Positions 1-64,000 of a DNA stretch of 64,000 bases are shown piece after piece. The stretch is from an uncultured bacterium (lineage in GTDB: Bacteria; Armatimonadota; Abditibacteriia; Abditibacteriales; Abditibacteriaceae): contig CAWJLW010000006.1 of NCBI GenBank assembly GCA_963843795.1, positions 1,302,001 through 1,366,000 on the forward strand, in the 5' to 3' direction. The position numbers were made by a program, and so were the translations under genes. A model generated the notes under the pieces. It was not told where the DNA came from. It did no database searches and saw nothing but the letters and a program-made list of their open reading frames with translations. The stretch's first letter is position 1; each line of letters opens with the position of its first letter.

Positions 1-128
1 TTGCGATTCAAGTCGGGCAGTTAGATGCGGCTCTGCAAGCTGTGGCGCGCGGCACAAAATCCCAAATGCTGGCTTGAATTGATACACTGCGGGCGAAAAT
101 TCACTTTAATTTAAAAGGACAAAACTTT

Positions 129-797
129 ATGGCAGACGAACGCGAAGAAGGCATTAACATCATCGATAGTCGTGGTAGCGCGACTTCTACGAACGAAAAT
201 GCCGCTGAAACCAATGAAGAAACTTCCACTGAAACCTCTAACGGCCCCGGCTTGCAATTGATCGGCGGCGGCTCTGATGATTCCGGTGCTGATGCCGAAA
301 TGGTTGTAGGCGACGAAGGTGAAATGGGCGACGAGCCGGAGATGACGCCCGAACAACAGGAAGAATTGCGCGTGGCGATGGAAGAAGAGCAGTTCGCTTC
401 AATTCAAGAACGTATCGGTCGCGAACTGACTGATGAAGAAAAAGATCAGGTGCGCGAGCAGATGGAAGCGCAGGCACAGGCGCAAATCAATCTCGAAGTC
501 GCACCGATGTTGCTCGAAATGATGGTGCGTTTGCCGCAATACGCCGCAGTTCACTTGGGCCTAACCGCCAATCCTTATACGCAGCTTATCGCGCGCAACG
601 ACGAAAACGCGCGCATGGCAATTGACGCTTTCGGCGGCATGTATGATACGGTGAAATCGCACCTCGACAACAACAGTCGTCGCGAATTCGAGCGCGTGCT
701 GAACGATTTGCGCGTCAATTACACGCGCATCACCGGCCAGCCCATCGGCCCGGCTGGCGGCCCGTCGATCATCACTGGCCCGCGCATTATTCGCTAA
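129..797 (+). CDS. DUF1844-like protein with acidic N-terminal region
   Basis: AAAGGA RBS upstream. The C-terminal 'AAVHLGLTANPYTQ...ARMAIDAF...LNDLRVNY' matches the DUF1844 pattern from memory; the N-terminus is E/D-rich. Confidence 0.6.
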   Translation: MADEREEGINIIDSRGSATSTNENAAETNEETSTETSNGPGLQLIGGGSDDSGADAEMVVGDEGEMGDEPEMTPEQQEELRVAMEEEQFASIQERIGRELTDEEKDQVREQMEAQAQAQINLEVAPMLLEMMVRLPQYAAVHLGLTANPYTQLIARNDENARMAIDAFGGMYDTVKSHLDNNSRREFERVLNDLRVNYTRITGQPIGPAGGPSIITGPRIIR

Positions 798-845
798 ACA
801 ATCAAACCGGTTCTGCAAGTACTTGCAGAACCGGTTTGATTGTTT
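796..845. repeat. 50-bp perfect palindrome centred on GCAAGTACTTGC (terminator-like)
   Basis: AAACAATCAAACCGGTTCTGCAAGT|ACTTGCAGAACCGGTTTGATTGTTT, starting within the stop codon of the upstream gene and running into a T tract. Confidence 0.95.
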
Positions 846-863
846 TTGCCTTCCGCTAACAAT

Positions 864-1937
864 ATGAAGTGGATCATTCTCGAAGAAGCGCCGGTTGAAA
901 ATTTCTGGCCGCTTTCGCGCACGCGCCCGACGTGGGAATTGCGCTTTGGGGCGTGGTCGCCCTTGGAACGCGCGCGCATGGAAACGTGTCATCTCGCGTT
1001 GCGCGTGCGTCCCGAACTGGCTGCATACGCGCGTATTTCGACCGGCTTGCCGGTTAACGAAGATATTGAAGCGCAAAATATTAGTGGTGAAACACGTCAT
1101 GGTTTGCCGTATTTGTGGCCGTGGCAAATTCTCGCCAATTCAGACAAATTAATCGAAGCCGATTACGAGCAATGGATGGCCTCGCATTTCAACTGTCGCG
1201 AAGACATTGTGCTGGATGGCGTACATTTAATTGGCGATCGTGAGCAAATTTACATCGGTGCTGGTGCAACTGTACAAGCGGGCTGCGTGTTGGACGCCAG
1301 TCACGGGCCGATTATTGTTGGCGAACGCGCCGAAATTCAATGGTCGCACATTCAAGGGCCGGTTTTCATCGGTGCTGATTGCAACATTCACGGCGCGCGC
1401 GTGCGGCCGGGCACGAGCATCGGTCACGCTTGTAAAATCGGCGGCGAAATTTCCGCTTCGATTTTTCAAAGCCGCGTCAATAAAGCGCACGATGGTTTCG
1501 TCGGCCACAGTTGGGCCGGTCGCTGGGTGAATTTTGGCGCGCTGGCTACCACGAGCAACCTGAAGAATAATTATGGAAAGGTGCGCGTTTCGCAAACTTT
1601 GGAAACTTCTATCGATACCGAACAGCAATTTTTAGGGAGCTTGATTGGCGACCATACGAAAATCGGTATCGGGCAGATGCTGACGACCGGTAGCCACATC
1701 GGGCCGGGCTGCAATCTTTTTGGTGGTGGTGTCGCACCTAAATATGTGCCCGCGTTTTGTTGGGGTGGTGTCGAAGGTTGGGCCGAGCATCGTTTGGACG
1801 ATTGTTTGAAAACTGCGCGCGCTGTAACCGGACGGCGTTCGTTCGAGTTGCGCGTGCAAAGCGAAGCCGTGCTGCGCAATGTGTTCGCGCAAACGTCAAA
1901 AGAGCGCGCCGTGTTTTTGCAAATGCTGCGCGCCTGA
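864..1937 (+). CDS. GlmU-like putative sugar nucleotidyl/acyltransferase (hexapeptide repeat)
   Basis: N-terminal 'FWPLSRTRPTWELRFG', left-handed beta-helix repeats and 'NKAHDGFVGHSWAGRWVNFGA..SNLKNNYG'. ATG at 864 preferred over TTG at 840. Confidence 0.75.
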   Translation: MKWIILEEAPVENFWPLSRTRPTWELRFGAWSPLERARMETCHLALRVRPELAAYARISTGLPVNEDIEAQNISGETRHGLPYLWPWQILANSDKLIEADYEQWMASHFNCREDIVLDGVHLIGDREQIYIGAGATVQAGCVLDASHGPIIVGERAEIQWSHIQGPVFIGADCNIHGARVRPGTSIGHACKIGGEISASIFQSRVNKAHDGFVGHSWAGRWVNFGALATTSNLKNNYGKVRVSQTLETSIDTEQQFLGSLIGDHTKIGIGQMLTTGSHIGPGCNLFGGGVAPKYVPAFCWGGVEGWAEHRLDDCLKTARAVTGRRSFELRVQSEAVLRNVFAQTSKERAVFLQMLRA

Positions 1938-1960
1938 TTTGGATGGGAAATTAAAAACCA

Positions 1961-2401
1961 ATGCCGTTATTTGAATTTCGATGTTTAGATTGTGACAAGC
2001 GGTTTACATTTTTAAGTGGCGTTATCGCTGACAACAGCGAAGCGAAATGTCCGCGCTGCGATTCCGAAAAGTTGAAAAAGCTTATCTCGCGCGTTTCGCG
2101 CGGGCGCGATGACGATGCGCGTTTGGATGCGATGGCCGACAAGCTGGAAAACAGCGATTTCGATGATGAACGCGAAGTCAGAAAATTCGCGCGCGAAATG
2201 GGGCGCGAAATGGGCAGTGAAACTGGCGAAGATATGAGCGACGAAATCGAAGCCATGATCGAAGCCGAAGCACGAGGCGAAGACCTCGACGCGATGGGTG
2301 CGGGCGGAATGGGCGGCGCTGGCATGGGCGGAATGGGAATGGGCGGCATGGGCGCAGGCGGTTTCGGTGGCGGTTCGGGAGACGATGGAACGATTTATTA
2401 A
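1961..2401 (+). CDS. FmdB-family zinc-ribbon protein with Gly/Met-rich tail
   Basis: 'MPLFEFRCLDCDKRF...CPRCDSEKLKKLIS' signature; C-terminal GGMG repeats. Confidence 0.85.
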   Translation: MPLFEFRCLDCDKRFTFLSGVIADNSEAKCPRCDSEKLKKLISRVSRGRDDDARLDAMADKLENSDFDDEREVRKFAREMGREMGSETGEDMSDEIEAMIEAEARGEDLDAMGAGGMGGAGMGGMGMGGMGAGGFGGGSGDDGTIY

Positions 2402-3986
2402 GCCAGCGGCTCATCTCCGTGCCTTGTGCAAGTACTTGCACAAGGCTTTTCTGCTGTTATGCTTGGTAGCAAGTACTTGCCATGCCCAAAACGGTTTGGC
2501 GCTGCAAAATTTGCCAACTTTATCTAATAAAAATCCTTATCGCTGGTTCGCTTCGACCGATGCTAACCACAAAAACAATGATTTCGTGATGCTTCAACCT
2601 GGCGAAACGCGACGCGTGCCGCTAAGTGAAGGCAAGCTAGAGCGTTTGTGGAGCACGTCCGATCAGCCCGAAACGCTGCGTTTGCGACTGCAAAATGCTG
2701 GGCAAACGACAACGCTGTTAGAGAAAAATCGCGCTGTGCAGGGCAAGTGGAGCGACAAGGCTTACACACTTTACGATGCGCGCAATCTCAACCCCGACGC
2801 GACTTTAATTGCGAGCAATGCCAGCGCTAAACCCGCCAAATGGTTTTACCAGGCCAGTGTGCGGCCCAAGTTATTGCTCAGATTAGAGCCAGCAAAATTC
2901 ATTGGCGCGCCGAAAATTGTCAGCGTCGAGCGTTTGCTCAAAGATGGCGACAGCTTGGGCGCGTTCGATTTGTCGGGCGGCTTTAAATTCGGGCAAGTTG
3001 AAAAATTAGAAATTACACTCAAACCGGCGACATTGCAAACGTGGAACTTGGTTTTTCTGCGTGCTTTTGCGACTGGCGAGCAAGCGCGCGGGCCAGGTTC
3101 GCTAACCGAAATGCAGAACGCGCCAACTACGCCCGATCCGAAATTCGCTATCAACGCGCCGCTTTTGGCGCTCAGCGGACAATTTTTCGCGCTCAACTCG
3201 AAAAGCGATGCAGTTTCCAATTTCGATGGCAAAACGCTCACTATCAAATGGCCTTTGCCGTTCGACAAAGACCGCGAAGCGCCAGTGATTGATTTGTTCA
3301 ACACCAGCGCGGGTCGCGTGAATGTGAATATCAAAGCCACAGTGCGCCAATTGGATCAGTCACCCGCGATGATTTTTCATGCGGAATACGGCTCGGCCTT
3401 GCCAATAGCTAAACAACCGGTTTCGATTGCGAATTTCACCGGCAAAGGCGCATTAGTCGGGCTAGCGATGGCGACCAAACCAACGATTACTTCCAGTCGA
3501 CGCGCGTTTGCTTATCTCGAAGGAAACGAATTGATTCAGGCCGATGGCAAAATGTACGAAGGCACTGGCACCGAAGATTTCTTCAATTCAGCGTGGTATT
3601 TTCCCGAAAAACCGTTCACTGGCGATTACGGTGGCTTAACTTTCAAGAATGCGCTGCCGCCACAGGTTTCGATGTACCGCTGGCTCGTGCCCGATGCGAT
3701 TCCGTTTAGCCAAAATTTGCAATTCGATTTCGAACATGGCAACGGCAACAACGCGACCGACGTGGAATTTCGCTGGCTGGTGTGCTGGTATCAAGCACCG
3801 GGCGGCAGTTGGAAAGTTGTTGATGCGCTGCATGACGAGCCTGACGATGTTGAGCAAGGCCGCGCCGACGACGCGCGCCGCGAAATTGTATTTCGCCGCT
3901 ATATTCTGATTTCAACGGCAATCCTGCTCGGCATCGCAGCTTTAGTCGGGTTGTGGAGTGTGTTGAAAGGGCGGCGCGCGCAGTAA
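2385..3986 (+). CDS. DUF2961 (GH172-like) secreted, membrane-anchored protein
   Basis: 'EGNE...GTGTEDFFNSAWYF' and 'YRWLVPDAIPF...FEHG' motifs. ATG at 2385 follows GGAG; signal peptide and C-terminal TM helix present. Start is uncertain. Confidence 0.7.
   Translation: MERFIKPAAHLRALCKYLHKAFLLLCLVASTCHAQNGLALQNLPTLSNKNPYRWFASTDANHKNNDFVMLQPGETRRVPLSEGKLERLWSTSDQPETLRLRLQNAGQTTTLLEKNRAVQGKWSDKAYTLYDARNLNPDATLIASNASAKPAKWFYQASVRPKLLLRLEPAKFIGAPKIVSVERLLKDGDSLGAFDLSGGFKFGQVEKLEITLKPATLQTWNLVFLRAFATGEQARGPGSLTEMQNAPTTPDPKFAINAPLLALSGQFFALNSKSDAVSNFDGKTLTIKWPLPFDKDREAPVIDLFNTSAGRVNVNIKATVRQLDQSPAMIFHAEYGSALPIAKQPVSIANFTGKGALVGLAMATKPTITSSRRAFAYLEGNELIQADGKMYEGTGTEDFFNSAWYFPEKPFTGDYGGLTFKNALPPQVSMYRWLVPDAIPFSQNLQFDFEHGNGNNATDVEFRWLVCWYQAPGGSWKVVDALHDEPDDVEQGRADDARREIVFRRYILISTAILLGIAALVGLWSVLKGRRAQ
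2421..2446. repeat. 26-bp perfect palindrome with GCAAGTACTTGC core (second core at 2469-2480)
   Basis: GCCTTGTGCAAGTACTTGCACAAGGC followed by TTTT. Confidence 0.9.
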
Positions 3987-4026
3987 AACTTAACGATCCA
4001 GAAGTATTCGTATGAAGGAAATACAT

Positions 4027-6735
4027 ATGACCAGACAGGCAACTTTCAATCGGCAGTGGATTTTGATCAGCGCAATTTTGCTACTGCAAATCGTGCTCGT
4101 TTCCCTGTGCCGCGCGCAGAATCCTCTCAAGAAAACGTTGGATAACGGGCTGACGGTTTTGGTGCAGGAGAATCACGCTGCACCGGTAGTTTCGGTGCGT
4201 TTCTATGTGAAAACCGGTTCGATTTACGAAGGCAAATTTTTGGGCAGCGGCATTTCGCACTTGTTCGAACACACGCTATTCGAGGGCACGACAACGCGCA
4301 GCAAAATCCAAATCGACGACGATGTGCAGGCGATTGGAGGGCAGAGCAACGCTTATACTTCCAAGGATGTGACCTGTTATTACATCACGACGGCTTCGCC
4401 ATATTTCGAGCGCGCTTTGTCGTCCTTGAGTGATATGATGCAGAACGCGAATTTTCCCGATAATGAAGTCAAAACTCAGATTGGCGTCATTCACAACGAG
4501 ATGAATCTGGGCGACGATGATCCGGGCACCACGCTTTATAAAATATTCGATGAAACTGCTTTCGTGCGCCATTCGACGCGTTATCCGATTATCGGCTATC
4601 GCGAGAATTTCGACCGCTTGACGCGCGACGATATTATTTCTTATTACAAAGACCATTATCAGCCGGGCAACGTCGTTCTCGCAGTCGCGGGCGATGTCAA
4701 TACTGATATGGTTTTTAACTTGGCAACAAAATATCTGGGCGCGTGGCAGCGTCGCAACGCCAGCGACTTTACTCTGGCTTCGGAACCTTTGCAAACCGCA
4801 CCGCGCCGCTCGGTCGTGGAAAAAGATGTGCAACTGGCGTATTTAATGATCGGTTGGCACACAGTTCCTCTCCAAAACTCCGATTTGTATGCGCTCGATG
4901 TGCTGTCGCAAGTTCTGGGCGGCGGCGAAAGTTCACGTCTGGTGCGCTCGTTGCGCGAGCGCGATAGTCTGGTTTCCGACATCAGTTCCTATTCAGCGAC
5001 GCCCAATTACGATGCGGGCACGTTTGGGATTTCAGCAACTATGCCCGCCGAAAACTTGACCAAAGTCGAGAGTGCCATTTTTCAGCAAGTCGAAAACGTG
5101 ATTCGTCAGGGCGTGACGGCTGAAGAACTGGAGCGCGCTAAACGAGGCATTGAAACCGCGTTTATTTTCGGCAGCAGCGATGTGGAAAATCAGGCCGAGC
5201 AGATCGCCTACGACGAACTGGCGACCGGCGATCCGAGCTATTCGCGTCGGTATGTCGCGCGCATCAAAGACGTTACGGCTGCGCAGATTCAGGAAGTTGC
5301 TCGCAAGTACTTGCGGCCTGAAGGCACGACAACCGCGATCATTCGCCCACGTCTCGCAGCTGCCACGACCGTAGCCGTTGCACCAGTTCCGGCAGCGGGC
5401 GCACCGCAAATGTTCCGCTTGGCCAACGGAATGCGCGTGATTGTGCGCAACGATCCTTCCGCCGAGACTGTAGCTTTGGTCGCGATGGGCGTGGGCGGAA
5501 CGCGTTTAGAGCCGGCGGGCAAAGCCGGTGTGGCGAATTTGGCAACACAACTTTTGACGCGTGGCACGCCGGGACGCGATGCCGAAAGCGTGGCGACTTT
5601 AGTCGATACCTTGGGCGGAGATTTGACACCGCAAAGTGGCTACAATTCGTGGGGCATCAGTTCGCGCTGGCTGGTGCGCGACTGGCGGCGCGGTCTGGGT
5701 TTGCTCAGCGAAGCCGTCACCGAGCCAGCTTTTGCTGCCGATGAACTGGCGCGCGTGAAAGCGCAAACTATCGCGCAAATTCGCGCCCAAGATGACGATC
5801 CCAACGGCGCGGCAGCTTTAGCTTTGCGCGGGGCATTTTTCGGCGCGCACCCTTACGGACGTTCCAGTCTGGGCACCGAAGCCTCGCTGAACACAATTTC
5901 GCGCGATGATGTGGCGAATTATTGGAAGCGCATCGCCGATCCTTCTCGCACGGTGGTCGCAGTTTATGGAAACATCGAGCCGGAATTAGCGCGCGATGCC
6001 GTAGAGTTCGCGTTTAAAGATTGGAAAGCGAGCGGCACTTTGCCCGGCGCGCCCGCCGTGCCCGCAGCTTTGAACAGTTTCAAAGTCGTGGAAAGCACGA
6101 AACCCGGATTGGCGCAAACCGCGCTGTGGTTCGGCTATCCGTCGATTCGCATTGATGACCGCGACCGCTACGCGCTGGAAGTACTTGACGGCGCGCTTTC
6201 GGGCATTAATCTGCCCGGTGGACGTTTGCATCGTCGTCTGCGCGATAACGAACTGGTTTATGTAGTGCACGCTTACAATTCGCCCGGCGTCGATGCGGGA
6301 ATGTTTATTGTTTATGCGAACACCACGCGCGAAAATCGTGATAAAGTGCAATCGATTATTTTGGAAGAAATCAATCGAGTTCGCGACGAAGAAATTTCGC
6401 CCATGGAACTGGAAAGCGCCAAAAGCATGGCGATTGCCGCGCACGCCATCGATACGCAAAGCAATATCGCGCAGGCCAACAGTGCCGCCACCAATGAACT
6501 GGTCGGCATCGGTTACGGCGAAGACATCACGTTCGCCAACCGCATCAACGCCATCACCTTGGCCGATGTGAAAAACGTCGCGCAAAAATATCTGCGTCCC
6601 GATGCCGCTGCCCTGGCTGTCGTCGGCCCTCCCGTCGGACAAGACGCCGCTGTCGCACCAACCGATATCAAGCCAGAAGCGCCCAAAGCTGGACAAGACA
6701 CGCCGCCAGTGGCCGATAACATCCCTGCAAAGTAA
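4027..6735 (+). CDS. M16 family (pitrilysin/insulinase) zinc peptidase, secreted
   Basis: Inverted zinc motif HLFEH, 'GGQSNAYTSKD', two tandem M16 halves and a signal peptide. AAGGA RBS precedes the ATG at 4027. Confidence 0.92.
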   Translation: MTRQATFNRQWILISAILLLQIVLVSLCRAQNPLKKTLDNGLTVLVQENHAAPVVSVRFYVKTGSIYEGKFLGSGISHLFEHTLFEGTTTRSKIQIDDDVQAIGGQSNAYTSKDVTCYYITTASPYFERALSSLSDMMQNANFPDNEVKTQIGVIHNEMNLGDDDPGTTLYKIFDETAFVRHSTRYPIIGYRENFDRLTRDDIISYYKDHYQPGNVVLAVAGDVNTDMVFNLATKYLGAWQRRNASDFTLASEPLQTAPRRSVVEKDVQLAYLMIGWHTVPLQNSDLYALDVLSQVLGGGESSRLVRSLRERDSLVSDISSYSATPNYDAGTFGISATMPAENLTKVESAIFQQVENVIRQGVTAEELERAKRGIETAFIFGSSDVENQAEQIAYDELATGDPSYSRRYVARIKDVTAAQIQEVARKYLRPEGTTTAIIRPRLAAATTVAVAPVPAAGAPQMFRLANGMRVIVRNDPSAETVALVAMGVGGTRLEPAGKAGVANLATQLLTRGTPGRDAESVATLVDTLGGDLTPQSGYNSWGISSRWLVRDWRRGLGLLSEAVTEPAFAADELARVKAQTIAQIRAQDDDPNGAAALALRGAFFGAHPYGRSSLGTEASLNTISRDDVANYWKRIADPSRTVVAVYGNIEPELARDAVEFAFKDWKASGTLPGAPAVPAALNSFKVVESTKPGLAQTALWFGYPSIRIDDRDRYALEVLDGALSGINLPGGRLHRRLRDNELVYVVHAYNSPGVDAGMFIVYANTTRENRDKVQSIILEEINRVRDEEISPMELESAKSMAIAAHAIDTQSNIAQANSAATNELVGIGYGEDITFANRINAITLADVKNVAQKYLRPDAAALAVVGPPVGQDAAVAPTDIKPEAPKAGQDTPPVADNIPAK

Positions 6736-6759
6736 AAAACTTTCTATAAGCTCATTCAT

Positions 6760-6808
6760 AAAGAAAAAAGGCGTCCTACAAGTACTTGCAGGGCGCCTTT
6801 TTTTCTTT
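6760..6808. terminator. Bidirectional intrinsic terminator built on the palindrome (near-perfect)
   Basis: AAAGAAAAAAGGCGTCCTACAAGTACTTGCAGGGCGCCTTTTTTTCTTT between the convergent M16 and xerD genes. Confidence 0.85.
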
Positions 6809-6812
6809 GCAA

Positions 6813-7826
6813 TTAAGCGCGCGGATGAGCTTTGCGATAAGCGTCGCGCAAATGGCTGGTTTCCACATGCGTGTAAATTTGCGTGGTTGAAATATCGGCG
6901 TGGCCCAGTAACTCTTGAATCGCGCGCAAATCGGCGCCATTAGCGAGCAAATGAGTGGCAAAGCTATGACGCAAACTGTGCGGACTCACCCAATTGGGCA
7001 AACCGGCGCGTTCGGCGTGTTTCTTGACGATTTGTCCCAACAATTCGCGGCTCAAAGCGCGGCCCATGTCAGATAAAAAAACGATGTCGCTCACGCCGCG
7101 CCGCGCAAAGTTTCTGCGCGCCCGCGTGCCCTTGGCATCTTCCAATTCGTCTGCCGCTCCGCTGAGTTTGGGGCGCGCGAAGGCCAGATAATTATCCAGC
7201 GCTGCCCGCGCAACTCCTGCCAAAGGCACCATACGTTCTTTGCCGCCTTTGCCGCGGCAACGGAGGAAATTGCGCTCCAAATCGATATCGCTTAAACGCA
7301 AAGCACACAATTCTGCCGCGCGCAAACCCGAAGCGTAAAGCATTTCCAAGAGGGCTCTGTCGCGCACGCCGCGCGCATCGGCATTGCCGGGCGCTTCAAC
7401 TAAAGAACGCATTTGCTCGAACGATAAAATGTGTGGCAAGCGTCGTCCGGTGCGAAAACTGTCCAATCGCGAAGTCGGGTCGGGCCAGTTGTTTTCGCGC
7501 GTTAAAAACTTGTGCCATGAACGCAGCGCGGCCAATTTTCGCGCAATCGAAGCCTGAGCATACGTTTTATTATCGACCTGCGCGCTACTCAATGCGCGCA
7601 AATAAGCGGCGATGTGGTCGCTGTTAATCGCGTGTGGTGCGTTGATTTGCTGCTGTAAAAGCCAGCGCGCATACTGCTCCAAATCACGCCGGTAATTGGA
7701 AACTGTGTGAATTGAAACGCCGCGCTCGACGCGTAGCGCGTCGATAAACGTTTCGATTTCGCGTTCAAATTCGGCAGCGTTTTCAACGGTGAAATGATGC
7801 ATATAAATTCCTGGAATTGGAGACAC
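6813..7826 (-). CDS. xerD: Site-specific tyrosine recombinase XerD
   Basis: 'RDRALLEMLYASGLR', 'GKGGKERMVP' and 'HSLRHSFATHLLANGADLRAIQELLGHADISTTQIYTHV..AHPRA'. The true start may be 7802. Confidence 0.88.
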   Translation of the reverse strand: MSPIPGIYMHHFTVENAAEFEREIETFIDALRVERGVSIHTVSNYRRDLEQYARWLLQQQINAPHAINSDHIAAYLRALSSAQVDNKTYAQASIARKLAALRSWHKFLTRENNWPDPTSRLDSFRTGRRLPHILSFEQMRSLVEAPGNADARGVRDRALLEMLYASGLRAAELCALRLSDIDLERNFLRCRGKGGKERMVPLAGVARAALDNYLAFARPKLSGAADELEDAKGTRARRNFARRGVSDIVFLSDMGRALSRELLGQIVKKHAERAGLPNWVSPHSLRHSFATHLLANGADLRAIQELLGHADISTTQIYTHVETSHLRDAYRKAHPRA

Positions 7827-7861
7827 AGTTTAACCAGCGCGATTGTTGATAAATTAAAAGT

Positions 7862-8323
7862 ATGACTAATGAACCCAAAAAACACGCGCAGCCCGTTTGG
7901 CGCGCACGCGCCAATTATCGTCTGGCGATGAAAGTGGACGATTCCGATCACGAAGAAGAACTGTGGGTCAACAAGCACAGCGATGAATTATTTGAAATTT
8001 GCTGTATTCCTTTTTTTATTTACGACGTGAATCTGGGCGATATCATTAAAATTGTGCCGCACCAAAATAAAAATCTCGTGCTCGGCGTACAAACTCCCAG
8101 CAATCATCACACTTTCCGTATCTGGTTTCAAACCAAATCGGTCGATGCGCGTGAGCGCGTTTTAGAAGCCTTGAAAGAGCAAAATTGTGACTTTGAAAAA
8201 TTCGACGATAATCTAATGTCTGTCGATGCGCCCGACGATCAAACCGCCAATGCTTTGGTGCGTTGGATGGAAAGTTCGCGCGCGCGTTTAGGCTTTGATT
8301 ACGAAACTGGTCGCACGGAATAA
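7862..8323 (+). CDS. DUF4265-like protein
   Basis: 'EELWV...IPFFIYDVNLGDII...PSNHHTFRI' resembles DUF4265. Confidence 0.65.
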   Translation: MTNEPKKHAQPVWRARANYRLAMKVDDSDHEEELWVNKHSDELFEICCIPFFIYDVNLGDIIKIVPHQNKNLVLGVQTPSNHHTFRIWFQTKSVDARERVLEALKEQNCDFEKFDDNLMSVDAPDDQTANALVRWMESSRARLGFDYETGRTE

Positions 8324-8329
8324 TAGACC

Positions 8330-9106
8330 ATGAAAATTCTGAAAACTGGTCTTGTTTCCATTACTTTTCGCCAACTTTCGCCATCCGAAATCATTGATTT
8401 AACTCAGCGCGCCGAACTCGATGGAATCGAATGGGGCGGCGATGTTCATGTGCCGCACGGCGATTTGCAAAGCGCGCGGCAAGTACTTGCACAGACCAAA
8501 GCCGCGAATTTACAAGTCGCGTGTTATGGTTCGTATTATCGCGCTGGTGTTTCGGAACGCGAAGGTTTGAGTTGGTCGCAAGTACTTGCCACAGCGAAAA
8601 CGCTTGAAGCGCCCTTGATTCGTGTGTGGGCCGGAAATCGCGGCACCGATGAAAGCGATGCCGCGCAAATTCAAAACGTGATTGATGATTTAGGGCGCAT
8701 TTGCGAAATCGCAGCGCGCGAAAATATTGCCGTCGCGCTGGAATTTCATGGCGGCACCTTGACCGATAGCGGCGAAAACGCGCTGCAAGTACTTTCAGGT
8801 GTTCAGCAGCCAAATTTGAAATCTTTGTGGCAGCCGCGCGTCGCGCAAGCCGTTGAAACGCGCTTGCACGATTTGGAATTGGTCGCGCCATATTTATCGA
8901 ATTTACACGTTTTTCAATGGGACGCGCAGCGCGCGCGTTTGCCATTGAAACAGGGCGAAAATGAATGGGGCAAGTACTTGCAGATGGCTTGCAAGTACCT
9001 GCAAGACGATGATGACGAACATTTTGCGCTTTTGGAATTTGTGCACGATGATAGCGTCGAGCAATTATTGCAGGATGCACAAACGTTGCGAAAGTTAGTT
9101 GGCTAA
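8330..9106 (+). CDS. Sugar phosphate isomerase/epimerase (AP_endonuc_2 TIM barrel)
   Basis: 'GLVSITFRQL...GIEWGGDVHVP...GSYYR...IRVWAG...EFHGGTLTD'. Confidence 0.85.
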   Translation: MKILKTGLVSITFRQLSPSEIIDLTQRAELDGIEWGGDVHVPHGDLQSARQVLAQTKAANLQVACYGSYYRAGVSEREGLSWSQVLATAKTLEAPLIRVWAGNRGTDESDAAQIQNVIDDLGRICEIAARENIAVALEFHGGTLTDSGENALQVLSGVQQPNLKSLWQPRVAQAVETRLHDLELVAPYLSNLHVFQWDAQRARLPLKQGENEWGKYLQMACKYLQDDDDEHFALLEFVHDDSVEQLLQDAQTLRKLVG

Positions 9107-9568
9107 TTTCGAAATATCGTCGCCGGTTACGCGCATTGTCGTCCATTCATCCATTTCTTGCGCGCCCAAACTTTTGTAAAACGCAATCGAAGGCGCGTTC
9201 CAATCCAGCACGCTCCATTCGATGCGGCCGCATTCATTTTCCTGTGCGATATGCGCCAATGCGCGCAAAATCTGGCGACCAATACCGAGATTGCGATGAG
9301 CTTGCTGCACATAAATATCTTCGACATACAAACCCGGCCGCGCCAGAAAAGTGGAAAAGTTGTAAAAATACAACGCGTAACCGACGGGAATTCCATCGCG
9401 CCGTGCGACGAGGGCGTGGCAGCGGATTTCTTCAAACAAGTAGCGATGCAAAAGTTCTGCGCTGGCCAAAACATCATCGCTCATTTTTTCATAATCAGCC
9501 AATTCACGGATGAAACTTAAAATCACCGGCACGTCTGCGGGCGTCGCATCGACAATCGAGATATTCAT
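9095..9568 (-). CDS. GNAT family N-acetyltransferase (diamine acetyltransferase-like)
   Basis: 'IRELADYEK...YNFSTFLARPGLYVEDIYV...GRIEWSVLDWNAPSIAFYKSLGA'. Start reassigned to ATG 9568. Confidence 0.9.
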   Translation of the reverse strand: MNISIVDATPADVPVILSFIRELADYEKMSDDVLASAELLHRYLFEEIRCHALVARRDGIPVGYALYFYNFSTFLARPGLYVEDIYVQQAHRNLGIGRQILRALAHIAQENECGRIEWSVLDWNAPSIAFYKSLGAQEMDEWTTMRVTGDDISKLAN

Positions 9569-9587
9569 ATCGCACAGTTTAAAATGT

Positions 9588-10280
9588 TTGCAAGTACTTG
9601 CTGTGTGCCTCCTGTTGTTCATCAGCGGCTGCAAACCTTCGCCTTCAATTCCGCTTTACGATGTGCCCGCGTTAATGGGAAAAACCATTGACGAAGCCAC
9701 GCAAAAATTGGGGCCACCCAAGCGCGAAGAAAACGGGCCGGATGGACTGCCGCGCCGCGTGTGGATCAAAAATGATGTCACGCTGTGGGCAAACTGGAAA
9801 GCGCAAAGCGGGCGCATCACGCGCTGGGGCCTAGAAGCGCGTGGCGATTCCAACGCGCTCAGCGAAGAAAATCGCGGCGATTTGCTGACAATTATTCAGG
9901 CGACGGAAACCGACCCACGTTACAGCGTGCAATGGACGGAATCGGCGCAGCGTCCGCTACATTACACCGGCGCGATGATTGTGCCCGCGCCGCAAAATCA
10001 CACGGTGAAATTCGTCGTCAAAGGCTCGGAATCAATGCTCGCCGTCCGAATACAGCCTGCGCCGCCGGAAATTCCCAACGGTTTTTTGCTGACCATTCCG
10101 CCGTGGGAAACTACCTTTGAAGCGTCCGATGATGCCAAACTTTCGCTTTCGGCCAGCTTGCGCGAACGCACCGCGCGCACCGGTACTTACAAAATGACCG
10201 TCGAAATCGAAGTCGATGGAAAAGTGGTGCAAAGCCAAACTTCATCCAACCTGACGACCAGCGCCGAATTCGAAATTTAA
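9588..10280 (+). CDS. Hypothetical lipoprotein
   Basis: Lipobox-like 'LLLFISGC'. The only plausible start not overlapping the GNAT gene is TTG at 9588, which runs into a palindrome copy. Confidence 0.6.
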   Translation: MQVLAVCLLLFISGCKPSPSIPLYDVPALMGKTIDEATQKLGPPKREENGPDGLPRRVWIKNDVTLWANWKAQSGRITRWGLEARGDSNALSEENRGDLLTIIQATETDPRYSVQWTESAQRPLHYTGAMIVPAPQNHTVKFVVKGSESMLAVRIQPAPPEIPNGFLLTIPPWETTFEASDDAKLSLSASLRERTARTGTYKMTVEIEVDGKVVQSQTSSNLTTSAEFEI

Positions 10281-10286
10281 GCCAAC

Positions 10287-12215
10287 ATGAACCAAACTCC
10301 CACGGAACTTTTAAAGCAACATTTCGGATTCAGCACTTTCCGCGACGGTCAGCAGCAAGTCATCGACGCCATTTTGAATGATGGGCGCGCCTTAGCAATT
10401 TTTCCAACCGGCGGCGGCAAATCTCTTTGTTATCAACTGCCCGCTTTAGCGCTCGAAGGCGTGACTTTAGTGGTTTCGCCTTTGATCGCTTTGATGAAAG
10501 ATCAGATTGATTTTCTGCAAAGTCGCGGCATTGCCGCCGCACGTTTGGATTCAAGTTTAGATTTCGCGCAAACGCGCGCGGTAAACGACGATTTGCGCAG
10601 CGGTCAGTTGAAACTGCTTTATGTCGCGCCCGAACGTTTCAATAACGAACGTTTTTTGAACATTCTCAAAAGCGCGCCGATTGCGCTCATGGCGGTCGAT
10701 GAAGCGCACTGCATTTCCGAATGGGGCCACAATTTTCGGCCCGATTATCTCAAACTCGCCCGCATCGCGCGCGACCTGGAGATTCCGCGTTTGCTGGCTC
10801 TGACCGCGACCGCAACGCCGCCCGTCGCGCAAAGCATTTGCGAAGGTTTCGAAATTCCGCAAGCGCACGCAATCAATACTGGTTTCTATCGCCCGAACCT
10901 GCAAATGTGCTTGACGCCATTACAATCGCGACAGCGCGAAAGTTTGCTCTTGAAACGTTTGCAAAGCCGCGCACCCGGTTCGACGATTGTTTATGTCACT
11001 TTGCAACGCACAGCCGAAGACATCGCCAGTTTTTTGGAGAGACACGGCCTGAGTGCGCGCGCTTATCACGCGGGCATGAATTCCGAAGTGCGCAACGAAG
11101 TGCAGGAATGGTGGATGGCGGGCGACAATCGCATCGTGGTGGCGACAATCGCGTTTGGTATGGGCATCGACAAGTCGGATGTACGCTATGTTTATCATTT
11201 CAATTTGCCCAAAGGTTTGGAAAGTTACGCGCAGGAAATTGGGCGTGCCGGACGCGACGGTGCGCCTTCGACCGTCGAACTTTTGGCGTGCCGCGATGAT
11301 GTTCCTGCGCTGGAAAACTTCGTTTTTGGCGATACGCCGCCGCGCCAATCTTTGGAAGCTCTGGTACAAACGGTTTTAAATTCAGAGGATGAATTTAATT
11401 TCAAGGAAACCGATTGGTCGGGCCAGTTCGATTTGCGACCTTTGGTCTTGAAAACTGCCTTGACTTACCTCGAACTGGATGGCATTGTGCGTCAGGGCAC
11501 GCCGTTTTATGCGGGCTATGAAATGCAGCCCAAAGCGCCATCGGAAGAAATTTACGCCGCATTTGGCGAAAAAGCGGGCGATTTCCTGCGCCGATTATTC
11601 GAAACTGCCAAAGTTGGGCGCATCTGGTGGAAAATTGAACCCGAAAGCGCGATGCAAGTACTTGCCTGCAAACGCGAACATATCGTGCGCGCGATGGGCT
11701 TATTGGAGGAGCGCGATTTGGCAATTGTGCGCGCGGCGGACGTGCGCCAGCGTTATCATTTGCTGAAGCACGACGCGAACGCTGAACAATTGGTCGATGG
11801 CTTGATGGAACGTTTCGCGCGCCGCGAAAACGTTGAAATTCGCCGCATTAACGACGTTCTCGAACTGGTCGTAAACAATGGTTGCCAGACCAACGCTCTC
11901 GTCGGTTACTTTGGCGAAATGCGACAGGAACCGTGCGGCCATTGTTCGTTTTGCCTCACCCAAAAAGCCGCAATTTTGCCGCCCGCGCCGCCACAAGTCG
12001 ATTTAAATTCAATGATTAATAGAAACGAGTTAGAAAAATTACGTTCAGAGCATTTTGATGCGCTGGGCACGCCGCGCCAAACGGCGCGCTTTTTGTGTGG
12101 CCTGAGCAGTCCGGCTTTGTCGCGCGAAAAGCTGCACAAGCACGAATGGTTTGGCACTTTGGAGACGCAGCGCTTCGGCGTGGTTTTGGAATGGTTAGGA
12201 AAAAATCGAGCGTGA
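10287..12215 (+). CDS. recQ: RecQ-family ATP-dependent DNA helicase
   Basis: 'PTGGGKSLCYQ', DEAH box 'VDEAHCISEWGHNFRPDY', 'QEIGRAGRDG' and Zn-binding 'CGHCSFC'. Confidence 0.92.
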   Translation: MNQTPTELLKQHFGFSTFRDGQQQVIDAILNDGRALAIFPTGGGKSLCYQLPALALEGVTLVVSPLIALMKDQIDFLQSRGIAAARLDSSLDFAQTRAVNDDLRSGQLKLLYVAPERFNNERFLNILKSAPIALMAVDEAHCISEWGHNFRPDYLKLARIARDLEIPRLLALTATATPPVAQSICEGFEIPQAHAINTGFYRPNLQMCLTPLQSRQRESLLLKRLQSRAPGSTIVYVTLQRTAEDIASFLERHGLSARAYHAGMNSEVRNEVQEWWMAGDNRIVVATIAFGMGIDKSDVRYVYHFNLPKGLESYAQEIGRAGRDGAPSTVELLACRDDVPALENFVFGDTPPRQSLEALVQTVLNSEDEFNFKETDWSGQFDLRPLVLKTALTYLELDGIVRQGTPFYAGYEMQPKAPSEEIYAAFGEKAGDFLRRLFETAKVGRIWWKIEPESAMQVLACKREHIVRAMGLLEERDLAIVRAADVRQRYHLLKHDANAEQLVDGLMERFARRENVEIRRINDVLELVVNNGCQTNALVGYFGEMRQEPCGHCSFCLTQKAAILPPAPPQVDLNSMINRNELEKLRSEHFDALGTPRQTARFLCGLSSPALSREKLHKHEWFGTLETQRFGVVLEWLGKNRA

Positions 12216-12241
12216 AAGCGTGCTGCAGGTACTTGCGGCGC
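12215..12241. repeat. Variant palindrome copy; left direct repeat of the WD40 gene
   Basis: AAAGCGTGCTGCAGGTACTTGC (12215-12236) is identical to 13410-13431. Confidence 0.9.
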
Positions 12242-12243
12242 GA

Positions 12244-13371
12244 TCAGCTCAAATCCCAAAATAAAATCGCGTTGTCTCCGCGCGCAAACAAGCGTTTGCC
12301 ATCGGGCGAAAACGCCAGTGCAGGCGGAACGAAAATTCTCGTGGGTGATGACATGCCGATTGAGCGTGTGGCTTTGATGGCACCGGTCACGCTATCGAGC
12401 AGTAGAACTTTGCCTTTCATATATTGATAGGCAGCGATGGTACAATCATCGGGCGAGAAAATGGCATCACAAAATTGCTGATTTTGATAGGTCTTTAAAT
12501 CAAACTTTTGAGCTTTTGTTGTCCACAGTACAATATTTGAGGTTAAATCATAACATCGGATAGGTGCAAAATCTTTATAGTTTTCACTTGAGTTATAGTT
12601 TCCCAGCGAACTAGCAGCAATGAGGCGTGTGCTGTCGGATGAAAACTTCACGCTCGTAGTGTTCTTACTCGGAATGCGATGAAGTAATTTGCCGTTTGCT
12701 GCTGAATATATTTCGATAGGATCATCGTTATCGTAAGGCCCTATGCACGCCACAAATTTTCCATCAGGTGATAAATCTACATCTCGCGAATTCGATGGGC
12801 CACGGCGTTTCCATTGCGTGCGCACTTTCCCATTGCTAGCATCGACAACCCAAAGTTTTTCCCCGCTGGATAGAACAATTGAACGTCCATCGCGTGAGAA
12901 TTCGGCCTCCGAAACAAACTTGGGAAAAGTCCATAAACTTTTTTGTGTGGCGACGTCGTAGAGCGTCCAATTTTCTACCACGCGCGAAAAACCGATTTGT
13001 TTCGCATCGGGCGAAAACGTCAAAGCCTCGATGTCCCAACCATTGGTAAAACCTTTGGCATCGCGCGTATAAACCGGTTCTATTTCGGCAAGTGGCTTTC
13101 CTGTGCGCGCATTCCACAAATGAACTTTTCCACTGCCTTCTTTCCAAGTGCCGTTTTTACCGTTTCGCGCCCCGCCAGTTGCCAAAAGTTCGCCGTTGCG
13201 CGACAACGCCATCGAACGAATATATGTATCGGGCGTGGTCATCAAAACTATTGGCCAGCCCAAAGCGTGACGCACGATTTGGCCGCCAAAAGTCATCGTG
13301 CCTGCGACAAATAAAAACAGTAAGGGCGCTGCCCACAACAGTTTTTCGCTTTTCGTCCACGTTCGTTTCAT
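12244..13371 (-). CDS. WD40/beta-propeller repeat protein with N-terminal membrane anchor
   Basis: Repeated 'FSPDG/FSRDG/LSPDG...LWD' blades; the 3' half is visibly AT-richer. Confidence 0.85.
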   Translation of the reverse strand: MKRTWTKSEKLLWAAPLLFLFVAGTMTFGGQIVRHALGWPIVLMTTPDTYIRSMALSRNGELLATGGARNGKNGTWKEGSGKVHLWNARTGKPLAEIEPVYTRDAKGFTNGWDIEALTFSPDAKQIGFSRVVENWTLYDVATQKSLWTFPKFVSEAEFSRDGRSIVLSSGEKLWVVDASNGKVRTQWKRRGPSNSRDVDLSPDGKFVACIGPYDNDDPIEIYSAANGKLLHRIPSKNTTSVKFSSDSTRLIAASSLGNYNSSENYKDFAPIRCYDLTSNIVLWTTKAQKFDLKTYQNQQFCDAIFSPDDCTIAAYQYMKGKVLLLDSVTGAIKATRSIGMSSPTRIFVPPALAFSPDGKRLFARGDNAILFWDLS

Positions 13372-13406
13372 GACTGCTGTTTAACACACTTTGCCCCAAA
13401 ATTGGC

Positions 13407-13442
13407 AAAAAAGCGTGCTGCAGGTACTTGCAGCGCACTTTT
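13407..13442. repeat. Variant palindrome copy/terminator; right direct repeat of the WD40 gene
   Basis: AAAAAAGCGTGCTGCAGGTACTTGCAGCGCACTTTT. Confidence 0.9.
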
Positions 13443-13448
13443 CGTGTT

Positions 13449-14465
13449 TCAGCGTCGCCATTGATAGCCGAAAGCCAAGTTGACATCGGGCGCGATGTTA
13501 CCGAAAAAAGGCGCGTTGTAGTTGTGATAATCGCCATTTTCGGACAGCGAAAACCAGTAGCTTCTATTGCGCCCAACATCGTGTTTATAGCCTATGGAAC
13601 CGATGACCGACGTGCGGTCGGCGAACGGATTGCCGGTCGTGACGACCCGCGTGGCGGCATCGACCTGCGCAATAATCGACGCGCGGCTGCTGCGTTTCCA
13701 TTCCAAGCCCAAGCCGCCCTGCACGCCGCTGTGGCGCACGTTGGGAATGTTGGAATTGCCGAAAAATGCGCCGCCCGCGCTGGCGAAAATGGCGACCTTG
13801 GGCGCGAATTGATAGCGCGCATCGATTATCGCGCCGCCATCGAAACCGCCGCTGCCCAAAATGTTGCTTCCGCTGCCGGTCGGCAGTTTTATGCCTAAAC
13901 GTACGCCGGAAGCAAATTTGTTATGGGTTAATTGGCGTTGCAGACATATTGTCGTGTCACCCAATCCAAAGGCGCTACCTTGGTCGATTCCAACGCCGTT
14001 GGCATCGCGGAATGAAAAAATCGAGCGATTGTCGGGCGTGTGGCTGCGTCCCTGTGGATTATCCAACCCGTTGCCCTGAATGCCGAGCAGACGATGATAA
14101 GCTTGAATCGGTGCGTCCAGAAATCCACCGTTGCGCGCGGTCAGATTGGCGCGAACGCCGATTTCCCATTTGTGCCCCAAGCCACGCGCGTAAGTAATTT
14201 TCAAACGCTGCGTTTCAAAATCTTCGCGCACGCTTTGGCCTTGCGGCCCATCGTCGGGCAACAGTAAATTGTTGGCGATGTCGAGTTCAGCGCTCCATTG
14301 CACTGAATTACGTTCCAAAATATCGGGATTATGCGCGGGAAAATGCAGAAACGCCGATTGCAAAGGCCGCTCGTTTTCGACTGGGAGTGGGCCGCGCCAA
14401 TCGCTTTGCGCATGTGAAGTTTTTAACGAAAGTGCGCTGAAACAGAGAAGAAGTTGAATTTTCAC
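13449..14465 (-). CDS. DUF3187-like outer-membrane/secreted protein
   Basis: Signal peptide, 'DFETQRL...WEIG...GGFLDAPIQAYH' and an aromatic, beta-strand-like C-terminus. Confidence 0.6.
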   Translation of the reverse strand: MKIQLLLCFSALSLKTSHAQSDWRGPLPVENERPLQSAFLHFPAHNPDILERNSVQWSAELDIANNLLLPDDGPQGQSVREDFETQRLKITYARGLGHKWEIGVRANLTARNGGFLDAPIQAYHRLLGIQGNGLDNPQGRSHTPDNRSIFSFRDANGVGIDQGSAFGLGDTTICLQRQLTHNKFASGVRLGIKLPTGSGSNILGSGGFDGGAIIDARYQFAPKVAIFASAGGAFFGNSNIPNVRHSGVQGGLGLEWKRSSRASIIAQVDAATRVVTTGNPFADRTSVIGSIGYKHDVGRNRSYWFSLSENGDYHNYNAPFFGNIAPDVNLAFGYQWRR

Positions 14466-14507
14466 AGGTTTTAAAATTGTATTTCACGGAGAATTTTTGA
14501 GAAATCT

Positions 14508-14527
14508 TTCTGCAAGTACTTGCAGAA
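14508..14527. repeat. 20-bp palindrome copy
   Basis: TTCTGCAAGTACTTGCAGAA. Confidence 0.9.
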
Positions 14528-14594
14528 GACACTTGCAAAAAATTTCATTTTCCACGTTCTCTGCAGGTTTTTGCACTTCCGCACGAAATGGTGT

Positions 14595-15926
14595 TCAAGC
14601 CAAATGTTTTTTCAGTTGCGACGTTGTAATATCCAACAATTTCGCCGCCACGCTTTCGTCACCATTGGCTTTGAGTAGAGCGCGACGAACGAGATCTTGC
14701 GTGGCTTGTTCGAGCGTGGGCAGTTCGTCCGAAGGCGCGCCGGTCAATAACAAATGGCGTGGTTCGATGTGTTCGTCTTCGGCCAGAATCACGGCGCGCT
14801 CGATGCAGTTTTCCAGTTCGCGGATGTTGCCACGCCACTGCTGCGATTCGAGCATGTGAAGCGCAGCAGAAGAAACTTTCAGATTGTCGCGTCCGGTTTC
14901 TTCACCGTATTTTCGGATGAAATGATCGACTAAACGCGCAATATCTTCGCGGCGTTCGCGTAGCGGCGGCAATTCAATCGGCACGACGTTCAAACGATAA
15001 TATAAATCTTCGCGGAAACTGCCGTCGTTGATGGCTTGCTTTAAATCTTTGTTTGTCGCGGCCAAAATGCGCACATCGACTTTGATGGTTTTTGAACTTC
15101 CGATGCGCTCAAATTCGCGTTCTTGCAAAACTCGCAGCAGTTTCACTTGAACTGGAAGCGCGATTTCGCCAATTTCATCCAGAAAAATCGTGCCGGTGTG
15201 CGCCCATTCAAAGCGTCCGATGCGTTGCGACACTGCGTCGGTAAAAGCGCCTTTTTCGTGGCCGAAAAGCTCATCTTCGAGCAAGTGTTCGGGCAGGGCC
15301 GCGCAGTTGACTTTCACAAAAGGTCGGTCGGCCCGATTAGACTGGTAGTGAATCGTGCGCGCCAGCATCTCCTTGCCGGTGCCACTTTCGCCGGTGATAA
15401 GAACTGTAGCGTTTTGTGTCGCGACTTTGGCCGCCAGAATATAAGCGGCCTGCACGTTTTCGCTCGAACCGACGATGTTGTCGAAATTGTAGCGCGCGCG
15501 CAGTTCGTCGCGCAGATAACGATTGTCGTCGATGAGACGGTTGCGCTCCAAAGCGCGGCGCGCGATGAGTGAAACATCGGCGACGTTGAAAGGCTTGGCG
15601 AGATAATCGTAAGCGCCCAATCGCATCGCTTCGACAGCGGTTTCTTTGGAAGCAAAACCGGTCATGATCACGACTGGCAAGTTGGGTTGGCGGCGTTTAA
15701 TTTCGCGCAAAACCGTGATGCCGGGTCGGTCGGGGAGCTTCATATCGACAAACACCAGGCCGAAATCGTCTTCCTCGGCGTTTTCCAAAGACTGATCGAG
15801 CGTGGCCAAACCATCGTCGCCTTTGTGAGCGCACGTCACACGCAAATCGTCGCGCGACAAGACGTCATCGAACAAATCGCAGATGCTTTTTTCGTCATCG
15901 ATAATAAGAACGCGTGTTCCTGTCAT
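14595..15926 (-). CDS. Sigma-54-dependent response regulator (NtrC/AtoC family)
   Basis: REC domain (IIDDE, D, AKPF), AAA+ 'GESGTGKE', 'GAFTDA', 'FLDEIGE' and a Fis-type HTH. Confidence 0.93.
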   Translation of the reverse strand: MTGTRVLIIDDEKSICDLFDDVLSRDDLRVTCAHKGDDGLATLDQSLENAEEDDFGLVFVDMKLPDRPGITVLREIKRRQPNLPVVIMTGFASKETAVEAMRLGAYDYLAKPFNVADVSLIARRALERNRLIDDNRYLRDELRARYNFDNIVGSSENVQAAYILAAKVATQNATVLITGESGTGKEMLARTIHYQSNRADRPFVKVNCAALPEHLLEDELFGHEKGAFTDAVSQRIGRFEWAHTGTIFLDEIGEIALPVQVKLLRVLQEREFERIGSSKTIKVDVRILAATNKDLKQAINDGSFREDLYYRLNVVPIELPPLRERREDIARLVDHFIRKYGEETGRDNLKVSSAALHMLESQQWRGNIRELENCIERAVILAEDEHIEPRHLLLTGAPSDELPTLEQATQDLVRRALLKANGDESVAAKLLDITTSQLKKHLA

Positions 15927-16165
15927 AACACAATATATAAACCAAAAAATGGGAGTGCGACAAATAGGAGTTGCTTGCAGTGACGATAGTTTAGCAATTG
16001 CCGTGGGCAGTGCCGTTTAGATGCCGACAAAGGGTGCGGAAGGAACATAGCGGAAATGTGATGAGATTGTTAACTTCTTTGGGTGTAAAGCTGCGTATCG
16101 ACTTCAGTTAAAATTCCATATTCCCTTGATGAAAAACGAAAAAAACGAAATGAAGCAGGATTATT

Positions 16166-17740
16166 TTGGCGCTTAATCATCGCCCCAGAAATACGCGTGA
16201 CAGTTCGCGCAGCAGCTTGCGCTTTCGGGGCCGCACGCCGAGCTTTTTCGGCAGCGGCGATGATATGCGCTGGATGGGCGGCGAAGCACTTTCGCGCGGT
16301 CACAATTTTCGCCAGTGGGCGTGGCGATTGGCCATCATATTTTTCCTGCTAAGTCTGTTCACCTCCTTCGCGCGCACGCGTTTGGGCGACACGGTGCCGT
16401 GGCCTGCTGCGCGCGCGTTGCGCATTTGGAACAACATACCGCAATTTAAGCCCACCGCGACCACAAACAGCGCGCCGGTTAGCGCGGCTCAAACCGCGTT
16501 ATCGCTGCCGGTGTTTCTGGGCGAATGGATGCAGCGCTTAGATCCCCAAGAAATCGGCGCGCGTGGTGTGTTGTGGCTGCTGCTGACGTTGATTATTGGA
16601 TTGACACTGTGGTTTGTCCTCGCGCGCGTCGGGCGCTGGCGCGCGCCCGATGTGCCGCTGGCGATTTTGATCTGCCTGCAAGTACTTGCCACTTCGTATT
16701 ATGCGATTAGCTTTCGTGCGCCATTGCGCTGGCTGCAAAGCGACCAAGTGGCGTTCGATTTCCACACGCACACCACGCTTTCCAACGGACTTCTCACGCC
16801 GCAGCAACAAATCGATTGGCACCGTGCGCGCGGCTTCAAAGGTTTAGCGTTTACCGAAACCAATCGTTTGGTTCCGGCTGACACTTTGAATGCTTTGCAG
16901 CTCGCTAACCCCGACATGATTTTAGTGGGCGGGCTGGAATTTCACGCGCGCGATGGACATTTGCTGTGCTTTGGTCTCACGGCACCGTTGCAATCGCAAA
17001 GCGCTGAAACGGCGATTCAAGAAGCTAAAAAACAAGGCGCATTCGTTGTCGTCGCTCACCCGTGGAGTGCACAACGTTCAACCGCTGATTGGCTCAGGCT
17101 GGGCGTTGATGGCGCCGAGGCGTGGAATGGTGTGGTGGGTGATAACGATTTAGCGAAAATCGTCGCTGGTCGGGGCAAAACGGTAACGGGCGGGACCGAT
17201 AGCGTTTCCAAAAGCGGGGCCGATTGTTATGTGTGGAATCTGCTGCCTAAAACTTTGAAGTCGCCTGCGGATGTATTGCAAGCTTTGAAGGCGCGACGCG
17301 TCAGCGTGGCTCGACTGTTGATGAGCGATGAAACGCCTGCAGGATTCCAAGCGCGGCGCGTTGAAAATACGCGCCCAGAAGTCGTGCGGAACGCAGCGGT
17401 GCAGGCGTGGTCGAAATTAGCGCGCGCACAACGTTTGACGGCGCTCTTGCAAATCGCGATGCTGTTGTGCGTTTGTGTTGCCTTGAGTGCGCGCGAACCC
17501 AGAACCAATCATGTGCCGACTGGACCAACGAGCGCGATGTCGTTTTTGCGGCGTCGGCGTTTGGTTCTGCGCTGCTGTGGCATTTTGCTGATCGTGCTGG
17601 CTTTTATCGGCTCAGTGTCTGTGGCGCGTCTGGGATTTGGCGGCGGCGAATTTTGGACGCCTCTGCGCGCGATAATCGGTTGGATCGTGTTGGACGTCGG
17701 ATATTTGTGGGGCAAACGTTTGTGGCGTCGCATACACTAA
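16166..17740 (+). CDS. Membrane protein with PHP-family metallohydrolase domain
   Basis: 'FDFHTHTTLSNG', 'GHLLCFG', 'AHPW' and 'EAWNG' flanked by several TM helices. Start is uncertain. Confidence 0.7.
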   Translation: MALNHRPRNTRDSSRSSLRFRGRTPSFFGSGDDMRWMGGEALSRGHNFRQWAWRLAIIFFLLSLFTSFARTRLGDTVPWPAARALRIWNNIPQFKPTATTNSAPVSAAQTALSLPVFLGEWMQRLDPQEIGARGVLWLLLTLIIGLTLWFVLARVGRWRAPDVPLAILICLQVLATSYYAISFRAPLRWLQSDQVAFDFHTHTTLSNGLLTPQQQIDWHRARGFKGLAFTETNRLVPADTLNALQLANPDMILVGGLEFHARDGHLLCFGLTAPLQSQSAETAIQEAKKQGAFVVVAHPWSAQRSTADWLRLGVDGAEAWNGVVGDNDLAKIVAGRGKTVTGGTDSVSKSGADCYVWNLLPKTLKSPADVLQALKARRVSVARLLMSDETPAGFQARRVENTRPEVVRNAAVQAWSKLARAQRLTALLQIAMLLCVCVALSAREPRTNHVPTGPTSAMSFLRRRRLVLRCCGILLIVLAFIGSVSVARLGFGGGEFWTPLRAIIGWIVLDVGYLWGKRLWRRIH

Positions 17741-17796
17741 AGCTACCGTGAATTCACCGCAGCATGGTTAAATGAGCTGAAGTCGGGTCGGATTAC

Positions 17797-17824
17797 TGTG
17801 GCAAGTACTTGCCACACTGTTTTT
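17797..17824 (+). terminator. Palindrome-based terminator
   Basis: TGTGGCAAGTACTTGCCACA followed by CTGTTTTT. Confidence 0.7.
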
Positions 17825-18058
17825 GATTCTGTCATCGTCGTTGCAAACTTCCAGAGAAACCTGTTATTTGAATTGGCTTGCGCTGTGGTTTCAATTTTGC
17901 TTAGCGCAACCGCTAATTGTCAGATCATTGCTGTTCAACGTGCCTAATTCTCGTCGAATCTCCGAAACTGAATCCCCCATACGTAGTTTGTCAATGTGGC
18001 TTGTTACTGTAGATTGTAAATGTAATGTAGGAAATATAGCTTGTGATCGCTTTTTATT

Positions 18059-20701
18059 ATGGCTTTAAAAACTCTCGCTCGTGCTCGCAAAACGCCCACT
18101 GATGCCCAGACTGATTTGGATGGCATTGTTTTGCCGCCTGCGGTGCGCGACACCTTAGAAAATGCTGGCATCGGCGACACCGCTGTGTTGCGCGCGCAAT
18201 CGGATTTAGATGCTGCTGGCCATTGGGGCGAGCGTTATCTCATCGCTACGCCCGAACGTTTACTCGTCTTATCGGTAAGCGAAAACGTCAAAGACAAGCC
18301 CGGCGCGCTGCCGTTATCCGAACGCCATTCGCATTCGACCTCGAAACGCGCGCGTGAATCGGCCAGCGGACTGCGTTCCGATGAAGGCGTCATCGTGCCG
18401 CGCGATGCTGCAACCGGTCACGCGCGCGATGCCGAAAAAATCGATGGAGTGGCCATTGAACTCGATGTTCCGCTGCAAGATATCGCTGCCGCCGAAGCCA
18501 AATCGCTGGTCGGCAGTTCCACGCTGGAAGTGCGCTTTACCAACGGCACCGCACGAGAATTTGCCCGCAAAGACGCCGCTCTGTCTGCCTTGCAAAACGG
18601 CGTTGTCGAGCAAAATGGTGTGGTTCAACAGAATGGTCATGTTGAACAAAACGGCCATGTCGAACAAAATGGTCATGTCGCGAATAACGGTGTGCCAGAT
18701 GAACGCGTGGTCGAGATTTTTCGTTCGTCCAACGCGCACGCCAAATCTCTGGGACGTGTAGCGCGGCAACTGGAAGAATTGCGCGACACGGGCGCGGTGG
18801 ACGAAGACCCTGTCGAAGCCGAAAAGTGGAAGCGCGCGACCTGTGATTCGTGCGGTCGTGCCTTTCCCGAAAATTCGCGCGTATGTCCGTTTTGCGTTAA
18901 CAAATGGCGCGCTTTGAAGCGTTTGTATTCCTACGTTTTACCTTACAAAGGCATTGCGATTGGCAACTTCGCTTTATCGGTTGCAGATCGCGGTCTGTCG
19001 TTTGTGCCGCCGCTCATTTTTGCGTATTTGCTCGATAATACTTTCAATTTCGAAGGGCGCGCCGTCAATGCCACATGGTTTAGCGGCTTAATGGCTGGCA
19101 CGCCGCCGCGGAGCGCTTTGGGCATTGTGATTGGCCTGATGATTCTGGCTGCGCTCATCAACTCGGGCGTGGCGATTATTCGTGGGCGCAGCGTGGCATT
19201 TTTAGGCGCGCGCGTTCTGCACGATTTGCGCACGCAGCTTTATTCGCACCTGCAACGATTGTCGATGAGCTATTTCGATAAACGCGAAATCGGCGCAGTG
19301 ATGAGCCGCGTGCAAAATGATGTTGGGATGATTCAAAACTTCCTGCTCGATGGCGCGGAAAACGTCGTTTTGTCGTCGTTGACCATTATTTTCGTCGTCA
19401 CGATCATGATGCTCCACTCGTGGCAGTTGGCTTTGCTGGTTTTGTTGCCGGTTCCCCTCGTTGTGATTGGCACCAACAATTACTGGCGCGGATTGATGAA
19501 GTTGTGGCGGCGCGTGTGGCACCAGAACTCTTCTCTGGGCGCGCGTCTGGCCGACACGCTGGGCGGCGTGCGCGTGGTGCGCGCTTTTGCGCAGGAAAGT
19601 CGCGAGGTCGATCGTTTCATTACCAAAAGCGGACAGTTGCGCGATGCGACTATTGGCGTCGAGCAAAAAGCTGCCATCTTCTATCCCACGCTGGGTTTCA
19701 TTATGGGGTTGGGCGCGCCTTTGGCGTGGTATTTCGGTGGCTTGCAAGTCATCGACCGCAGCCTGTCATTAGGCGATCTCACTTTGGTCACGCTTTTGGT
19801 CACTCGATTATATGAGCCAGTTCAACAATTGACGCGTTTAACCAACTTTACAACGCGTGCCATGACCGCTGCCGAACGCATTTTTGAGGTTCTGGACACT
19901 GAACCCGAAGTGCAGGAAGCCGAGGACGCGATTCCGATGCCTCATGTCGAAGGCCGCGTCGAGTTCAAAAAAGTCGTTTTTGGATATGAAAAACATCGTC
20001 CGGTGATGCATGGCATTTCGCTCAATATCGAGCCGGGAGAAATGATTGGTTTGGTCGGTCATTCAGGCGCGGGCAAAAGTACTTTGATTAACCTGCTGAT
20101 GCGTTTTTACGACGTCAGCGAAGGCTCGATTGAAGTCGATGGCGTTGATTTGCGCCGCATCAAGCGCGATGATATTCGCAACCAGATCGGTATCGTTTTG
20201 CAGGAGCCTTATTTGTTCCACGGTTCTGTGGCCGATAACATTGCGTATGGCAATCCCAACGCGACGAAAGCCGAAATCATGGGCGCTGCCAAAGCCGCTT
20301 ACGCGCACGATTTCATCGTGACTTTCCCCGATGGTTACGATACTCTGGTCGGCGAGCGTGGCACGCGCTTGAGCGGCGGCGAACGCCAACGCATCTCAAT
20401 TGCGCGCGCGATTTTGCACAACCCGCGCATTCTCATTCTGGACGAAGCGACCGCTAGCGTTGATACCGAAACTGAACAGCAGATTCAGGGCGCGCTGAAA
20501 AACCTGACGCGTGGCCGCACAACAATTGCTATCGCCCATCGCTTGAGCACCCTGCGCGATGCCAACCGCTTGTTAGTTTTGGAAGCGGGGAATATCGTCG
20601 AGCAGGGCACACACGACGAACTGATGGCTCAACGCGGCGTGTTTTACAAGCTCGTCAACGCCCAACGGGCGATGAACGAAGTTGTTGCTTTGGCCGAATA
20701 A
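18059..20701 (+). CDS. Fused ABC exporter (TMD+NBD) with ~280-aa N-terminal extension
   Basis: Walker A GHSGAGKST, LSGGERQR and LILDEAT; six-TM domain; CxxC-x10-CxxC before the TMD. Confidence 0.92.
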   Translation: MALKTLARARKTPTDAQTDLDGIVLPPAVRDTLENAGIGDTAVLRAQSDLDAAGHWGERYLIATPERLLVLSVSENVKDKPGALPLSERHSHSTSKRARESASGLRSDEGVIVPRDAATGHARDAEKIDGVAIELDVPLQDIAAAEAKSLVGSSTLEVRFTNGTAREFARKDAALSALQNGVVEQNGVVQQNGHVEQNGHVEQNGHVANNGVPDERVVEIFRSSNAHAKSLGRVARQLEELRDTGAVDEDPVEAEKWKRATCDSCGRAFPENSRVCPFCVNKWRALKRLYSYVLPYKGIAIGNFALSVADRGLSFVPPLIFAYLLDNTFNFEGRAVNATWFSGLMAGTPPRSALGIVIGLMILAALINSGVAIIRGRSVAFLGARVLHDLRTQLYSHLQRLSMSYFDKREIGAVMSRVQNDVGMIQNFLLDGAENVVLSSLTIIFVVTIMMLHSWQLALLVLLPVPLVVIGTNNYWRGLMKLWRRVWHQNSSLGARLADTLGGVRVVRAFAQESREVDRFITKSGQLRDATIGVEQKAAIFYPTLGFIMGLGAPLAWYFGGLQVIDRSLSLGDLTLVTLLVTRLYEPVQQLTRLTNFTTRAMTAAERIFEVLDTEPEVQEAEDAIPMPHVEGRVEFKKVVFGYEKHRPVMHGISLNIEPGEMIGLVGHSGAGKSTLINLLMRFYDVSEGSIEVDGVDLRRIKRDDIRNQIGIVLQEPYLFHGSVADNIAYGNPNATKAEIMGAAKAAYAHDFIVTFPDGYDTLVGERGTRLSGGERQRISIARAILHNPRILILDEATASVDTETEQQIQGALKNLTRGRTTIAIAHRLSTLRDANRLLVLEAGNIVEQGTHDELMAQRGVFYKLVNAQRAMNEVVALAE
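18593..18694 (+). repeat. In-frame 18-nt tandem repeat encoding (V-E/Q-QNG-H/V)n
   Basis: QNGV-VEQNGV-VQQNGH-VEQNGH-VEQNGH-VANNGV. Confidence 0.85.
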
Positions 20702-20709
20702 CGAAAGTC

Positions 20710-20761
20710 GCAAGCACAAAAAGCGCGCTGCAAGTACTTGCAGCGCGCTTTTTGTGCTTGC
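20710..20761. terminator. 52-bp perfect palindrome / terminator
   Basis: GCAAGCACAAAAAGCGCGCTGCAAGT|ACTTGCAGCGCGCTTTTTGTGCTTGC, 8 nt after the ABC gene stop. Confidence 0.95.
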
Positions 20762-20894
20762 AGTATGCGAACCGACAAATGTGCGGGCGTTTTTCTGGTT
20801 GTGAGCACGAAAAATTAGACATTACAGCGCGTTTTCTTTATGGCATAATAAGCGAGGAATCTCTTGAGAAGAAAGGTGTGATGCGCTGACCGTT

Positions 20895-23534
20895 ATGTTG
20901 AAAAATTTTGTGGGCGTTCTCTTGATCGAAAGCAGCGAAGCTGATTATCGCCTGATTGAAAATTTGCTATTACGAACGCAAGAACCTTCATTTGAACTGC
21001 AGTGGGTTCAAAATATGGAGGACGCCGAGCGGGTTATGGAGAGCGCCGATTGTGATATATGCTTGTTCGATGACAGTTTGGGAACCGAAAATCTCGAGCG
21101 GACACGACAAAAATTGCTGGTTCGGGGCGACGCGCCGCTTTTAGTGTTGAAGTCGCGTTCTGAAAAACTAAATGAAATGCCGGCTCTGCCAGAAAGCATT
21201 GATTCTCTCTTCAAGAGTCGGCTCAGTGCCGAACTTTTGGAACGCACGATTCTTTATTCCATTGAGCGCAAGCGCATCGAGACAGTTTTACAAGGCTCTT
21301 CTGCGCAGCACATTTTTTTGTCTGCCATCGAAAATCTTTCGGTCGGCGTTTTTATCACCGATCCGCGCCAGTCCGGTAATCCGCTAATTTTTGTTAATGC
21401 GGCTTTCACTTCCATCACCGGCTATACGCTACAAGATGTGCCAGAAAATGCTTACGGCTTTCTGGCACATCCCGATTCCGATCCGCAAACGCTTCAAGCC
21501 TTGCGCAATGCGATCAGCGCGCGACGTTCATTTAAAGGTGTGTTCCTGAGCGCTCGCAAAGATGGCACGACGTATCACAATTCGCTAATCATCAGTCCGG
21601 TTTTTAATGAGCAGGGAGGCCTGATCAATTTCGTCGGCTTGAGCGAAGACGTGACAGCTCATTATGAAGCCGAGCAAGCGTTGTTGGAAAGCGAAAAGCG
21701 TTTTGAGAGCATGGTCGCCAATGTGCCGGGCATGATCTATCGTGTGTTGCGCCGCGCCGATAAAACGATTTCGTTTCTTTATGTCAGTGAAGGTTGTCGG
21801 GAAGTATTGGGCATCGAGCGCGAGCAATTGTTGAACGATGCAACATTGATGCGCCGCATGGTGCATCCCGATGACAAGGCGGATTACGAACGTTCGGTAA
21901 CAGTTGCCACGAGGACCGAACATCCGCAGCCCTGGAGTTGGCAGGGCCGGTTCGTGTTGTCATCGCACGAAGAAAAAATTTGTCAGAGTTGGTGTAATCC
22001 CAATCCGCAGGGAAATGGCGATGTGATCTGGGACGGATTATTGATGGATGTCACCGCTTCAATGCGCGCTCAACAAAAAGCGGCGCGATTGGCGGCCATT
22101 GTGGAAAATTCCAACGATGCGATTATCAGCAGCACTCTGGATGGCGTGATTACCAGTTGGAACCGGGCTGCGGAGTTGATGCTGAGTTACAATGCGGAAG
22201 AGATTATTGGTCAACCCATGCCGAATCTGTTACCACCTGACCACGTTTCTGAGTTCGATATTTTAAGAGAACAGATGATCGCGGGCGATCAGGTGCAGGG
22301 CTATGAAACCGTGTGGCACTCCAAAAATGGCAGCTTGCTGGATGTTGAACTGACAATTTCGCCAATCAAAAGCACCAACAGTGAAATGGTGGGCCTATCG
22401 ACAATCGTGCAGGATATCACCCATCGTAAAATTGCTCAAGCGAAAATCGAGCAACAGATACGGCGCATTCAAGCGTTGCGCAACATCGACATCGCCATTA
22501 CAGGCAGCCTCGATTTGAACGTGACACTCAGCGTTTTGCTCGATCAGGTGACGACACATCTTCACGTCGATAGTGCGGCGATTTTGCTAATGGATGCTGG
22601 CACGCAACGTTTGCAGTTTTCGGCGGGACGAGGTTTTCGCACTGCGGCATTGCAGCGCACCGACTTGCACATCGGCGAAGGTTATGCGGGCCGCGCGGCC
22701 TTGGAACGGCGTATGATAACGGTTTCCAACCTTCTCCAAGATACCAGTCGCTTTCCTCGCCTTCAATTGATGGTCGCCGAAGATTTCATCTTTTACTGCG
22801 CGGTGCCCCTGATTACTAAAGGCATTGTGGTGGGCGTACTGGAGGTTTTCCGTCGTTCGCCTTTGCAAGCCGATGATGATTGGTTCAATTTTCTGCAAAC
22901 GCTGGCGACGCAGGCCGCCATCGCCATCGAAAACGCCGGTCTTTTCGTCGATTTGCAGCATTCCAATGCCGAATTGCAATCGGCTTACGACAGCACACTC
23001 GAAGGCTGGTCGAAGGCGCTTGACTTACGTGATAAAGAAACCGTCGGCCACTCGCAGCGTGTCACCGAGCATACGCTGGCACTGGCTCGCGCCATGCAGG
23101 TCACCGGAAGCGATTTGGCCCACATCAGGCGCGGCGCGTTGTTGCACGACATTGGAAAAATGGGCGTGCCCGACGCCATTTTGCTCAAACCTGGCCCGCT
23201 GAATGAAGAAGAATGGAGTATTATGCGCAAGCATCCGATTTACGCCTATGAATTGCTTTCGCCGATTAATTATCTGCGTCCATCGCTCGATATTCCTTAC
23301 TGCCACCACGAGAAATGGGACGGCAGCGGTTATCCGCGCGGTTTGCAAAATGAGCAAATTCCGCTCGGTGCTCGTATTTTTGCCGTAATAGATGTGTGGG
23401 ACGCGCTGCGTTCCAATCGCCCTTACCGCCCTGCCTGGACCGCAGACCGCGTGCGCCATCATATCGCACAAGGCAGCAATCATCACTTCGATCCGGCAGT
23501 CGTCAAAACTTTTCTCGATCTCGATTTTGACTAA
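20895..23534 (+). CDS. REC-PAS-PAS-PAS-GAF-HD-GYP cyclic-di-GMP phosphodiesterase
   Basis: 'LLHDIGK' and 'HHEKWDGSGYPRGL'; three PAS/PAC segments ending in DVT/DIT; a GAF domain; a degenerate REC domain. Confidence 0.92.
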   Translation: MLKNFVGVLLIESSEADYRLIENLLLRTQEPSFELQWVQNMEDAERVMESADCDICLFDDSLGTENLERTRQKLLVRGDAPLLVLKSRSEKLNEMPALPESIDSLFKSRLSAELLERTILYSIERKRIETVLQGSSAQHIFLSAIENLSVGVFITDPRQSGNPLIFVNAAFTSITGYTLQDVPENAYGFLAHPDSDPQTLQALRNAISARRSFKGVFLSARKDGTTYHNSLIISPVFNEQGGLINFVGLSEDVTAHYEAEQALLESEKRFESMVANVPGMIYRVLRRADKTISFLYVSEGCREVLGIEREQLLNDATLMRRMVHPDDKADYERSVTVATRTEHPQPWSWQGRFVLSSHEEKICQSWCNPNPQGNGDVIWDGLLMDVTASMRAQQKAARLAAIVENSNDAIISSTLDGVITSWNRAAELMLSYNAEEIIGQPMPNLLPPDHVSEFDILREQMIAGDQVQGYETVWHSKNGSLLDVELTISPIKSTNSEMVGLSTIVQDITHRKIAQAKIEQQIRRIQALRNIDIAITGSLDLNVTLSVLLDQVTTHLHVDSAAILLMDAGTQRLQFSAGRGFRTAALQRTDLHIGEGYAGRAALERRMITVSNLLQDTSRFPRLQLMVAEDFIFYCAVPLITKGIVVGVLEVFRRSPLQADDDWFNFLQTLATQAAIAIENAGLFVDLQHSNAELQSAYDSTLEGWSKALDLRDKETVGHSQRVTEHTLALARAMQVTGSDLAHIRRGALLHDIGKMGVPDAILLKPGPLNEEEWSIMRKHPIYAYELLSPINYLRPSLDIPYCHHEKWDGSGYPRGLQNEQIPLGARIFAVIDVWDALRSNRPYRPAWTADRVRHHIAQGSNHHFDPAVVKTFLDLDFD

Positions 23535-23569
23535 AAAAGCGCGCTGCAAGTACTTGCAGCGCGCTTTTT
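23534..23569. terminator. 36-bp perfect palindrome, bidirectional terminator
   Basis: AAAAAGCGCGCTGCAAGTACTTGCAGCGCGCTTTTT between convergent genes; identical to 20718-20753. Confidence 0.95.
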
Positions 23570-23585
23570 GGCGATTCAATCAACA

Positions 23586-25382
23586 CTAAATTTTGACGGT
23601 TGCGCTCAGCCGGTCAAATTCATCGATGTGGGCGCGCACAATATCTAAACTGCTGCGCCAAAATTCGATGCTAGTTGTATCGACATCGAATTGTGCGGCA
23701 AGGGTTTTGGCGTCGGCCATGCCGCAGCGACTGAGAAAGTCGTCGTATTGCGTGCGGAAAGTTTCGAGTTCCTTTTGGTAACGCGCATACAAACCCAATC
23801 CGAACAACAAGCCAAAAGTGTAGGGATAATTGTAGAACGTCGGGCCATAATAATGGCCTTTGACGGCCCACATATAAGGATGCTTGGGTTCGACAATTTC
23901 GCCATAGGTCGCGTCTTGCGCCTGTGTCATCAAATCGCAAAATTCCTGCGGCGTCAGGTCACGCGCGCCACGCTTTTCAAAAACCGCGCGCTCGAATAAA
24001 AAGCGCGAGTGAATATCAACGACAATTTGTAAATCGCGGCCCAGCGCATTATCGAGCAAAGCCAATTTCTGTTGATCGTCGGCGTCTTTGACGGCAGCTT
24101 CAAAGATGATAGTCTCGCAAAAAATGCTCGCGGTTTCGGCCAAAGTCATGGGCACGCCGCTTTGCAGTGGCGTGCGCGGTTCGAGCGTGAGATTGTGATA
24201 CGCGTGGCCGAGTTCGTGAGCCAGCGTGGAAAGCGCGTTAAACGAGCCATCGAAATTCATTAGCACGCGCGATTCGCCGGGCCGCGTACCAGTGCAATAA
24301 GCGCCGCCGACTTTGCCAACGGTCGGCGGCGCATCGATCCAATTTTCATCGAAAGTGCGTTGGGCAAATTCGGCTAAACGAGAGGAATAGGCCGCGAATT
24401 GTTCGTGCACAAAACGTGTTGTACGTGGCCAATCCCAAACGTCTTCCTCAGCGCTAATCGGTGCCATCATGTCATACCATGCAATGGTTTCCGTGCCCTG
24501 CAAGCGCGCTTTGGCGCTGAGATAACGGCGCAAATCGGGAAAAGCTTCTTCGCAAGCGCTTTGCATGGCGGCCAAAGTTTCGCGGTCGATGCTGTTAGCT
24601 GTCAGCGTTGGCTCCACATCATCGGCGTAATCGCGGCGCGCCCGCAGTTCGCGCTGAAAACCTTTGATGCCGTTTAATGCTGCGGCAAACGGAACTTCGT
24701 TGGCTTTCCACGCGGCGATTTCGGCTTCGAAAGCGGCGCGGCGCACCTCTGCGCGCGCATCGTTGGCCAGGGCGCGAATCGCGCTAATTGGCAAGGTCTG
24801 AATTCCGCCTTCGATTTCGACATTTGCCGTCAAAAGCGCCGACAAATCGCTGTGCAATTTGGCCCAACCGCTCAGGCCCATCGGACGGAGCGCGGCGGCG
24901 AGATTTTCTTCGCTTTCGTCCATCTGATGCTGACCCATTTCGTGCGAACGACGTAGCCAGAATTCGTGCTCGCGTGCGGTTTGCGACAATTTCAGCAAAT
25001 GCTCGATGTCGCTGCTTGAAATCCAAAGGAGCAAGCGCGATTGCAATTGTTGCAGCGGCACAGTCGCGTTTTCCAATTGCGAAGCGCGCGATTGCGCTAA
25101 ATCGTTGCGCGCATCGGTCGTCACGAAGCAATTGATGTAAGAACCCAGCGCGCGCAAACGCACGCGCAGCCCATTGAGCGCACCAACGATTTCCTCAAAC
25201 TGCGCGGCAAAATCGCTATCGACTGCAGAATTTTCGCGCTTGCGCACCTCGCTGCGGTCGAATAATTGTTGCAGGTCGGCGATGAGTTGCAAAACGGCAT
25301 CGAATTCATTTTTGAATTCAACAGAGTCCAAAGCCGGAAAAATCGGCGTCATATCCCAACGTGGCAAAGAAGAAGCATTCAT
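23586..25382 (-). CDS. pepF: M3B oligoendopeptidase F
   Basis: 'TLAHELGHAYH', 'LAETASIFCE' and 'FYNYPYTFG'. Start reassigned to MNASSLPRWD (25382). Confidence 0.88.
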   Translation of the reverse strand: MNASSLPRWDMTPIFPALDSVEFKNEFDAVLQLIADLQQLFDRSEVRKRENSAVDSDFAAQFEEIVGALNGLRVRLRALGSYINCFVTTDARNDLAQSRASQLENATVPLQQLQSRLLLWISSSDIEHLLKLSQTAREHEFWLRRSHEMGQHQMDESEENLAAALRPMGLSGWAKLHSDLSALLTANVEIEGGIQTLPISAIRALANDARAEVRRAAFEAEIAAWKANEVPFAAALNGIKGFQRELRARRDYADDVEPTLTANSIDRETLAAMQSACEEAFPDLRRYLSAKARLQGTETIAWYDMMAPISAEEDVWDWPRTTRFVHEQFAAYSSRLAEFAQRTFDENWIDAPPTVGKVGGAYCTGTRPGESRVLMNFDGSFNALSTLAHELGHAYHNLTLEPRTPLQSGVPMTLAETASIFCETIIFEAAVKDADDQQKLALLDNALGRDLQIVVDIHSRFLFERAVFEKRGARDLTPQEFCDLMTQAQDATYGEIVEPKHPYMWAVKGHYYGPTFYNYPYTFGLLFGLGLYARYQKELETFRTQYDDFLSRCGMADAKTLAAQFDVDTTSIEFWRSSLDIVRAHIDEFDRLSATVKI

Positions 25383-25498
25383 AGCGCACAGTTTCGCCGG
25401 ATGCTCCGCACAATGCAGCCTATTATTTGAACTTTGCTGTGACAAAATTACAAACGTTGTGCATTGCCAGTACTTGCTGAAAGTATTTTTTTGCACAC

Positions 25499-25527
25499 TT
25501 GCGCTAAATTTATAAATTGGTTAGAAT
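25499..25527 (+). promoter_or_regulatory. Candidate sigma70 promoter of rpoBC
   Basis: TTGCGC-17 nt-TAGAAT in an AT-rich stretch about 270 nt upstream of rpoB. Confidence 0.5.
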
Positions 25528-25703
25528 ATCTAATTCGTGCGCGGAAACGGGTACGCTTCTTCGTCATTCTTGCTACGCCGCCATATTTTATGGGGCGCTT
25601 TTGACTCATCCACAATTTTTTGTCGTATTTCTTATGCGCTTATTTTCGAGTTTTTGGTTCGGAATATAAAGCGTCGTTCTCAGCCAGTCCGCAAATACTG
25701 CCT

Positions 25704-25717
25704 TGCAAGTACTTGCA
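25704..25717. repeat. Palindrome copy in the rpoB leader
   Basis: TGCAAGTACTTGCA. Confidence 0.9.
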
Positions 25718-25795
25718 GGCGTTGTGGCGTGTGAAATTTCTTGCATTTTTCGCGCTTTTAGCCGTGAGGCTAAGAGCGCAGGGGGAAAATATTTT

Positions 25796-28700
25796 ATGGC
25801 TCAAACTGCCAATGGCGTGTCTTATCTGGCGCGCGATAAAAACCCGACGATTAACGGGCCAGCCAATAACCGTTCGGTGCCGTTTATCGTTGATGGACTG
25901 GCCGCGCTGGGTTCCGGTCGGCCCATCGACAAAACCACGCTGGTGAAAACCGCCCAGAAGCAAGTGCATTTGGGCGATAGTATCGACATCAAAGTGCCGA
26001 ACATGGTCGATATGCAGCTCGAATCGTATTCATGGTTTTTGAATACCGGCTTGCGCGAACTGTTCGATTCGTTTTCGCCGATTGAAGATTTCACCGGCAC
26101 CATGTCGCTGGAATTTCTCGATTACACACTTGGCGAACCCAAATTTGCGCCCGACGAATGCCGCGAACGCGACATGACCTACGAAATGCCGATGAAGGTC
26201 AAGGTTCGTGTTGTCAATAAAGAAACTGGCGAACTGAAAGAAAGCGAAGTTTATCTGGGCGAATTGCCGTGCATGACGCAGCGCGGAACCTTTATTATCA
26301 ATGGCGCCGAGCGCGTTGTGGTTGCGCAGCTATCGCGCAGCCCTGGCGCGTATTTTAAAGAAGAGATCGCATATTCGGGTCGTCGTTTGATCCAGATGCA
26401 GATCATTCCGCAGGAAGGCGCGTGGGTCGATGCCGAAGTTTCGGAAGAAGCCACCAAAGATATCAGCGTTTCGATGGGCGTGAAAATCGGTCAGTCCAAA
26501 CGCATGCCGATCACCACGCTCATGCGCGCGTTCTCGGGTATGGACGTGGCGCAGCCGCACGCCAAGCGCGTGGAGTCTTTGGCTCCGACAGATGAAGCGC
26601 TCAAAGGCCGCCCGCTTGCGGAAGAATTGATTGATTATTCGACCGGCGAATTGATTGGCGAACCTGGTCAAGTGATTGATGACGAATTATTCGAACGCAT
26701 CAAAACTCTGCGTGATAACCCGACCGTCGAAGTGGCCGCGCAGCGTTTGCAGTGCGCGACGACCCGACAGATTTTGGAATTGTTCGGCGAGAAAATCACC
26801 CTCACCGAAATCGCGCCGGAATCGTTTTTTGATGAATTCGCCGGCAGCAACGACCGCGAATATCCGTATTTCATCTCGCACGATTTGATGGAAGGCGAAG
26901 CCAAGCGACCGGTTTTGCGCTCTTGCGCGCATATCGACAGCGAAGCGGTCGAGAAAATCATGCGCGTCAATCCGCCGTCGCTGGAAGTTTATAAAATGCC
27001 TGCCGTTTTGACGGGTGCTTTAGTGCTGGACAAAGTGCGCGAAGAACGCGGACGCGATGAAGACCCGGCGACGATGGAGCAGATGGCGCTTTTGGAAGTG
27101 CATAAGAATTTGCGACCTGGCGACCCGCCGACGCAGGAATCGGCGCGTTCGCTCCTCAATTCGTTTTTCTTCGATGGCAAACGCTACGATTTGGGTCGCG
27201 TTGGTCGTTATAAGTTGAATCGCAAATTGAACAGCGATGTGCCCAGCGATACCTACACCTTAACCTTGCACGATTTGGTGGCGGGCATTCGTTACGTCAT
27301 CGAGATGGACAAGGGCGAAAATGAATTGTATTCATCTGATGACATCGACCATCTGCGCAACAAGCGTGTGCGCGCGGTCGGAGAATTGTTGCAGAACCAG
27401 TTGCGTTCGGGAATGTTGCGCATGGAACGCGTGGCGCGCGAACGTTTGACTTCCTTAGAGCGCGATAGCGTGACCGCCCAAGCGGTAATTTCTATTAAAC
27501 CGATTACTGCTGCGGTGCGCTCGTTCTTCGGTTCGGGCCAGTTGTCGCAGTTCATGGACCAAACCAACCCATTGGCGGAATTGGCGCATAAGCGGCGCTT
27601 GTCGGTGCTTGGCCCGGGTGGTTTGAGCCGTCAGAGCGCGAAGTTGGAAGTGCGCGACGTGCATCACTCGCATTATGGTCGCATCTGTCCGATTGAAACG
27701 CCTGAAGGCCCAAACATTGGTTTGATCGGTTCTCTTGCGACTTATGCGCGCATTGATGATTACGGCTTTTTGCAAGCGCCGTATCGTGTGGTGAAAGATG
27801 GCAAAATCACCAGCGAAATCAAGTACTTGCAGGCCGATGAAGAAGAAACCGCGACCATTATCAGCGGCTCGGCGCAGGTGCGCGAAGATGGCGGCTTTGT
27901 TGATGAACTGGTGCAAGCGCGGCACGCACAGGCTCACCCTCTGGTAAAGCCCGAAGAAGCCGATTATATGGATTTGTCGCCACTGCAAGTGTTTTCTGTG
28001 GCGACGGCGATGATTCCATTTTTGGAAAACGACGACGCCAACCGCGCCTTGATGGGCTCCAATATGCAGCGTCAGGCCGTGCCTCTGGTCCGCCCGACGG
28101 TGCCTTTGGTGAAAACCGGTTTGGAAGCGCGTTCGGCGATGGATTCGGGCGCTGCGGTGACTTGCGATATTGATGGCGTGGTGGAAGACGTGACGGCGAG
28201 TTCGATTCGCGTGCGCGGTTACGACGGCGACGAAGTGACGCACACGCTGCGCACTTTCGTGCGCTCGAACCAGGCGACGTGTATTCATCAGAAGCCACTA
28301 GTCGAAAAAGGTCAGCACGTCAAAGCAGGAACCGCGATTGCCGATGGTCCCGCTACTAAAGATGGCGAATTGGCTCTGGGCCGCAATCTCACCGTCGCCT
28401 TTGCGCTATGGGAGGGCTACAACTACGAGGACGCGATTATTCTTTCGGAGCGTGTTTCCAAAGAAGATATGTTGACTTCGGTTCATATTGAAAAATACGA
28501 AGTCGAAGCGCGCGACACCAAACTCGGCCCGGAAGAAATCACGCGCGATATTCCTAATGTCGGCGAAGATCAATTGAAAAATCTGGACGAACATGGCGTA
28601 ATTCGTGTTGGCGCTGAAGTTTTGCCGCAAGATATTCTGGTTGGCAAAATTGCGCCCAAATCGCAGGGCGAACTGTCGGCGGAAGAGCGTTTAGTGATTG

Positions 28701-30058
28701 CGATTTTTGGTAAGAAAGCCGAAGAATCGCGCGATGCTTCGCTCCGTATGCCGCATGGAGAGAAGGGCACAGTTGTTGGCGTGCAGATCTTCGCGCGCCA
28801 CAAGTACTTCTCGCCGCAACTTTACGACCGTTTGCGTCGTGAAGGCGAAAGCGAAGACGCTGCCGAGCGCAAAGCGACCTTTGCGTTTGTCAACGATCCG
28901 GATCGTCCGATTTGCCCCATCACCGAAGGCCCGTTGGATAAGCGTCCGGGCGATGAGCTGCGCGCGGGCACCAATCAGATGGTGCGTGTTTATGTGGCGC
29001 AGAAACGCAAAATTATGGAAGGCGACAAGATGGCCGGTCGTCATGGTAACAAAGGCGTGGTTTCCAAAATCTTGCCCGAAGCCGATATGCCATTTTTGCC
29101 GGACGGAACACCGGTTGACATTATCTTGAATCCGCTGGGCGTGCCTTCGCGCATGAACATCGGTCAGATTTTGGAGATGCATTTGGGCTTGGTCGGCAAA
29201 CATCTGGGAACAGATTTCGAGAACCCGATTTTCAGTGGCGCGCGCGAACCGGAAATTTACGATGGCATGCAGCGTGTGGCGGCTCAGTTGCGTTATGCGA
29301 CGCTGCGCAATTACATCGAAAGCGAAATGGAACTGCCTTTGGAATTCGACGGCGGTACATTGCAAGTCGCTGGTAGTGCCAACGAAGACGAAGCTCGTTT
29401 GGAGAATCTCGAAGTCGCGTTGATGGATTTGTTGCTAGCTACTGATGACGAGCGCTTGGATGAATTGGGTGCAATGGTGAACACCGATGCCGAGGAATTC
29501 GGGCGTGCTGATAAAAACGTGAAAGCCGATTTGATTTTAAAGCGTGTTCGCGAAATTATAATGCGGCGTTCAGGCTTTGATCCGACAAGCGGTAAATGTG
29601 TGTTGAAAGATGGACGCACCGGCGAATCTTTGGAACAACCCGTTGCGACTGGTCAGGTGTATATGATGAAGTTGCACCATCTGGTAGAAGACAAGATTCA
29701 CGCCCGTTCAACCGGCCCATACTCGCTGGTGACACAGCAGCCGTTGGGCGGAAAAGCGCAGTTCGGTGGTCAGCGATTTGGTGAAATGGAAGTGTGGGCG
29801 CTGGAAGCTTATGGCGCAGCGCACACGCTGCAAGAAATTTTGACGATCAAATCGGATGACGTGACGGGCCGCGTTAAAACCTATGAGTCGATTGTCAAGG
29901 GCGAAAGCGTGCTGGAACCCGGCATTCCCGAATCGTTCCGCATTCTCGTCAAAGAACTGCAATCGCTGGCTTTGCAAGTCGAAGTCGAAGATGAAGACGG
30001 CAAAGTCGTCGAATTGAAAGAAGTCGATGACGAGATGGACTTCCAATACGCGCGCTAA
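25796..30058 (+). CDS. rpoB: DNA-directed RNA polymerase beta subunit
   Basis: 'QLSQFMDQTNPL', 'GRICPIETPEGPNIGLI', 'GDKMAGRHGNKG' and 'GGQRFGEMEVWALEAYGA'. ATG at 25796 follows AGGGGG. Confidence 0.99.
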   Translation: MAQTANGVSYLARDKNPTINGPANNRSVPFIVDGLAALGSGRPIDKTTLVKTAQKQVHLGDSIDIKVPNMVDMQLESYSWFLNTGLRELFDSFSPIEDFTGTMSLEFLDYTLGEPKFAPDECRERDMTYEMPMKVKVRVVNKETGELKESEVYLGELPCMTQRGTFIINGAERVVVAQLSRSPGAYFKEEIAYSGRRLIQMQIIPQEGAWVDAEVSEEATKDISVSMGVKIGQSKRMPITTLMRAFSGMDVAQPHAKRVESLAPTDEALKGRPLAEELIDYSTGELIGEPGQVIDDELFERIKTLRDNPTVEVAAQRLQCATTRQILELFGEKITLTEIAPESFFDEFAGSNDREYPYFISHDLMEGEAKRPVLRSCAHIDSEAVEKIMRVNPPSLEVYKMPAVLTGALVLDKVREERGRDEDPATMEQMALLEVHKNLRPGDPPTQESARSLLNSFFFDGKRYDLGRVGRYKLNRKLNSDVPSDTYTLTLHDLVAGIRYVIEMDKGENELYSSDDIDHLRNKRVRAVGELLQNQLRSGMLRMERVARERLTSLERDSVTAQAVISIKPITAAVRSFFGSGQLSQFMDQTNPLAELAHKRRLSVLGPGGLSRQSAKLEVRDVHHSHYGRICPIETPEGPNIGLIGSLATYARIDDYGFLQAPYRVVKDGKITSEIKYLQADEEETATIISGSAQVREDGGFVDELVQARHAQAHPLVKPEEADYMDLSPLQVFSVATAMIPFLENDDANRALMGSNMQRQAVPLVRPTVPLVKTGLEARSAMDSGAAVTCDIDGVVEDVTASSIRVRGYDGDEVTHTLRTFVRSNQATCIHQKPLVEKGQHVKAGTAIADGPATKDGELALGRNLTVAFALWEGYNYEDAIILSERVSKEDMLTSVHIEKYEVEARDTKLGPEEITRDIPNVGEDQLKNLDEHGVIRVGAEVLPQDILVGKIAPKSQGELSAEERLVIAIFGKKAEESRDASLRMPHGEKGTVVGVQIFARHKYFSPQLYDRLRREGESEDAAERKATFAFVNDPDRPICPITEGPLDKRPGDELRAGTNQMVRVYVAQKRKIMEGDKMAGRHGNKGVVSKILPEADMPFLPDGTPVDIILNPLGVPSRMNIGQILEMHLGLVGKHLGTDFENPIFSGAREPEIYDGMQRVAAQLRYATLRNYIESEMELPLEFDGGTLQVAGSANEDEARLENLEVALMDLLLATDDERLDELGAMVNTDAEEFGRADKNVKADLILKRVREIIMRRSGFDPTSGKCVLKDGRTGESLEQPVATGQVYMMKLHHLVEDKIHARSTGPYSLVTQQPLGGKAQFGGQRFGEMEVWALEAYGAAHTLQEILTIKSDDVTGRVKTYESIVKGESVLEPGIPESFRILVKELQSLALQVEVEDEDGKVVELKEVDDEMDFQYAR

Positions 30059-30067
30059 AAGCAGACG

Positions 30068-30164
30068 CTTGAAAGCAGACTTGAAAGCGAAAAGCTTGAA
30101 AGCGAAAGCTAAATCGCGGTGCAAGTACTTGCAGAGCACAGCACAGCCCTGCAAGTACTTGCAG
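30068..30164. repeat. rpoB-rpoC spacer: 3x CTTGAAAGC plus two palindrome copies
   Basis: CTTGAAAGC at 30068, 30080 and 30095; TGCAAGTACTTGCA at 30120 and 30150. Confidence 0.9.
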
Positions 30165-30208
30165 CCTTACAATTGAACCCACAACCGTTTCTCAAGGAGA
30201 CGCAATCA

Positions 30209-33200
30209 ATGATTGACGAAGCGAAATTCTTAACCGGGCCGACGCTCGACACCGACCGTGGCACCGACGTGATGGGCGGACGCGGTGGCAAAAAAGAGCC
30301 GACACCGACTGTCACATCCACTATTTTCGACTTGCTGCGTATCGGCATCGCCTCGCCGGACGACATCCGCTCCAAAGCGTGGAGCCGTGGCGAAGTCAAA
30401 AAGCCCGAAACTATCAATTATCGCACCTTCAAGCCCGAACGCGACGGCTTGTTTTGCGAGCGCATTTTTGGGCCGACCAAAGATTTGGAATGCTCGTGCG
30501 GTAAATTCAAAAAATCGAAGTTCAAAGGCGTTATCTGCGACCGCTGCGGCGTCGAAGTGACGCGCGCGAAAGTGCGCCGCGTACGCATGGGCCACATCGA
30601 ATTGGCCGCTCCGGTTGCTCATCTGTGGTACGTCAAAGGTGTGCCCAGCCCGATGGCCCTCTTGCTCGATATGTCACCGCGCTTTTTGGAGCGTGTGCTG
30701 TATTTCTCGCATTGGATCGTCACTTATGCTGATCAGAACAAAATCAGCAAAAACATCGAAAAAATCCGTGACGCCGTGATGAGCGAAATGGAAGAAATCG
30801 ATCAGTCGCGCGACATGGAACGCAAGCGCAATCTCGATATTTACGCCGAATTGCGTCAGAAATTGGACGAGAACGACGAAACTGTGTCGCAGTCCGATGT
30901 TGATCGTGCCAAAAAATCCGCCGAGGATGTATCGGGCGACACTTATGCTGAAGAGCGCAAGAAAGAATTGCAGGACGCTCTGGGCTTGTTGGCTGAAATC
31001 GAAGTGCGTCGCTTGCTGACCGATCAGGAATATCGTGGTTTGCAGCATTTGATGGAAACCGTGCAGCGCAAGCTGGGCGCCGATTTTCAGCCGCGTGTCG
31101 ATGCCAACGGCAAAACGCGCGGGGCCTTGTTCAACTGCGGCATGGGCGCCGAAGCAATGAAGGAACTGTTGCAAGATTTGGATTTGGAATCCTTGTCGCG
31201 CGAATTGAAAAAGTCCGTGCAGGAAACGCCGACCGGTGCCAAGCGTGGCCGCTTGATTAAGCGTTTGGAGATCACCGAAGCGTTCCGCAAATCGAAGAAC
31301 CGTCCCGAATGGATGATCTTAGAAGTGATTCCGGTCATGCCGCCCGAACTGCGCCCGATGGTGCAATTGGATGGCGGACGATTCGCGACATCTGACCTCA
31401 ACGATTTGTATCGCCGCATCATTAACCGTAATAACCGGTTGAAGCGCATCACGGAAATCCGCGCGCCCGAGTCGATTATCAACCACGAAAAGCGTCTGTT
31501 GCAGGAATCGGTCGATGCTTTGATCGATAACACGCGCCGTCAGCGTCCGGTTACCGGCTCGAGCGGTCGTCCACTGAAGTCTTTGAGCGACATGCTCAAG
31601 GGTAAAGAAGGCCGTTTCCGCAAAAACCTGCTGGGCAAACGCGTCGATTATTCCGGTCGTTCCGTTATCGTCGTCGGGCCGTCGTTGCGTTTGGATCAGT
31701 GCGGTTTGCCGAAAGAAATGGCGTTGGAACTGTTCAAGCCGTTCGTGATGAAGCGTTTGGTGCAAAAGGGCTACACCACCAACATCAAGACCGCGCGTCG
31801 CATGGTGGATCGCTTGAAGCCCGAAGTGTGGGACGCGCTGGAAGAAGTCATCCGCGAGCATCCCGTTTTGCTCAACCGCGCGCCAACCTTGCATCGTCTG
31901 GGCATTCAAGCGTTCGAGCCGAAGCTGGTCGATGGCAAAGCGATTCAAATTCACCCTCTGGTGTGTCCGTCTTTCAACGCCGACTTCGATGGCGATCAGA
32001 TGGCAGTGCATGTCCCGCTGTTTCCGCCGGCACAGGCCGAGGCGCGCATCTTAATGATGAGCACCAACAACCTGTTTTCGCCTCGCGACGGCGGCCCGGC
32101 GATGTCGCCTTCCTACGACATGGTTTTGGGTTGTTACTTTCTCACCATGCTGGAGCGTCACGCGGTTGATCCGAAATCGGTGAAGGAAGAAGACATTCGT
32201 AAGCTGGATAACGTTTTCGCCAATCCCGAAGCAGCGATCCGCGCCCACGATATGGGCCGTGTTGGTTTTCAATCGGTCATCGGTGTGCGTCATCCGCTAT
32301 CGCCTTATAAAAAAGAAGGTGCGGAAGTTGGCTGGCTGGCAACAACAGTTGGGCGTTTGATTTTCAACGAAATCGTGCCGGACGAATTGGGTTACATCAA
32401 CGAAGCAGTCGATAAGAAGATGATCGGCCAACTCGTAGTGCGCTCGCACGAAGAAGTCGGCAACGAGCGCTGTGTGATGCTGCTGGATGCCATCAAAGAC
32501 ATCGGTTTCAAATACGCGACCAAGTCGGGCATTTCCATGTCGTTGGGCGATATTAACGTTTCCTCGCGTCGCGAAGAAATTCTCGAACGCACCGAAAATC
32601 GCGTGAATCGCATCAACACCAGCTATCAGGAAGATAGCTTGGCGATGACGGCACAGGAACGCGAGCGCAACGTTTTGAAAGCGTGGATCGACGCCAGTGC
32701 GGACATCCAAACTGACGTCATCAAAGCATTGGATCGTTACAATCCGTTGTATTTGATGTCGCAGTCGGGCGCGCAGGGCAAAATCAAGCAGATGATGCAA
32801 ATTGTCGGAATGCGCGGTTTGATGCAAGACCCGTCCGGTCGCTTGATTGAAGACTTGCCGGTGAAATCGAACTTCCGCATGGGCTTGAATCTGCACGAAT
32901 ACTTCGTGTCTACGCACGGAGCGCGCAAAGGTTTGGCCGATACGGCTTTGCGAACTGCGGACGCGGGCTATCTCACGCGCCGGTTGGTTGACGTTTCGCA
33001 AGATGTGATTATTCGCGCCGACGATTGCGGAACTCAGGATTACATCACGGTCAAGGAAATCTACGAAAGCAACGAAGCGCATCGTCCCGATTCGTCCTCG
33101 CTGCTGGGCCGCCGTTTGATGGAAGCGATTCCCGATCCTGAAACGCGTGAAGTACTGTATCCAATTGACACTTACATCTCGAAAGCCGTTTGGGACGACA

Positions 33201-34960
33201 TTCAGACGCGCGAGTGGGCACCGACTTTCCGCATTCGCATTCACACGCCGCTGGAAACTTTGGACGAACGCTTGGTTGGCCGGTATGCGGTCGAAGACAT
33301 TGTACATCCAGAAAGTGGCGAAGTGTTGGTGAAAGCGGGCAGCGACATCACTCGCGATCAATCAGTCGAGATCGAACAATCCGGTGTACGCAGTGTGAAA
33401 ATCCGTTCGATTTTGACCTGTAAATTGCCACGAGGCGTTTGTGCGAAGTGCTATGGCCATGACCTCAGCACCAACCACGAAGTCGAAATTGGCGAAGCTG
33501 TCGGTATTATCGCCGCTCAGTCGATTGGTGAACCCGGCACACAGCTCACCATGCGCACATTCCACCTTGGTGGCGTGGCGCAGGGCGCATCCTTAACGGG
33601 TGTGGCAAATGTGAAAAAGGCACGTCAGCAAGCATTGCAAGAGTTGCGTTCGGACATCTCGAAAGGTACCTTCCAATTGCAGGGCACCGTCACCGAGCAA
33701 AAACGCGAGATTCAGCGTTACCTCAAAGTACTTGAGGCGACGGTTGGCGGCTTGTTGCGCGTTGTCGAATTGTTCGAGGCTCGTAAACCCAAGGGCGAAG
33801 CCATTACTACAACCGTTGATGGAACGGTCGTAGCGATTATCGGCGGCGGACGCGTCGATGTGTTGCCGGGAACCGATTTGGGTATCGACTTGGAAGCCGG
33901 GCGTACTGGCATCCGTCGCGTGTTGATTCACACAACGGCCAATGTCGCTGAGCGTGACAAATTGGTCGGCAACGTGATGGCCAGCACGGTCGAAAGCGAT
34001 GGCGACAAGCCAATTGTCAGTGGCGGTCAGGAATTAACCGATCGTATGCTGGACGCTTTGGAAAAAGCCGGCCACACGCGTGTGACTGTTCGACGTGAAT
34101 TTGCCGTGCCATATCGCGGAAAATTGGCGGTCGTTTCTGGCATGGAAGTGCTGGCCGGCGACACCTTAACCGAAGGTCCGTTGTGGCCGCAGGACGTTTT
34201 GGCATGGCGCGGTTTGAAGGGCGTGGCCGAGTATCTGGTGCAGGAAGTTCAAAAGGTGTACAAGTCGCAGGGCATTTCGATCCACGACAAGCACATCGAA
34301 GTTATCGTGCGTCAGATGTTGCGTAAACGTCGCGTCAAGGATACCGGCGATACAGAACTGATGCCCGGTCGTTTGGTCGATGCTCCGGCTCTCGAAGCCG
34401 TGAACGACAAAGCGACGAGCGAAGGTTTAACGCCCGCAACGGCCGATTTCGTTCTTTTGGGAATCACCGAAGCGGCCCTGGCAACCGAATCGTTCTTGTC
34501 TGCAGCGAGCTTCCAGAAGACGACCAAAGTCTTGACCGAAGCGGCGACACATGGCCGCGTCGATCAATTGGAAGGCTTGAAAGAAAACGTCATCATCGGA
34601 CGTTTAATTCCTGCCGGAACCGGCTTGCAGCGCAAGATCAGCATTGAAGTTCACGAGGACGAAGCCGCGTTGGAATACGCCAAATCGCATCTGGACGAAC
34701 TCAAAGCCAACGAGCTGCGCGCCAAGCCCGACCGTGGCTCGCAGCCTTCGGAAAGCGATATGGAAGCCATGTTCGCCGTCGGCGCCGATGCTGTGACCGC
34801 TGATGACACCGGCGAATTGGAAGCCGCCGGTTTCTCGGTCGGTGACCGCGCCAGTGATTTAGACGATAACGATGGTTCTTCGTCTCTGGGGATTCTAGAA
34901 AGCATGGATGAACCTTCAGCCGACGATATGTTCAATGTCGAACTCAATAGCGACGACTAA
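30209..34960 (+). CDS. rpoC: DNA-directed RNA polymerase beta' subunit
   Basis: '[12 protein letters not shown]', N-terminal Zn finger and '[15 protein letters not shown]'. AAGGAG RBS precedes ATG 30209; acidic C-terminal tail. Confidence 0.99.
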
Positions 34961-34984
34961 AGTTAGTCGGAACTATTTTAATGG

Positions 34985-35022
34985 CAAAAACGCCGGGGCA
35001 AGTACTTGCCCCGGCGTTTTTG
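34985..35022. terminator. 38-bp perfect palindrome, bidirectional terminator of rpoC
   Basis: CAAAAACGCCGGGGCAAGT|ACTTGCCCCGGCGTTTTTG. Confidence 0.95.
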
Positions 35023-35040
35023 ATTTCGACACAACATTTT

Positions 35041-35808
35041 TCACATCACAGTCGCGCTAATTAAATTGGCGATGCGGCGTGGGGCTTCGAGTGGCAGCAG
35101 ATGACCGCAATCGGACAGAGTAATCAGGTGCGCCATTTTCAAGCGTTCGACGACTTCGCGCTTAAGCAAGTCGGCGCTCAAGCCGTGATCGCTGTCGCCT
35201 GTCACGACCGTAACTGGAACTTCGACTTGCGACATTTGGTGAGTAATATCTTCGCGACTGCCGTGATGCAGCCACGCTTTCCATGCCGAACGCGAACTGC
35301 GCAGACTGTCGTCTAGAGCGCGTTCAAAAACTCGGGCTGATAATTGGTGGGCGGTGAATTTGCCGAGGGTTTCACGCGCCGATTCACAAAAACCAAAACC
35401 CCATTCCAAGCGATGGCGCTCGGCATCGTTCATCGGTTCGGGAGTCGGTGGTGAAGGTGCCAGCAAAATGACTTTTTGTAATCCCTGCGGACGGCGCGAT
35501 GCCCATTCGAGAGCGATTTTGCCACCCATCGCGTGGCCAATAATCACGAATTTTTTCACGCCCAAGGCTTCGATTAAAGCTGCCATATCATCAGCGCTAT
35601 CTTCGATACGGTAACCGCCGGGAGTCGATTCGCTGCCACCAAAGCCGCGCAAATCGGGCGCAATACAACGATATTGATTCGACAAGGCATTGACGACTTC
35701 GTGCCAAGAGCGACCTGACCCTCCGAAATAATGCAGGAAAATCAAAGCTGTCTCGCCGCGTCCGCGCTCTCGATAATTTAAGCTGATGCCGTCAATTTGT
35801 TTCAACAT
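35041..35808 (-). CDS. Alpha/beta-fold hydrolase (nucleophile Ser replaced by Ala)
   Basis: 'LIFLHYFGG', 'APDLRGFGGS', 'GHAMGG' and 'CGHLLPLE'; GAGG RBS. Confidence 0.88.
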   Translation of the reverse strand: MLKQIDGISLNYRERGRGETALIFLHYFGGSGRSWHEVVNALSNQYRCIAPDLRGFGGSESTPGGYRIEDSADDMAALIEALGVKKFVIIGHAMGGKIALEWASRRPQGLQKVILLAPSPPTPEPMNDAERHRLEWGFGFCESARETLGKFTAHQLSARVFERALDDSLRSSRSAWKAWLHHGSREDITHQMSQVEVPVTVVTGDSDHGLSADLLKREVVERLKMAHLITLSDCGHLLPLEAPRRIANLISATVM

Positions 35809-35985
35809 GTATTACCTCACAACTGAGATCGGATGCCCGATGTTACCTTGCCCCTTAGTCGTGCTGTGCGACTAGTTGTTTCAAATAATTCGGATACCTT
35901 GATCCAAGAAGCATCGATGTTGCCATTTTTTATCTCATATCACTCACACATTTATTACTCACACATTCCAGAATCGTCACGCAAA

Positions 35986-36013
35986 AAGGCGCTGCAAGTA
36001 CTTGCAGCGCCTT
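35986..36013 (-). terminator. 28-bp palindrome; terminator of the oxidoreductase pair
   Basis: AAGGCGCTGCAAGTACTTGCAGCGCCTT with an A tract on the left (U tract on the minus strand). Confidence 0.85.
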
Positions 36014-36044
36014 CAACGACCCGTTCGCAATTTTGAACTGAATC

Positions 36045-36842
36045 CTAATGTCCGGCATAATAATCGTAACCGCGCTCGGCCCAGTAATCGGGCGGGCGTT
36101 CGTCGGTATAGGTTAAAGTGCCGATACGCTTGAGATTTTTGATGCCATATTTCACCGCAATCGCCAAGCGCAGTGGCGCGCCATGGTCGACGCTCAAAGG
36201 CGCGCCGTTCATTTCGTAACACAGCAAGGTTTGCGGATGCAGCGCCGATGCCATATCCAGCCCAACGTAATACTTTTCGTCCGGAGTTTTCAAGCCGATG
36301 TAATTTGGCAATGTGGTCAAATCATTCCAATTTACGGTTTGCCCATTTTTCGGTGCAGGTGGAAAACGGCGCAGAAAATCGCCCAAGCGCGCCCCTTTCC
36401 AGCTTTGCACAATAGCCCAGCCTTCGATGCAGCGCAGCTCGGTTATCATTTCCTGTGCTGGCAACGACTTGATTTGATCCAGAGTCACTTCGATATTTTT
36501 CACCGCGCCTACAACTTTCAAGCGCCAGTGCGCTGCATCAAGCTCGCCTTCCAAACCGATAGCGCCATTGGTGCGCATCGGGTCGATGCGAGCCGCCGCG
36601 AAGGTGGGGGCTAAACGTCGCGCTCCCAAAACCTTCTGGGCAACTGTTTCGTTGGCGCGCAAAACCCGGCGCAGCGGCCACAACGCGCCTGCTTCGGGCG
36701 GACGCGAATTGAGCCAGCGCACGCCACCGTATGCGCCGCCAATCGCCACAGCGCTCCATAAAAACGAGCGACGCGACATTTGGCGAATGCGCGCTTCGGC
36801 ATCTGATGTTTCGATTTCAGTGTTTTCGTCAGGTGAATTCAT
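36045..36842 (-). CDS. Molybdopterin-dependent oxidoreductase (sulfite oxidase/MsrP-like), Tat-exported
   Basis: 'SRRSFLW' twin-arginine motif, 'LRCIEGW' and 'HGAPLRL...KYGIKNLKRI'. ATGA overlap with the upstream gene. Confidence 0.85.
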   Translation of the reverse strand: MNSPDENTEIETSDAEARIRQMSRRSFLWSAVAIGGAYGGVRWLNSRPPEAGALWPLRRVLRANETVAQKVLGARRLAPTFAAARIDPMRTNGAIGLEGELDAAHWRLKVVGAVKNIEVTLDQIKSLPAQEMITELRCIEGWAIVQSWKGARLGDFLRRFPPAPKNGQTVNWNDLTTLPNYIGLKTPDEKYYVGLDMASALHPQTLLCYEMNGAPLSVDHGAPLRLAIAVKYGIKNLKRIGTLTYTDERPPDYWAERGYDYYAGH

Positions 36843-37645
36843 GGCGTTTCCTGGAGATGATCGGGCAGCGCTTTGTCGTCGCGCGTAGGAGTTGAAGGCT
36901 GATCGGTAAATTCGACGATTTCGTAGCCGGTAATCATAGCGCGAAAATTGTTCCACCCAGCGCGCGCGACTTGAATCACATGAACCAGAAAAAAGCCAAG
37001 GAAACCAATCGTGAGCCAGAAATGAAGCCAGCGCGCGACTTCATAAGCAGTCGCGTTGAAACCGGCAACTTGCGCGAGACGGCCCAGCGGCGAGGAAATC
37101 CACGCCGCCTGAACCGGCTTGTGAATCGCTAAACCTGTGAGCAGCGAACCCAAACCCATTACAATCACGCCGCTATAAGCGATGCGTTGCGCGCCGTTGA
37201 ACTTGGCGCGCGGAAGAGGTGTTCTGCGAATGCGCAAATCGTGAAGAACTACTTGAAACGCTTCGGAAAGGGTTTTTCGATTCGGCAACAAAACGCGCCA
37301 CTCGCCGGAAAAAATGAGATACAAAACATAAAACAAGCCATTGATGGCGAAAATCCACATGAACGTGAAATGCCAAGCCATGCCTTCGGCCAAACGAAAA
37401 GCGATGCCGAAACGTTCGTAAAAACCGTCCGGAAAAAACTTGATCAGTGTTGTCGAACCCCAGCCCACACGATAAATGTCGTTGGCCCAGTAAATTAGCA
37501 ATCCGCTCCACATCATCACGAATAAAACGGGAAAATTGAGCCAGTGAAACCAACGCATCGCCAGCGAATGTTTGGCTTCTAGACGTTTTCCGCCCTTGAT
37601 AGGACTTACAAGCCGATTTTTTGGCGTATTTTCACCTTGCGACAT
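36839..37645 (-). CDS. Di-heme cytochrome b subunit (cytochrome b/b6-type) partner
   Basis: 'RWFHWLN', 'WHFTFMW', 'KFNGAQRIAY' and 'RWLHFW...LVHVIQV'. Confidence 0.85.
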   Translation of the reverse strand: MSQGENTPKNRLVSPIKGGKRLEAKHSLAMRWFHWLNFPVLFVMMWSGLLIYWANDIYRVGWGSTTLIKFFPDGFYERFGIAFRLAEGMAWHFTFMWIFAINGLFYVLYLIFSGEWRVLLPNRKTLSEAFQVVLHDLRIRRTPLPRAKFNGAQRIAYSGVIVMGLGSLLTGLAIHKPVQAAWISSPLGRLAQVAGFNATAYEVARWLHFWLTIGFLGFFLVHVIQVARAGWNNFRAMITGYEIVEFTDQPSTPTRDDKALPDHLQETP

Positions 37646-37754
37646 GATGTCATCCTTATAACGCACACTGTGTTCGTGGCTTGGAGTATGAACTAAATTA
37701 ATGAATTCACGAATGAATTCACGAAACTGAAAATGGTTTTTAGGTTTAAAATAG

Positions 37755-37772
37755 CCTGCAAGTACTTGCAGG
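37755..37772. repeat. 18-bp palindrome copy between divergent genes
   Basis: CCTGCAAGTACTTGCAGG. Confidence 0.9.
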
Positions 37773-37788
37773 GGCTAAAAGGAAAATT

Positions 37789-38481
37789 GTGTTTATCGAA
37801 TTGGTTGTAGCACGCTATCGGGAAGATTTGAGCTGGCTCCGTAATATCCCTCCCCAAATTCGCACCACGATTTACGACAAAAATCCTGACGCGCCGCAAC
37901 CTGACTCGCTGCATTTGTCCAGCGCGCTCCGTTTGCCCAATATCGGACGCGAAGCGCACACTTATTTGCATCACATCATTACGCGCTGGGAAACTTTGTC
38001 GCCGCTGACGGTCTTCTGTCAGGGCAAACCGTTCGATCACGCTTTTGATTTTCATCTCACTTTACGGGAATTAGTTGAACAATTGGCGAGTGAACCCGAA
38101 AATAGGTCGGTTTTTCGTTGGCTTGGCCACGTTATCGACACCGACGACGCGCGGGGCCAGCGACTTTTCGTGCCGTGGAGTAAAAATGACGACGGGCACG
38201 AACTCGATTTGCACGCTTTTCATCGTGCGCTTTTCGGCTGCGAAGGGCCAGAGCATTATGTTTTTCAGTTGGGCGCACAGTTCGTTATCAGCAAAGCCCT
38301 GATTCATTCGCGTTCGTTAAATTTCTATCGTCGCGCTCTGCAAATTTCAATGGAGTTTCCCGATGCGGCGCACTGCTTCGAGCGCAGTTGGGACCAAGTT
38401 TTCGGGGTTCAAGGCATTGATTTAGACTGGTTAAATGGTCGTGAAACGGTTTACCTGAAACCGGTGCGGCGTTTAAAATAG
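37789..38481 (+). CDS. DUF3431-like protein
   Basis: 'LVVARYREDLSWL', 'PNIGREAHTYLHHII', 'AQFVISK' and 'FERSW'. Confidence 0.75.
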   Translation: MFIELVVARYREDLSWLRNIPPQIRTTIYDKNPDAPQPDSLHLSSALRLPNIGREAHTYLHHIITRWETLSPLTVFCQGKPFDHAFDFHLTLRELVEQLASEPENRSVFRWLGHVIDTDDARGQRLFVPWSKNDDGHELDLHAFHRALFGCEGPEHYVFQLGAQFVISKALIHSRSLNFYRRALQISMEFPDAAHCFERSWDQVFGVQGIDLDWLNGRETVYLKPVRRLK

Positions 38482-38536
38482 CAACAATCCTGGCTTTTTA
38501 AACCAAAACAAAAGCTCAATTCTTCGTATTCTTCAA

Positions 38537-39709
38537 ATGATGAAAACTCGCCGCAATGTCGCCTTGATAGTGGAAACGGAATCCATTTATGGCCGCACTA
38601 TATTGCGCGGTATTGCGCGTTATCAGCGTGTGCGCGGAGAGTGGTCGGTCTTTCTTAGAGGCGGGGAGATCAACGCCTCCCTTCCACCCTGGCTATTGGA
38701 AGGCAGCATCGATGGTGTGATCTGTCGCTCGACCACGCCTGAAATGGTGCGTGTCCTGGCAGAGCGGAATATGGCGACTGTTGATCTAAACGACCGCAAT
38801 GGCTATCTCGGAGTGCCCTCCATTCTATCAGATATGAATCTGATTGGTCGCATGGCGGCGAGGCACCTGCTGCAGCGAGGTTTCCAGAATCTCGCTTTTT
38901 GTGGTTATGAAAATGAACTCTGGTCAGCGCAGCGTTTGCTGGGTGTGCGTGAGGAACTCAACGGGCAAGGACAAATGTGTGGTGTTTTTGAGTCATCGTC
39001 TCATGGGCTGCGCGACCACACATGGCATGACGAACGCGAGCAAATTATGGCCTGGCTACGAACTTTGCCTCGTCCAATAGGTATCATCACCTGTAACGAT
39101 GTGAGAGGGTATCACGTTCTGGACGCTTGCCGAGCTCTTGATATCGCTGTGCCTGAAGATGTGGCTGTAGTCGGCGTTGATAATGGCGAAACTTTTTGCG
39201 ATTTTTGTCATCCTTCGCTTTCCAGCGTGGTGCCCGATACCGAGCGCATTGGTTTCGAAGCCGCTCAGCTTCTCGACGCATTGATGGAAGGTCACGCGTC
39301 GCCGTTCAAGGAACGTTTCATCGCGCCGCGCGAAGTCATGGTGCGCCAATCTTCGGATGTGATGGCCGTTGATGACCCAACGCTCGCGGCGGCGCTGCAT
39401 TACCTTCGCGAAAACGCTTGTTCAGGAATCACCGTCGCCGATGTTTTAGCATACGCGCCGCTTTCGCGCTCGGCTTTAGAACGCGGATTTCGGAATTTTC
39501 TGGGACACTCGCCGCAGGAAGAAATTCGCCGTGTGCGCTTGAAAAAAATTAAACAATTGCTTATTGAAACCAATTGGTCGCTGGCCCAGATCGCCGATGC
39601 CACCGGCTTTGATTCGCCCGAATATATGATGGTGCAGTTCAAGCGTATCGTCGGTCAAACGCCCTCGCAGTGGCGAAAAAGCTACCAGACAGATCCACTG
39701 GATTTTTAA
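38537..39709 (+). CDS. XylR-type (periplasmic-binding fold + AraC HTH) transcriptional regulator
   Basis: 'YGRTILRGIARY', 'VPEDVAVVGVDN' and a C-terminal AraC domain 'SRSALERGF...GQTPSQWR'. Confidence 0.9.
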   Translation: MMKTRRNVALIVETESIYGRTILRGIARYQRVRGEWSVFLRGGEINASLPPWLLEGSIDGVICRSTTPEMVRVLAERNMATVDLNDRNGYLGVPSILSDMNLIGRMAARHLLQRGFQNLAFCGYENELWSAQRLLGVREELNGQGQMCGVFESSSHGLRDHTWHDEREQIMAWLRTLPRPIGIITCNDVRGYHVLDACRALDIAVPEDVAVVGVDNGETFCDFCHPSLSSVVPDTERIGFEAAQLLDALMEGHASPFKERFIAPREVMVRQSSDVMAVDDPTLAAALHYLRENACSGITVADVLAYAPLSRSALERGFRNFLGHSPQEEIRRVRLKKIKQLLIETNWSLAQIADATGFDSPEYMMVQFKRIVGQTPSQWRKSYQTDPLDF

Positions 39710-39914
39710 TACTAAACTGACAAAAATTCACAGTCACACGCCAAAGAAATCAAGTGTTTGTTCTCCTAAACTCCGTTAAAATTAGCATGCTTCTTACGCG
39801 ATTTTGTATCAGACAGCAGAATTGCCGTGCCTAGATAGCCGGGTTTTGAACGACTGTTGGCGGTCATCATCTTTTGTCTGACTTGAATTTGGATACTTTA
39901 CAGGAAACATTATT

Positions 39915-40667
39915 ATGAATTACCTCACAACAAAATTAAGCCGACGCCACGGCTTCACTCTTATCGAACTGTTAGTTGTTATCGCCATCATTGCAATTCT
40001 TGCGGCAATTTTGTTTCCGGTTTTTGCGCGAGCGCGTGAAAACGCCCGTCGGGCGAGTTGTTCGAGCAATTTGAAGCAGATTGGTTTGGGCGTTTTGCAG
40101 TACACACAGGATTACGATGAGGCGTTTCCTCTTTCGGTTGTCAGCATCAATGCACCTGCTGCCAATGTTCCTGTAGGTTGGGCGGATGCGATTCAGCCAT
40201 ATTTGAAAAGTACGCAAATTTATCAGTGCCCCAGCGAAAGCAATCCCGCTAACGCCAATCCGGCCTCTCCTGGTTACACCGATTATTGGATGAACAAAAA
40301 CGCGGGCGATGGTGCACAAACGCTGCCGGTTTTGAATAACCCCACATTAACGATTATGTTCGGCGACAGCCAATCGACAACGGGCGGGCCGCTGGCTAAC
40401 TCGACCGCGCGTTTCCGCTCTAACGGTTGCAACGGTGCAGGCGCTGCCGGTGCAACGCGTTTCGATCCGGTTTGTGGCGGTGCAGGTCTGGCAACCAACC
40501 TGGGCGGCGGCGGCATCATTCACTTGGAAGGTGCCAACTACGGCTTCGCTGATGGACACGTCAAATGGGTCAAGAACACTGCCGCTAATGCGACTAGCAA
40601 AATTTACAATGGCGCGACCACCTTTGATGTTTCTGGCAGCAATCCGACGTTTCGATTGCAAAATTAA
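39915..40667 (+). CDS. DUF1559 prepilin-type N-terminal cleavage/methylation protein (H-X9-DG)
   Basis: '[34 protein letters not shown]' and '[16 protein letters not shown]'. Confidence 0.93.
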
Positions 40668-40671
40668 ATTG

Positions 40672-40707
40672 AGACAAGCATTGGCAAGTACTTGCCAATG
40701 CTTGTCT
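40672..40707. repeat. 36-bp perfect palindrome after DUF1559 gene
   Basis: AGACAAGCATTGGCAAGT|ACTTGCCAATGCTTGTCT; a variant GCAAGAACTTGC lies at 40735. Confidence 0.93.
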
Positions 40708-40804
40708 ACTGCTTTGAACAGGGCCAATACGAAAGCAAGAACTTGCAGGTTCCTGCGCTTGTACAACTTGAAGATATCCAATATCTGAAAGGCAAACTAC
40801 AATT

Positions 40805-42886
40805 ATGAAAGCACTCTTTTCCTCACAAAAACGTCTGACAACTGCAGTTCTTGGTCTGGCAACTGCTGTCGCTTCCACCAGTTGCAGCGCCCAAAACCCA
40901 CAACCGGTTGCGCAGGCTCAATCACCAACGCAAATCAACGCACCGCGCCCGAATGTATTGCTGATTTTAGCCGACGATTTGGGATGGTCGGATTTGAGTT
41001 GCATGGGCGGAGAAATCAATACGCCCAACCTTGATGCGCTTTCTAATACCGGCCTCACTTTTACGCAATTTTACAATTCGGCGCGCTGTAGCCCAACGCG
41101 CGCTTCGCTTTTGACTGGTCTGGCACCACATCAAGCGGGCGTGGGCAATATTGGTCCTGCGCTGAGCCCGCGTTCAGTTACGCTGCCCGAAGTTCTGACG
41201 CCCGCTGGTTATACAACTTCGATGGTTGGTAAGTGGCATCTCACCGAGCGCAATACGCCGATTGATCGCGGTTTCGGCGATTTTTATGGCATGTTGGGTG
41301 GTTTTAATTCCTACTGGCAAGAAGACCCTTATTTCACACGTTTACCCGAAGGCCGTCCGAAAATCGGCTATAAAGCGGGCGAGTTTTATTCGACCAATGC
41401 GTTCGCCGATTATTCGATTGATTTTCTAAAAAAAGCCGAGCAAAACCCTAACAAACCCTGGTTTCAATACTTATCTTTCAATGCGCCGCATTTCCCGCTT
41501 CACGCGCCGGAAAAAGTCATCGAAAAATACGAAAAAGTTTATGCGAATGGGTGGGATAAAATTCGTGAAGAACGTTTGGTACGTCAGAAAAAATTGGGCT
41601 TAATAGCGCAAGATGTCGCGTTGACGCCGCGCAGCATGGTGCCGAAAAACTGGATCAACGAGCGCACCGGTTGGGCCGATAAGCAAAATCCCGCGTGGGA
41701 TTCTTTGCCCCAAGATCGTCAGGCCGATCTCGCGCGTCGCATGGCGGTTTATGCGGCTGCGGTCGATGTGATGGATCAAGCGGTCGGGCGCGTAGTACAA
41801 CATCTCAAAGACACCAAGCAGTTCGATAATACCTTGATTTTCTTTCTTTCGGATAACGGTGCGTGTGCCGAATGGGACCCGTATGGTTTCGATAAGTTGG
41901 ATTCGCCGACCAATATTTTGCACACGGGCGACGATTTAAAGCAGGTTGGTTTGCCCGGTAGCTACATTTCTTACGGCAGCGGTTGGGCCAACGCCAGCAA
42001 TTCCCCTTTGCGCTTGTATAAACATTATGCGCAAGAAGGCGGCATTCGTACGCCGCTCATTGTGCATTGGCCCAAAGGCTTGAAAACCGCGCCGGGCACG
42101 CGCACTTCGCAGCCCGGCGAAGTCGCCGACATCATGCCGACTTTGGTGCAATTATGCGGCGCGACCTATCCCGAAGAACATAACGGTCAAGTGATTCCGC
42201 ATTACGAAGGCACCAGCCTCGTGCCGATTCTGGACGGCGGCAAGCTCGCGCCGCGCGAACTGTTCATGGAGCACGAAGGCAACCGCATGGTGCGCGATGC
42301 CAATTGGAAGTTAGTCGCGCTGCATGACAAGCCTTGGGAATTGTACAATCTGGCCGATGATCCGACTGAAATGCGCGATTTAGCAGCTGATGCAATCAAT
42401 GCTGCTCGCGTCGAGAAAATGAGCGCGCAGTGGGAAACATGGGCCGAGAACAATAACGTCAAGCCCAAGGTTGGCCCAAATCTGGTCAATAAAACGTTGA
42501 AAATTACCTGCGATGTCACGCCGCGTGCAGCCAATTCCAACGGCGTTATCTTGGCCCAAGGCGGCAATCAGCGCGGTGTTTCGCTGCATCTCAAAGATGG
42601 CAAACCGATTTTTAGCGTGCGTCAGAGCGAGAAGTTGTATGCCATTGCAGCGCCTGATGCACCAACGGGCAAGTTTTCGCTCGAAGCGCATCTCGAAAAC
42701 GATGGCGCGATGACGCTCGCGATCAATGGAAAAATTGTCGCGCGCGGCAAAGCGCCCGGTGTTTTCACCGCACAACCGCAAGATGGCCTGAGCATCGGCG
42801 AAGATTTGCTCAGCGCGGTCGGCGATTATAATCCGCCGCATCCACTGAACGCCAAAATCGAAAACGTCAAAATCACCGCCGAATAA
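40805..42886 (+). CDS. Arylsulfatase (S1, CSPTR) with C-terminal beta-sandwich module
   Basis: 'ILADDLG', 'CSPTRASLLTG', 'GKWH' and 'SDNG'; signal peptide. Confidence 0.92.
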   Translation: MKALFSSQKRLTTAVLGLATAVASTSCSAQNPQPVAQAQSPTQINAPRPNVLLILADDLGWSDLSCMGGEINTPNLDALSNTGLTFTQFYNSARCSPTRASLLTGLAPHQAGVGNIGPALSPRSVTLPEVLTPAGYTTSMVGKWHLTERNTPIDRGFGDFYGMLGGFNSYWQEDPYFTRLPEGRPKIGYKAGEFYSTNAFADYSIDFLKKAEQNPNKPWFQYLSFNAPHFPLHAPEKVIEKYEKVYANGWDKIREERLVRQKKLGLIAQDVALTPRSMVPKNWINERTGWADKQNPAWDSLPQDRQADLARRMAVYAAAVDVMDQAVGRVVQHLKDTKQFDNTLIFFLSDNGACAEWDPYGFDKLDSPTNILHTGDDLKQVGLPGSYISYGSGWANASNSPLRLYKHYAQEGGIRTPLIVHWPKGLKTAPGTRTSQPGEVADIMPTLVQLCGATYPEEHNGQVIPHYEGTSLVPILDGGKLAPRELFMEHEGNRMVRDANWKLVALHDKPWELYNLADDPTEMRDLAADAINAARVEKMSAQWETWAENNNVKPKVGPNLVNKTLKITCDVTPRAANSNGVILAQGGNQRGVSLHLKDGKPIFSVRQSEKLYAIAAPDAPTGKFSLEAHLENDGAMTLAINGKIVARGKAPGVFTAQPQDGLSIGEDLLSAVGDYNPPHPLNAKIENVKITAE

Positions 42887-42906
42887 TTTACTCACGCTTT
42901 TCAAAG

Positions 42907-42936
42907 CGCGCTGCAAGTACTTGTGCAAGTACTTGC
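42907..42936. repeat. Tandemly duplicated palindrome
   Basis: CGCGC-TGCAAGTACTTG-TGCAAGTACTTG-C. Confidence 0.9.
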
Positions 42937-42963
42937 GGAGCGCCTGAACGGAAAATCGCCTTT

Positions 42964-44760
42964 ATGAACAAGCTCATTTTTCGCAGTTTGCTCGGTTTGG
43001 GAACAACCGCATTGACCGGTCTCGCCGCGCATTCGGCTCCGGTTGCCAAACCTGCCGCCAAACCGAACATCGTGTTTTTTATCTCTGATGACCATAGCCT
43101 GCGTGATTCGACAGTTTATGGCGCAACGGATGTAAAAACGCCCAATATGCAGCGCTTGAGCGATGCGGGCATGACGTTCAATCGCGCGTTTGTGGCGTCG
43201 CCCAGTTGTGCTCCGTCTCGTGCTGCGATGTTGAGCGGTTTAATGCCCGCGCGTAACGGAGCCGAGCCAAACCATTCCAAGCCGCGTCCCGATATCAAAA
43301 TGCTGCCCGCGTATCTGCACGAACAAGGTTACGAAGTGGTGGCGTTTGGCAAAGTCGGTCATTACGACTTCACCAAAGATTACGGTTTCGACACTGCGCT
43401 TCATACGGGCTTTCACGATGACGAAGCGGTTCCGGCGGCGATTAAATGGCTAAAGGCGCGCACCAGCAAAAAGCCGTTGGCGTTTTTTGTGGGCACTAAT
43501 TGGCCGCACGTTCCGTGGCCCAAAACCGGTGAAGGTTACAATCCCGCGGCGGTGAAGATTTCGCCGCTGCTTATCGATACGCCGCAAACGCGCCAGTGGA
43601 AAACTCGGTATTATGCTGCTATCAAGCGCTTCGATACCGAATTGGGTCAGGTTTACGACGCTTCACGCGCCCAACTGGGCGCGAATACCTTTTTCATTCA
43701 TTCCAGCGATCACGGCGCGCAGTGGCCGTTTGGCAAATGGAATCTTTACGACGAAGGCATTCATGTTCCATTAATTGTGTCGTGGCCGGGCGTTGTCAAA
43801 GCCAAAACGCGCACCAATGCGATGGTGAGTTGGGTCGATATTCTGCCGACTCTGATTCAAGTCGCGGGCGGAACAGCGCCGCCCACGCTCGATGGTCGGT
43901 CTTTCCTGCCGGTTTTGCGCGGCCAGACCAATCAGTCGCGCGAAATGATTTTTACAACGCACAGCGGCGATGGCTCGATGAACGTTTATCCGATGCGCAG
44001 CGTGCGTGACACGCGCTGGAAATACATTCAGAATTTGCATCCCGAGTTTCTCTATACCACGCACATCGATAACAATGCTGGGCCGAATTCTTACTGGTCG
44101 AGTTGGGAAGTCGCGGCCAAAACCGATCCTCTGGCCGCGGCGATTATTCATCGCTACCGCGAACGAAGCGCCGAAGAACTTTACGATTTGGATGCCGACC
44201 CTTACGAATTAAATAACTTGGCAGCGCAACCGGCACAGGCCGCAATCAAAGCGAACTTGCGGCGTGAATTGGATGCGTGGATGGCTGCGCAGGGCGATCA
44301 GCGCAAAGTTTACGGGCCGCCGCGTTTGCTTTCCGATCCCGAAGAACTGCAAACGCCCAACATTGCGGGCAAAGCGCTGACGATTACCTGCGATGTCACG
44401 CCACAAGTACTTGACGGTGTAATTTTGGCGCAAGGCGGCAATCAATACGGTTACGCGTTGCATCTTCGCGATGGCAAACCAATTTTCAGCGTGCGCGAAA
44501 ATCGTACGCTTTACACCGCTATCGCGCCCGAAGCGCCCACGGGCAAGTTTTCGCTTGAAGCACATTTGGAAAAAGATGGCGTGATGACACTGGCGATTAA
44601 CGGAAAAATCGTCGCACGTGGCAAAGCGCTCGGAGCAATTGAAAAGCAACCGGCGGAAGAGCTGAGCATTGGTCAGGATACGCGCGTCGCGGTCGGCGAT
44701 TACACCGCGCCGCATCCGCTGCGGGGAAAAGTCGAAAATGTGAAAGTCACTGTGCAGTGA
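42964..44760 (+). CDS. Sulfatase (S1, CAPSR; N-sulfoglucosamine sulfohydrolase-like) with C-terminal module
   Basis: 'ISDDHS', 'CAPSRAAMLSG', 'PHVPW' and 'SDHG..PFGKWNLYD'. Confidence 0.9.
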   Translation: MNKLIFRSLLGLGTTALTGLAAHSAPVAKPAAKPNIVFFISDDHSLRDSTVYGATDVKTPNMQRLSDAGMTFNRAFVASPSCAPSRAAMLSGLMPARNGAEPNHSKPRPDIKMLPAYLHEQGYEVVAFGKVGHYDFTKDYGFDTALHTGFHDDEAVPAAIKWLKARTSKKPLAFFVGTNWPHVPWPKTGEGYNPAAVKISPLLIDTPQTRQWKTRYYAAIKRFDTELGQVYDASRAQLGANTFFIHSSDHGAQWPFGKWNLYDEGIHVPLIVSWPGVVKAKTRTNAMVSWVDILPTLIQVAGGTAPPTLDGRSFLPVLRGQTNQSREMIFTTHSGDGSMNVYPMRSVRDTRWKYIQNLHPEFLYTTHIDNNAGPNSYWSSWEVAAKTDPLAAAIIHRYRERSAEELYDLDADPYELNNLAAQPAQAAIKANLRRELDAWMAAQGDQRKVYGPPRLLSDPEELQTPNIAGKALTITCDVTPQVLDGVILAQGGNQYGYALHLRDGKPIFSVRENRTLYTAIAPEAPTGKFSLEAHLEKDGVMTLAINGKIVARGKALGAIEKQPAEELSIGQDTRVAVGDYTAPHPLRGKVENVKVTVQ

Positions 44761-44853
44761 AGACGCGCTGCAAGTACTTGCGAACCTTAAAATAGTTGTC
44801 TTTTGCACTAGACGATAAGTGCGAACTATTTATCAAACCACGGAGGAAAAATC

Positions 44854-45621
44854 ATGAAACTGAAAGATATGAGTTGTATCGGAAGCAGCCGTAAGTCTCG
44901 TATAGGTTTTACCTTGATTGAACTATTAGTCGTTATTGCCATTATAGCAATTCTGGCAGCGATTTTGTTCCCGGTTTTTGCACGCGCTCGTGAAAACGCG
45001 CGTCGCGCTTCGTGCCAGAGTAACCTGAAGCAGATTGGTTTGGGCATCATTCAATACACACAGGATTACGACGAACAATTTCCGAAAATTTCGACTCCCG
45101 TGGCCGCAGCACCGCCTTACGGTTGGGCCGATTCGATTCAGCCTTATATCAAAAGCGTCCAAATACTCAAGTGCCCCAGTTTCACCGGTCCCAAAGACGA
45201 TAATCCCAACGCTGTTGGTTTCACTTCTTACTGGATTAACAGCGCGCTTAACACGGATCCTGGCACCGGTGTTGTGGGTCGGTCGCAGGCGGCCCTTAGC
45301 AACGCTTCGCTGACGATTATGAATGGTGATGGCGGCAGTGGCAGCCCACACACGTTTGCACGTTTCAACTGCAACGGTTGTAATGCGGGTGGTAATACAA
45401 CCGGTCTCGCTGGCGGCTGCGGTGCTGGAAACGTTGGGCTGGCTACCAACCTGACGGCAGGCGGACAGCAGCATTTGGAAGGTTTGACAGTTTCATTTGC
45501 CGATGGACACGTCAAGTGGTATAAAGCTTCTTCCACCCAGCAAAGCCCGGTGATTTATACCGCGATTACGCCGTTTTCTGTATCCGGCAACAACCCCACC
45601 TTCAATGTTGTCAATGAATAA
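44854..45621 (+). CDS. Second DUF1559 prepilin-type protein (H-X9-DG)
   Basis: GGAGG RBS, '[34 protein letters not shown]' and '[16 protein letters not shown]'. Confidence 0.93.
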
Positions 45622-45679
45622 CGACTTGGTTTGAACGGCTACCGTTTTACTCTGTGTCAAGTCGTGCAAGGAATAGATT

Positions 45680-47615
45680 ATGAACAACGTTCTTTTTGGC
45701 GGACTTCTCGCCGTAGGAGCCACCGTCGCGTCCGGTTGCGGAGCGCGTTCGGCTCCGCAAGCCGCGCCCGTTGAGAAAACTGCTCAAAAACCCAATATCA
45801 TCTTTGTGCTGGCTGATGATATGGGTTACGCCGATTTGCAGTCTTACGGCGGGCAGGGCGTAAAAACTCCCAACATCAATCGTTTGGCGGCTGAAGGCAT
45901 TCGCTTCACGCAATTCTATGTCAATTCGCCGATTTGTTCGCCCTCGCGCACGGCGTTCACGACGGGCCAATATCCGGCGCGCTGGAAAATCACCTCGTAT
46001 ATTGATGATCGCGGCGCGAATAATCGGCGCGGTATGGCGCAATGGCTCGATTTGCAAGCTCCTACAATTGCGCGTTCGTTGTCGCAAGCCGGTTATCACA
46101 CCGGTCATTTCGGCAAATGGCACATGGGCGGTGGTCGCGATGTCGGCGAAGCTCCGCTTTTGACCGAATACGGATTTGACCAAACGCTGACGCAGTTCGA
46201 AGGTTTGGGCGACCGCGTTTTGCCTGTTGATGAGCGCTCAAGACGGCAAGCCGGAATACAAAATGGGGCTTGGCGTTGCCAGCGAAAAACTCGGACGCGG
46301 AAAAATTAGTTGGATGCCGCGAGCGCACGTCACCAGCGCTTTCGTTTCGGGCGCGCTTGACTTTATCAAGAAAGCCGAAAACGACGACCAGCCGTTTTAT
46401 CTCAATCTGTGGCCCGACGATGTGCATTCGCCCTTCGACCCGCCGCAAGAATTGCGCGGCGATGGCAGCAAGCGCGAACTGTATCGCGGTGTGGTGTCGA
46501 ATATGGATACCGAACTGGGGCCACTTTTCGATGCGATTCGCAACAGTCCCAAATTGCGCGACAACACACTGGTGATTTTCGCCAGCGATAACGGACCGGA
46601 ACGCGGCGCGGGCTTGGCCGGACCGTTGCGCGGTTACAAAGGCGAGCTTTACGAAGGCGGAATTCGCGAGCCGTTCATCGTCTGGGGGCCGGGTATCATT
46701 CCGGCTGACAAAAAGGGAACGGTCAACGACACCGCCGTCGTTTCGGGTGTCGATTTTCTGCCTTCGCTGTTGAATCTGGCGGGCGTGAAGCAGATTCCGC
46801 AAAGTGATGGCAGCGATCTCAGCGCGACTTTCACCGGACACAGCACGCAGGGCCGCACCAAACCGTTGTTCTGGAAGCGTCCGCCCGACCGTCCCGGAAC
46901 GCCGGACGAGCCATTGCCCGATTTTGCGATGCGCGATGGTGATTGGAAATTCCTGATGCAGCAAGATGGCTCGCAGCCGCAGTTGTATAATCTGGCCAAA
47001 GACGTCGGCGAAACCAAAAATTTGGCGGCGCAAGAACCACAAGTTGTGCAGCGCTTGACCAAAGCCATATTGGATTGGAATCAAACCTTGCCGGTCGTGA
47101 AAATTCCTGCCGCGCCCACTTTCACCGACGCGACGCATTTCATGTTGAAGAAAGGCGAAACTCTTGGCCGTTTTCAAGCGCCCTTCGTTGCGAAAAAAGG
47201 TTTCCGAGTCACAGCAAAATTTGACGCCAAAAAGGTCGATGGCAAAACCAGCAGCGGCGTCATCGTCGCGCAAGGTGGCGTGGCCGAAGGTTTCACTTTG
47301 TTTGTTGATAAAGAGGGCAAACTCAATTTTCTGGTGCGCGCCAATAAAGTCGCCGCGACTATCGTTTCGCCCCAAGCCATCAGCGGCGCTCACACCGCAG
47401 TCGCGCGTTTGAGTGCGGATCGTTCGATGACGTTGCTGCTCGACGGCAAAGTCATCGCGCAGGGCAAAACGCCCAAATTGCTGACTTCGCAGCCCTTGGA
47501 CGATCTCAGTGTCGGCTCCGATACAGCGGGTGCCGTTGGCCCGTACGAATCGCCGTTTCCGTTTAGCGGAGACATCGAATCGGTCGTCGTCGATTTGGAA
47601 TCGCCGCTCGATTAA
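45680..47615 (+). pseudogene. Sulfatase (CSPSR) split by a single +1 frameshift near 46225
   Basis: ORF 45680-46309 carries the N-terminal motifs and ORF 46227-47615 carries SDNG and the C-terminal module. Removing one base gives ...DRVLPLMSAQDGKP... It may be a sequencing error. Confidence 0.75.
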
Positions 47616-47628
47616 AATGCCAAGCATC

Positions 47629-47722
47629 GCTGCAAGTACTTGCAGCCGGTGCGAGGGGCTCTTTTCGTTCAAACTTCATCTCAAAGAAGCATTTTGGCCC
47701 TGCAAGTACTTGCAGGGCCAAA
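47629..47722. repeat. Two palindrome copies (18 bp at 47629-47646; 30 bp at 47693-47722)
   Basis: GCTGCAAGTACTTGCAGC and TTTGGCCCTGCAAGTACTTGCAGGGCCAAA. Confidence 0.92.
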
Positions 47723-47757
47723 TTTGTTTCTAAAATCATCCAGCTAAAGGTCAAAAC

Positions 47758-48680
47758 ATGATTCAGCAATTTCTGCTCACTGGCCTCGATGCAACTAGTT
47801 TCGAATTGGCGTCCGTTCTGGCATCCAGTTGCGTGGCCGCTCAAACTGCTCCCAAAACTAACGCCGCGCCGCCCGCGACCAAGCCCCACATCGTGCTGAT
47901 TATGGCCGATGATATGGGTGTTTCCGATATTGGCTGTTACGGTGGCGAAATTGACACGCCCAACATCGACAAGTTGGCGAGCGAAGGTTTGCGCTTCAAG
48001 CATTTCACCAACGCCGCGCTATTGCCCGACGCGCTTGGCTGATGACCGGTTTGTACCCGCATCAGGCGAGCATCGGCGGCATGAACCCCGATTTGGGTTT
48101 GCCCGCTTAACAGGGCGAATTGAACAACCAATGCGTTACGCTGGCCGAAGTTCTGAAATGCGCTGGTTATTCGACGTATATGACCGGAAAATGGTTTTTG
48201 ACGACATGCGATCACAACAATCCCAGAACCGCAACCGGCAAAGTGAACTGGCCGCTGCAGCTTGGCTTCGATCAGTATTTCGGCATTATCGCGGGCGCTG
48301 CGGATTATTTTCATCCCCAAACGCTCACGCTCGATAACGAGCGCTTACCAAAGCCGCAAAATGACCGATGCGTGCAGCCATTACGGTGTGTGCGCTCAGT
48401 GTGTGAAAACGGTAAGCTCTATGAAGCCATCGCGCCTGAAATACCCAAAGCGAAACTCTCGCGCGTAGCGCATCTAGGAAACGATGGTGCACTGACTTTA
48501 ACAGTTGATGGAAAGATCGTGACGCGCGCTAAAGCGCCTTCATTAAAACGCCGCCCGTCGATAAGCCCGGCATTGGGCAAGATATTAAAACGCCCGTTGG
48601 CGAATATAATGCGCCCAATCCGTTCGATAGCAGCGTCGAAAACGTCCACCTTAAAGCGTGGTAAAAGTTTGAACGAGTAA
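47758..48680 (+). pseudogene. Decayed arylsulfatase remnant
   Basis: 'IMADDMGVSDIGCYGGEIDTPNID' is followed by frameshifts around 'CPTR' and an in-frame TAA at ~48108. After 'GKW' a large deletion joins it to a remnant of the C-terminal module ('AHLGNDGALTLTVDGKIV'). Confidence 0.85.
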
Positions 48681-48694
48681 GGTGAATAATAACT

Positions 48695-50155
48695 ATGGCA
48701 AGCCATCAATTTCTGTGGACGAATGCGATGATTGCGGGCGCAGCCGCGCTGCAAGTACTTGCAGGCGCACCCGCTCAAGGAGCCGAGATGAACAAGACGC
48801 CCAACGTCGTGCTGATTTATACCGACGATCAAGGTTATGCCGATTTGGGAAGCTTCGGCGCGCAGGGATTCCAAACGCCCAACATCGACCAAATGGCGCG
48901 CGAAGGTCGGCGCTTCAGCGATTTTCACGTCGCGCAACCGATTTGCTCAGCGTCGCGTGCCTCGCTGCTCACCGGCTGTTATCCCAATCGCATCGGCATC
49001 AACGGCGCGCTGAGTCCGCATAGCAAAATCGGCATTAGCCAAAATGAAACCACGCTGGCGCAATTGTTCAAAAAACAAGGCTACGCGACCGGCATGATTG
49101 GCAAATGGCATCTGGGCGATGCGCCACAATTTCTGCCCACCAATCGCGGTTTCGATTCTTATTTTGGAATTCCGTATTCGCACGATATGTGGCCGCTTCA
49201 TCCGCAAACGCCCAAAGCTTATCCGCCGCTGCCATTGATGGAAAACACAAGCGTCGTCAATCCCGATTTGCAGCCCGCCGATTTGGAACAACTCACCACC
49301 AACTACACCAAGCACGCGGTTGATTTTATCGACCAGAATCGTGACAAGGCGTTTTTCTTGTATCTCGCTCACAACCTGCCGCACGTGCCGCTTTTCGTGA
49401 GTGAAAAATTCAAGGGCAAATCGGAAAAGGGGCTTTACGGTGATGTTATCGAAGAAATCGACTGGTCGGTCGGCGAAGTCAATAAAGCCTTGAAACGCAA
49501 CCATTTGGACGAGAATACGATTGTGATTTTCGCGTCCGATAACGGCCCGTGGCTCAGCTACGGCGAACACGCCGGTTCGGCGTATCCGTTGCGCGAAGGC
49601 AAGGGCACGTCGTGGGAAGGCGGCACGCGCGTTCCGTGCGTGATGCGCTGGCCCGGACACATTCCCGCGAATACGGTGTGCGACGATATGCTGATGACCA
49701 TTGACATCTTGCCCACTTTGGCCAAAATTATCGGTGCGCCTTTGCCCGAAACCGCAATCGATGGACTCGATGTATGGCCGCTTTTGTCGGGCGCAGCAGG
49801 TGCTCAGAATCCGCACGACGCTTATTATTTCTACTACGAAAATAATCAGTTGCAAGCCGTGACAAGTGGCGATGGCCGCTGGAAAATGGTGTTGCCGCAC
49901 ACTTATCGCACACTCAATGGCCGTGAAGGCCGCGACGACGGATTGCCCATCAATTACGAACAAGTCCAACTCAAAAAGCCCGAACTTTACGATTTGCGCG
50001 CAGACCAAGGCGAAGCGCGCAATGTCGCTGAGGAAAATCCGAATATCGTCGCGCAGTTGCAAATCGCAGCCGAAAAAGCGCGCACCGAACTTGGCGATGC
50101 GCTGACCAATCGTATAGGAAGCGGGGTGCGAGGGGTAGGAAGGACCAGCGAGTAA
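48695..50155 (+). CDS. Arylsulfatase A-like sulfatase (CSASR)
   Basis: 'YTDDQGY', 'CSASRASLLTG', 'GKWHLG', 'PYSHDM' and 'SDNGPW'. Confidence 0.92.
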   Translation: MASHQFLWTNAMIAGAAALQVLAGAPAQGAEMNKTPNVVLIYTDDQGYADLGSFGAQGFQTPNIDQMAREGRRFSDFHVAQPICSASRASLLTGCYPNRIGINGALSPHSKIGISQNETTLAQLFKKQGYATGMIGKWHLGDAPQFLPTNRGFDSYFGIPYSHDMWPLHPQTPKAYPPLPLMENTSVVNPDLQPADLEQLTTNYTKHAVDFIDQNRDKAFFLYLAHNLPHVPLFVSEKFKGKSEKGLYGDVIEEIDWSVGEVNKALKRNHLDENTIVIFASDNGPWLSYGEHAGSAYPLREGKGTSWEGGTRVPCVMRWPGHIPANTVCDDMLMTIDILPTLAKIIGAPLPETAIDGLDVWPLLSGAAGAQNPHDAYYFYYENNQLQAVTSGDGRWKMVLPHTYRTLNGREGRDDGLPINYEQVQLKKPELYDLRADQGEARNVAEENPNIVAQLQIAAEKARTELGDALTNRIGSGVRGVGRTSE

Positions 50156-50284
50156 CATCAAATACACGAAACAGATAGCTTAGAATATTCACAGCGGAAT
50201 GAACGTAGATAATTAGTTCTGTATAAAACTATTATTGGAAAACTGACTCTAACTCCTGTATCGGGTCGGAATTGGGAGAGAACT

Positions 50285-50893
50285 ATGACTATCGGCGATG
50301 TGTTGGCGATGATTGCGGGAGTGTCGGCGTTGTGTTTTTCGGTGTGGTCGCTCCTCATGGGCGGCACGCTGTTATTTCCTGCGCGCGCTGAAACTGCGCG
50401 CACGCGCTTGGAAAACACGCCCTTGCACGCCCTGGGAACCGGCGTGTTAATGGTAGCCGTTGGTGGCGCGGGCGGCTTGGTTCTAATTAATCAACCCAAC
50501 GGTTTATTGAAGTTATTTGGTTGGGTTCTGCTATTGGGCTTGCTGACAATGGGCGCATTGGGCGGCACCGGATTCGTCTTGCTGGCGGGCGAGCGCGCGC
50601 GCCAATTCGATGCGGAGCTTTCAACTTTTACCGCGTGCCGACGTGGTGCGGCTTTAATTGTCGTGGCCGCGCTGACACCGTTGGTCGGCTGGTTTTTAGT
50701 CGCGCCCTTGCTAATTATTAGTTCGCTGGGCGCGGGCCTGTATTCGTTTCTCCGTCGCAAGGAAAGCATTGCCATCTCCGATAATCCTGCGCCCACGAAA
50801 ACTGTCGCGCCGCTTGAAGTTACGAAGCCGGATGAGCCAGCAGAAATTGCGAATCCCGAAAGCTCGGTTTCCAGTTTGGAGGCGACGTTTTGA
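50285..50893 (+). CDS. Hypothetical integral membrane protein
   Basis: About five hydrophobic segments; GGAG RBS; coupled to the next gene by a TTGA overlap. Confidence 0.75.
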   Translation: MTIGDVLAMIAGVSALCFSVWSLLMGGTLLFPARAETARTRLENTPLHALGTGVLMVAVGGAGGLVLINQPNGLLKLFGWVLLLGLLTMGALGGTGFVLLAGERARQFDAELSTFTACRRGAALIVVAALTPLVGWFLVAPLLIISSLGAGLYSFLRRKESIAISDNPAPTKTVAPLEVTKPDEPAEIANPESSVSSLEATF

Positions 50894-52408
50894 GCCAAGA
50901 AAACCGTGATCGAGTCGGGCGGCGTGATTTGCTGCGCGGCGGTGCGCTGGTCGGTGCGGGCGCGCTGTTATCGGGCTGTTCTCGGGTGATTCGTCGTTAT
51001 ACCGCTCCCGAAACTCCCGCTTCAGTTGCGCTGCCAACCGGTAACGTCGAGCCGATTGCGCGTTTGCTGCATCGCACCGGCTTTGGCCCGACGCCGGGCG
51101 AAATTGCGCGCGTGAAAGATTTGGGCGTCGAAAAATACGTCGAAGAACAATTGCATCCCAACGACCAAGAAAGCACGCTGCTGAGTTTGCGTTTGCGCGG
51201 TATTGAAGCGTTGCGCGGCGATGCGATGGATTTGCAGAATTTCAAAGAGCGCGAAGTGCTGCAACAATTACAGCAAGCGACGATTCTGCGCGCGGTTTAC
51301 AGTCGCCACCAACTGCGCGAGCGCATGGTCGATTTTTGGAGCAACCATTTCAATATCTACGCGCACGAAGGCCATCGCACTTTTTACAAGCCGATGGATG
51401 AATTTGGCGTGGTGCGCAAACACGCGCTGGGCAAATTTCCCGCACTGCTGAATGCGTCGGCGCACAGTCCGGCGATGCTGTTTTATCTCAACAACGACGC
51501 TAATAAAAGCGGCGTGCCGAACGAAAACTACGCGCGCGAACTGATGGAATTGCACACTATGGGCGTGCATGGCGGCTACACACAAAAAGACGTTTTGGAA
51601 GTCGCGCGCTGCTTCACCGGCTGGACGGTCGAAAGCCGTTTTTTGCGTAAGCGCGGCACGTTTTTCTTCGATGCCAGCCGTCATGATAACGGCGCCAAAA
51701 CTGTGCTCGGAACGCGCATTCTGCCCGGCGGCGGCGAAAAAGACGCGCAGCAAGTACTTGCGCTCTTGTCCAAACATCCCGCGACCGCGCGCTTTATCAG
51801 CAGCAAAATCAGTCGTTATTTTCTGGGCGATGATGAGGGCAAATACACCGCAAAACTTGACGAAGATTTACCAAGAAACCGATGGCGATATCGTCGAAAT
51901 GCTGCGCCCGCTGTTGTTGTCGGATGAATTGCGCGATTCTCCGCCAATCTTGAAGCGGCCATTTGATTACATGGTTTCCTCGTTGCGCGCGCTCAATGCT
52001 GATACCGATGGCGGCGCGGGCGTGCAAGAACATCTGCGGCGCATGGGGCAGCCGTTGTACCAGTGGCCGATGCCCGATGGTTATCCCGACCGCACTGCGG
52101 CGTGGACGGGTTCGCTCTTAGCGCGCTGGAATTTCGCCCTCGATTTGGCTTCGGGCGGCGTAAATGGAACCAGCATCGACTTGCCCAAACTGCTGAATTC
52201 GACGCCCAAAGCGCAACAAACCCAAGCGTTGCGCGAAATCGTTTTCGCGCAACGCGACAATAATGATGCGCCACATTTTCAGCGCGCCTTAGGTGAGATG
52301 AAAAGTGCACGCAAGTACTTGCAGCCCGCTGTGAAGGTCGACGACGATGTGTCTTTGAAAGAAAACGCGGCGTTGTTATTGGCATCGCCGGAATTTCAAT
52401 GGCGCTAA
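50890..52408 (+). pseudogene. DUF1800 family protein split by a +1 frameshift near 51857
   Basis: 'QLRERMVDFWSNHF' and 'NENYARELMELHTMG' are in one frame; 'TDGDI..LKRP..GQPLYQWPMPDGY..SPEFQWR' are in the next. It may be a sequencing error. Confidence 0.75.
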
Positions 52409-52425
52409 AAATAGCGGGAAATCTT

Positions 52426-53817
52426 ATGAAATCGAACTGGTGTAGTTGCGATGGCTACGGTCACACCGACGCCAAAAATTATCAAGTGCCGCGTCACATT
52501 CAAACCGCCGCGCCCGCATCGAGTGGCTTGAGTTTCTCGCGGCGTCAGGCTCTGTTTGGTGTTGGCATGGGCGCGATTGCGTGGGCCGCACGCCCGACGA
52601 CGGCGCTCGCCGATTTGGTGGTGAATGCCCAAGCGGGCGAACGCCCGCACGATATTTTGGTGACGGTTTTCATGCGCGGTGGCGCTGATGGTCTGAATAT
52701 CGTTGTGCCGTATGGTGACGACGATTACGGGCGCAACCGCCCGACAATCGGCATCGCCGCACCGCGTTCGACGCGCGCCTTAGGCGAGCGCGCTTTGGAT
52801 TTGGACGGATTTTTCGGCCTTCATCCTTCGCTCGCGCCGTTGCAAAGTTTGTATGGCGATGGCTTGATGTCATTCGTGCACGCGTGCGGTTCCGGCGATG
52901 GCTCGCGTTCGCACTTCGAGGCGATGTCGGCGATGGAGCGCGGGCTGCGCGATGATCGCGGCAGCGCGACCAGCGGTTGGCTGGCGCGCCACCTGACCGC
53001 CACGCGCAACGAGGGCGATTCGCCCCTGCGCGCCATTGCTTTCGGCAGCACCATGCCCGATTCTCTGCGCGGCGCGACCGGCGCTTCCGCTCTCGATTCT
53101 CTGGATGATTTTCGTCTGCACGCGCCCGCTGCGGCGCAAAAATCTGGAGATTTGGCCCAAAAGGGCGAGCAGCATTTGCGGCGCGCGCTGGCCGAATTGT
53201 ATTGCCAAAACGGCGATGCGGTCGCGCACGCGGGACGCGAAACGCTGGCGGTTTTAAATTCGCTGAACGCATTAGCGCCCGCGGATTACAAGCCCGAACA
53301 TGGCGCGACTTATCCCGAAAGCGATTTGGGGCGCGGCTTGAAGCAAGTTGCGCTGCTGGCCAAAGGCGATGTCGGATTGGAAGTCGCGTGTCTCGATCAC
53401 GGCGGCTGGGACACGCACGTCGCGCAAACCGGAACCGGCGGCACGATGGGGCTTTTATTGAACGATTTGGCAACTTCGCTGGCCGCTTTCGCGCGCGATA
53501 TGGGACCGCAAATGAAACGCACAACCGTCGTCGTGATGACCGAATTCGGGCGGCGCTTGCAGGAAAACAGCGGCTTGGGCACCGATCATGGGCGCGCGGG
53601 CGTGATGATGTTGCTGGGCCAAAACGTTAAAGGCGGCAAAGTTTTCGCAAAATGGCCGGGCTTGAAAGACGAACAGTTAGAGCCGCCCGGCGATTTACGC
53701 GTCACGACCGATTATCGCGATGTGCTTTCCGAAATCGTCGCGCATCGCTTACATAATCCCGATGTGAACAACGTCTTTCCGGGCCACCAACCGCACGCGA
53801 GCGGTTTTGTGCTTTGA
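52426..53817 (+). CDS. DUF1501 family protein (Tat-like leader)
   Basis: 'FMRGGADGLN', 'RSHF', 'GGWDTH' and 'TEFGRR..ENSGLGTDHG'; the usual partner of DUF1800. Confidence 0.88.
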   Translation: MKSNWCSCDGYGHTDAKNYQVPRHIQTAAPASSGLSFSRRQALFGVGMGAIAWAARPTTALADLVVNAQAGERPHDILVTVFMRGGADGLNIVVPYGDDDYGRNRPTIGIAAPRSTRALGERALDLDGFFGLHPSLAPLQSLYGDGLMSFVHACGSGDGSRSHFEAMSAMERGLRDDRGSATSGWLARHLTATRNEGDSPLRAIAFGSTMPDSLRGATGASALDSLDDFRLHAPAAAQKSGDLAQKGEQHLRRALAELYCQNGDAVAHAGRETLAVLNSLNALAPADYKPEHGATYPESDLGRGLKQVALLAKGDVGLEVACLDHGGWDTHVAQTGTGGTMGLLLNDLATSLAAFARDMGPQMKRTTVVVMTEFGRRLQENSGLGTDHGRAGVMMLLGQNVKGGKVFAKWPGLKDEQLEPPGDLRVTTDYRDVLSEIVAHRLHNPDVNNVFPGHQPHASGFVL

Positions 53818-53873
53818 TTAGGTGAAACGTCAAACGCGCCGCTCCCAAATTTGGGAACGGCGGGTTTTGGCAT

Positions 53874-53889
53874 CTGCAAGTACTTGCAG
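53874..53889. repeat. Palindrome copy between convergent genes
   Basis: CTGCAAGTACTTGCAG. Confidence 0.9.
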
Positions 53890-53893
53890 CCTA

Positions 53894-55882
53894 TTAATTG
53901 GCGCGCGTGATTTCCAATGCGCTGATTTTAGCGTTTTGGTCGGGGCTGTTGGGCGCGGCGCTGATGCGAATTGTCAAGTTGCCGTTCGCATCGGGCGCGA
54001 TGTTATTGAAATTTTTGACCAGCGCTTTGTTTTGTCCGGCTTCGCGGGCGATGTCGAGATTGTTCAATACGCGTTGGCCGTTGATGTCGATGTTTTCCAA
54101 GCGTTGGCCGATTTTGTCTTCGAAAATTTCCGCGAAGTGCAAGCGAACGTTGTAGCGATTCGTTTTGGGCACAGCGAAAACGAAGCTGAAATCGTGGCCG
54201 TAGCGTTCACTTTGGTAAATCGCTTCGGGCGCGGCGTTGGGTGCGCTCACATCGACGCGATTCCGGTTAGAATTGGTCGCGCCGTATTCGATATTCGGGT
54301 CGGGCACGAAGCCCGCGACGGCGATTTCGGAGCCCGCGACGACGCGAATGGGCAACGGCAAAACGACCAATTTGCGGATTGGCGTCGGAAACGGTCGCGC
54401 AAGTACTTGCGGGGCGCGATTCAAGGTTTGTAGCACGAACTCGCCGAACAACGTGTTGGCCCACGCGAACCACGAGCGCGTGTAACGGTTCGGGTTGTTT
54501 TTGTTGAACGATTCGTGCATGAAACCGGTATTGGCGTGCGTGGCTTTGAGCGTTTTCAGGCTTGAAGTCACTTCGGAAACGGAAGTGCTGGTCAGGCCAT
54601 ACATAATCAGGCTCATCGGCCAAATCATATCTTTGCCGACGTGCGGGCCGCCGACGCCAGAATATTTTCCCTCGAAAAACCACGGATTATCTTTGCTCCA
54701 CACGAAGCGCCGCGTGTTCTGATAAGTGCGATCCTTGACTGAAAGCGCGCCCAGATACGGCAGCGAAAGCAAGTCGGGCACATTCGAATCGTCCATCAAG
54801 GAAACGTGGCCCAAACCGTCGATTTCATACGCGTATATCGTTCCGCGCGTCGGATGTTTTTGCTTGGCGTACTGCTTCAACGCGCGCTCGACTTCGTTTG
54901 CTAAGGCCGTCGCTTGCGCGGCCTTTTGCGGATTGTGGCGCACTTTGTTGAGCAAAATCGCCATTTGGCGCAGCGAAGTGACGGCGAAGAAGTTGGAGGG
55001 AATTAGGAATTGATAAGTTGTTTCGTCATCCGAAGGGCGGAAGCGCGAGCAAATTAATCCGATGGGCTTCACCGGCGAACCGTAAAGTTCGGGCGCGCCT
55101 TCTGCGGGGCGCGGGCCGCCGCGTTTGAAAGCGTAAGGGCCATTGCCGTTTTTGCGCTGCTGCTCGCGAAAGGTGCGCAGAATGGCGTCCATCCCGGCTT
55201 CCCATTCGGCATCGAAGGGCGAACTGTCGCCGCTTTGCTGCCAGTAGCCATACGCCAAACGCAGCGGATAACACAGCGAATCGACTTCCCATTTGCGCTC
55301 GTGAACGCCCGCTTTCATTTCGGTGTAATCGCGGCTCCATTCGCTGTGGCCATTTTCATCAGCCAGAAACGCGTTCGCGTAAGGGTCGAGCAGAATGCAT
55401 TTCACCTGACGCCGAATCACGCCCTGAATCATGCGCGCCAATTTCGGGTCGCGCTTCACGAGTGGCAAATAGGGCCACACCTGCGCCGAAGAATCGCGCA
55501 GCCACATCGCGTCGATGTCGCCAGTAATTACGAACGTATCCGGCTGAGCACCATCGGTAAATGTGACGGTCGTATCGAGCGTGTTCGGATAACAATTTTC
55601 GAAAAGCCACGCGACTTCTTTATCACCAATGCGGCGTTTGGCGTTACGAATAGTTTCCTCAACGGCGGACGAAGTGAAGCGCCGATCTGCCAACGCCGGA
55701 CGTTTGAAAACGAAGGTTTCGAGATTTGAATTTGTGACCGTCGCGCTTTGGGCCAGCACTTTTTCGAGCGAGCCAGTCGTCAGACCAGCGAGCGAAAACG
55801 CCGCCGCGCTTTGCAAAAGCGTGCGCCGCGAAAGAGAAAAGTCGGAATCGGATGCGGAATGGTCGGGCTTGTGTTGAGTCAT
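53894..55882 (-). CDS. GH125 exo-alpha-mannosidase with C-terminal malectin domain, Tat-exported
   Basis: 'SRRTLLQ', 'NTLDTT', 'ITGDIDAMWLRDS', 'ERKWEVDSL' and 'FAWANTLF'; malectin 'YQSERYG...VRLHFAEI'. Confidence 0.9.
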   Translation of the reverse strand: MTQHKPDHSASDSDFSLSRRTLLQSAAAFSLAGLTTGSLEKVLAQSATVTNSNLETFVFKRPALADRRFTSSAVEETIRNAKRRIGDKEVAWLFENCYPNTLDTTVTFTDGAQPDTFVITGDIDAMWLRDSSAQVWPYLPLVKRDPKLARMIQGVIRRQVKCILLDPYANAFLADENGHSEWSRDYTEMKAGVHERKWEVDSLCYPLRLAYGYWQQSGDSSPFDAEWEAGMDAILRTFREQQRKNGNGPYAFKRGGPRPAEGAPELYGSPVKPIGLICSRFRPSDDETTYQFLIPSNFFAVTSLRQMAILLNKVRHNPQKAAQATALANEVERALKQYAKQKHPTRGTIYAYEIDGLGHVSLMDDSNVPDLLSLPYLGALSVKDRTYQNTRRFVWSKDNPWFFEGKYSGVGGPHVGKDMIWPMSLIMYGLTSTSVSEVTSSLKTLKATHANTGFMHESFNKNNPNRYTRSWFAWANTLFGEFVLQTLNRAPQVLARPFPTPIRKLVVLPLPIRVVAGSEIAVAGFVPDPNIEYGATNSNRNRVDVSAPNAAPEAIYQSERYGHDFSFVFAVPKTNRYNVRLHFAEIFEDKIGQRLENIDINGQRVLNNLDIAREAGQNKALVKNFNNIAPDANGNLTIRISAAPNSPDQNAKISALEITRAN

Positions 55883-55896
55883 TTTGGCTCCTGTTG

Positions 55897-55964
55897 TGTT
55901 GCAAGTACTTGCAACATATATTCAGACAAAAAATGGCCGCTGCAAGTACTTGCAGCGGCCATTT
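55897..55964. repeat. Two palindrome copies (55897-55916; 34-bp perfect at 55931-55964)
   Basis: TGTTGCAAGTACTTGCAACA and AAATGGCCGCTGCAAGTACTTGCAGCGGCCATTT. Confidence 0.93.
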
Positions 55965-55977
55965 CGATGGGGAATTT

Positions 55978-58788
55978 CTATTCGGCTTTGGTAATTTCCA
56001 GTCCGCTAATTTTGGCGTTCTGATCGCGACTGCCAGAAGCGGCGCTAACGCGAATGATAATTTTGCCGTCTTGGGCGGCAACGTTATTAAATTCTTTGAC
56101 CAGCGCTTTGTTTTGTCCGGCTTCACGGGCGATATCGAGATTATTCAAAACGCGCTTGCCGTTAATATCTACATTTTCGATACGCTCGCCAACTTGCGCC
56201 TCGAAAATCTCCGCGAAGTGCAGACGAATGTTGTAACGACCATCTTGCGGAACGGGGAAAGCGAACGAGTAATCCGATCCGTAAAGTTCGCTTTGATAAA
56301 CTTTTTCGGGCGCGGCACCCGGCGCGCTGACATCAATGCGATTGTTATTTGCATTAGTTGCGCCTTCCATCATGTTGGGGTCGGAAACCCAGTTGCCAAT
56401 CGGATCGCTTGTCCCAGCGGCGACGCGAATGGGCAATTGCAAAATTATCGGCTTGTTGTTGGAAGGTTCTGGTAGAGCAGCGTAGCGATAATCGCTCGGC
56501 ATGCCTGAAGGCGGACGATTGGCTGGAGCGCTGCCCCACGTTACGTTGGGTTTCGATCCCATCGTCAGGCGCAATTGACCGCCGTTAGCAATTTCGTCTT
56601 GCGTAATCCACGAGCGATTCAACCTCTGGCCGTTCAGCATCGCCGATTGAATGTAAAGGTTTTGTGGTGAATTGTTGGCTGCGATGACGGTGAACTTTTT
56701 GCCGCCGTATTTCTTTTTGTCCAAATTCAACGTCGCACGGCTCAAGCGCGGGCTACCGATGGAATAAATGCCGCCGACCGGATTGGTCGGATAAATTCCC
56801 ATCGCGCTGAACACATACCAGGCCGACATCTGGCCGCAATCGTTGTTGCCCGATTGACCGTCCGGCTGGTCGCTATACAGCGTGTCCATAATCTGGCGCA
56901 CGCGCATCTGAGTGCGCCACGGCGCGCCCGCGTAAGCATATAAATACGCGACGTGATGAACCGGTTCGTTGCCGTGCGCATACTGACCAATCAGGCCGGT
57001 GATGTCGGGAATGTTGGCAATGACATCGTCTTTTTCGTTGAACAGAGTTTCCAGTTTGCCGATGAACTCCGCGTCGCCGCCCATAATTTTCACCAGTCCG
57101 GGCGAATCTTGCATGGCCGTCCATGAATACTGCCACGCGTTGGCTTCGGTGTAATCGGCCCACACTAATTGCTTCGGATTGAACGGGCGACGCCACGAGC
57201 CATCGGCTTTGCGTCCGCGCATGAAACCGGTCGTTGCGTCGAACACGTTACGATAATTGGTCGCGCGCTTCAGGAACATTTCGGCGTCTTCGGTGTGGCC
57301 CAAAGCTTTGGCCAATTGCGCGATGCACCAATCGTCATAGGCGAATTCCAAAGTGCGCGAAACCGATTGTTTCTGGCCCGCGTTGGCCGAAACCACGTAG
57401 CCTAATTTCTGGTATTCGCCCTGACCGTTGCGATCTTGCATCGCGGTCGTTTTCAGGGCTTGATAAAGCGCTTCGGCGTCGAAACCGCGAAAACCTTTAA
57501 GATAGGCATCGGCGATAACCGGAGCCGAATGGTAACCGATCATCGTGCCGGTTTCGTTGCCCCACAACGGCCAGACCGGCATTTCTTTGCGGTCGCGCTG
57601 CTGATAATGCCACAGCATCGACTGCACCATATCGGGCACGCGATTCGGTTGCACGAGAGTCAAAAGCGGATGCTCGGCGCGGAAAGTGTCCCACAGCGAA
57701 AGCGTGGTGTAATTGTCCATGCCTGCACCTTTGTGGTTTTTTTTGTCTAAGCCGCGATAAGTTTTATCGACATCATTGAACAATACGGGCGCGAGCATCG
57801 AAAGATACAGGTTCGAATAAAAGGTGCGGCGCACTTTCGGGTCGTCAGTTTCAACGCTGACTGCACTCAGTGCGTCGCTCCATTGAGCGGCAGCTTTGGC
57901 GCGCACACCATCGAAATTCCAGTCGGGCAATTCGGCTTTCAGGTTTTTGCGTGCACCTTCGACGCTCGTACCCGAGATGCCAACTCTGACACCAATGATT
58001 TCATCAGCAATCGTTTTGTAGCTCACGAACGCTTTGACCGCTTTGCCGGTCGCGTCTTGGGCATCAGCCGCCAAACGCACGCCGTCTCTCTCGATGCCAT
58101 ACGAAGCGAAAGGTTTGGAGAATTCCATCACGAAATAAATATCGCGACGACCGCCCCAACCGTTCGAAGTGCGTGTGCCGCTGATGGTGCGATTGTTCTC
58201 GAATTTCAGAGAACTTTCGATGACCGAATTGCCGACGCCGTGCTCCAAATCAAGAATGATGTGGGCCGCGTCCGAAGCGGGGAAAGTGTATTTGTGGAAG
58301 CCGGCTCGCGCGGTGGCGGTCATTTCGGCCAGCACTTTGGGGTCTTGCAAATATGCGCGATAATAGCCCGGTTTGGCAATTTCCTGCGCGTGCGAAAAGC
58401 GCGATGCGTAACCGGCTTCGCCTTTGAGCGGATCGCCCACATTAAGCTGAATCGCGCCGACGGTCGGCATCAAAAGCACGTCGCCCAAGCCACCAACGCC
58501 TGTTCCCGAAAGATGCGTGTGACTGAAACCCTGAATCACCGAATCGGAATAATGATAGCCCGACGAACCGTCCCAGCCTTGCAGCGGCGTGTCGGGGCTG
58601 AGCTGCACCATGCCAAATGGTACGGTCGCGCCCGGATAAGTGTGACCATGCTCGGCAGTGCCGACGAACGGATTGACGCTTTCAAACGGCGTTGGCGCGG
58701 CGGCCCATAGAGGCTGCGGCGCAAAAGCGGCGGTAGCGCACAATAGCGAAACACCGGGAAGAAGAAACGATTTGACAGACAATTTCAT
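55978..58788 (-). CDS. GH92 alpha-mannosidase with C-terminal malectin domain
   Basis: 'HGHTYPGATVPFGMVQLSPDT', 'FSHTHLSGTG', 'SLWDTFR', 'HGNEP' and 'GNNDCGQMSAWY'; malectin tail. Confidence 0.93.
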   Translation of the reverse strand: MKLSVKSFLLPGVSLLCATAAFAPQPLWAAAPTPFESVNPFVGTAEHGHTYPGATVPFGMVQLSPDTPLQGWDGSSGYHYSDSVIQGFSHTHLSGTGVGGLGDVLLMPTVGAIQLNVGDPLKGEAGYASRFSHAQEIAKPGYYRAYLQDPKVLAEMTATARAGFHKYTFPASDAAHIILDLEHGVGNSVIESSLKFENNRTISGTRTSNGWGGRRDIYFVMEFSKPFASYGIERDGVRLAADAQDATGKAVKAFVSYKTIADEIIGVRVGISGTSVEGARKNLKAELPDWNFDGVRAKAAAQWSDALSAVSVETDDPKVRRTFYSNLYLSMLAPVLFNDVDKTYRGLDKKNHKGAGMDNYTTLSLWDTFRAEHPLLTLVQPNRVPDMVQSMLWHYQQRDRKEMPVWPLWGNETGTMIGYHSAPVIADAYLKGFRGFDAEALYQALKTTAMQDRNGQGEYQKLGYVVSANAGQKQSVSRTLEFAYDDWCIAQLAKALGHTEDAEMFLKRATNYRNVFDATTGFMRGRKADGSWRRPFNPKQLVWADYTEANAWQYSWTAMQDSPGLVKIMGGDAEFIGKLETLFNEKDDVIANIPDITGLIGQYAHGNEPVHHVAYLYAYAGAPWRTQMRVRQIMDTLYSDQPDGQSGNNDCGQMSAWYVFSAMGIYPTNPVGGIYSIGSPRLSRATLNLDKKKYGGKKFTVIAANNSPQNLYIQSAMLNGQRLNRSWITQDEIANGGQLRLTMGSKPNVTWGSAPANRPPSGMPSDYRYAALPEPSNNKPIILQLPIRVAAGTSDPIGNWVSDPNMMEGATNANNNRIDVSAPGAAPEKVYQSELYGSDYSFAFPVPQDGRYNIRLHFAEIFEAQVGERIENVDINGKRVLNNLDIAREAGQNKALVKEFNNVAAQDGKIIIRVSAASGSRDQNAKISGLEITKAE

Positions 58789-58831
58789 AAAGATGGCTCC
58801 ATTTGCGGCACGATTCGACTGGGGTTACGAC

Positions 58832-58867
58832 ACAATTTGCTCTGCAAGTACTTGCAGGGCAAATTGT
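58832..58867. repeat. 36-bp near-perfect palindrome upstream of GH92
   Basis: ACAATTTGCTCTGCAAGTACTTGCAGGGCAAATTGT. Confidence 0.9.
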
Positions 58868-59001
58868 TGAGGGATTTTGGGGAGCTGAGTCGATTTTAAA
58901 CGCTTTTTACAGCCTCATTCACCGGTGTTGCCCGAAATTTTCCACAAGGTTAAATCTGGAATTTTTAACTGGCAAGTATTTGCATTCCGCAATTACTAAT
59001 A

Positions 59002-59048
59002 ACCCGCAGAGTAAGTGCAAAGACTTGTCGTTGCACTTACTTGCGGGT
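59002..59048 (-). terminator. Stem-loop after the ABC importer operon
   Basis: ACCCGCAGAGTAAGTGCAA-loop-TTGCACTTACTTGCGGGT. Confidence 0.7.
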
Positions 59049-59056
59049 GTAGAAAA

Positions 59057-60082
59057 TTAGTTGGCCAGCGCGCTATCTTTTTCCGCGTCAGCTTTTTTGT
59101 AAAGCGTGGTGGGAATCAGAATTTGCGCGGGCAACTCTTCGCCAGCCATATATTTCACGATGGAATCGACGGTTTTCTTGCCAATTTCAGTGGGCGATTG
59201 AACGGGATCGGCATAAATTTTTCCGTTTTTAATGGCTTGTTTACCTTCTTCGTTGCCGTCGAAACCGACGATCATGACTTTACCGGATTTGCCCGCTTTT
59301 TCCAGTGCTGCGACCGCGCCCAGCGCCGAAGGGTCGTTGATGCCGAAGAAGCCGTTCAAATCGGGGTGAGCTTGCAAAATGTCTTCGGCAGCCTTGAAAG
59401 ATTTATCTTTTTCGCCGCCGCCGGGCAATTTGGCTACGATCGTGATTTTGCCAGCGCCCTTGGCGTTGTGCTCATTGATGACCTGCTCGAAACCTTTGGT
59501 GCGCAGAATCACCGATTCGGCTTCGGGATGGTCGATGATGGCGACTTTGCCTTTACCTCCCAGCGCTTCAATCATCGCTTCGCCAGCTAATTTGCCACCG
59601 CTGAGGTTATCAGTCGCAATGTGCGAAACCACTTTGGCGTCTTTGGAAAGCGAAGCAATGTCGGCAGTGAACACTGGAATGCCCGCATCGTTAGCGGCTT
59701 TGATGGCTTCACCGACCGATTTGGAATCGGCGGGGTTGAGAATAATTGCCGAAACTTTTCTCACGATGAAATCATTGACCTGATCTTTTTGTTTGGCCGG
59801 ATCGTTATCGGCAGAAACGATTACTGCGTCCATGTTGTTGGCTTTGGCTTCTTCGCCAATCGCCTTGCCCATGTCGCTGAAAAACGGATTGGTCGAAGTC
59901 AACAGCGACACGCCAATTGTGCCTTTGGATGCGCCGCCGGTCGTCGTCGCGCCGCCTGCGCTGGTTCCACTGCCGTCGGCAGTATTGGTGGCATTCTGGC
60001 CGCCGTTACAACCGGCGAAAATAAACAGAGCAGTCGAAGCGACGGTCGAAAGAAGCAAACGGCGAGTGAAGTAACGTTTCAT
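59057..60082 (-). CDS. Sugar ABC transporter substrate-binding lipoprotein (RbsB-like)
   Basis: Lipobox 'FAGC', 'TNPFF', 'ATDN..GG', 'ND..ALGA' and 'VGFDG'. Confidence 0.92.
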   Translation of the reverse strand: MKRYFTRRLLLSTVASTALFIFAGCNGGQNATNTADGSGTSAGGATTTGGASKGTIGVSLLTSTNPFFSDMGKAIGEEAKANNMDAVIVSADNDPAKQKDQVNDFIVRKVSAIILNPADSKSVGEAIKAANDAGIPVFTADIASLSKDAKVVSHIATDNLSGGKLAGEAMIEALGGKGKVAIIDHPEAESVILRTKGFEQVINEHNAKGAGKITIVAKLPGGGEKDKSFKAAEDILQAHPDLNGFFGINDPSALGAVAALEKAGKSGKVMIVGFDGNEEGKQAIKNGKIYADPVQSPTEIGKKTVDSIVKYMAGEELPAQILIPTTLYKKADAEKDSALAN

Positions 60083-60118
60083 AAATTAATTCCTTTACTG
60101 GTTTTGAATAGGGTGAAT

Positions 60119-61534
60119 CTAAGACGATGGGCCGGGTGTCGCAGCGGGGGCAGCAGGCGGTGGATCGGTCGTAATTTCGCGGCGATTGTGGCCAGTCAGC
60201 CAGCGCCAATCGCGATGTTTGAGCATATCGAGCAGGACAGCGCCCAGAATTACTACGCCCAAAACTACGCGCTGTGTGTAACTTTCAACGCCAGTCAGGT
60301 TCATGCCGTTTTGAATGACGGCGATAATGAAAGCGCCAATCAAAGTGCCGAAAATTTTGCCCTGCCCGCCGCTCAAACTGGTTCCGCCCACGACAACCGC
60401 CGCGATGACATAAAGTTCGTAAGCAAGTCCGTAGGTTGGTGCGCCACTTTTTAACTGTGAGGCCAGCACCACGCCGCCAAAGCCCGCCATCGCGCCTGAA
60501 ACTGTGTAAACGAACAGTAAAATTGGGGCCACGCGTACACCAGAAAGCCGCGCTGCTTCAGGGTTGCCGCCGACTGCGTAAATGTAACGGCCCAGCTTGG
60601 TGCGGCTCATCAAGATGTGCGCCACGATATAAATCAGTGCCATCAGCCAAACCGCGTTCGGGACGCCACCCAAGCTGGTGCCGCGCCCTAGAATTGTGAA
60701 GGATTCGGGAATTTCATAAATTGAAGTTCCCTTCGACAAAATAAACGCGATGCCGCTGGCAATTTGCATTACGCCCAGCGTGGCAATAAAAGGTGGCAGA
60801 TTGAACGCCGTAATCGCCGCGCCCGATAATAAACCGATGCCGCCGCACATCGCGATTCCAGCGAGACTGGCGAGAATCATCGTGCCGCTGCTGGCGTCAG
60901 TTCCGCCCGCATTGCGAATCAGGATTGTTGTGACAACTGCGGACAGCGCAATCAAACTACCTACAGATAAATCGATGCCGCCGGTTACAATTACCATCGT
61001 CATACCGACCGCGATGACCGCGACGACGACGATTTGGTTGGCGATATTCAATAAGTTCGCTCGCTGCAAAAATAAAGGCCAACGATAGCTTTCGGCGTAG
61101 AAAAGCTTGGCATTGGAAAGCGTCGGATATTTTTGGCCGATTTCCTTCAAAACCGTCCAGTCCGCACACGCGGGCGTAGTGGCGATGGCGGCGATTGGAA
61201 TATTCTGCGCGGCGGCTTTTTCCAAACCTTCGCGCGCCGCACGCGGGTCGCCAAGTACTTGGGACGCGATGGTGTAGCCAGAAGCCTCCAGCCGTCGCTT
61301 TAATCCCTGTGCGAACGCCTTATCGCCATCGCTGTTGCGCGCGACAATCATGACAGCTGCGCCCTTTTCGGCAGACTTTTCGATGCGCGCGGCGACAGTT
61401 TGCGCGGCGACATCGCCTTCGGGGTTCTGCACTTGTAAAGTCGCCCATGAATAATAAACGCACAGCAGCAACAAAACAATCGCCATGCCGTAACTGGTGA
61501 ACAAACCGCGCATTCCCGCGCGCAACCGACTCAC
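60119..61534 (-). CDS. Sugar ABC transporter permease (RbsC-like) with a soluble insertion
   Basis: 'GGIDLSVGS', 'PPFIATLG', 'GGNPEAARLSG' and 'IAAVVVGGTSLSGG'. Confidence 0.92.
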   Translation of the reverse strand: MSRLRAGMRGLFTSYGMAIVLLLLCVYYSWATLQVQNPEGDVAAQTVAARIEKSAEKGAAVMIVARNSDGDKAFAQGLKRRLEASGYTIASQVLGDPRAAREGLEKAAAQNIPIAAIATTPACADWTVLKEIGQKYPTLSNAKLFYAESYRWPLFLQRANLLNIANQIVVVAVIAVGMTMVIVTGGIDLSVGSLIALSAVVTTILIRNAGGTDASSGTMILASLAGIAMCGGIGLLSGAAITAFNLPPFIATLGVMQIASGIAFILSKGTSIYEIPESFTILGRGTSLGGVPNAVWLMALIYIVAHILMSRTKLGRYIYAVGGNPEAARLSGVRVAPILLFVYTVSGAMAGFGGVVLASQLKSGAPTYGLAYELYVIAAVVVGGTSLSGGQGKIFGTLIGAFIIAVIQNGMNLTGVESYTQRVVLGVVILGAVLLDMLKHRDWRWLTGHNRREITTDPPPAAPAATPGPSS

Positions 61535-63084
61535 TGCGAAACTCCCATTGCCATTGTCTCCGTTTGCTGTGCTTCGGCTTGATTTTCCACCGTGAAGCTC
61601 AAAATTTGTTCTTGCGTGGCGTGCGCCACGTCTTCGATTTCACCCACGATACGACCTTCGTGCATCACCAAAATACGATCGCTCATGCCAAGTACCTCGG
61701 GCAGTTCGGACGAAATCATCAGAATTGATTTCCCCTGCGCTGCCAACTCGTTCATCAATAAGTAAATTTCGTATTTCGCGCCGACATCAATGCCGCGCGT
61801 TGGCTCATCGATGATGATGATATCGGAATTGGTTTCCAGCCATTTGGCTAAAACAACTTTTTGCTGATTGCCGCCCGAAAGATTGCGCGCCAACTGTTCC
61901 TGGTGCGGCACTTTGATTTGCAAACTTTCGATGTAACCCGCGAACGCTTTGCGTTCTTGTGCGCGCTGCACGAAACCCAATTTCGACAGCAATCCTAAAT
62001 TCGGCAAGCCAAAATTTTCGCGCACCGACAAGCCCAGCACCAAACCCTGTGATTTGCGATCTTCAGTCAACAGGCAAATGCCGTTTTGAATCGCATCGAC
62101 CGGCGAATTGATTTTCAGTTCGCGCCCATCGAGCGTAATTGTGCCGCTTTCGCGCTTGTCGGCACCGAAAAGCAAGCGCGCCACTTCAGTCCGTCCCGCA
62201 CCGACCAAACCAGTCAGCCCAAGTACTTCGCCGTGCCGCAAATCGAAACTCACTCCGCGCACGCTGTTGCCACGCCACAAATTGCGCACCTGTAAGCGCG
62301 TTTGACCCACTTCCGTGTCGCGTTTGGGAAATTCGCTTTCCAGTTTGCGCCCGACCATCAGTTCGATAATGCGTTCGCGCGACAAATCGGCAACGTTTTC
62401 GGTCGTGATATATTCTCCATCGCGCATAATCGTGGCGCGGTCGCACATCGCGAAAATCTCGTCCAAGCGATGGCTGACGTAAAGAATCCCCAAACCCTGC
62501 GCCTGCAAATCGCGAATAATGGCAAACAATTTCTCGACTTCACGCCCGCTGAGCGCTGCGGTTGGCTCGTCCATCACCACGATGCGAGCTTTGCGCGCCA
62601 GCGCTTTGGCGATTTCCACGATTTGCTGCTGCGCAACTGATAATTGGCTGCACAAAATTTCGGGGTCGATTTCAATGTCCAAGCGCTTGAATAATTCCAG
62701 CGCTTCGCGCCGTTCCTCGTTGGGTGAGAGAAATCCGCCTCCGCGCTCTTGGCCCAGAAAAATATTTTCGCGCGCCGAAAGCGTCGGGACGAGATTAAAT
62801 TCTTGATAAATCACCGCGACGCCCAATTGCTGCGCATCCAGAGGCGAAGAAATAGCGGCGATTTTACCATCAATGGCAATCGTGCCCGCTTCAGGATGAT
62901 GCGCGCCCGAAAGTACTTTGATCATCGTACTTTTGCCCGCGCCGTTTTCGCCCAACAGAGCATGAACTTCGCCCGCGCGTAGTTCGAGTTGTCCGCGTTT
63001 AATGGCGCGGACGCCGGGAAACGATTTTTCGATGCCTTGCATCGAAAGCAGCGGCAATGGTGCGGAAGAAAATTCAGAATTCAT
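61531..63084 (-). CDS. Sugar ABC transporter ATP-binding protein (RbsA-like)
   Basis: 'GENGAGKST', two ABC halves, 'LSGGNQQK' and 'DEPTRGIDVGAK'. Confidence 0.95.
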   Translation of the reverse strand: MNSEFSSAPLPLLSMQGIEKSFPGVRAIKRGQLELRAGEVHALLGENGAGKSTMIKVLSGAHHPEAGTIAIDGKIAAISSPLDAQQLGVAVIYQEFNLVPTLSARENIFLGQERGGGFLSPNEERREALELFKRLDIEIDPEILCSQLSVAQQQIVEIAKALARKARIVVMDEPTAALSGREVEKLFAIIRDLQAQGLGILYVSHRLDEIFAMCDRATIMRDGEYITTENVADLSRERIIELMVGRKLESEFPKRDTEVGQTRLQVRNLWRGNSVRGVSFDLRHGEVLGLTGLVGAGRTEVARLLFGADKRESGTITLDGRELKINSPVDAIQNGICLLTEDRKSQGLVLGLSVRENFGLPNLGLLSKLGFVQRAQERKAFAGYIESLQIKVPHQEQLARNLSGGNQQKVVLAKWLETNSDIIIIDEPTRGIDVGAKYEIYLLMNELAAQGKSILMISSELPEVLGMSDRILVMHEGRIVGEIEDVAHATQEQILSFTVENQAEAQQTETMAMGVSQ

Positions 63085-63587
63085 ACTGCGTTGCAAAGTG
63101 TGAAAGCGATTATTTTGCGGCTTCGAAAATCAAGTCATCCAAACCGCACAACGACTTCAGACCGCTCGATTTCTCGTTGACGCCAACGATTTTCACACGC
63201 AAAGTGCAATGGTTACCGTGCGGCACAAAAATCTCAGATCAATCGGTTCAGATTGCCGCCCAACTGACGCATGCCATCGAAATCCAAGGGAATTATATGA
63301 CCATTTATGGGAAAGCGAAGTTTAACGTAATCGGACTCTTGAGTTGCGTGCAAAACTAGTCAATACGTGTAGTTTGAATCGGGTATTACTAATTCTACGC
63401 CATACTGTTAAGTCCTGCGATAAATGGTAAATGTGCCAAGGCATGAATTGCATTTGAATCGGGTTTCGATGAAAGAATGAGTTGGATGCAAAATCCCTCT
63501 CCACGTGTTTGCCGAAACGTGCTTGCCTAAACAAATCAGAACTGAGAGGATAAAAGTAATTTTATATTAGGAATTGGAGGCACCACA

Positions 63588-63619
63588 AAAAGCTCCCGCC
63601 AGCAGCGGCGGGAGCTTTT
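63588..63619 (-). terminator. Conventional intrinsic terminator of the tRNA
   Basis: AAAAGCTCCCGCC-AGCAGC-GGCGGGAGCTTTT. Confidence 0.85.
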
Positions 63620-63658
63620 GAGTACCTTACTCGACTTTATGTCCTCAAGGTTGATGAG

Positions 63659-63732
63659 TAGCCCGTAGGGGATTCGAACCCCTGATCTTCAGAATGAGAA
63701 TCTGATGTCCTGGGCCTCTAGACGAACGGGCC
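63659..63732 (-). tRNA. tRNA-Glu (anticodon CTC), CCA not encoded
   Basis: GGCCCGT/ACGGGCT acceptor stem, anticodon arm TCAGA-TTCTCAT-TCTGA and T-arm AGGGGTTCGAATCCCCT. Confidence 0.95.
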
Positions 63733-63781
63733 ATCTGCGCTAAAAGCACCAGAAAATTTAACAAATTCCTCTGCAGTGCGC

Positions 63782-63815
63782 AAGTTCTATGTGCAAGTAC
63801 TTGCACATAGAACTT
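63782..63815. repeat. 34-bp perfect palindrome just after rho
   Basis: AAGTTCTATGTGCAAGT|ACTTGCACATAGAACTT. Confidence 0.95.
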
Positions 63816-63822
63816 AATCGTT

Positions 63823-64000
63823 TTACGAGTTCTGCGCTTGACCTTGCTTGGCCGATTTTGACACGATTTGCATGAAATCGGCGTTGGTTTTGGTATTACG
63901 CAAACGGTCGATGAGAAGGGTAATTGACTTGTCGTTGTCCAAGTTTGCCAGCGTGCGACGTAGGTGATACACCGCCGTCAAATCGTCTTTGCTCATCAGC
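63823..64000 (-). CDS. rho: Transcription termination factor Rho, C-terminal fragment (partial)
   Basis: My translation LMSKDDLTAVYHLRRTLANLDNDKSITLLIDRLRNTKTNADFMQIV... matches the Rho C-terminus (L...L....LR......L...L..TKTN..F). Confidence 0.8.
   Translation of the reverse strand, partial: LMSKDDLTAVYHLRRTLANLDNDKSITLLIDRLRNTKTNADFMQIVSKSAKQGQAQNS

Follow-up and report, generated by a model that had tools for sequence, protein, structure and literature searches.

According to the available portions of the literature, about 55% of the high-confidence terminators of Neisseria carry a DUS (PMC1852404; PMC3630211; bioRxiv 10.1101/2025.10.24.684340). A separate account explains the overrepresentation of long perfect inverted repeats in noncoding DNA by quasi-palindrome correction through template switching, in which one arm is copied onto the other (PMC5941160), and NTS repeats are described as a transformation-linked motif that is read on single strands by the sequence-specific Ssn nuclease (PMC11893778). 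Here, we analyzed a 64,000-nt stretch of an Armatimonadota genome (the window), in which long perfect palindromes had been noticed at gene ends. Our results suggest, with a probability of about 0.65, that these hairpins, as predicted intrinsic terminators, have taken over as their tip a 12-bp tag that is self-complementary and found throughout the genome, that selection on the RNA stem likely keeps their arms complementary, and that a minority of them was likely extended by ordinary template switching.

The initial annotation listed nine perfect palindromes, and all nine were recovered from the window sequence as perfect palindromes at exactly the coordinates reported (Table 1). The center, described as AGT-ACT, is indeed common to all of them, but the shared core is longer and constitutes the 12-mer GCAAGTACTTGC. 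As claimed, most of the palindromes lie close to a stop codon; judged by rough in-house gene calls, on which all stop distances and gene contexts rest, eight of nine overlap the stop or start at most 31 nt after it, the exception being the one at 47693 (77 nt). Their arms, said to be mutually unrelated, are mostly private but not wholly unrelated, since the palindromes at 20710 and 23534 have an identical inner 36 bp and a loose consensus exists genome-wide. Similarly, the term loop-less holds for the DNA but not for the RNA: the nine sites gave 12 folds on the strands tried, and each of these has a stem closed by a 4-nt GUAC loop, at −21 to −46 kcal/mol. Owing to this GUAC-looped fold, the tag palindromes resemble ordinary intrinsic terminators. 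A built-in terminator scan was set aside, as it returned 30 sites compared with 33 in shuffles and none of the four long palindromes between 20000 and 39999, a probable reason being that its stem extends through the T-tract. The only Rfam match in the window was a tRNA. The window also contains an apparent frameshift.

Table 1. Tag-related features of the window (strand left empty where none is assigned)
Feature	Position	Strand	Context
34 exact copies of the 12-bp tag GCAAGTACTTGC	815..63804		Exact-word count in the window
50-bp tag-centered palindrome	796..845	+	Overlaps stop of ORF 129-797; predicted terminator, symmetry 11 nt beyond stem
26-bp tag-centered palindrome, absent from the initial annotation	2421..2446		Another tag lies at a distance of 41 bp, a helical spacing
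Imperfect hairpin on one-mismatch tag	6760..6810		Between convergent M16 peptidase and Xer recombinase genes
Bare tag within recQ (reads QVLA)	11654..11665		No insertion relative to homologues
52-bp tag-centered palindrome	20710..20761	+	8 nt past ABC-transporter stop; modal arm, symmetry 13 nt beyond stem base
36-bp modal-arm palindrome	23534..23569		Between convergent PAS-domain and M3 oligopeptidase genes; predicted bidirectional terminator
38-bp palindrome	34985..35022		Between convergent rpoC and hydrolase gene; predicted bidirectional terminator
28-bp palindrome	35986..36013	-	31 nt past minus-strand stop; minus-strand U-tract
36-bp palindrome	40672..40707	+	4 nt past prepilin-type gene; without clear U-tract
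30-bp palindrome	47693..47722	+	77 nt past sulfatase stop
34-bp palindrome	55931..55964	-	13 nt past GH92 gene stop; minus-strand U-tract
34-bp palindrome	63782..63815	-	7 nt past rho stop, upstream of tRNA-Glu; rho strand without U-tract

The 34 copies of the tag in the window compare with none in 100 shuffles. Throughout the 4.3-Mb genome, we counted 2,567 copies, approximately one per 1.7 kb, against 0.25 expected from the base content, and words differing from the tag by a single mismatch reach 0 to 68 copies each. About 70% of the copies are intergenic, and the 755 coding copies are biased in their reading frame (498/143/114). When coding tags were compared with homologues, alignment gaps were present at 5 of 46 tags and 26 of 285 controls, with L002, L003, L006, L008, L009, and L158 omitted from the tag-free set and 5 of the 36 metagenome loci, judged unrelated (L171, L172, L177, L189, and L195), left out both here and from the survey of hairpins in relatives described below; the coding tags arise by substitution and not by insertion. 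The flanks of the tag are GC-rich and then T-rich, also at single tags inside genes. Thirteen exact tandem double tags were found, and the tags are spread evenly along contig C6, a terminus gap being absent. The tag is scarce in acquired DNA, and the six tag-poor segments that we annotated carry IS elements, type I R-M, T4SS, integrase, tail-sheath, and glycosyltransferase clusters. Viral contigs yielded six loci with a single match each and no tag-rich phage.

Neighboring tags are spaced with a period of 10.4 to 10.5 bp, which none of 2,000 permutations matched, and this helical phasing argues for a predicted sequence-specific DNA-binding protein. No protein reading the tag was found. The tag center may resemble the SlmA binding site; the SlmA-site word itself occurs once in this genome. 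DNA uptake or chromosome organization is a likely role of the tag. The genome encodes comEC, dprA, and a comEA-like gene, and since comEC is found in all 27 family genomes, competence does not track the tag. Among methyltransferases, the search covered PF01555: the genome has one such gene, a candidate orphan methyltransferase for the tag, and the family matches at full length in 20 of 27 Abditibacteriaceae genomes irrespective of whether they carry a tag, a distribution that does not follow the tag.

At 499 sites in the genome, the tag extends to a perfect palindrome of 28 to 78 bp. Perfect palindromes of at least 28 bp were present at 184 of 294 tag sites between convergent genes, 234 of 887 tandem-near, 51 of 363 tandem-far, 20 of 263 divergent, and 5 of 608 deep-coding sites, revealing a strong bias toward convergent spacers and positions within 60 nt after stops. 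The left and right arms are coupled much more strongly than after shuffling of arms among sites; between convergent genes, for instance, 184 palindromes were observed versus 7.4 ± 2.6 in the shuffles. The arms are semi-private, in that they share a single loose consensus (A-G-S-G-C-G-C-T-T-T-T) and are both swapped at orthologous gene ends of relatives. The modal 8-nt arm is found in 53 of the 499 palindromes, and one 34-bp palindrome is present 14 times. Together with one Y1 transposase-like gene (a 140-aa Y1_Tnp ORF) and the paired element of the relative G006, which resembles a repeated unit, such repetition would fit a REP/MITE-like terminator cassette, whose modal arm spread by transposition and later diverged in both arms. 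This explanation appears improbable, however, given that most tags are bare, that coding copies lack an insertion signal, and that the same flank bias is seen at single in-gene tags. In addition, 202 of the 264 distinct 8-nt arms occur only once, the 499 sites comprise 430 distinct whole palindromes, and the hairpins keep their place at the orthologous gene ends of distant relatives while their arms differ.

Comparison with these relatives revealed lineage-specific dialects of the tag: a CAAAGTACTTTG-type word in G001, GTACGGTCGA in G006, and a looser CAAGTACTTG in metagenome relatives. Among 400 other genomes of the phylum that we searched, CAAGTACTTG reached at most 19 copies each. In G001, its own dialect underlies 10 of 11 perfect palindromes of at least 20 bp in 126 kb, and the asymmetric word of G006 forms 863 head-to-head pairs, of which 47 of 51 sampled were intergenic and many T-tailed. 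At 13 genes where a relative carries a perfect tag hairpin, the orthologous end here does likewise in 8 cases (baseline, 629 of 2,887; P = 0.002) and is without a perfect hairpin in 5. Conversely, the gene end orthologous to the imperfect hairpin at 6760..6810 carries a perfect tag hairpin with different arms in a relative. The initial annotation had proposed comparing orthologous sites for concerted changes in both arms, and such changes were indeed apparent at the relatives' loci: across 12 aligned pairs, both sides had changed at 28 of the 84 positions of the stems, and these still pair. Paralogous duplicated tag sites within the genome amounted to only three pairs and were uninformative.

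The same data bear on an assembly or polishing artifact. The assembly contains a 289-nt poly-A run as well as the frameshift in the window, but relatives assembled separately carry the same hairpins with other arms, up to 64 bp, which makes an artifact unlikely, and the palindromes depend strictly on gene context; altogether, we regard an artifact as extremely improbable. Duplicates L163 and L174 were omitted from this survey of the relatives' hairpins. Short pieces of contigs of run X1 match the window at 99% identity or more and none bridges a palindrome; because the 36-nt X1 pieces at 20719-20754 have other flanks, they provide no evidence either way.

Of the 804 terminator-like hairpins in the genome, 588 carry the tag or a variant and 440 have the exact tag at their center. 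A U-tract was present on at least one side of 404 of 497 palindromes, on both sides of 267, and on neither side of 93, that of rho included. The median fold energy of core hairpins was −19.2 (n = 413). On the sense strand, G.U mismatches outnumbered A.C mismatches by 46 to 20 when three hairpin classes were pooled (P = 0.002), a bias that was weak in tag hairpins alone (13:5, P = 0.10; 47:32, P = 0.11 with looser selection). Hairpins between tandem genes are almost strand-symmetric (T content, 4.56 versus 4.26), which is more than one-way termination needs. This near symmetry, the helical phasing, the 93 sites without U-tracts, and the presence of rho in the genome are what one would expect if the hairpins were mainly DNA structures or protein sites (cruciforms, nucleoid anchors) or 3′-protecting RNA stems, with termination incidental; the palindrome at 40672..40707 is possibly such a 3′-protecting hairpin. 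As a general account, this has little probability in our view, since it is opposed by the strong bias toward convergent spacers and toward positions within 60 nt of stops and by the T-tailed hairpins of tag-free relatives, which are built in the same way as the tag hairpins.

The initial annotation had offered, as its second alternative, a process centered on the motif that copies one flank onto the other, and had taken arm symmetry no greater than that of motif-free terminators as evidence against its proposal. The outcome was divided. In a matched test, the stem proper of tag hairpins was not clearly cleaner than that of motif-free terminators (P = 0.08). A raw mismatch contrast (42/440 versus 92/216, P = 1e-21) was rejected as biased, because a core by definition contains no mismatch and chance hairpins are part of the motif-free set. 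In contrast, perfect symmetry that continues for 11 to 26 bases beyond the stem and ends abruptly was approximately 4 times more common on the tag (39 of 440, about 9%) than off it (5 of 216, 2%; P = 0.0013), and was present in 13 of 148 hairpins with an imperfect core. Loop size as an explanation of this excess gave 8 of 42 versus 2 of 39 in an underpowered comparison (P = 0.09). At least 4 symmetric bases beyond the T-run were observed in 58 of 249 core, 23 of 82 core-like, and 10 of 81 motif-free hairpins, compared with less than 2% in shuffles. Beyond the break, pairing resumed in 1 of 80 cases, and the first broken pair was without G.U bias (22:28). Such abrupt perfect tracts fit template switching. 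Furthermore, four homologues of one small gene (80 to 89% identity) differed by whole-arm swaps at an in-gene tag; this single case might also reflect recombination, or a chimeric assembly joined at the tag.

These observations might also be accommodated by a tag-specific enzyme that nicks the center and primes fold-back synthesis, so that the tag writes its own symmetric flanks and terminators are the survivors. The excess of long extensions on the tag, the arm swaps of the in-gene quartet, and the tandem double tags are in keeping with such an enzyme, as are the 20 of 263 divergent-gene palindromes, where terminators are not expected, and the 9 fully symmetric flanks deep in genes versus 3.0 expected (P = 0.002). 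Several of these excess sites lie at predicted gene ends, however, and control 10-bp palindromes in genes exhibit a similarly small excess (12 versus 6.4). Moreover, mean flank pairing at the 608 deep-coding tags equals that of shuffles, imperfect cores extend equally often, and the two GIY-YIG matches belong to open frames 450 to 672 aa long rather than to small Ssn-type genes. As motif-free hairpins also carry long tracts, a motif-specific nick is not needed. We therefore consider this enzyme unlikely, and so too a bolder version of it, in which the tag would be the first palindromic self-DNA signal outside cyanobacteria and Proteobacteria that makes host terminators: a dimeric, helically phased reader would nick or hold open the GTAC center, fold-back would copy the flank, gene-end products would be kept, and three-quarters of the terminators would be tag-written. 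In short, copying at the DNA level is supported by the abrupt tracts beyond the U-tract and by the in-gene quartet, while its centering on the motif finds no support in the imperfect-core and motif-free hairpins or in the deep-gene flanks, which pair at chance on average.

Loss of sbcCD was rejected as an explanation for the palindromes. The check for sbcCD suggested earlier was positive, as sbcD and an intact sbcC-like gene are present; given this and lengths of 28 to 78 bp, the premise that long palindromes are unstable is weak here.

Collectively, position, U-tracts, the pooled G.U bias, orthologous gene ends, and the inverted pairs of G006 lend good support to the other alternative of the initial annotation, namely that terminators recruit the motif in the manner of DUS/USS. 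The co-opted tag may have come to occupy the tips as follows. Some protein would read the tag on duplex DNA, with neighboring copies helically spaced. The tag reads the same on both strands, and a single copy would therefore suffice for a 4-bp RNA stem with a GUAC loop; its favored flanks would already resemble a stem and U-tract, so that gene ends in need of a terminator may retain the tag as the apex of the hairpin. With an asymmetric tag, by comparison, two copies are needed and hence head-to-head pairs, as in G006. During replication, the spacer-less center would fold back easily and one arm could occasionally be copied onto the other, so that a single step would make the arms match and would leave tracts of perfect symmetry that reach past the U-tract; selection would retain the copied products at gene ends and purge them from genes. 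As judged from sequence, the hairpins would thus constitute a new form of DUS-type terminator, built with a single copy of the word at the apex.

Several consequences follow from this reading. Terminator co-option of a genome-wide self tag would extend beyond Neisseriaceae and Pasteurellaceae to Armatimonadota, and the symmetry of the tag would set the build of the terminator, a palindromic tag giving one tip copy and an asymmetric one a head-to-head pair. With one fixed center and with variant and motif-free controls, it should become measurable, given genomes of close strains, how much template switching contributes to the evolution of terminators. In the literature searched, with subscription journals and supplements outside its scope, we found no description of this word or of a palindromic tag at terminator tips.

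The comparisons below draw on partial texts of the sources. As in DUS/USS systems, we observed a short word in thousands of copies, frame-biased in genes, with lineage dialects and terminator co-option (PMC1852404; PMC3630211; bioRxiv 10.1101/2025.10.24.684340), and the DUS share of approximately 55% of Neisseria terminators compares with 440 of 804 hairpins for the exact tag, although the methods differ. However, DUS/USS are asymmetric, their stem is an inverted pair, and their hosts are Neisseriaceae and Pasteurellaceae, whereas the tag is palindromic, with a single copy as tip and free arms, its host belongs to Armatimonadota, its copies are helically phased, and its uptake role is putative. 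REP elements (GTAG/CGTC families) are likewise extragenic palindromes of 20 to 40 bp, in high copy and near gene ends (PMC3733652), but the arms here are not one family sequence, the center rather than the foot is conserved, and bare in-gene copies lack insertions. Compared by description only, the NTS/Ssn system differs in its small GIY-YIG gene, which was not found here (PMC11893778). The long perfect inverted repeats in excess in noncoding DNA are as described for template switching (PMC5941160), except that hundreds of sites here share one center, which provides exact, variant, and motif-free classes in one genome. Finally, HIP1 and its variants in cyanobacteria are also hyperabundant perfect palindromes that have palindromic extensions and differ among lineages, and their density is similar, at about 600 per Mb (PMC4390886); for the tag, a cognate methyltransferase is at most putative. 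The available portion of that account contains neither "terminat" nor "intergenic"; the tag described here is 12 bp long, noncyanobacterial, 70% intergenic, and located at the tips of predicted terminators.

All nine perfect palindromes reported in the window by the initial annotation proved exact, and eight of them lie no more than 31 nt from a stop codon, in keeping with the placement it described. Their centre is the self-complementary 12-mer GCAAGTACTTGC (the tag), which occurs 34 times in the window versus never in 100 shuffles. The 4.30-Mb assembly of the source genome (G000) contains 2,567 copies, where base content predicts 0.25. The closest named relatives of a protein encoded in the window belong to Abditibacteriaceae (Armatimonadota). 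Gene prediction, which was our own and rough (3,449 genes, 86% coding), places 1,807 copies between genes and 755 within coding sequence. Palindrome extension around the tag is bimodal in length (12 to 18 bp and 30 to 40 bp); 499 palindromes reach at least 28 bp, with a maximum of 78 bp.

We consider it fairly probable (about 0.65) that the hairpins are predicted intrinsic terminators whose tip is formed by a palindromic self tag, a minority of which was extended by ordinary template switching. One of two original proposals, that terminators recruit the motif as they do DUS/USS (the uptake words of Neisseriaceae and Pasteurellaceae), thus appears to offer the best reading of these sequences. 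The RNA fold of each window site is closed by a GUAC loop, so that a missing DNA spacer would not stand in the way of a terminator. T-rich tracts flank 404 of 497 long palindromes on one or both sides and 93 on neither. An annotation-free genome search retrieved 804 T-tailed hairpins. The exact tag forms the centre of 440 of these and a near-match core (variant) that of 148, while 216 have neither (motif-free). Of 309 well-supported convergent spacers, 105 lacked such a hairpin; 137 contained an exact-tag, 33 a variant and 34 a motif-free hairpin. Sense-strand mismatches favored G.U over A.C when all hairpin classes were pooled (46:20, p=0.002), with only 13:5 in exact-tag hairpins alone.

The arms, most of which had been called mutually unrelated, do not constitute one repeat (430 different palindromes among 499), but a modal arm recurs in 53 palindromes and the arms share a loose GC-then-T consensus, a weaker form of which also surrounds bare tags within genes. 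Coupling of left and right arms was far above that of arm shuffles and varied with gene context: palindromes of at least 28 bp (shuffle values in brackets) occupied 184 of the 294 tag sites between convergent genes (7.4). Between tandem genes they occupied 234 of 887 sites close to a stop codon (2.5) and 51 of 363 further away (0.4); the counts were 20 of 263 between divergent genes (0.2) and 5 of 608 deep in coding sequence (0.1). At these 608 deep-coding sites, average flank pairing equalled that of shuffles.

The other proposal held that a process centered on the motif copies one flank onto the other. In gene-end hairpins with an A-tract, outer-stem mismatches numbered 21/265 for tag-centered and 15/107 for motif-free hairpins (p=0.08), and therefore the working stem of tag hairpins is not clearly cleaner. 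Perfect symmetry 11 to 26 nt beyond the stem base was found in 39/440 tag, 13/148 variant and 5/216 motif-free hairpins (tag versus motif-free, p=0.0013); the supposed surplus of arm symmetry over motif-free terminators thus holds far outside the stem but not clearly in the stem proper. Terminated RNA ends about 7 to 9 nt past the stem, so these tracts outrun the expected 3′ end. At least four further mirrored bases followed a fully mirrored T-run in 58/249 tag, 23/82 variant and 10/81 motif-free hairpins (shuffles, <2%). Symmetric tracts end abruptly (pairing starts again in 1 of 80), and there was no G.U bias at the pair where symmetry first breaks (22:28). Such abrupt far tracts match the pattern expected from arm-to-arm copying in DNA, which a passage of PMC5941160 proposes as a source of perfect inverted repeats. 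Variant and motif-free hairpins show this pattern too; among the latter, it leans to short loops (8/42 versus 2/39, p=0.09). Nine deep-coding tags, several at predicted gene ends, were fully symmetric over five flank positions (3.0 expected), and control palindromes gave 12 versus 6.4 in the same test. Since extended symmetry is not limited to the tag and control palindromes also show an excess, a motif-specific nick is possible but not required.

A metagenome scan yielded 36 loci, of which 29 distinct ones come from relatives and carry AAGTACTT about once per kb, with hairpins of up to 64 bp. Among 13 genes with a perfect tag hairpin at the gene end in a relative, 8 also have one in G000 (one on a variant core), against a baseline of 629/2,887 gene ends (p=0.002); three others have imperfect hairpins and two none. 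When 12 hand-picked pairs were placed in gap-free alignment on the core, 49 of the 84 stem positions were identical, 28 had changed on both sides yet still paired, a number that slippage may inflate, and 7 were unpaired. The tag lies in frame in four homologues (L175, L182, L185 and L197; 80 to 89% alike) of a small TubC_N-like gene. The arms of L175 and L197 are self-matching in each and differ mutually at 3 of 4 positions, and L185 combines the 5′ arm of one with the 3′ arm of the other; copying of a whole arm would account for this single case, as would recombination or a chimera with its junction at the tag. Separately, relatives L162 and L183 (88% identity) differ by gene-sized insertions with edges at or beside tags, and three loci of apparently unrelated genomes (L172, L177, L195) each bear one T-tailed hairpin on the same 12-mer, tag enrichment being absent.

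The initial annotation regarded long perfect palindromes as liable to SbcCD-type cleavage. The sbcCD pair is indeed present, with sbcD above the family cut-off followed by an unbroken 1,057-aa gene with SbcC-type motifs, and the order ATPase, 375-aa gene, sbcD, sbcC-like gene recurs in relative L190. SbcCD damage is generally associated with palindromes much longer than the 28 to 78 bp of tag palindromes. According to PMC7999016, four to six central bases make up the loop even when a palindrome is perfect.

Coordinates of individual features in G000
Feature	Location	Remarks
sbcD and sbcC-like genes	G000:C6:2199185-2206812 (L089)	downstream of HerA-like-motif ATPase and 375-aa gene
Helically phased tag neighbors, examples of a genome-wide pattern	window 2428/2469, 30121/30151, 55901/55942	
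Orphan N6/N4 methyltransferase	L152:1483-2253	sole one in G000
Tag-free cluster	G000:C3:1-20000 (L204)	tail sheath, tube, baseplate, Pvc16-like and AAA genes; resembles contractile injection system
Three tag-like units	G000:C6:218236-218285 (L210)	50-bp perfect palindrome within 515-aa ORF without Pfam match
Four perfect palindromes, 28-58 bp	L211:1128-1331 (G000:C4, ~10.1-10.3 kb)	within 200 bp of AT-rich DNA; shared center GTATATATAC; possibly mobile-element origin or operator array
Poly-A run, 289 nt	G000:C6:529518	assembly artefact likely
Sulfatase	window 45680-47615	seemingly split across two overlapping frames; frameshift or sequencing error

Coding tags arise by substitution (gaps at 5/46 tag sites versus 26/285 controls), and when six orthologous coding sites were compared in tagged relatives, three bore the tag as well. 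Segments that hold IS elements, type I restriction genes, a T4SS, an integrase plus replication initiator, or a tail-sheath cluster are poor in tags. Spacings between neighboring tags peak at 20-21, 30, 39-41, 51 and 62 bp, with a period of 10.4 to 10.5 bp (0/2,000 permutations). An additional base at the center gives a 13-bp form, present in 66 copies; exact double tags in tandem number 13, their hairpins being centered between the two copies. We infer from the helical phasing and the 13-bp form a putative dimeric protein on duplex DNA. G000 encodes comEC, dprA and a comEA-like gene; comEC occurs in 27/27 family genomes, so its presence is not specific to tag carriers, and the orphan methyltransferase has full-length matches in 20/27. 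GTAC outside the tag stands at 0.59 of expectation and is also depleted in most relatives sampled; several family members avoid it strongly (lowest, 0.02).

AAGTACTT has 2,965 copies in G000, 2,725 in congener G001 and 0 to 59 in each of 26 further members of the order, and CAAGTACTTG at most 19 per genome in 400 others of the phylum. In 126 kb of G001, 10 of 11 perfect palindromes of at least 20 bp are centered on its own dialect. CAGCCACG is enriched in regions of genomes G007 (L140-L143) and G016 (L150-L151) and in locus L010; some copies form inverted pairs with 10- to 25-nt spacers and no T-tail, which would resemble REP more than terminators. One coding position bears CAGCCACG in L150 and the tag in its G000 homologue. 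G006 is the sole genome with an asymmetric word, which contains GTAC (2,981 copies; loci L112-L123) and was not enriched in five further genomes of its genus. It forms 863 overlapping head-to-head pairs, like the paired-word arrangement of Neisseria described in a passage of PMC3630211; within 240 kb, 47 of 51 pairs were intergenic, and 18 of 22 unpaired copies in genes shared one frame class. The pairing of an asymmetric word shows that word symmetry sets hairpin build.

The tag hairpins of G000 are predicted to work in the same way as DUS/USS terminators, the uptake role being putative, but they lack one defining feature of that family, an asymmetric word with a paired stem. A literature search of limited coverage found no publication on palindromic-tag terminators of this type, and these hairpins would represent a variant form of DUS/USS-type terminators, new to the literature searched.

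Follow-up and report, generated by a model that had tools for sequence, protein, structure and literature searches.

The window analysed here, a 64,000-nucleotide stretch from an uncultured soil-type bacterium of the Abditibacteriaceae (Armatimonadota), contains 34 copies of the palindromic 12-mer GCAAGTACTTGC. All 34 start positions listed in a sequence-only reading of the window proved exact, and the excess is real: 100 dinucleotide shuffles yielded a mean of 0.00 matches. As that reading had stated, copies lie both within and between genes. By our own gene calls, 9 are coding and 25 intergenic, the latter including the copies at 9590 and 52311, which hinge on uncertain start calls. Ten of the 34 form the apex of long hairpins. 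The copies are arranged as follows.

796–845: perfect 50-bp hairpin in a spacer between co-directional genes, with the motif (815–826) at its apex
2428–2480: two intergenic copies 41 bp apart (2428, 2469), the first with 7 extra paired bases
5303–5314: KYL-frame coding copy in a gene for an M16-like peptidase
8479–8981: three coding copies (8479, 8578, 8970) in gene 8330–9106 (258 aa), the richest in the genome in this motif relative to length
9590–9601: copy near a gene start, coding or intergenic by start call
11654–11665: coding copy, QVLA frame, in recQ
14512–14523: intergenic copy
16678–16689: coding copy, QVLA frame
17801–17812: intergenic copy
20710–20761: motif (20730) at the apex of a terminator-like hairpin with a 24-bp stem and A/T tails, 28 bp past a stop codon
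23534–23569: two-way terminator-like hairpin separating convergent genes, with the motif (23546) at its apex
25705–25716: copy in the divergent spacer upstream of rpoB
30121–30162: two copies 30 bp apart in the rpoB–rpoC spacer
34985–35022: two-way terminator-like hairpin past rpoC, between convergent genes, with the motif (34998) at its apex
35994–36005: intergenic copy at a hairpin apex, with 8 extra pairs
37758–37769: copy in a divergent spacer
40672–40707: motif (40684) at a hairpin apex, 16 bp past a stop codon
42925–42936: intergenic copy, with a degenerate copy 13 bp upstream
44770–44781: intergenic copy, 9 bp past a stop codon
47632–47713: two intergenic copies 70 bp apart, the second at a hairpin apex
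48751–48762: QVLA-frame coding copy early in a sulfatase gene
51750–51761: coding copy, QVLA frame
52311–52322: copy where the gene call is uncertain
53876–53887: copy without a long stem, in a spacer between convergent genes
54399–54410: QVLA-frame coding copy in a gene on the minus strand
55901–55953: two intergenic copies 41 bp apart, the second at a hairpin apex with A/T tails
58844–58855: intergenic copy at the apex of an imperfect hairpin (9 of 10 flank pairs)
63782–63815: motif (63793) at a hairpin apex, adjoining a tRNA gene (63659–63732, minus strand)

Across the 4.3-Mb host genome, GCAAGTACTTGC is the top-ranked 12-mer, with 2,567 copies, of which 1,290 extend to TGCAAGTACTTGCA. Fewer than one copy was expected under Markov models of order 2 (0.3) or 3 (0.65), and 7.4 at order 5 with the motif masked. 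The sequence-only reading had called for this count and had allowed that the enrichment might be limited to one contig; the motif is on all 11, evenly spread at about 600 perfect copies per Mb. Perfect copies outnumber all one-mismatch words (506) and all two-mismatch words (371). An assembly or adapter artefact was excluded because copies lie in frame, occupy the same aligned positions with changed flanks in other assemblies, and turn up beside other flanks both in independent genomes and in metagenome contigs. None of the papers searched described this pattern.

We then compared related genomes. The exact host 12-mer occurs 0–3 times in each of 30 relatives, and 7 of 27 family genomes have a GTAC-centred dialect of their own in which GTAC is invariant. 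The dialects are TGCAAGTACTTGCA, TCAAAGTACTTTGA, ATCGAGTACTCGAT and the non-palindromic RGTACGGTCGA, six of the seven carriers being palindromic. The proposal of a lineage-specific chromosomal signal is thus borne out, each species having its own dialect. In the tests run, the other 20 family genomes, including a sister of carriers (G017), showed no such word. The genome with the non-palindromic dialect, G006, contains 2,981 copies (1,473 and 1,508 on the two strands) and 863 inverted pairs; 58% of its copies stand as inverted terminator pairs, the layout of Neisseria DUS, with A/T tails mostly present at the loci sampled.

In the host, 749 of the 2,563 classified copies (29%) are coding, divided 490/144/115 among the reading frames. 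The encoded peptides are in excess: QVLA occurs 561 times versus 27–47 in controls, ASTC 133 versus 1–8, and KYL 313 versus 72–111. Of the 104 aligned sites, just 9 had alignment gaps; amino-acid identity at motif sites was below the alignment mean in 7 of 7 comparisons, in two of them marginally. The alignments indicate that coding copies arose by substitution, not insertion, at tolerant sites, with rewriting of the peptides. Sites shared in place numbered 6 of 19 with the congener G001, 3 of 7 with high-GC relatives and only 1 of 32 with genus g6. Of the six in common with G001, two or three are 8-base cores whose retention could be due to protein conservation alone. A set of six maintenance genes, identified by motif, has 5 copies versus 3.6 expected, no clear excess.

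Density reaches 3.1–4.1 per kb in co-directional and convergent spacers, compared with 0.20 in genes. Terminator-like hairpins have 22% of all host copies at their apex; hairpin apices account for 572 of 1,790 intergenic copies, and by context for 211 of 296 convergent, 30 of 268 divergent and 11 of 749 coding copies. Among strong intergenic stems with an A/T tail, 614 of 857 contain the core, a count biased upward because the palindrome itself supplies part of the stem. Six hairpins tested fold at z −4.6 to −12.2. These stems and folding scores would suit an RNA-level element, namely a standard terminator or RNA-stability hairpin with a GUAC loop copied genome-wide. However, 78% of copies have no long stem, two coding copies tested folded no better than shuffles, compensatory double changes were nearly absent (0–4 each), and G–U-tolerated changes in spacers were not favoured on the transcribed strand (26 vs 29). 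In addition, the G006 word forms the stem, not the loop. An RNA-level origin is already weakened by these observations, and we give it very little credence. In our best reading, which is taken jointly with the uptake function discussed below and held with slightly more confidence than doubt, the motif was probably co-opted into terminators.

The hairpin form and intergenic bias, together with 12–13 bp tandem duplications, might also point to a REP- or MITE-like mobile repeat, or to the target of an Ssn-type single-strand nuclease. REP/RAYT and Ssn/NTS repeats are likewise hairpin-forming, mostly intergenic and present in many copies. REPs are marked by a GTAG/CGTC foot, a conserved though imperfect stem, a linked RAYT and insertion outside genes. 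Here, by contrast, stems vary from copy to copy with none conserved beyond the core, and the coding copies are substitutions with no insertion signature. Nor is there a linked transposase or short GIY-YIG gene: the single Y1 transposase (RAYT) detected in this genome has unrelated, GTAG-type REPs of its own on its flanks, and both GIY-YIG (PF01541) matches in G000 lie in 450–672 aa frames, not in the short single-domain gene flanked by the repeat described for Ssn/NTS (PMC11893778). We therefore consider either form of this explanation improbable, and the REP analogy drawn in the sequence-only reading is not supported.

The distribution of copies was also analysed. Spacing is more even than random (Fano 0.52), and a 34-kb periodicity peak, which falls in the 10–90 kb range of HIP periodicity, is marginal (9.6 vs a null 95% value of 8.8). 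Copies lying close together show phasing at about 10.4 bp (p 0.0002, or 0.0006 with 36–45 bp left out). A-tracts lie 8–11 bases out, and coding copies retain those at −8 to −11 (2.41 vs 1.74 per 8 nt). Density showed no bias with respect to origin or terminus, with 605 copies per Mb around the skew peak and 652 on the arms. Copies are absent from two islands of about 26 kb that are rich in IS elements, and from the initial 32 kb of an injection-system contig; the phage-like contig C4 has 239 copies per Mb versus 629 on C6, and a phage contig carries the G006 dialect. Scarcity in putatively acquired DNA is thus seen in islands and phage-like contigs, but not in low-coding-score genes as a class, where motif density is no lower (0.29 per kb vs 0.12 in the top class).

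SlmA, Noc and MatP sites number in the tens and are excluded from or restricted to the terminus region. The SlmA site, GTGAGTACTCAC, has the same AGTACT centre, and the g6 dialect has GAGTACTC in common with it. In contrast, the host word has about 2,600 copies and no loss near the terminus, which speaks against the SlmA-type site that had been suggested along with an origin–terminus map. A broader alternative is that the word is the site of a cytoplasmic chromosome-organising or replication-linked protein, either a nucleoid protein or a SeqA-like reader of methyl-GTAC, which would coat the chromosome roughly once per gene, and that dialects track changes in its recognition surface. Both halves of the word count (55 of 143 cores in G001 are perfect on both sides, versus 56 expected from independent halves), and the A-tracts, the phasing, the under-dispersed spacing and the marginal 34-kb peak agree with this view; such an action has been proposed for HIP1 (PMC5861425). 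However, the asymmetric G006 dialect is not easily read by a homodimer, the finding of no such word in 20 of the 27 family genomes sits poorly with a structural need, and origin or terminus bias was not seen. Wholesale protein rewriting is also explained less simply than by recombination drive. We regard this alternative as doubtful, if well worth considering.

The sequence-only reading had proposed to look for a co-distributed GTAC/AGTACT methylase, and a candidate was found. A family-specific beta-class DNA methylase, probably targeting GTAC, is found in 21 of 401 phylum genomes, all in the Abditibacteriaceae, and in all seven carriers, where it is an orphan. Since it is 65–74% identical among carriers with different flanks, it cannot alone set the dialect. 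Its partner, a mostly exported protein with a PD-(D/E)xK restriction-nuclease fold (MutH is among the resembling folds, Z 7.0), was found in 13 of the 20 non-carriers but in none of the seven carriers; its gene adjoins that of the methylase in three genera and comEA in G008. Median GTAC observed/expected ratios were 0.04 with the partner and 0.59 without, the largest shift among the 16 palindromic 4-mers. The pattern comes from some two independent contrasts, taken from a quickly built unrooted tree, with 4–184 kb sampled per relative. As exceptions, loss was only moderate in two genomes with the partner (G017, 0.34; G003, 0.49) and strong in two without (G007, 0.10; G016, 0.09), and seven genomes without the partner show no tag. 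These word counts suggest that both proteins recognise GTAC; the tag would therefore probably be methylated at its centre. Neither this pattern nor the terminator-apex role and the dialects in relatives had been part of the earlier reading.

An orphan GTAC methylase with biased repair, turning near-matches into the consensus, could also produce the word without any reader, as a by-product of methyl-directed repair in the manner of Elhai's model, described for HIP1 (PMC4390886). The orphan methylase of all carriers, the MutH-like fold, the substitution origin and the even spread are compatible with this model. However, the conserved methylase is not the sole setter of dialect, the MutH-like partner is missing from carriers and mostly exported, and neither the A-tracts and phasing nor the asymmetric dialect is predicted. 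Repair alone thus appears unlikely.

On balance, we favour by a modest degree the interpretation that the word is a species-specific self tag for natural transformation, like the Neisseria and Haemophilus uptake sequences, built on a probably methylated GTAC. Among the functions listed in the sequence-only reading, uptake or recombination tied to methylation fits best, unlike the RAYT/REP and SlmA-type options. Lineages keeping the exported nuclease would cut incoming GTAC-bearing DNA and thereby purge GTAC. Some lineages losing it may have gained a reader favouring GTAC with species-specific flanks, at uptake or in subsequent recombination. By molecular drive, biased uptake and recombination would then fix new copies at any site that tolerates them, spacers and terminator stems foremost. 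For palindromic dialects, the reader would act on bent DNA with two-fold symmetry, which would account for the A-tracts and the phasing; palindromy, A-tracts and phasing fit a cytoplasmic DNA-binding dimer equally well. The competence genes that had been suggested as a place to look are present (type IV pilus, ComEA, ComEC and DprA), though ComEA, ComEC and DprA also occur in non-carriers, and the pilus operon and minor pilins are alike in both groups. A screen of exported basic proteins gave no receptor candidate, and the minor-pilin receptor profile PF16732 had no match, control genomes being equally silent.

USS have AT-rich flanks, as the host motif does, and the DUS and USS known to us are non-palindromic. 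The host word resembles them in its hundreds of copies per Mb, the preponderance of perfect over mismatched copies, about 30% coding copies (34.5% in N. meningitidis; PMC2817400), frame bias, rewritten peptides at tolerant positions, use in terminators (>90% for inverted-repeat DUES; 10.1101/2025.10.24.684340) and species dialects. It differs in sequence and phylum, the host, which homologue names assign to the Abditibacteriaceae, being neither Neisseriaceae nor Pasteurellaceae, and in its invariant GTAC, which is tied to a methylase/nuclease pair, with no ComP-type receptor found. Whereas the G006 dialect has the inverted-pair layout of DUS, most carriers are palindromic, and therefore one copy caps a hairpin. 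HIP1 (GCGATCGC) and alternative HIPs share the palindrome, the substitution origin, occurrence in all frames and spacers, lineage variants and an orphan methylase whose likely site lies inside the word. Methylation of HIP1 raises transformation, and HIP1 is a precedent for methylation-dependent self-recognition (10.1101/2024.09.10.611283). The host word was rejected as HIP1 or a described alternative, given its non-cyanobacterial host, where CGATCG is avoided (0.2). Unlike HIP1, it is 12–14 bp long, A/T-centred, about 15-fold denser between genes than within, dominant in terminators and species-variable, with a non-palindromic sister dialect. A further precedent is C. jejuni CtsM (PMC8468864), an orphan methylase that marks self DNA for uptake via pilus and ComEC, as predicted here; there the signal is the short methylase site alone, whereas here 10–14 bases are fixed and the flanks vary beside a conserved methylase.

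Sequence-specific DNA uptake has been described for two bacterial families, and to our knowledge HIP1 has been without a clear function for more than 30 years. Tentatively, and with less confidence than the tag itself, we suggest a third independent family of DNA uptake sequences joining DUS and HIP1, in which one GTAC-marking methylase would underlie two opposite drives. An exported GTAC nuclease screening incoming DNA would lead to near-complete loss of GTAC, an anti-tag; after its loss, a new reader favouring methylated GTAC with species flanks would generate thousands of tags, which may switch between palindromic and non-palindromic dialects and be copied by resident phages. In the Abditibacteriaceae, a single core underlies both a HIP-like palindrome and an inverted pair of the DUS type, beside sister lineages purging that core. 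The family thus offers natural gain and loss contrasts for molecular drive, for methylation in self-recognition and for the origin of highly iterated words, and draws attention to exported restriction-nuclease-fold proteins that form an undescribed family and for which a target is predicted. As the cultured species Abditibacterium utsteinense has homologues of both methylase and partner, these enzymes are testable.

All 34 window coordinates that the sequence-only reading had assigned to a GTAC-centred 12-bp palindrome (the tag) proved exact and far above chance. The genome-wide count against a Markov null that it had proposed gave 2,567 copies in the genome under study (G000), against fewer than one expected under order-2 and order-3 models and 7.4 under an order-5 model, the last computed after masking the motif. 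Every one of the 11 contigs is represented, and the consensus is CTGCAAGTACTTGCAG. Near-matches number 506 with one mismatch and 371 with two, and constraint extends over all 12 positions. Each symmetric double change compatible with a hairpin is seen only 0-4 times, so it is the sequence that is conserved, not the fold. In the sequencing-run check, the runs listed included no RNA run with the words, and 0.31 of the words were found in one DNA run; among the matches listed, none reached 31 letters or more on both sides of a site.

The window (G000:C6:1302001-1366000) is an ordinary chromosomal stretch (xerD-like, recQ, rpoB, rpoC, sulfatase and sugar transport genes), in which an Rfam scan found a single tRNA and nothing else. 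A sulfatase gene (window 45680-47615) is frameshift-split, as are several pilus genes at G000:C6:385000-402000, pointing to indels from sequencing and not to pseudogenes. G000 also has about 40 pilin-like genes with near-identical starts, of which two lie within the window at 39915-40667 and 44854-45621, and strongly avoids many 6-bp palindromes (observed/expected 0.17-0.5).

We called 3,510 genes with a hexamer-based caller of our own (starts are rough and several genes are frameshift-split). Excluding four copies near contig ends, 2,563 were classified.

Placement of tag copies in G000
Coding: 749 copies, 0.20 per kb
Co-directional spacers: 1,226 copies, 3.1 per kb
Convergent spacers: 296 copies, 4.1 per kb
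Divergent spacers: 268 copies, 1.8 per kb
Edges: 24 copies

Flanks pair at 8 or more of 10 bases in 572 of the 1,790 intergenic copies, 444 of which are accompanied by a T-tract on at least one strand. By location, flank-paired hairpins were present at 211 of the 296 copies in convergent spacers, 30 of the 268 in divergent ones and 11 of the 749 in coding sequence. Among the 857 strong intergenic stems that have A/T tails, 614 include the core, a figure inflated by the pairing that the palindrome itself adds. A long stem is missing from 78% of copies; a terminator role is therefore most likely secondary, and an explanation of the tag at the RNA level is highly improbable.

Tag density is level along both replichores, including the skew peak, and spacing is more regular than random (Fano 0.52). 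The two longest tag-free gaps, about 26 kb each, are islands containing transposases; the phage-like contig C4 has 239 tags per Mb (40% of the chromosomal density), and the injection-system contig C3 has none within its first 32 kb. Low-coding-score genes, in contrast, are not tag-poor relative to others, so depletion in foreign genes holds for islands only. Judged by eye from its proteins, C3 1-28000 resembles an island encoding a contractile injection system. C4 has the character of a phage or plasmid prophage. Four parS-like sites lie close to the GC-skew minimum (G000:C6:3511616-3515023).

On each strand, A is in excess 8-11 bases outward of the tag, at coding copies too (2.41 vs 1.74 per 8 nt), and a second, weaker A peak follows about 10 bases beyond the first. 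Tag pairs less than 100 bp apart cluster at 20-21, 29-30, 39-42, 51 and 60-63 bp, with a period of about 10.4 (p 0.0002; p 0.0006 when 36-45 bp is left out). This phasing is significant in spacers and not among the few coding pairs (p 0.13). From the outlying A enrichment and the period, we infer that a protein acts on bent double-stranded DNA from one face of the helix. Such a protein might be cytoplasmic and the tag a chromosome-organising site (compare passages of PMC5861425), a reading that we consider possible but doubtful.

Coding copies are read in three frames, as QVLA (490), KYL (144) and ASTC (115); they bring in two rare codons, GTA and CTT, and the three peptides stand 3- to more than 10-fold above permuted controls. 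Amino-acid identity at tag sites was below the alignment mean in all seven comparisons, clearly so in five. In the congener G001, 6 of 19 tag sites were kept in place, against 9 of 67 for non-motif GTAC controls; three of these six are the full G000 word facing different flanks. In-place sharing was 3 of 7 (control 3 of 31) with high-GC metagenome relatives, 1 of 32 with genus g6 and 0 of 46 with non-carriers. A repair ratchet as the source of the copies (compare parts of PMC4390886) is unlikely. Codon alignments to relatives have a gap at 9 of 104 tag sites, and we give very little credence to a mobile repeat (compare portions of PMC11893778). A link to RAYTs was rejected: the REP-RAYT locus of G000 has its own GTAG-type REPs, unrelated to the tag. 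At this classical locus (G000:C6:751600-752450, outside the window), an in-frame stop interrupts the Y1 transposase early on, and inverted GTAG-type REP pairs lie on both flanks.

The exact G000 word occurs 0-3 times in each of 30 relatives. Seven genomes of the family, which the source names of homologues assign to Abditibacteriaceae, carry a dialect of the word (the carriers, G000 included).

Dialects in relatives, from sampled loci
G001: TCAAAGTACTTTGA
G009, G015 and G038: ATCGAGTACTCGAW
G012: GAGTACTC, looser
G006: RGTACGGTCGAW, asymmetric

AAGTACTT occurs 2,725 times in G001 and no more than 59 times in any of the other 26 genomes of the order. AGTACT has 2,813-4,733 copies in G009, G012, G015 and G038, and stays at or below about 350 per Mb in all 375 genomes outside the family. 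The G006 dialect numbers 2,981 copies, balanced between strands, of which 1,726 form 863 inverted pairs 2 bases apart. Among the matches listed, 61-70% GC metagenome contigs clearly homologous to G000 bear CAAGTACTTG at about one per kb. A 58-kb phage contig has six G006-type pairs as well as single copies. This contig (IMGVR_UViG_3300034031_000030; L325-L329) has an integrase-like gene and encodes a 1,486-aa protein that matches Nudix and, weakly, ADP-ribosyltransferase.

When viral sequences were scanned for the G000 and g6 words, most matches were single; those with several copies are phages of 38-44% GC that bear little resemblance to G000. A genome-contig scan for the G000 word gave at least 36 loci; those listed are all chance singles except a 2.9-kb contig with three copies; its proteins are 73-82% identical to those of G000, and it is probably mis-binned. 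A quick RpoC tree (midpoint root, G018 missing, a long branch for G019) places the carriers in g1 (2 of 2) and g6 (5 of 6), with the non-carriers G017, G003 and g2 among or between them. Non-carriers are defined by no genome-wide excess of three counted words and none in the 14-170 kb samples scanned for enriched words, a scan that left out G011, G018, G032, G034 and G035.

Other words were seen alongside. CACACGTGTG occurs four times in 20 kb of G036 (L128, G036:C3:10001-30000), 142-fold over expectation, and may be either a local operator or a GTAC-free dialect. GTGCAAGTACTTGCAC, probably an unrelated operator, recurs at 3-5 copies per 15 kb in phage contigs of 38-44% GC (the low-GC L456, L476 and L520, also L200-L201). 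In G347, of another family, AGTACT has 1,221 copies vs 211 for a control word.

By sequence and host the tag is a member neither of the DUS/USS uptake sequences nor of HIP1, yet it behaves like both. In the searched literature (mostly open papers, no supplements; genome-wide oligomer tables could list such words) we found no GCAAGTACTTGC, nothing on Abditibacterium with a palindrome and nothing on this tag system; among the matches listed, four dialect words led to work unrelated by title.

G000 has one beta-class DPPY methylase (C6:2517365-2518135), with M.RsrI as nearest solved relative. Of the 28 genomes of the order, 22 encode a close orthologue, broken in two of them; all seven carriers are among the 22. 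No such orthologue occurs in the 375 genomes outside the family. In G034, G017 and G003 the gene adjoins one for a 215-240 aa partner protein, for which no Pfam, notable PDB sequence or plasmid match was found. Its predicted model (pLDDT 92) has a modest-score match to PD-(D/E)xK nucleases and resembles NhoI (Z 7.1), MutH (7.0), PvuII (6.4) and DpnI (6.3), with rmsd 3.5-4.4 over 117-148 aligned residues; Atlas hints of PvuII (18% of one cluster) and ScaI (below the Atlas bar) are leads only. Inspected by eye, 11 of the 13 copies in the family carry a signal peptide (G034 none, G008 indeterminable), and in G008 the gene follows comEA. The partner family (L084:800-1444 in G034, L088:695-1408 in G017, P0138-P0257) has 572 homologues, mostly exported and of restriction-nuclease fold, in Abditibacteriaceae and Verrucomicrobia and, more distantly, in cyanophages and giant viruses; the relatives in cyanophages and PHROG are unnamed.

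Searches recovered the partner in 13 of the 20 non-carriers and in none of the seven carriers, of which G001 is only 63% complete; in G000 no distant homologue appeared, even with filters off. Within Abditibacteriaceae, GTAC loss follows the partner: median observed/expected, from sampled loci of at least 15 kb in relatives, is 0.04 with it and 0.59 without (carriers masked). The shift is smaller for CTAG (0.05 vs 0.18) and slight for the other 14 words. Exceptions are G017 (0.34) and G003 (0.49) with the partner, and G007 (0.10) and G016 (0.09), in which it was not found. Because kin are not independent, the pattern amounts to about two contrasts, not 27. We infer that methylase and partner target GTAC. 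AGTACT is nearly missing (mostly 0-11 per genome) from G029, G052, G065 and G077 (family f11) and most f34 genomes; both proteins are absent there, so this avoidance must come from another system. A search for a PabI-type GTAC glycosylase in five genomes gave no match, and its control was equally silent.

G000 and the non-carriers tested all have type IV pilus genes, ComEA, ComEC and DprA. A ComP search had no match, with the control equally silent, and none of 52 pilin-like proteins screened for a receptor was markedly basic. No receptor candidate emerged from the pilus operons of 15 genomes, where a small basic protein is common to carriers and non-carriers, from the ComEA/ComEC neighbourhoods, or from 60 exported basic proteins compared with sparsely sampled carrier (0.7 Mb) and non-carrier (1.0 Mb) loci. 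The genomic imprint of uptake sequences, as described in passages of 10.1101/2025.10.24.684340, PMC2817400, PMC2397512 and PMC1939737, matches that of the tag, and methylation-dependent self-recognition is described in parts of the accounts of C. jejuni (PMC8468864) and HIP1 (10.1101/2024.09.10.611283; PMC13756078). On these grounds we lean towards the tag being a mark by which these bacteria would recognise their own DNA in natural transformation.

Follow-up and report, generated by a model that had tools for sequence, protein, structure and literature searches.

A 22-bp repeat pair around a WD40 gene belongs to an abundant palindrome family that is likely a DNA-uptake or self-recognition tag

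Does a short direct repeat on either side of a single gene betray a mobile cassette, or is it part of something more general? This question is raised by a WD40 gene in a 64-kb stretch of DNA (hereafter the window, 64,000 nucleotides) from the genome of an uncultured bacterium, G000, which is 92% complete and spans 4.3 Mb. The original prediction was that the repeat, a variant palindrome, had been duplicated when the gene integrated and that the palindrome might be an attachment site for single-gene cassettes. Judging from sequence, we consider it probable that both repeats simply belong to a 12-letter palindrome family of ~3,000 copies, which likely acts as a DNA-uptake or self-recognition tag, and that no cassette system is built on the word. 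The relevant features of the window are the following.

6813..7826, minus strand: nearest tyrosine recombinase, with a XerD/XerC-like score far under the integron-integrase cut-off
10287..12215, plus strand: RecQ-family helicase, left flank, with one canonical core in its coding sequence (11654-11665) in gap-free alignment to relatives
12215..12236, plus strand: copy 1 of the 22-bp variant, arm AAAGCGTGCT plus mutant core GCAGGTACTTGC
12244..13371, minus strand: gene for a 375-aa WD40 beta-propeller protein, hydrophobic over an N-terminal stretch
13410..13431, plus strand: copy 2 of the 22-bp variant, within a full hairpin with T-tracts (about 13409-13442)
13449..14465, minus strand: DUF3187 gene, right flank
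20720..20751, no strand assigned: example of the perfect 32-bp common form of the genome-wide palindrome (second example at 23536-23567)

The description of the locus on which the prediction was built proved accurate. The exact 22-mer AAAGCGTGCTGCAGGTACTTGC occurs at 12215-12236 and 13410-13431, both on the plus strand, with no further exact copy in the window and 0 matches in 100 shuffles, and the pair extends to 26/27 identity. Between the repeats lies one ORF with a Pfam WD40 match above cut-off and no internal copy of the core, whose 3' half is indeed AT-richer (GC 0.40-0.42 at 12300-12749; GC3 0.42 vs. 0.51). The first base of copy 1 is the last of the recQ stop codon; the copy sits in the 28-bp spacer between the convergent recQ and WD40 genes and has a short right arm. 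The hairpin around copy 2, between the DUF3187 stop and the WD40 start, is terminator-like on both strands. No sigma-70-like promoter was found at the WD40 locus.

The core of the palindrome, GCAAGTACTTGC, is present in 2,567 exact copies in the 4.3 Mb of G000, or 3,066 when up to one mismatch is allowed, with a median spacing of 1.15 kb. Within the window, an AP-endonuclease-2/xylose-isomerase-like gene (8330-9106) contains five internal copies within its 777 bp and so is the most densely marked of the motif-rich genes listed. Using our own gene calls (hexamer model, 3,427 genes), we found a copy in both flanking spacers of 1,058 of 3,405 genes, so that bracketing is the norm in this genome. 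Since, in addition, 723 of the 928 genes of 900-1400 bp have no internal copy, neither a single gene between copies nor the lack of an internal motif is informative, and only the shared variant calls for explanation. This variant is rare: the exact 22-mer has 3 copies in G000 (the third at C6:3256208), while the mutant core alone is found 127 times, the mutant arm with a normal core 12 times, and the common 22-mer 145 times.

Most copies of the core lie outside genes. We counted 1,799 intergenic copies, 743 coding copies, and 21 at gene edges, i.e., 70% are intergenic at a density 14-fold above that of genes, and a copy sits in 284 of the 437 convergent, 1,105 of the 2,170 tandem, and 239 of the 458 divergent spacers. 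In coding DNA, QVL peptides use exactly the motif codons in 549 of 929 cases (0.59 vs. 0.004 expected). When coding sites were aligned to AGTACT-poor relatives, 68 of 81 site-by-relative alignments (some sites being counted against several relatives) were gap-free; the other 13 (16%, vs. a 5.9% background) were near gaps, hence some copies may be insertions. Perfect arms of 10 or more pairs flank 37% of intergenic copies. The arms vary from copy to copy, 234 of 343 tandem-spacer hairpins have no G-T or A-C pairs, and G-U mismatches in the hairpins are not biased toward the transcribed strand (81 vs. 73), which indicates that the arms are kept as DNA palindromes. Mostly perfect arms with no strand bias suggest local arm copying at the DNA level. 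An argument from wobble polarity was abandoned because there is no such polarity genome-wide. The longest word-free gaps (10.7-14.2 kb) contain integrases or IS110, the word being thinned in the integrase and IS islands of G000. On a motif-poor, IS110-bearing contig, three copies (G000:C4:34017, 60425, and 70998) have 31-37 letters in common and are possibly a repeated mobile end.

The genome-wide test that had been put forward, whether adjacent copies share private variants more often than chance, is negative. Among 2,414 neighbor pairs 400-5000 bp apart, a mutant core is shared by 3 direct and 4 inverted pairs, against 3.1 expected for each, and runs of 22 or more are shared by 16 pairs, against 16.1 expected. 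Strings private to at most 3 copies are shared by 6 direct pairs (vs. 2.2 expected, P about 0.03), one of which is a tandem paralogue duplication (C6:2518555), and by 2 inverted pairs (vs. 2.2). Private strings of 20 or more number 2,157 direct and 2,206 inverted at all distances, and 6 direct and 6 inverted at 0.3-6 kb, where about 5.7 are expected. We also scored pairs by a likelihood that allows for arm symmetry, with 40 shuffles. Of the 2,525 direct pairs, only a tandem duplication scores above the WD40 pair; three inverted pairs match its score, and pairs as good arise 0.72 times per shuffle, with at least one in 57% of the 40 shuffles. No other neighboring pair in G000 combines a mutant core with 18 or more letters in common; at 22 shared letters the WD40 pair is still the only one, with 0.028 neighbor pairs expected, although this criterion was picked after seeing the pair. 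Taken together, these five versions of the test reveal no class of such pairs and leave chance a plausible source of the WD40 pair. Among neighbors, the longest private direct repeat is that of the tandem paralogue duplication at G000:C6:2518555-2521114, which consists of the shared 3' end and the palindrome.

The WD40 gene itself has an outlying composition. Its GC3 of 0.463 (median, 0.598) falls at the 0.28th percentile of 2,472 G000 genes, and it is among the 17 low-score genes of 859 single-gene intervals. However, WD40 homologues have the lowest or tied lowest GC3 in 7 of 8 other loci, so low GC3 is largely a family trait and is weaker as proof of recent arrival. Relatives of 49-71% identity are found in Abditibacteriaceae and metagenomes, at varying loci, including one in Abditibacterium utsteinense (56%) and another in an Abditibacteriaceae bin; from the names of these homologues, G000 would belong in or near the Abditibacteriaceae. 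Full-length relatives of about 50% are present in 2 of 30 relatives (G007 and G016), and 2 of a further 5 have weaker ones. In a tree of WD40 proteins, G000 groups, with weak support, with two metagenome proteins among Abditibacterium-like sequences; in an RpoB tree of 25 of the 27 family genomes (G011 and G036 were left out as fragments), G000 stands apart from genus g2. Transfer of the gene from g2 was considered and is not established, since G000 RecQ also matches g2 best.

In none of the relatives examined is the WD40 gene syntenic, in line with the original prediction, to which vertical synteny would have been contrary. A recQ-DUF3187 or recQ-WD40 junction was found in none of 14 genome recQ loci, 11 wider loci, and 80 metagenome loci (55 of which have 1 kb or more downstream), all from relatives too distant to reveal an empty site, with RecQ at most 70% identical. 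In G001, of the same genus (63% complete, RecQ 63% identical), another gene follows recQ, and on metagenome contig L048, which has upstream genes in common with G000 and a close dialect of the word, a different gene does. One soil run (depth 2-6, assembled into contigs), which may not be independent of the source sample, contains 0.29 of the words. One of its contigs bridges recQ, copy 1, and the WD40 gene (12134-12392, 2 differences) and leaves copy 2 unbridged, thus documenting the filled left junction only; a joint skipping the WD40 gene, or a circle, was absent among the contigs of this one low-depth run. Viral contigs had no WD40 relative and no exact 18-bp palindrome, and the WD40 query gave one weak unrelated match among the genome contigs. 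The idea that recQ and WD40 were ancestral neighbors was dropped, as it rested on a 27-28% paralogue match.

How, then, might the two repeats have come to share a variant? Wandering WD40-bearing DNA may have recombined into the hairpin at the 3' end of recQ, in which case the arm and core of the target would have been copied to both ends of the incoming DNA; the right arm of copy 1, which keeps 6 of 10 consensus letters, could be the donor's. For such a local duplication at the arrival of the gene, the one part of the original prediction that may stand, speak the rarity of the variant (3 copies), the nonsyntenic position of the gene in the relatives examined, and its codon use; against it, equally alike pairs turn up in more than half of the shuffles. 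Because the best nonparalogue direct pair encloses a codon-use outlier, we regard a one-off duplication event at the WD40 locus as evenly balanced, which is our own estimate and not a computed posterior, and we put a coincidental likeness only slightly below that. Neither requires a dedicated recombinase. The energies obtained by folding the empty site in silico (-23.2 vs. -23.4 and -24.5 kcal/mol) were not discriminating.

A broader view would make the palindrome a true attachment site, from which single-gene circles are cut out and into which they are inserted by a host recombinase, the WD40 gene being one such cassette. The rank of the WD40 pair, its post hoc status as the only neighbor pair with a mutant core and so long a shared run, and the low score of its gene all fit this view. 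Integron cassettes, single genes between palindromic attC sites that are moved by IntI and arrayed from attI, offer an analogy, and the WD40 gene also lies alone between palindromic sites. It differs from such cassettes in having no IntI above cut-off in the 92%-complete genome, no array, and no attI, in facing against recQ, and in being flanked by sites that are generic genome-wide words. The best piece matching the integron-integrase profile in G000 (TIGR02249, cut-off 265) scores 85.7 bits and the nearest whole protein, which is XerD/C-like, 144.9 bits. Genome-wide, direct similarity is not above inverted: in the 859 one-gene intervals, similarity over 32 positions is 19.67 for direct, 19.70 for inverted, and 19.63 for shuffled pairs, and the three inverted pairs that score as high as the WD40 pair argue the same way. 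When 214 loci of relatives (2.4 Mb) were compared with G000, 18 sites had extra G000 genes between genes adjacent elsewhere, 7 of them bracketed by the word, and a shared run of 18 was present in 0 of these 7, a comparison of lower power given that the events may be old. WD40 homologues occupy varied loci in genomes that do not have the palindrome, and five such loci have no flanking direct repeat >10 bp. Precedents exist nonetheless: ICENmu appears to integrate at Neisseriaceae DUS sites (PMC7371117), and a link of HIP1 to site-specific recombination is reported (PMC4390886). We thus find no support for the palindrome as an attachment site of single-gene cassettes or for a cassette system built on the word, and consider a cassette recombinase acting on it very improbable.

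The word is a trait of G000 in this exact form, having 0-3 copies in each of 30 relatives. In the family, AGTACT is bimodal, six of the 27 genomes having 2,813-4,733 copies and the remaining 21 having 1-285. The flanks differ among those six genomes: TCGAGTACTCGA has 2,770, 2,510, and 2,261 copies in G009, G015, and G031, CAAAGTACTTTG is the dialect of G001 (23-kb sample), and the looser GAGTACTC that of G012 (sample). In G006, the nonpalindromic AAGTACGGTCG has 1,448 copies on both strands, single or often as inverted pairs 15 bp apart; this word (e.g., G006 C2:67303-67328; loci L138, L139, and L161) has AGTAC in common with the palindromic dialects. One RpoB clade has CAGCCACGTC, unrelated to the AGTAC words, with 2,152, 511, and 458 copies in G016, G007, and G018. 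At loci L149, L150, and L165-L169, CAGCCACGTC is single in genes and forms inverted pairs in spacers, and it is longer and stronger in G016. Further dialects, CAAGTACTTG and GGAGTACTCC-like, are seen on metagenome contigs L048, L062, and L063. The positions of coding sites are common with G000 in 0 of 10 cases in G001 and in 2 of 5 in L048.

Two families of proteobacteria are established cases of sequence-specific DNA uptake, the USS of the Pasteurellaceae being the second uptake-sequence system. For Neisseriaceae, PMC7371117 describes such uptake and DUS that occur as clade dialects. The word of G000 resembles DUS and USS in numbering in the thousands, roughly one copy per 1-2 kb. Its copies are evenly spread, have mostly built up in coding DNA by substitution (as the gap-free alignments and codon choice above indicate), are frequent in terminator-like inverted repeats, and are thin in mobile islands, and the word has clade dialects around a common core (GTAC/AGTAC in 7 genomes); that an integrative element appears able to use such sites is a further trait of DUS. 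Unlike DUS, the word of G000 is by itself palindromic over all of its 12 bp and belongs to an unrelated phylum, and one clade has an unrelated word (CAGCCACGTC). By these likenesses, the word likely behaves as a DNA uptake sequence. By analogy with Neisseria DUS, a putative sequence-specific receptor would favor incoming DNA that carries the word, and recombination following this favored uptake would slowly drive it into the chromosome. ComEC was found in 5/5 genomes checked, G000 included, and also in G010, which has no abundant word in a 49-kb sample; its presence is not diagnostic of a tag role. The 70% intergenic placement is REP-like and counts against the tag reading, as do the coding sites near alignment gaps and the fact that dialects mostly differ in where their sites lie. 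Tentatively, one may go further and picture a third, hitherto undescribed uptake-signal family in Abditibacteriaceae, with palindromic and nonpalindromic dialects turning over between species and a tag that doubles as a landing pad where single genes recombine in and duplicate the site, an extension that we find doubtful.

Two other explanations of the word have to be set against the tag reading. To our knowledge, the role of HIP1, the hyper-abundant palindrome of cyanobacteria, is still open. HIP1 lies in coding and noncoding DNA and is reported to be tied to recombination and transformation (PMC4390886; PMC13756078; bioRxiv 10.1101/2024.09.10.611283). The G000 word is likewise a hyper-abundant palindrome in coding and noncoding DNA, is, like HIP1, rapidly replaced by other words in relatives, entered coding DNA mostly without indels, and has arms kept as DNA palindromes, so it could be HIP1-like, arising from or signalling methylation, repair, or recombination (Chi-like), and no uptake tag. 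It differs from HIP1 in being 12 bp long with A-tract flanks and hairpin arms, and in being mostly intergenic. An orphan N6/N4 methyltransferase is encoded in G000, which would suit a methylation signal, but near-full orthologues (E below 1e-90) are present in 20 of 27 family genomes, some with 1-19 AGTACT sites, and searches of G000 and G001 turned up neither a D12-class nor a C5 methyltransferase. Among these three families, therefore, none tracks the word, and the nonpalindromic words of relatives, present on both strands, also count against a HIP1-like origin, which we rate as unlikely. The orphan methyltransferase gene (G000:C6:2517365-2518135; L227:5365-6135) is conserved in those 20 genomes and broken in two.

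REP/RAYT systems, too, feature short intergenic hairpins that recur hundreds to thousands of times. The same is described for NTS/SsnA repeats (PMC11893778). In its placement, 14-fold denser in spacers than in genes, and in the perfect arms of many intergenic copies, the word looks like such high-copy hairpins, which a HUH transposase (RAYT) would disperse or an Ssn nuclease would cleave, and standalone GIY-YIG ORFs of about 100 aa do exist in G009 and G016. In G000, however, there is one weak partial Y1_Tnp match (E 4e-7), with no repeat cluster, and GIY-YIG matches are confined to ORFs that are 672 and 450 aa long; thus, neither a cognate HUH transposase (RAYT) nor a small, standalone Ssn-type GIY-YIG gene flanked by repeats was found there. 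Moreover, the arms differ from copy to copy and, unlike REP or NTS, 743 copies lie in-frame in genes. We hold a REP/NTS-like origin to be more improbable still than a HIP1-like one, and the tag reading to be the best account of the word.

The WD40 locus as a cassette is at most a single event, and the underlying word matters more. Close relatives in this soil family use a palindromic word, a nonpalindromic word, or none, which offers natural contrasts to find the reader protein, and the same contrasts in Abditibacteriaceae bear on how such words arise and switch. In the open-licence literature, we found no paper on the word, nor on uptake sequences together with Abditibacteri- or Armatimonad-; a search for Abditibacterium with repeat gave nothing related among the matches listed, as judged by title and start of abstract. 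Loss of the word can be as marked as its gain: AGTACT is nearly eliminated in G005, G008, G011, G034, G038, and other g2/g5 genomes, with 1-5 copies in 4-6 Mb where the control occurs 545-1,172 times, which is the reverse of the excess in sister genomes.
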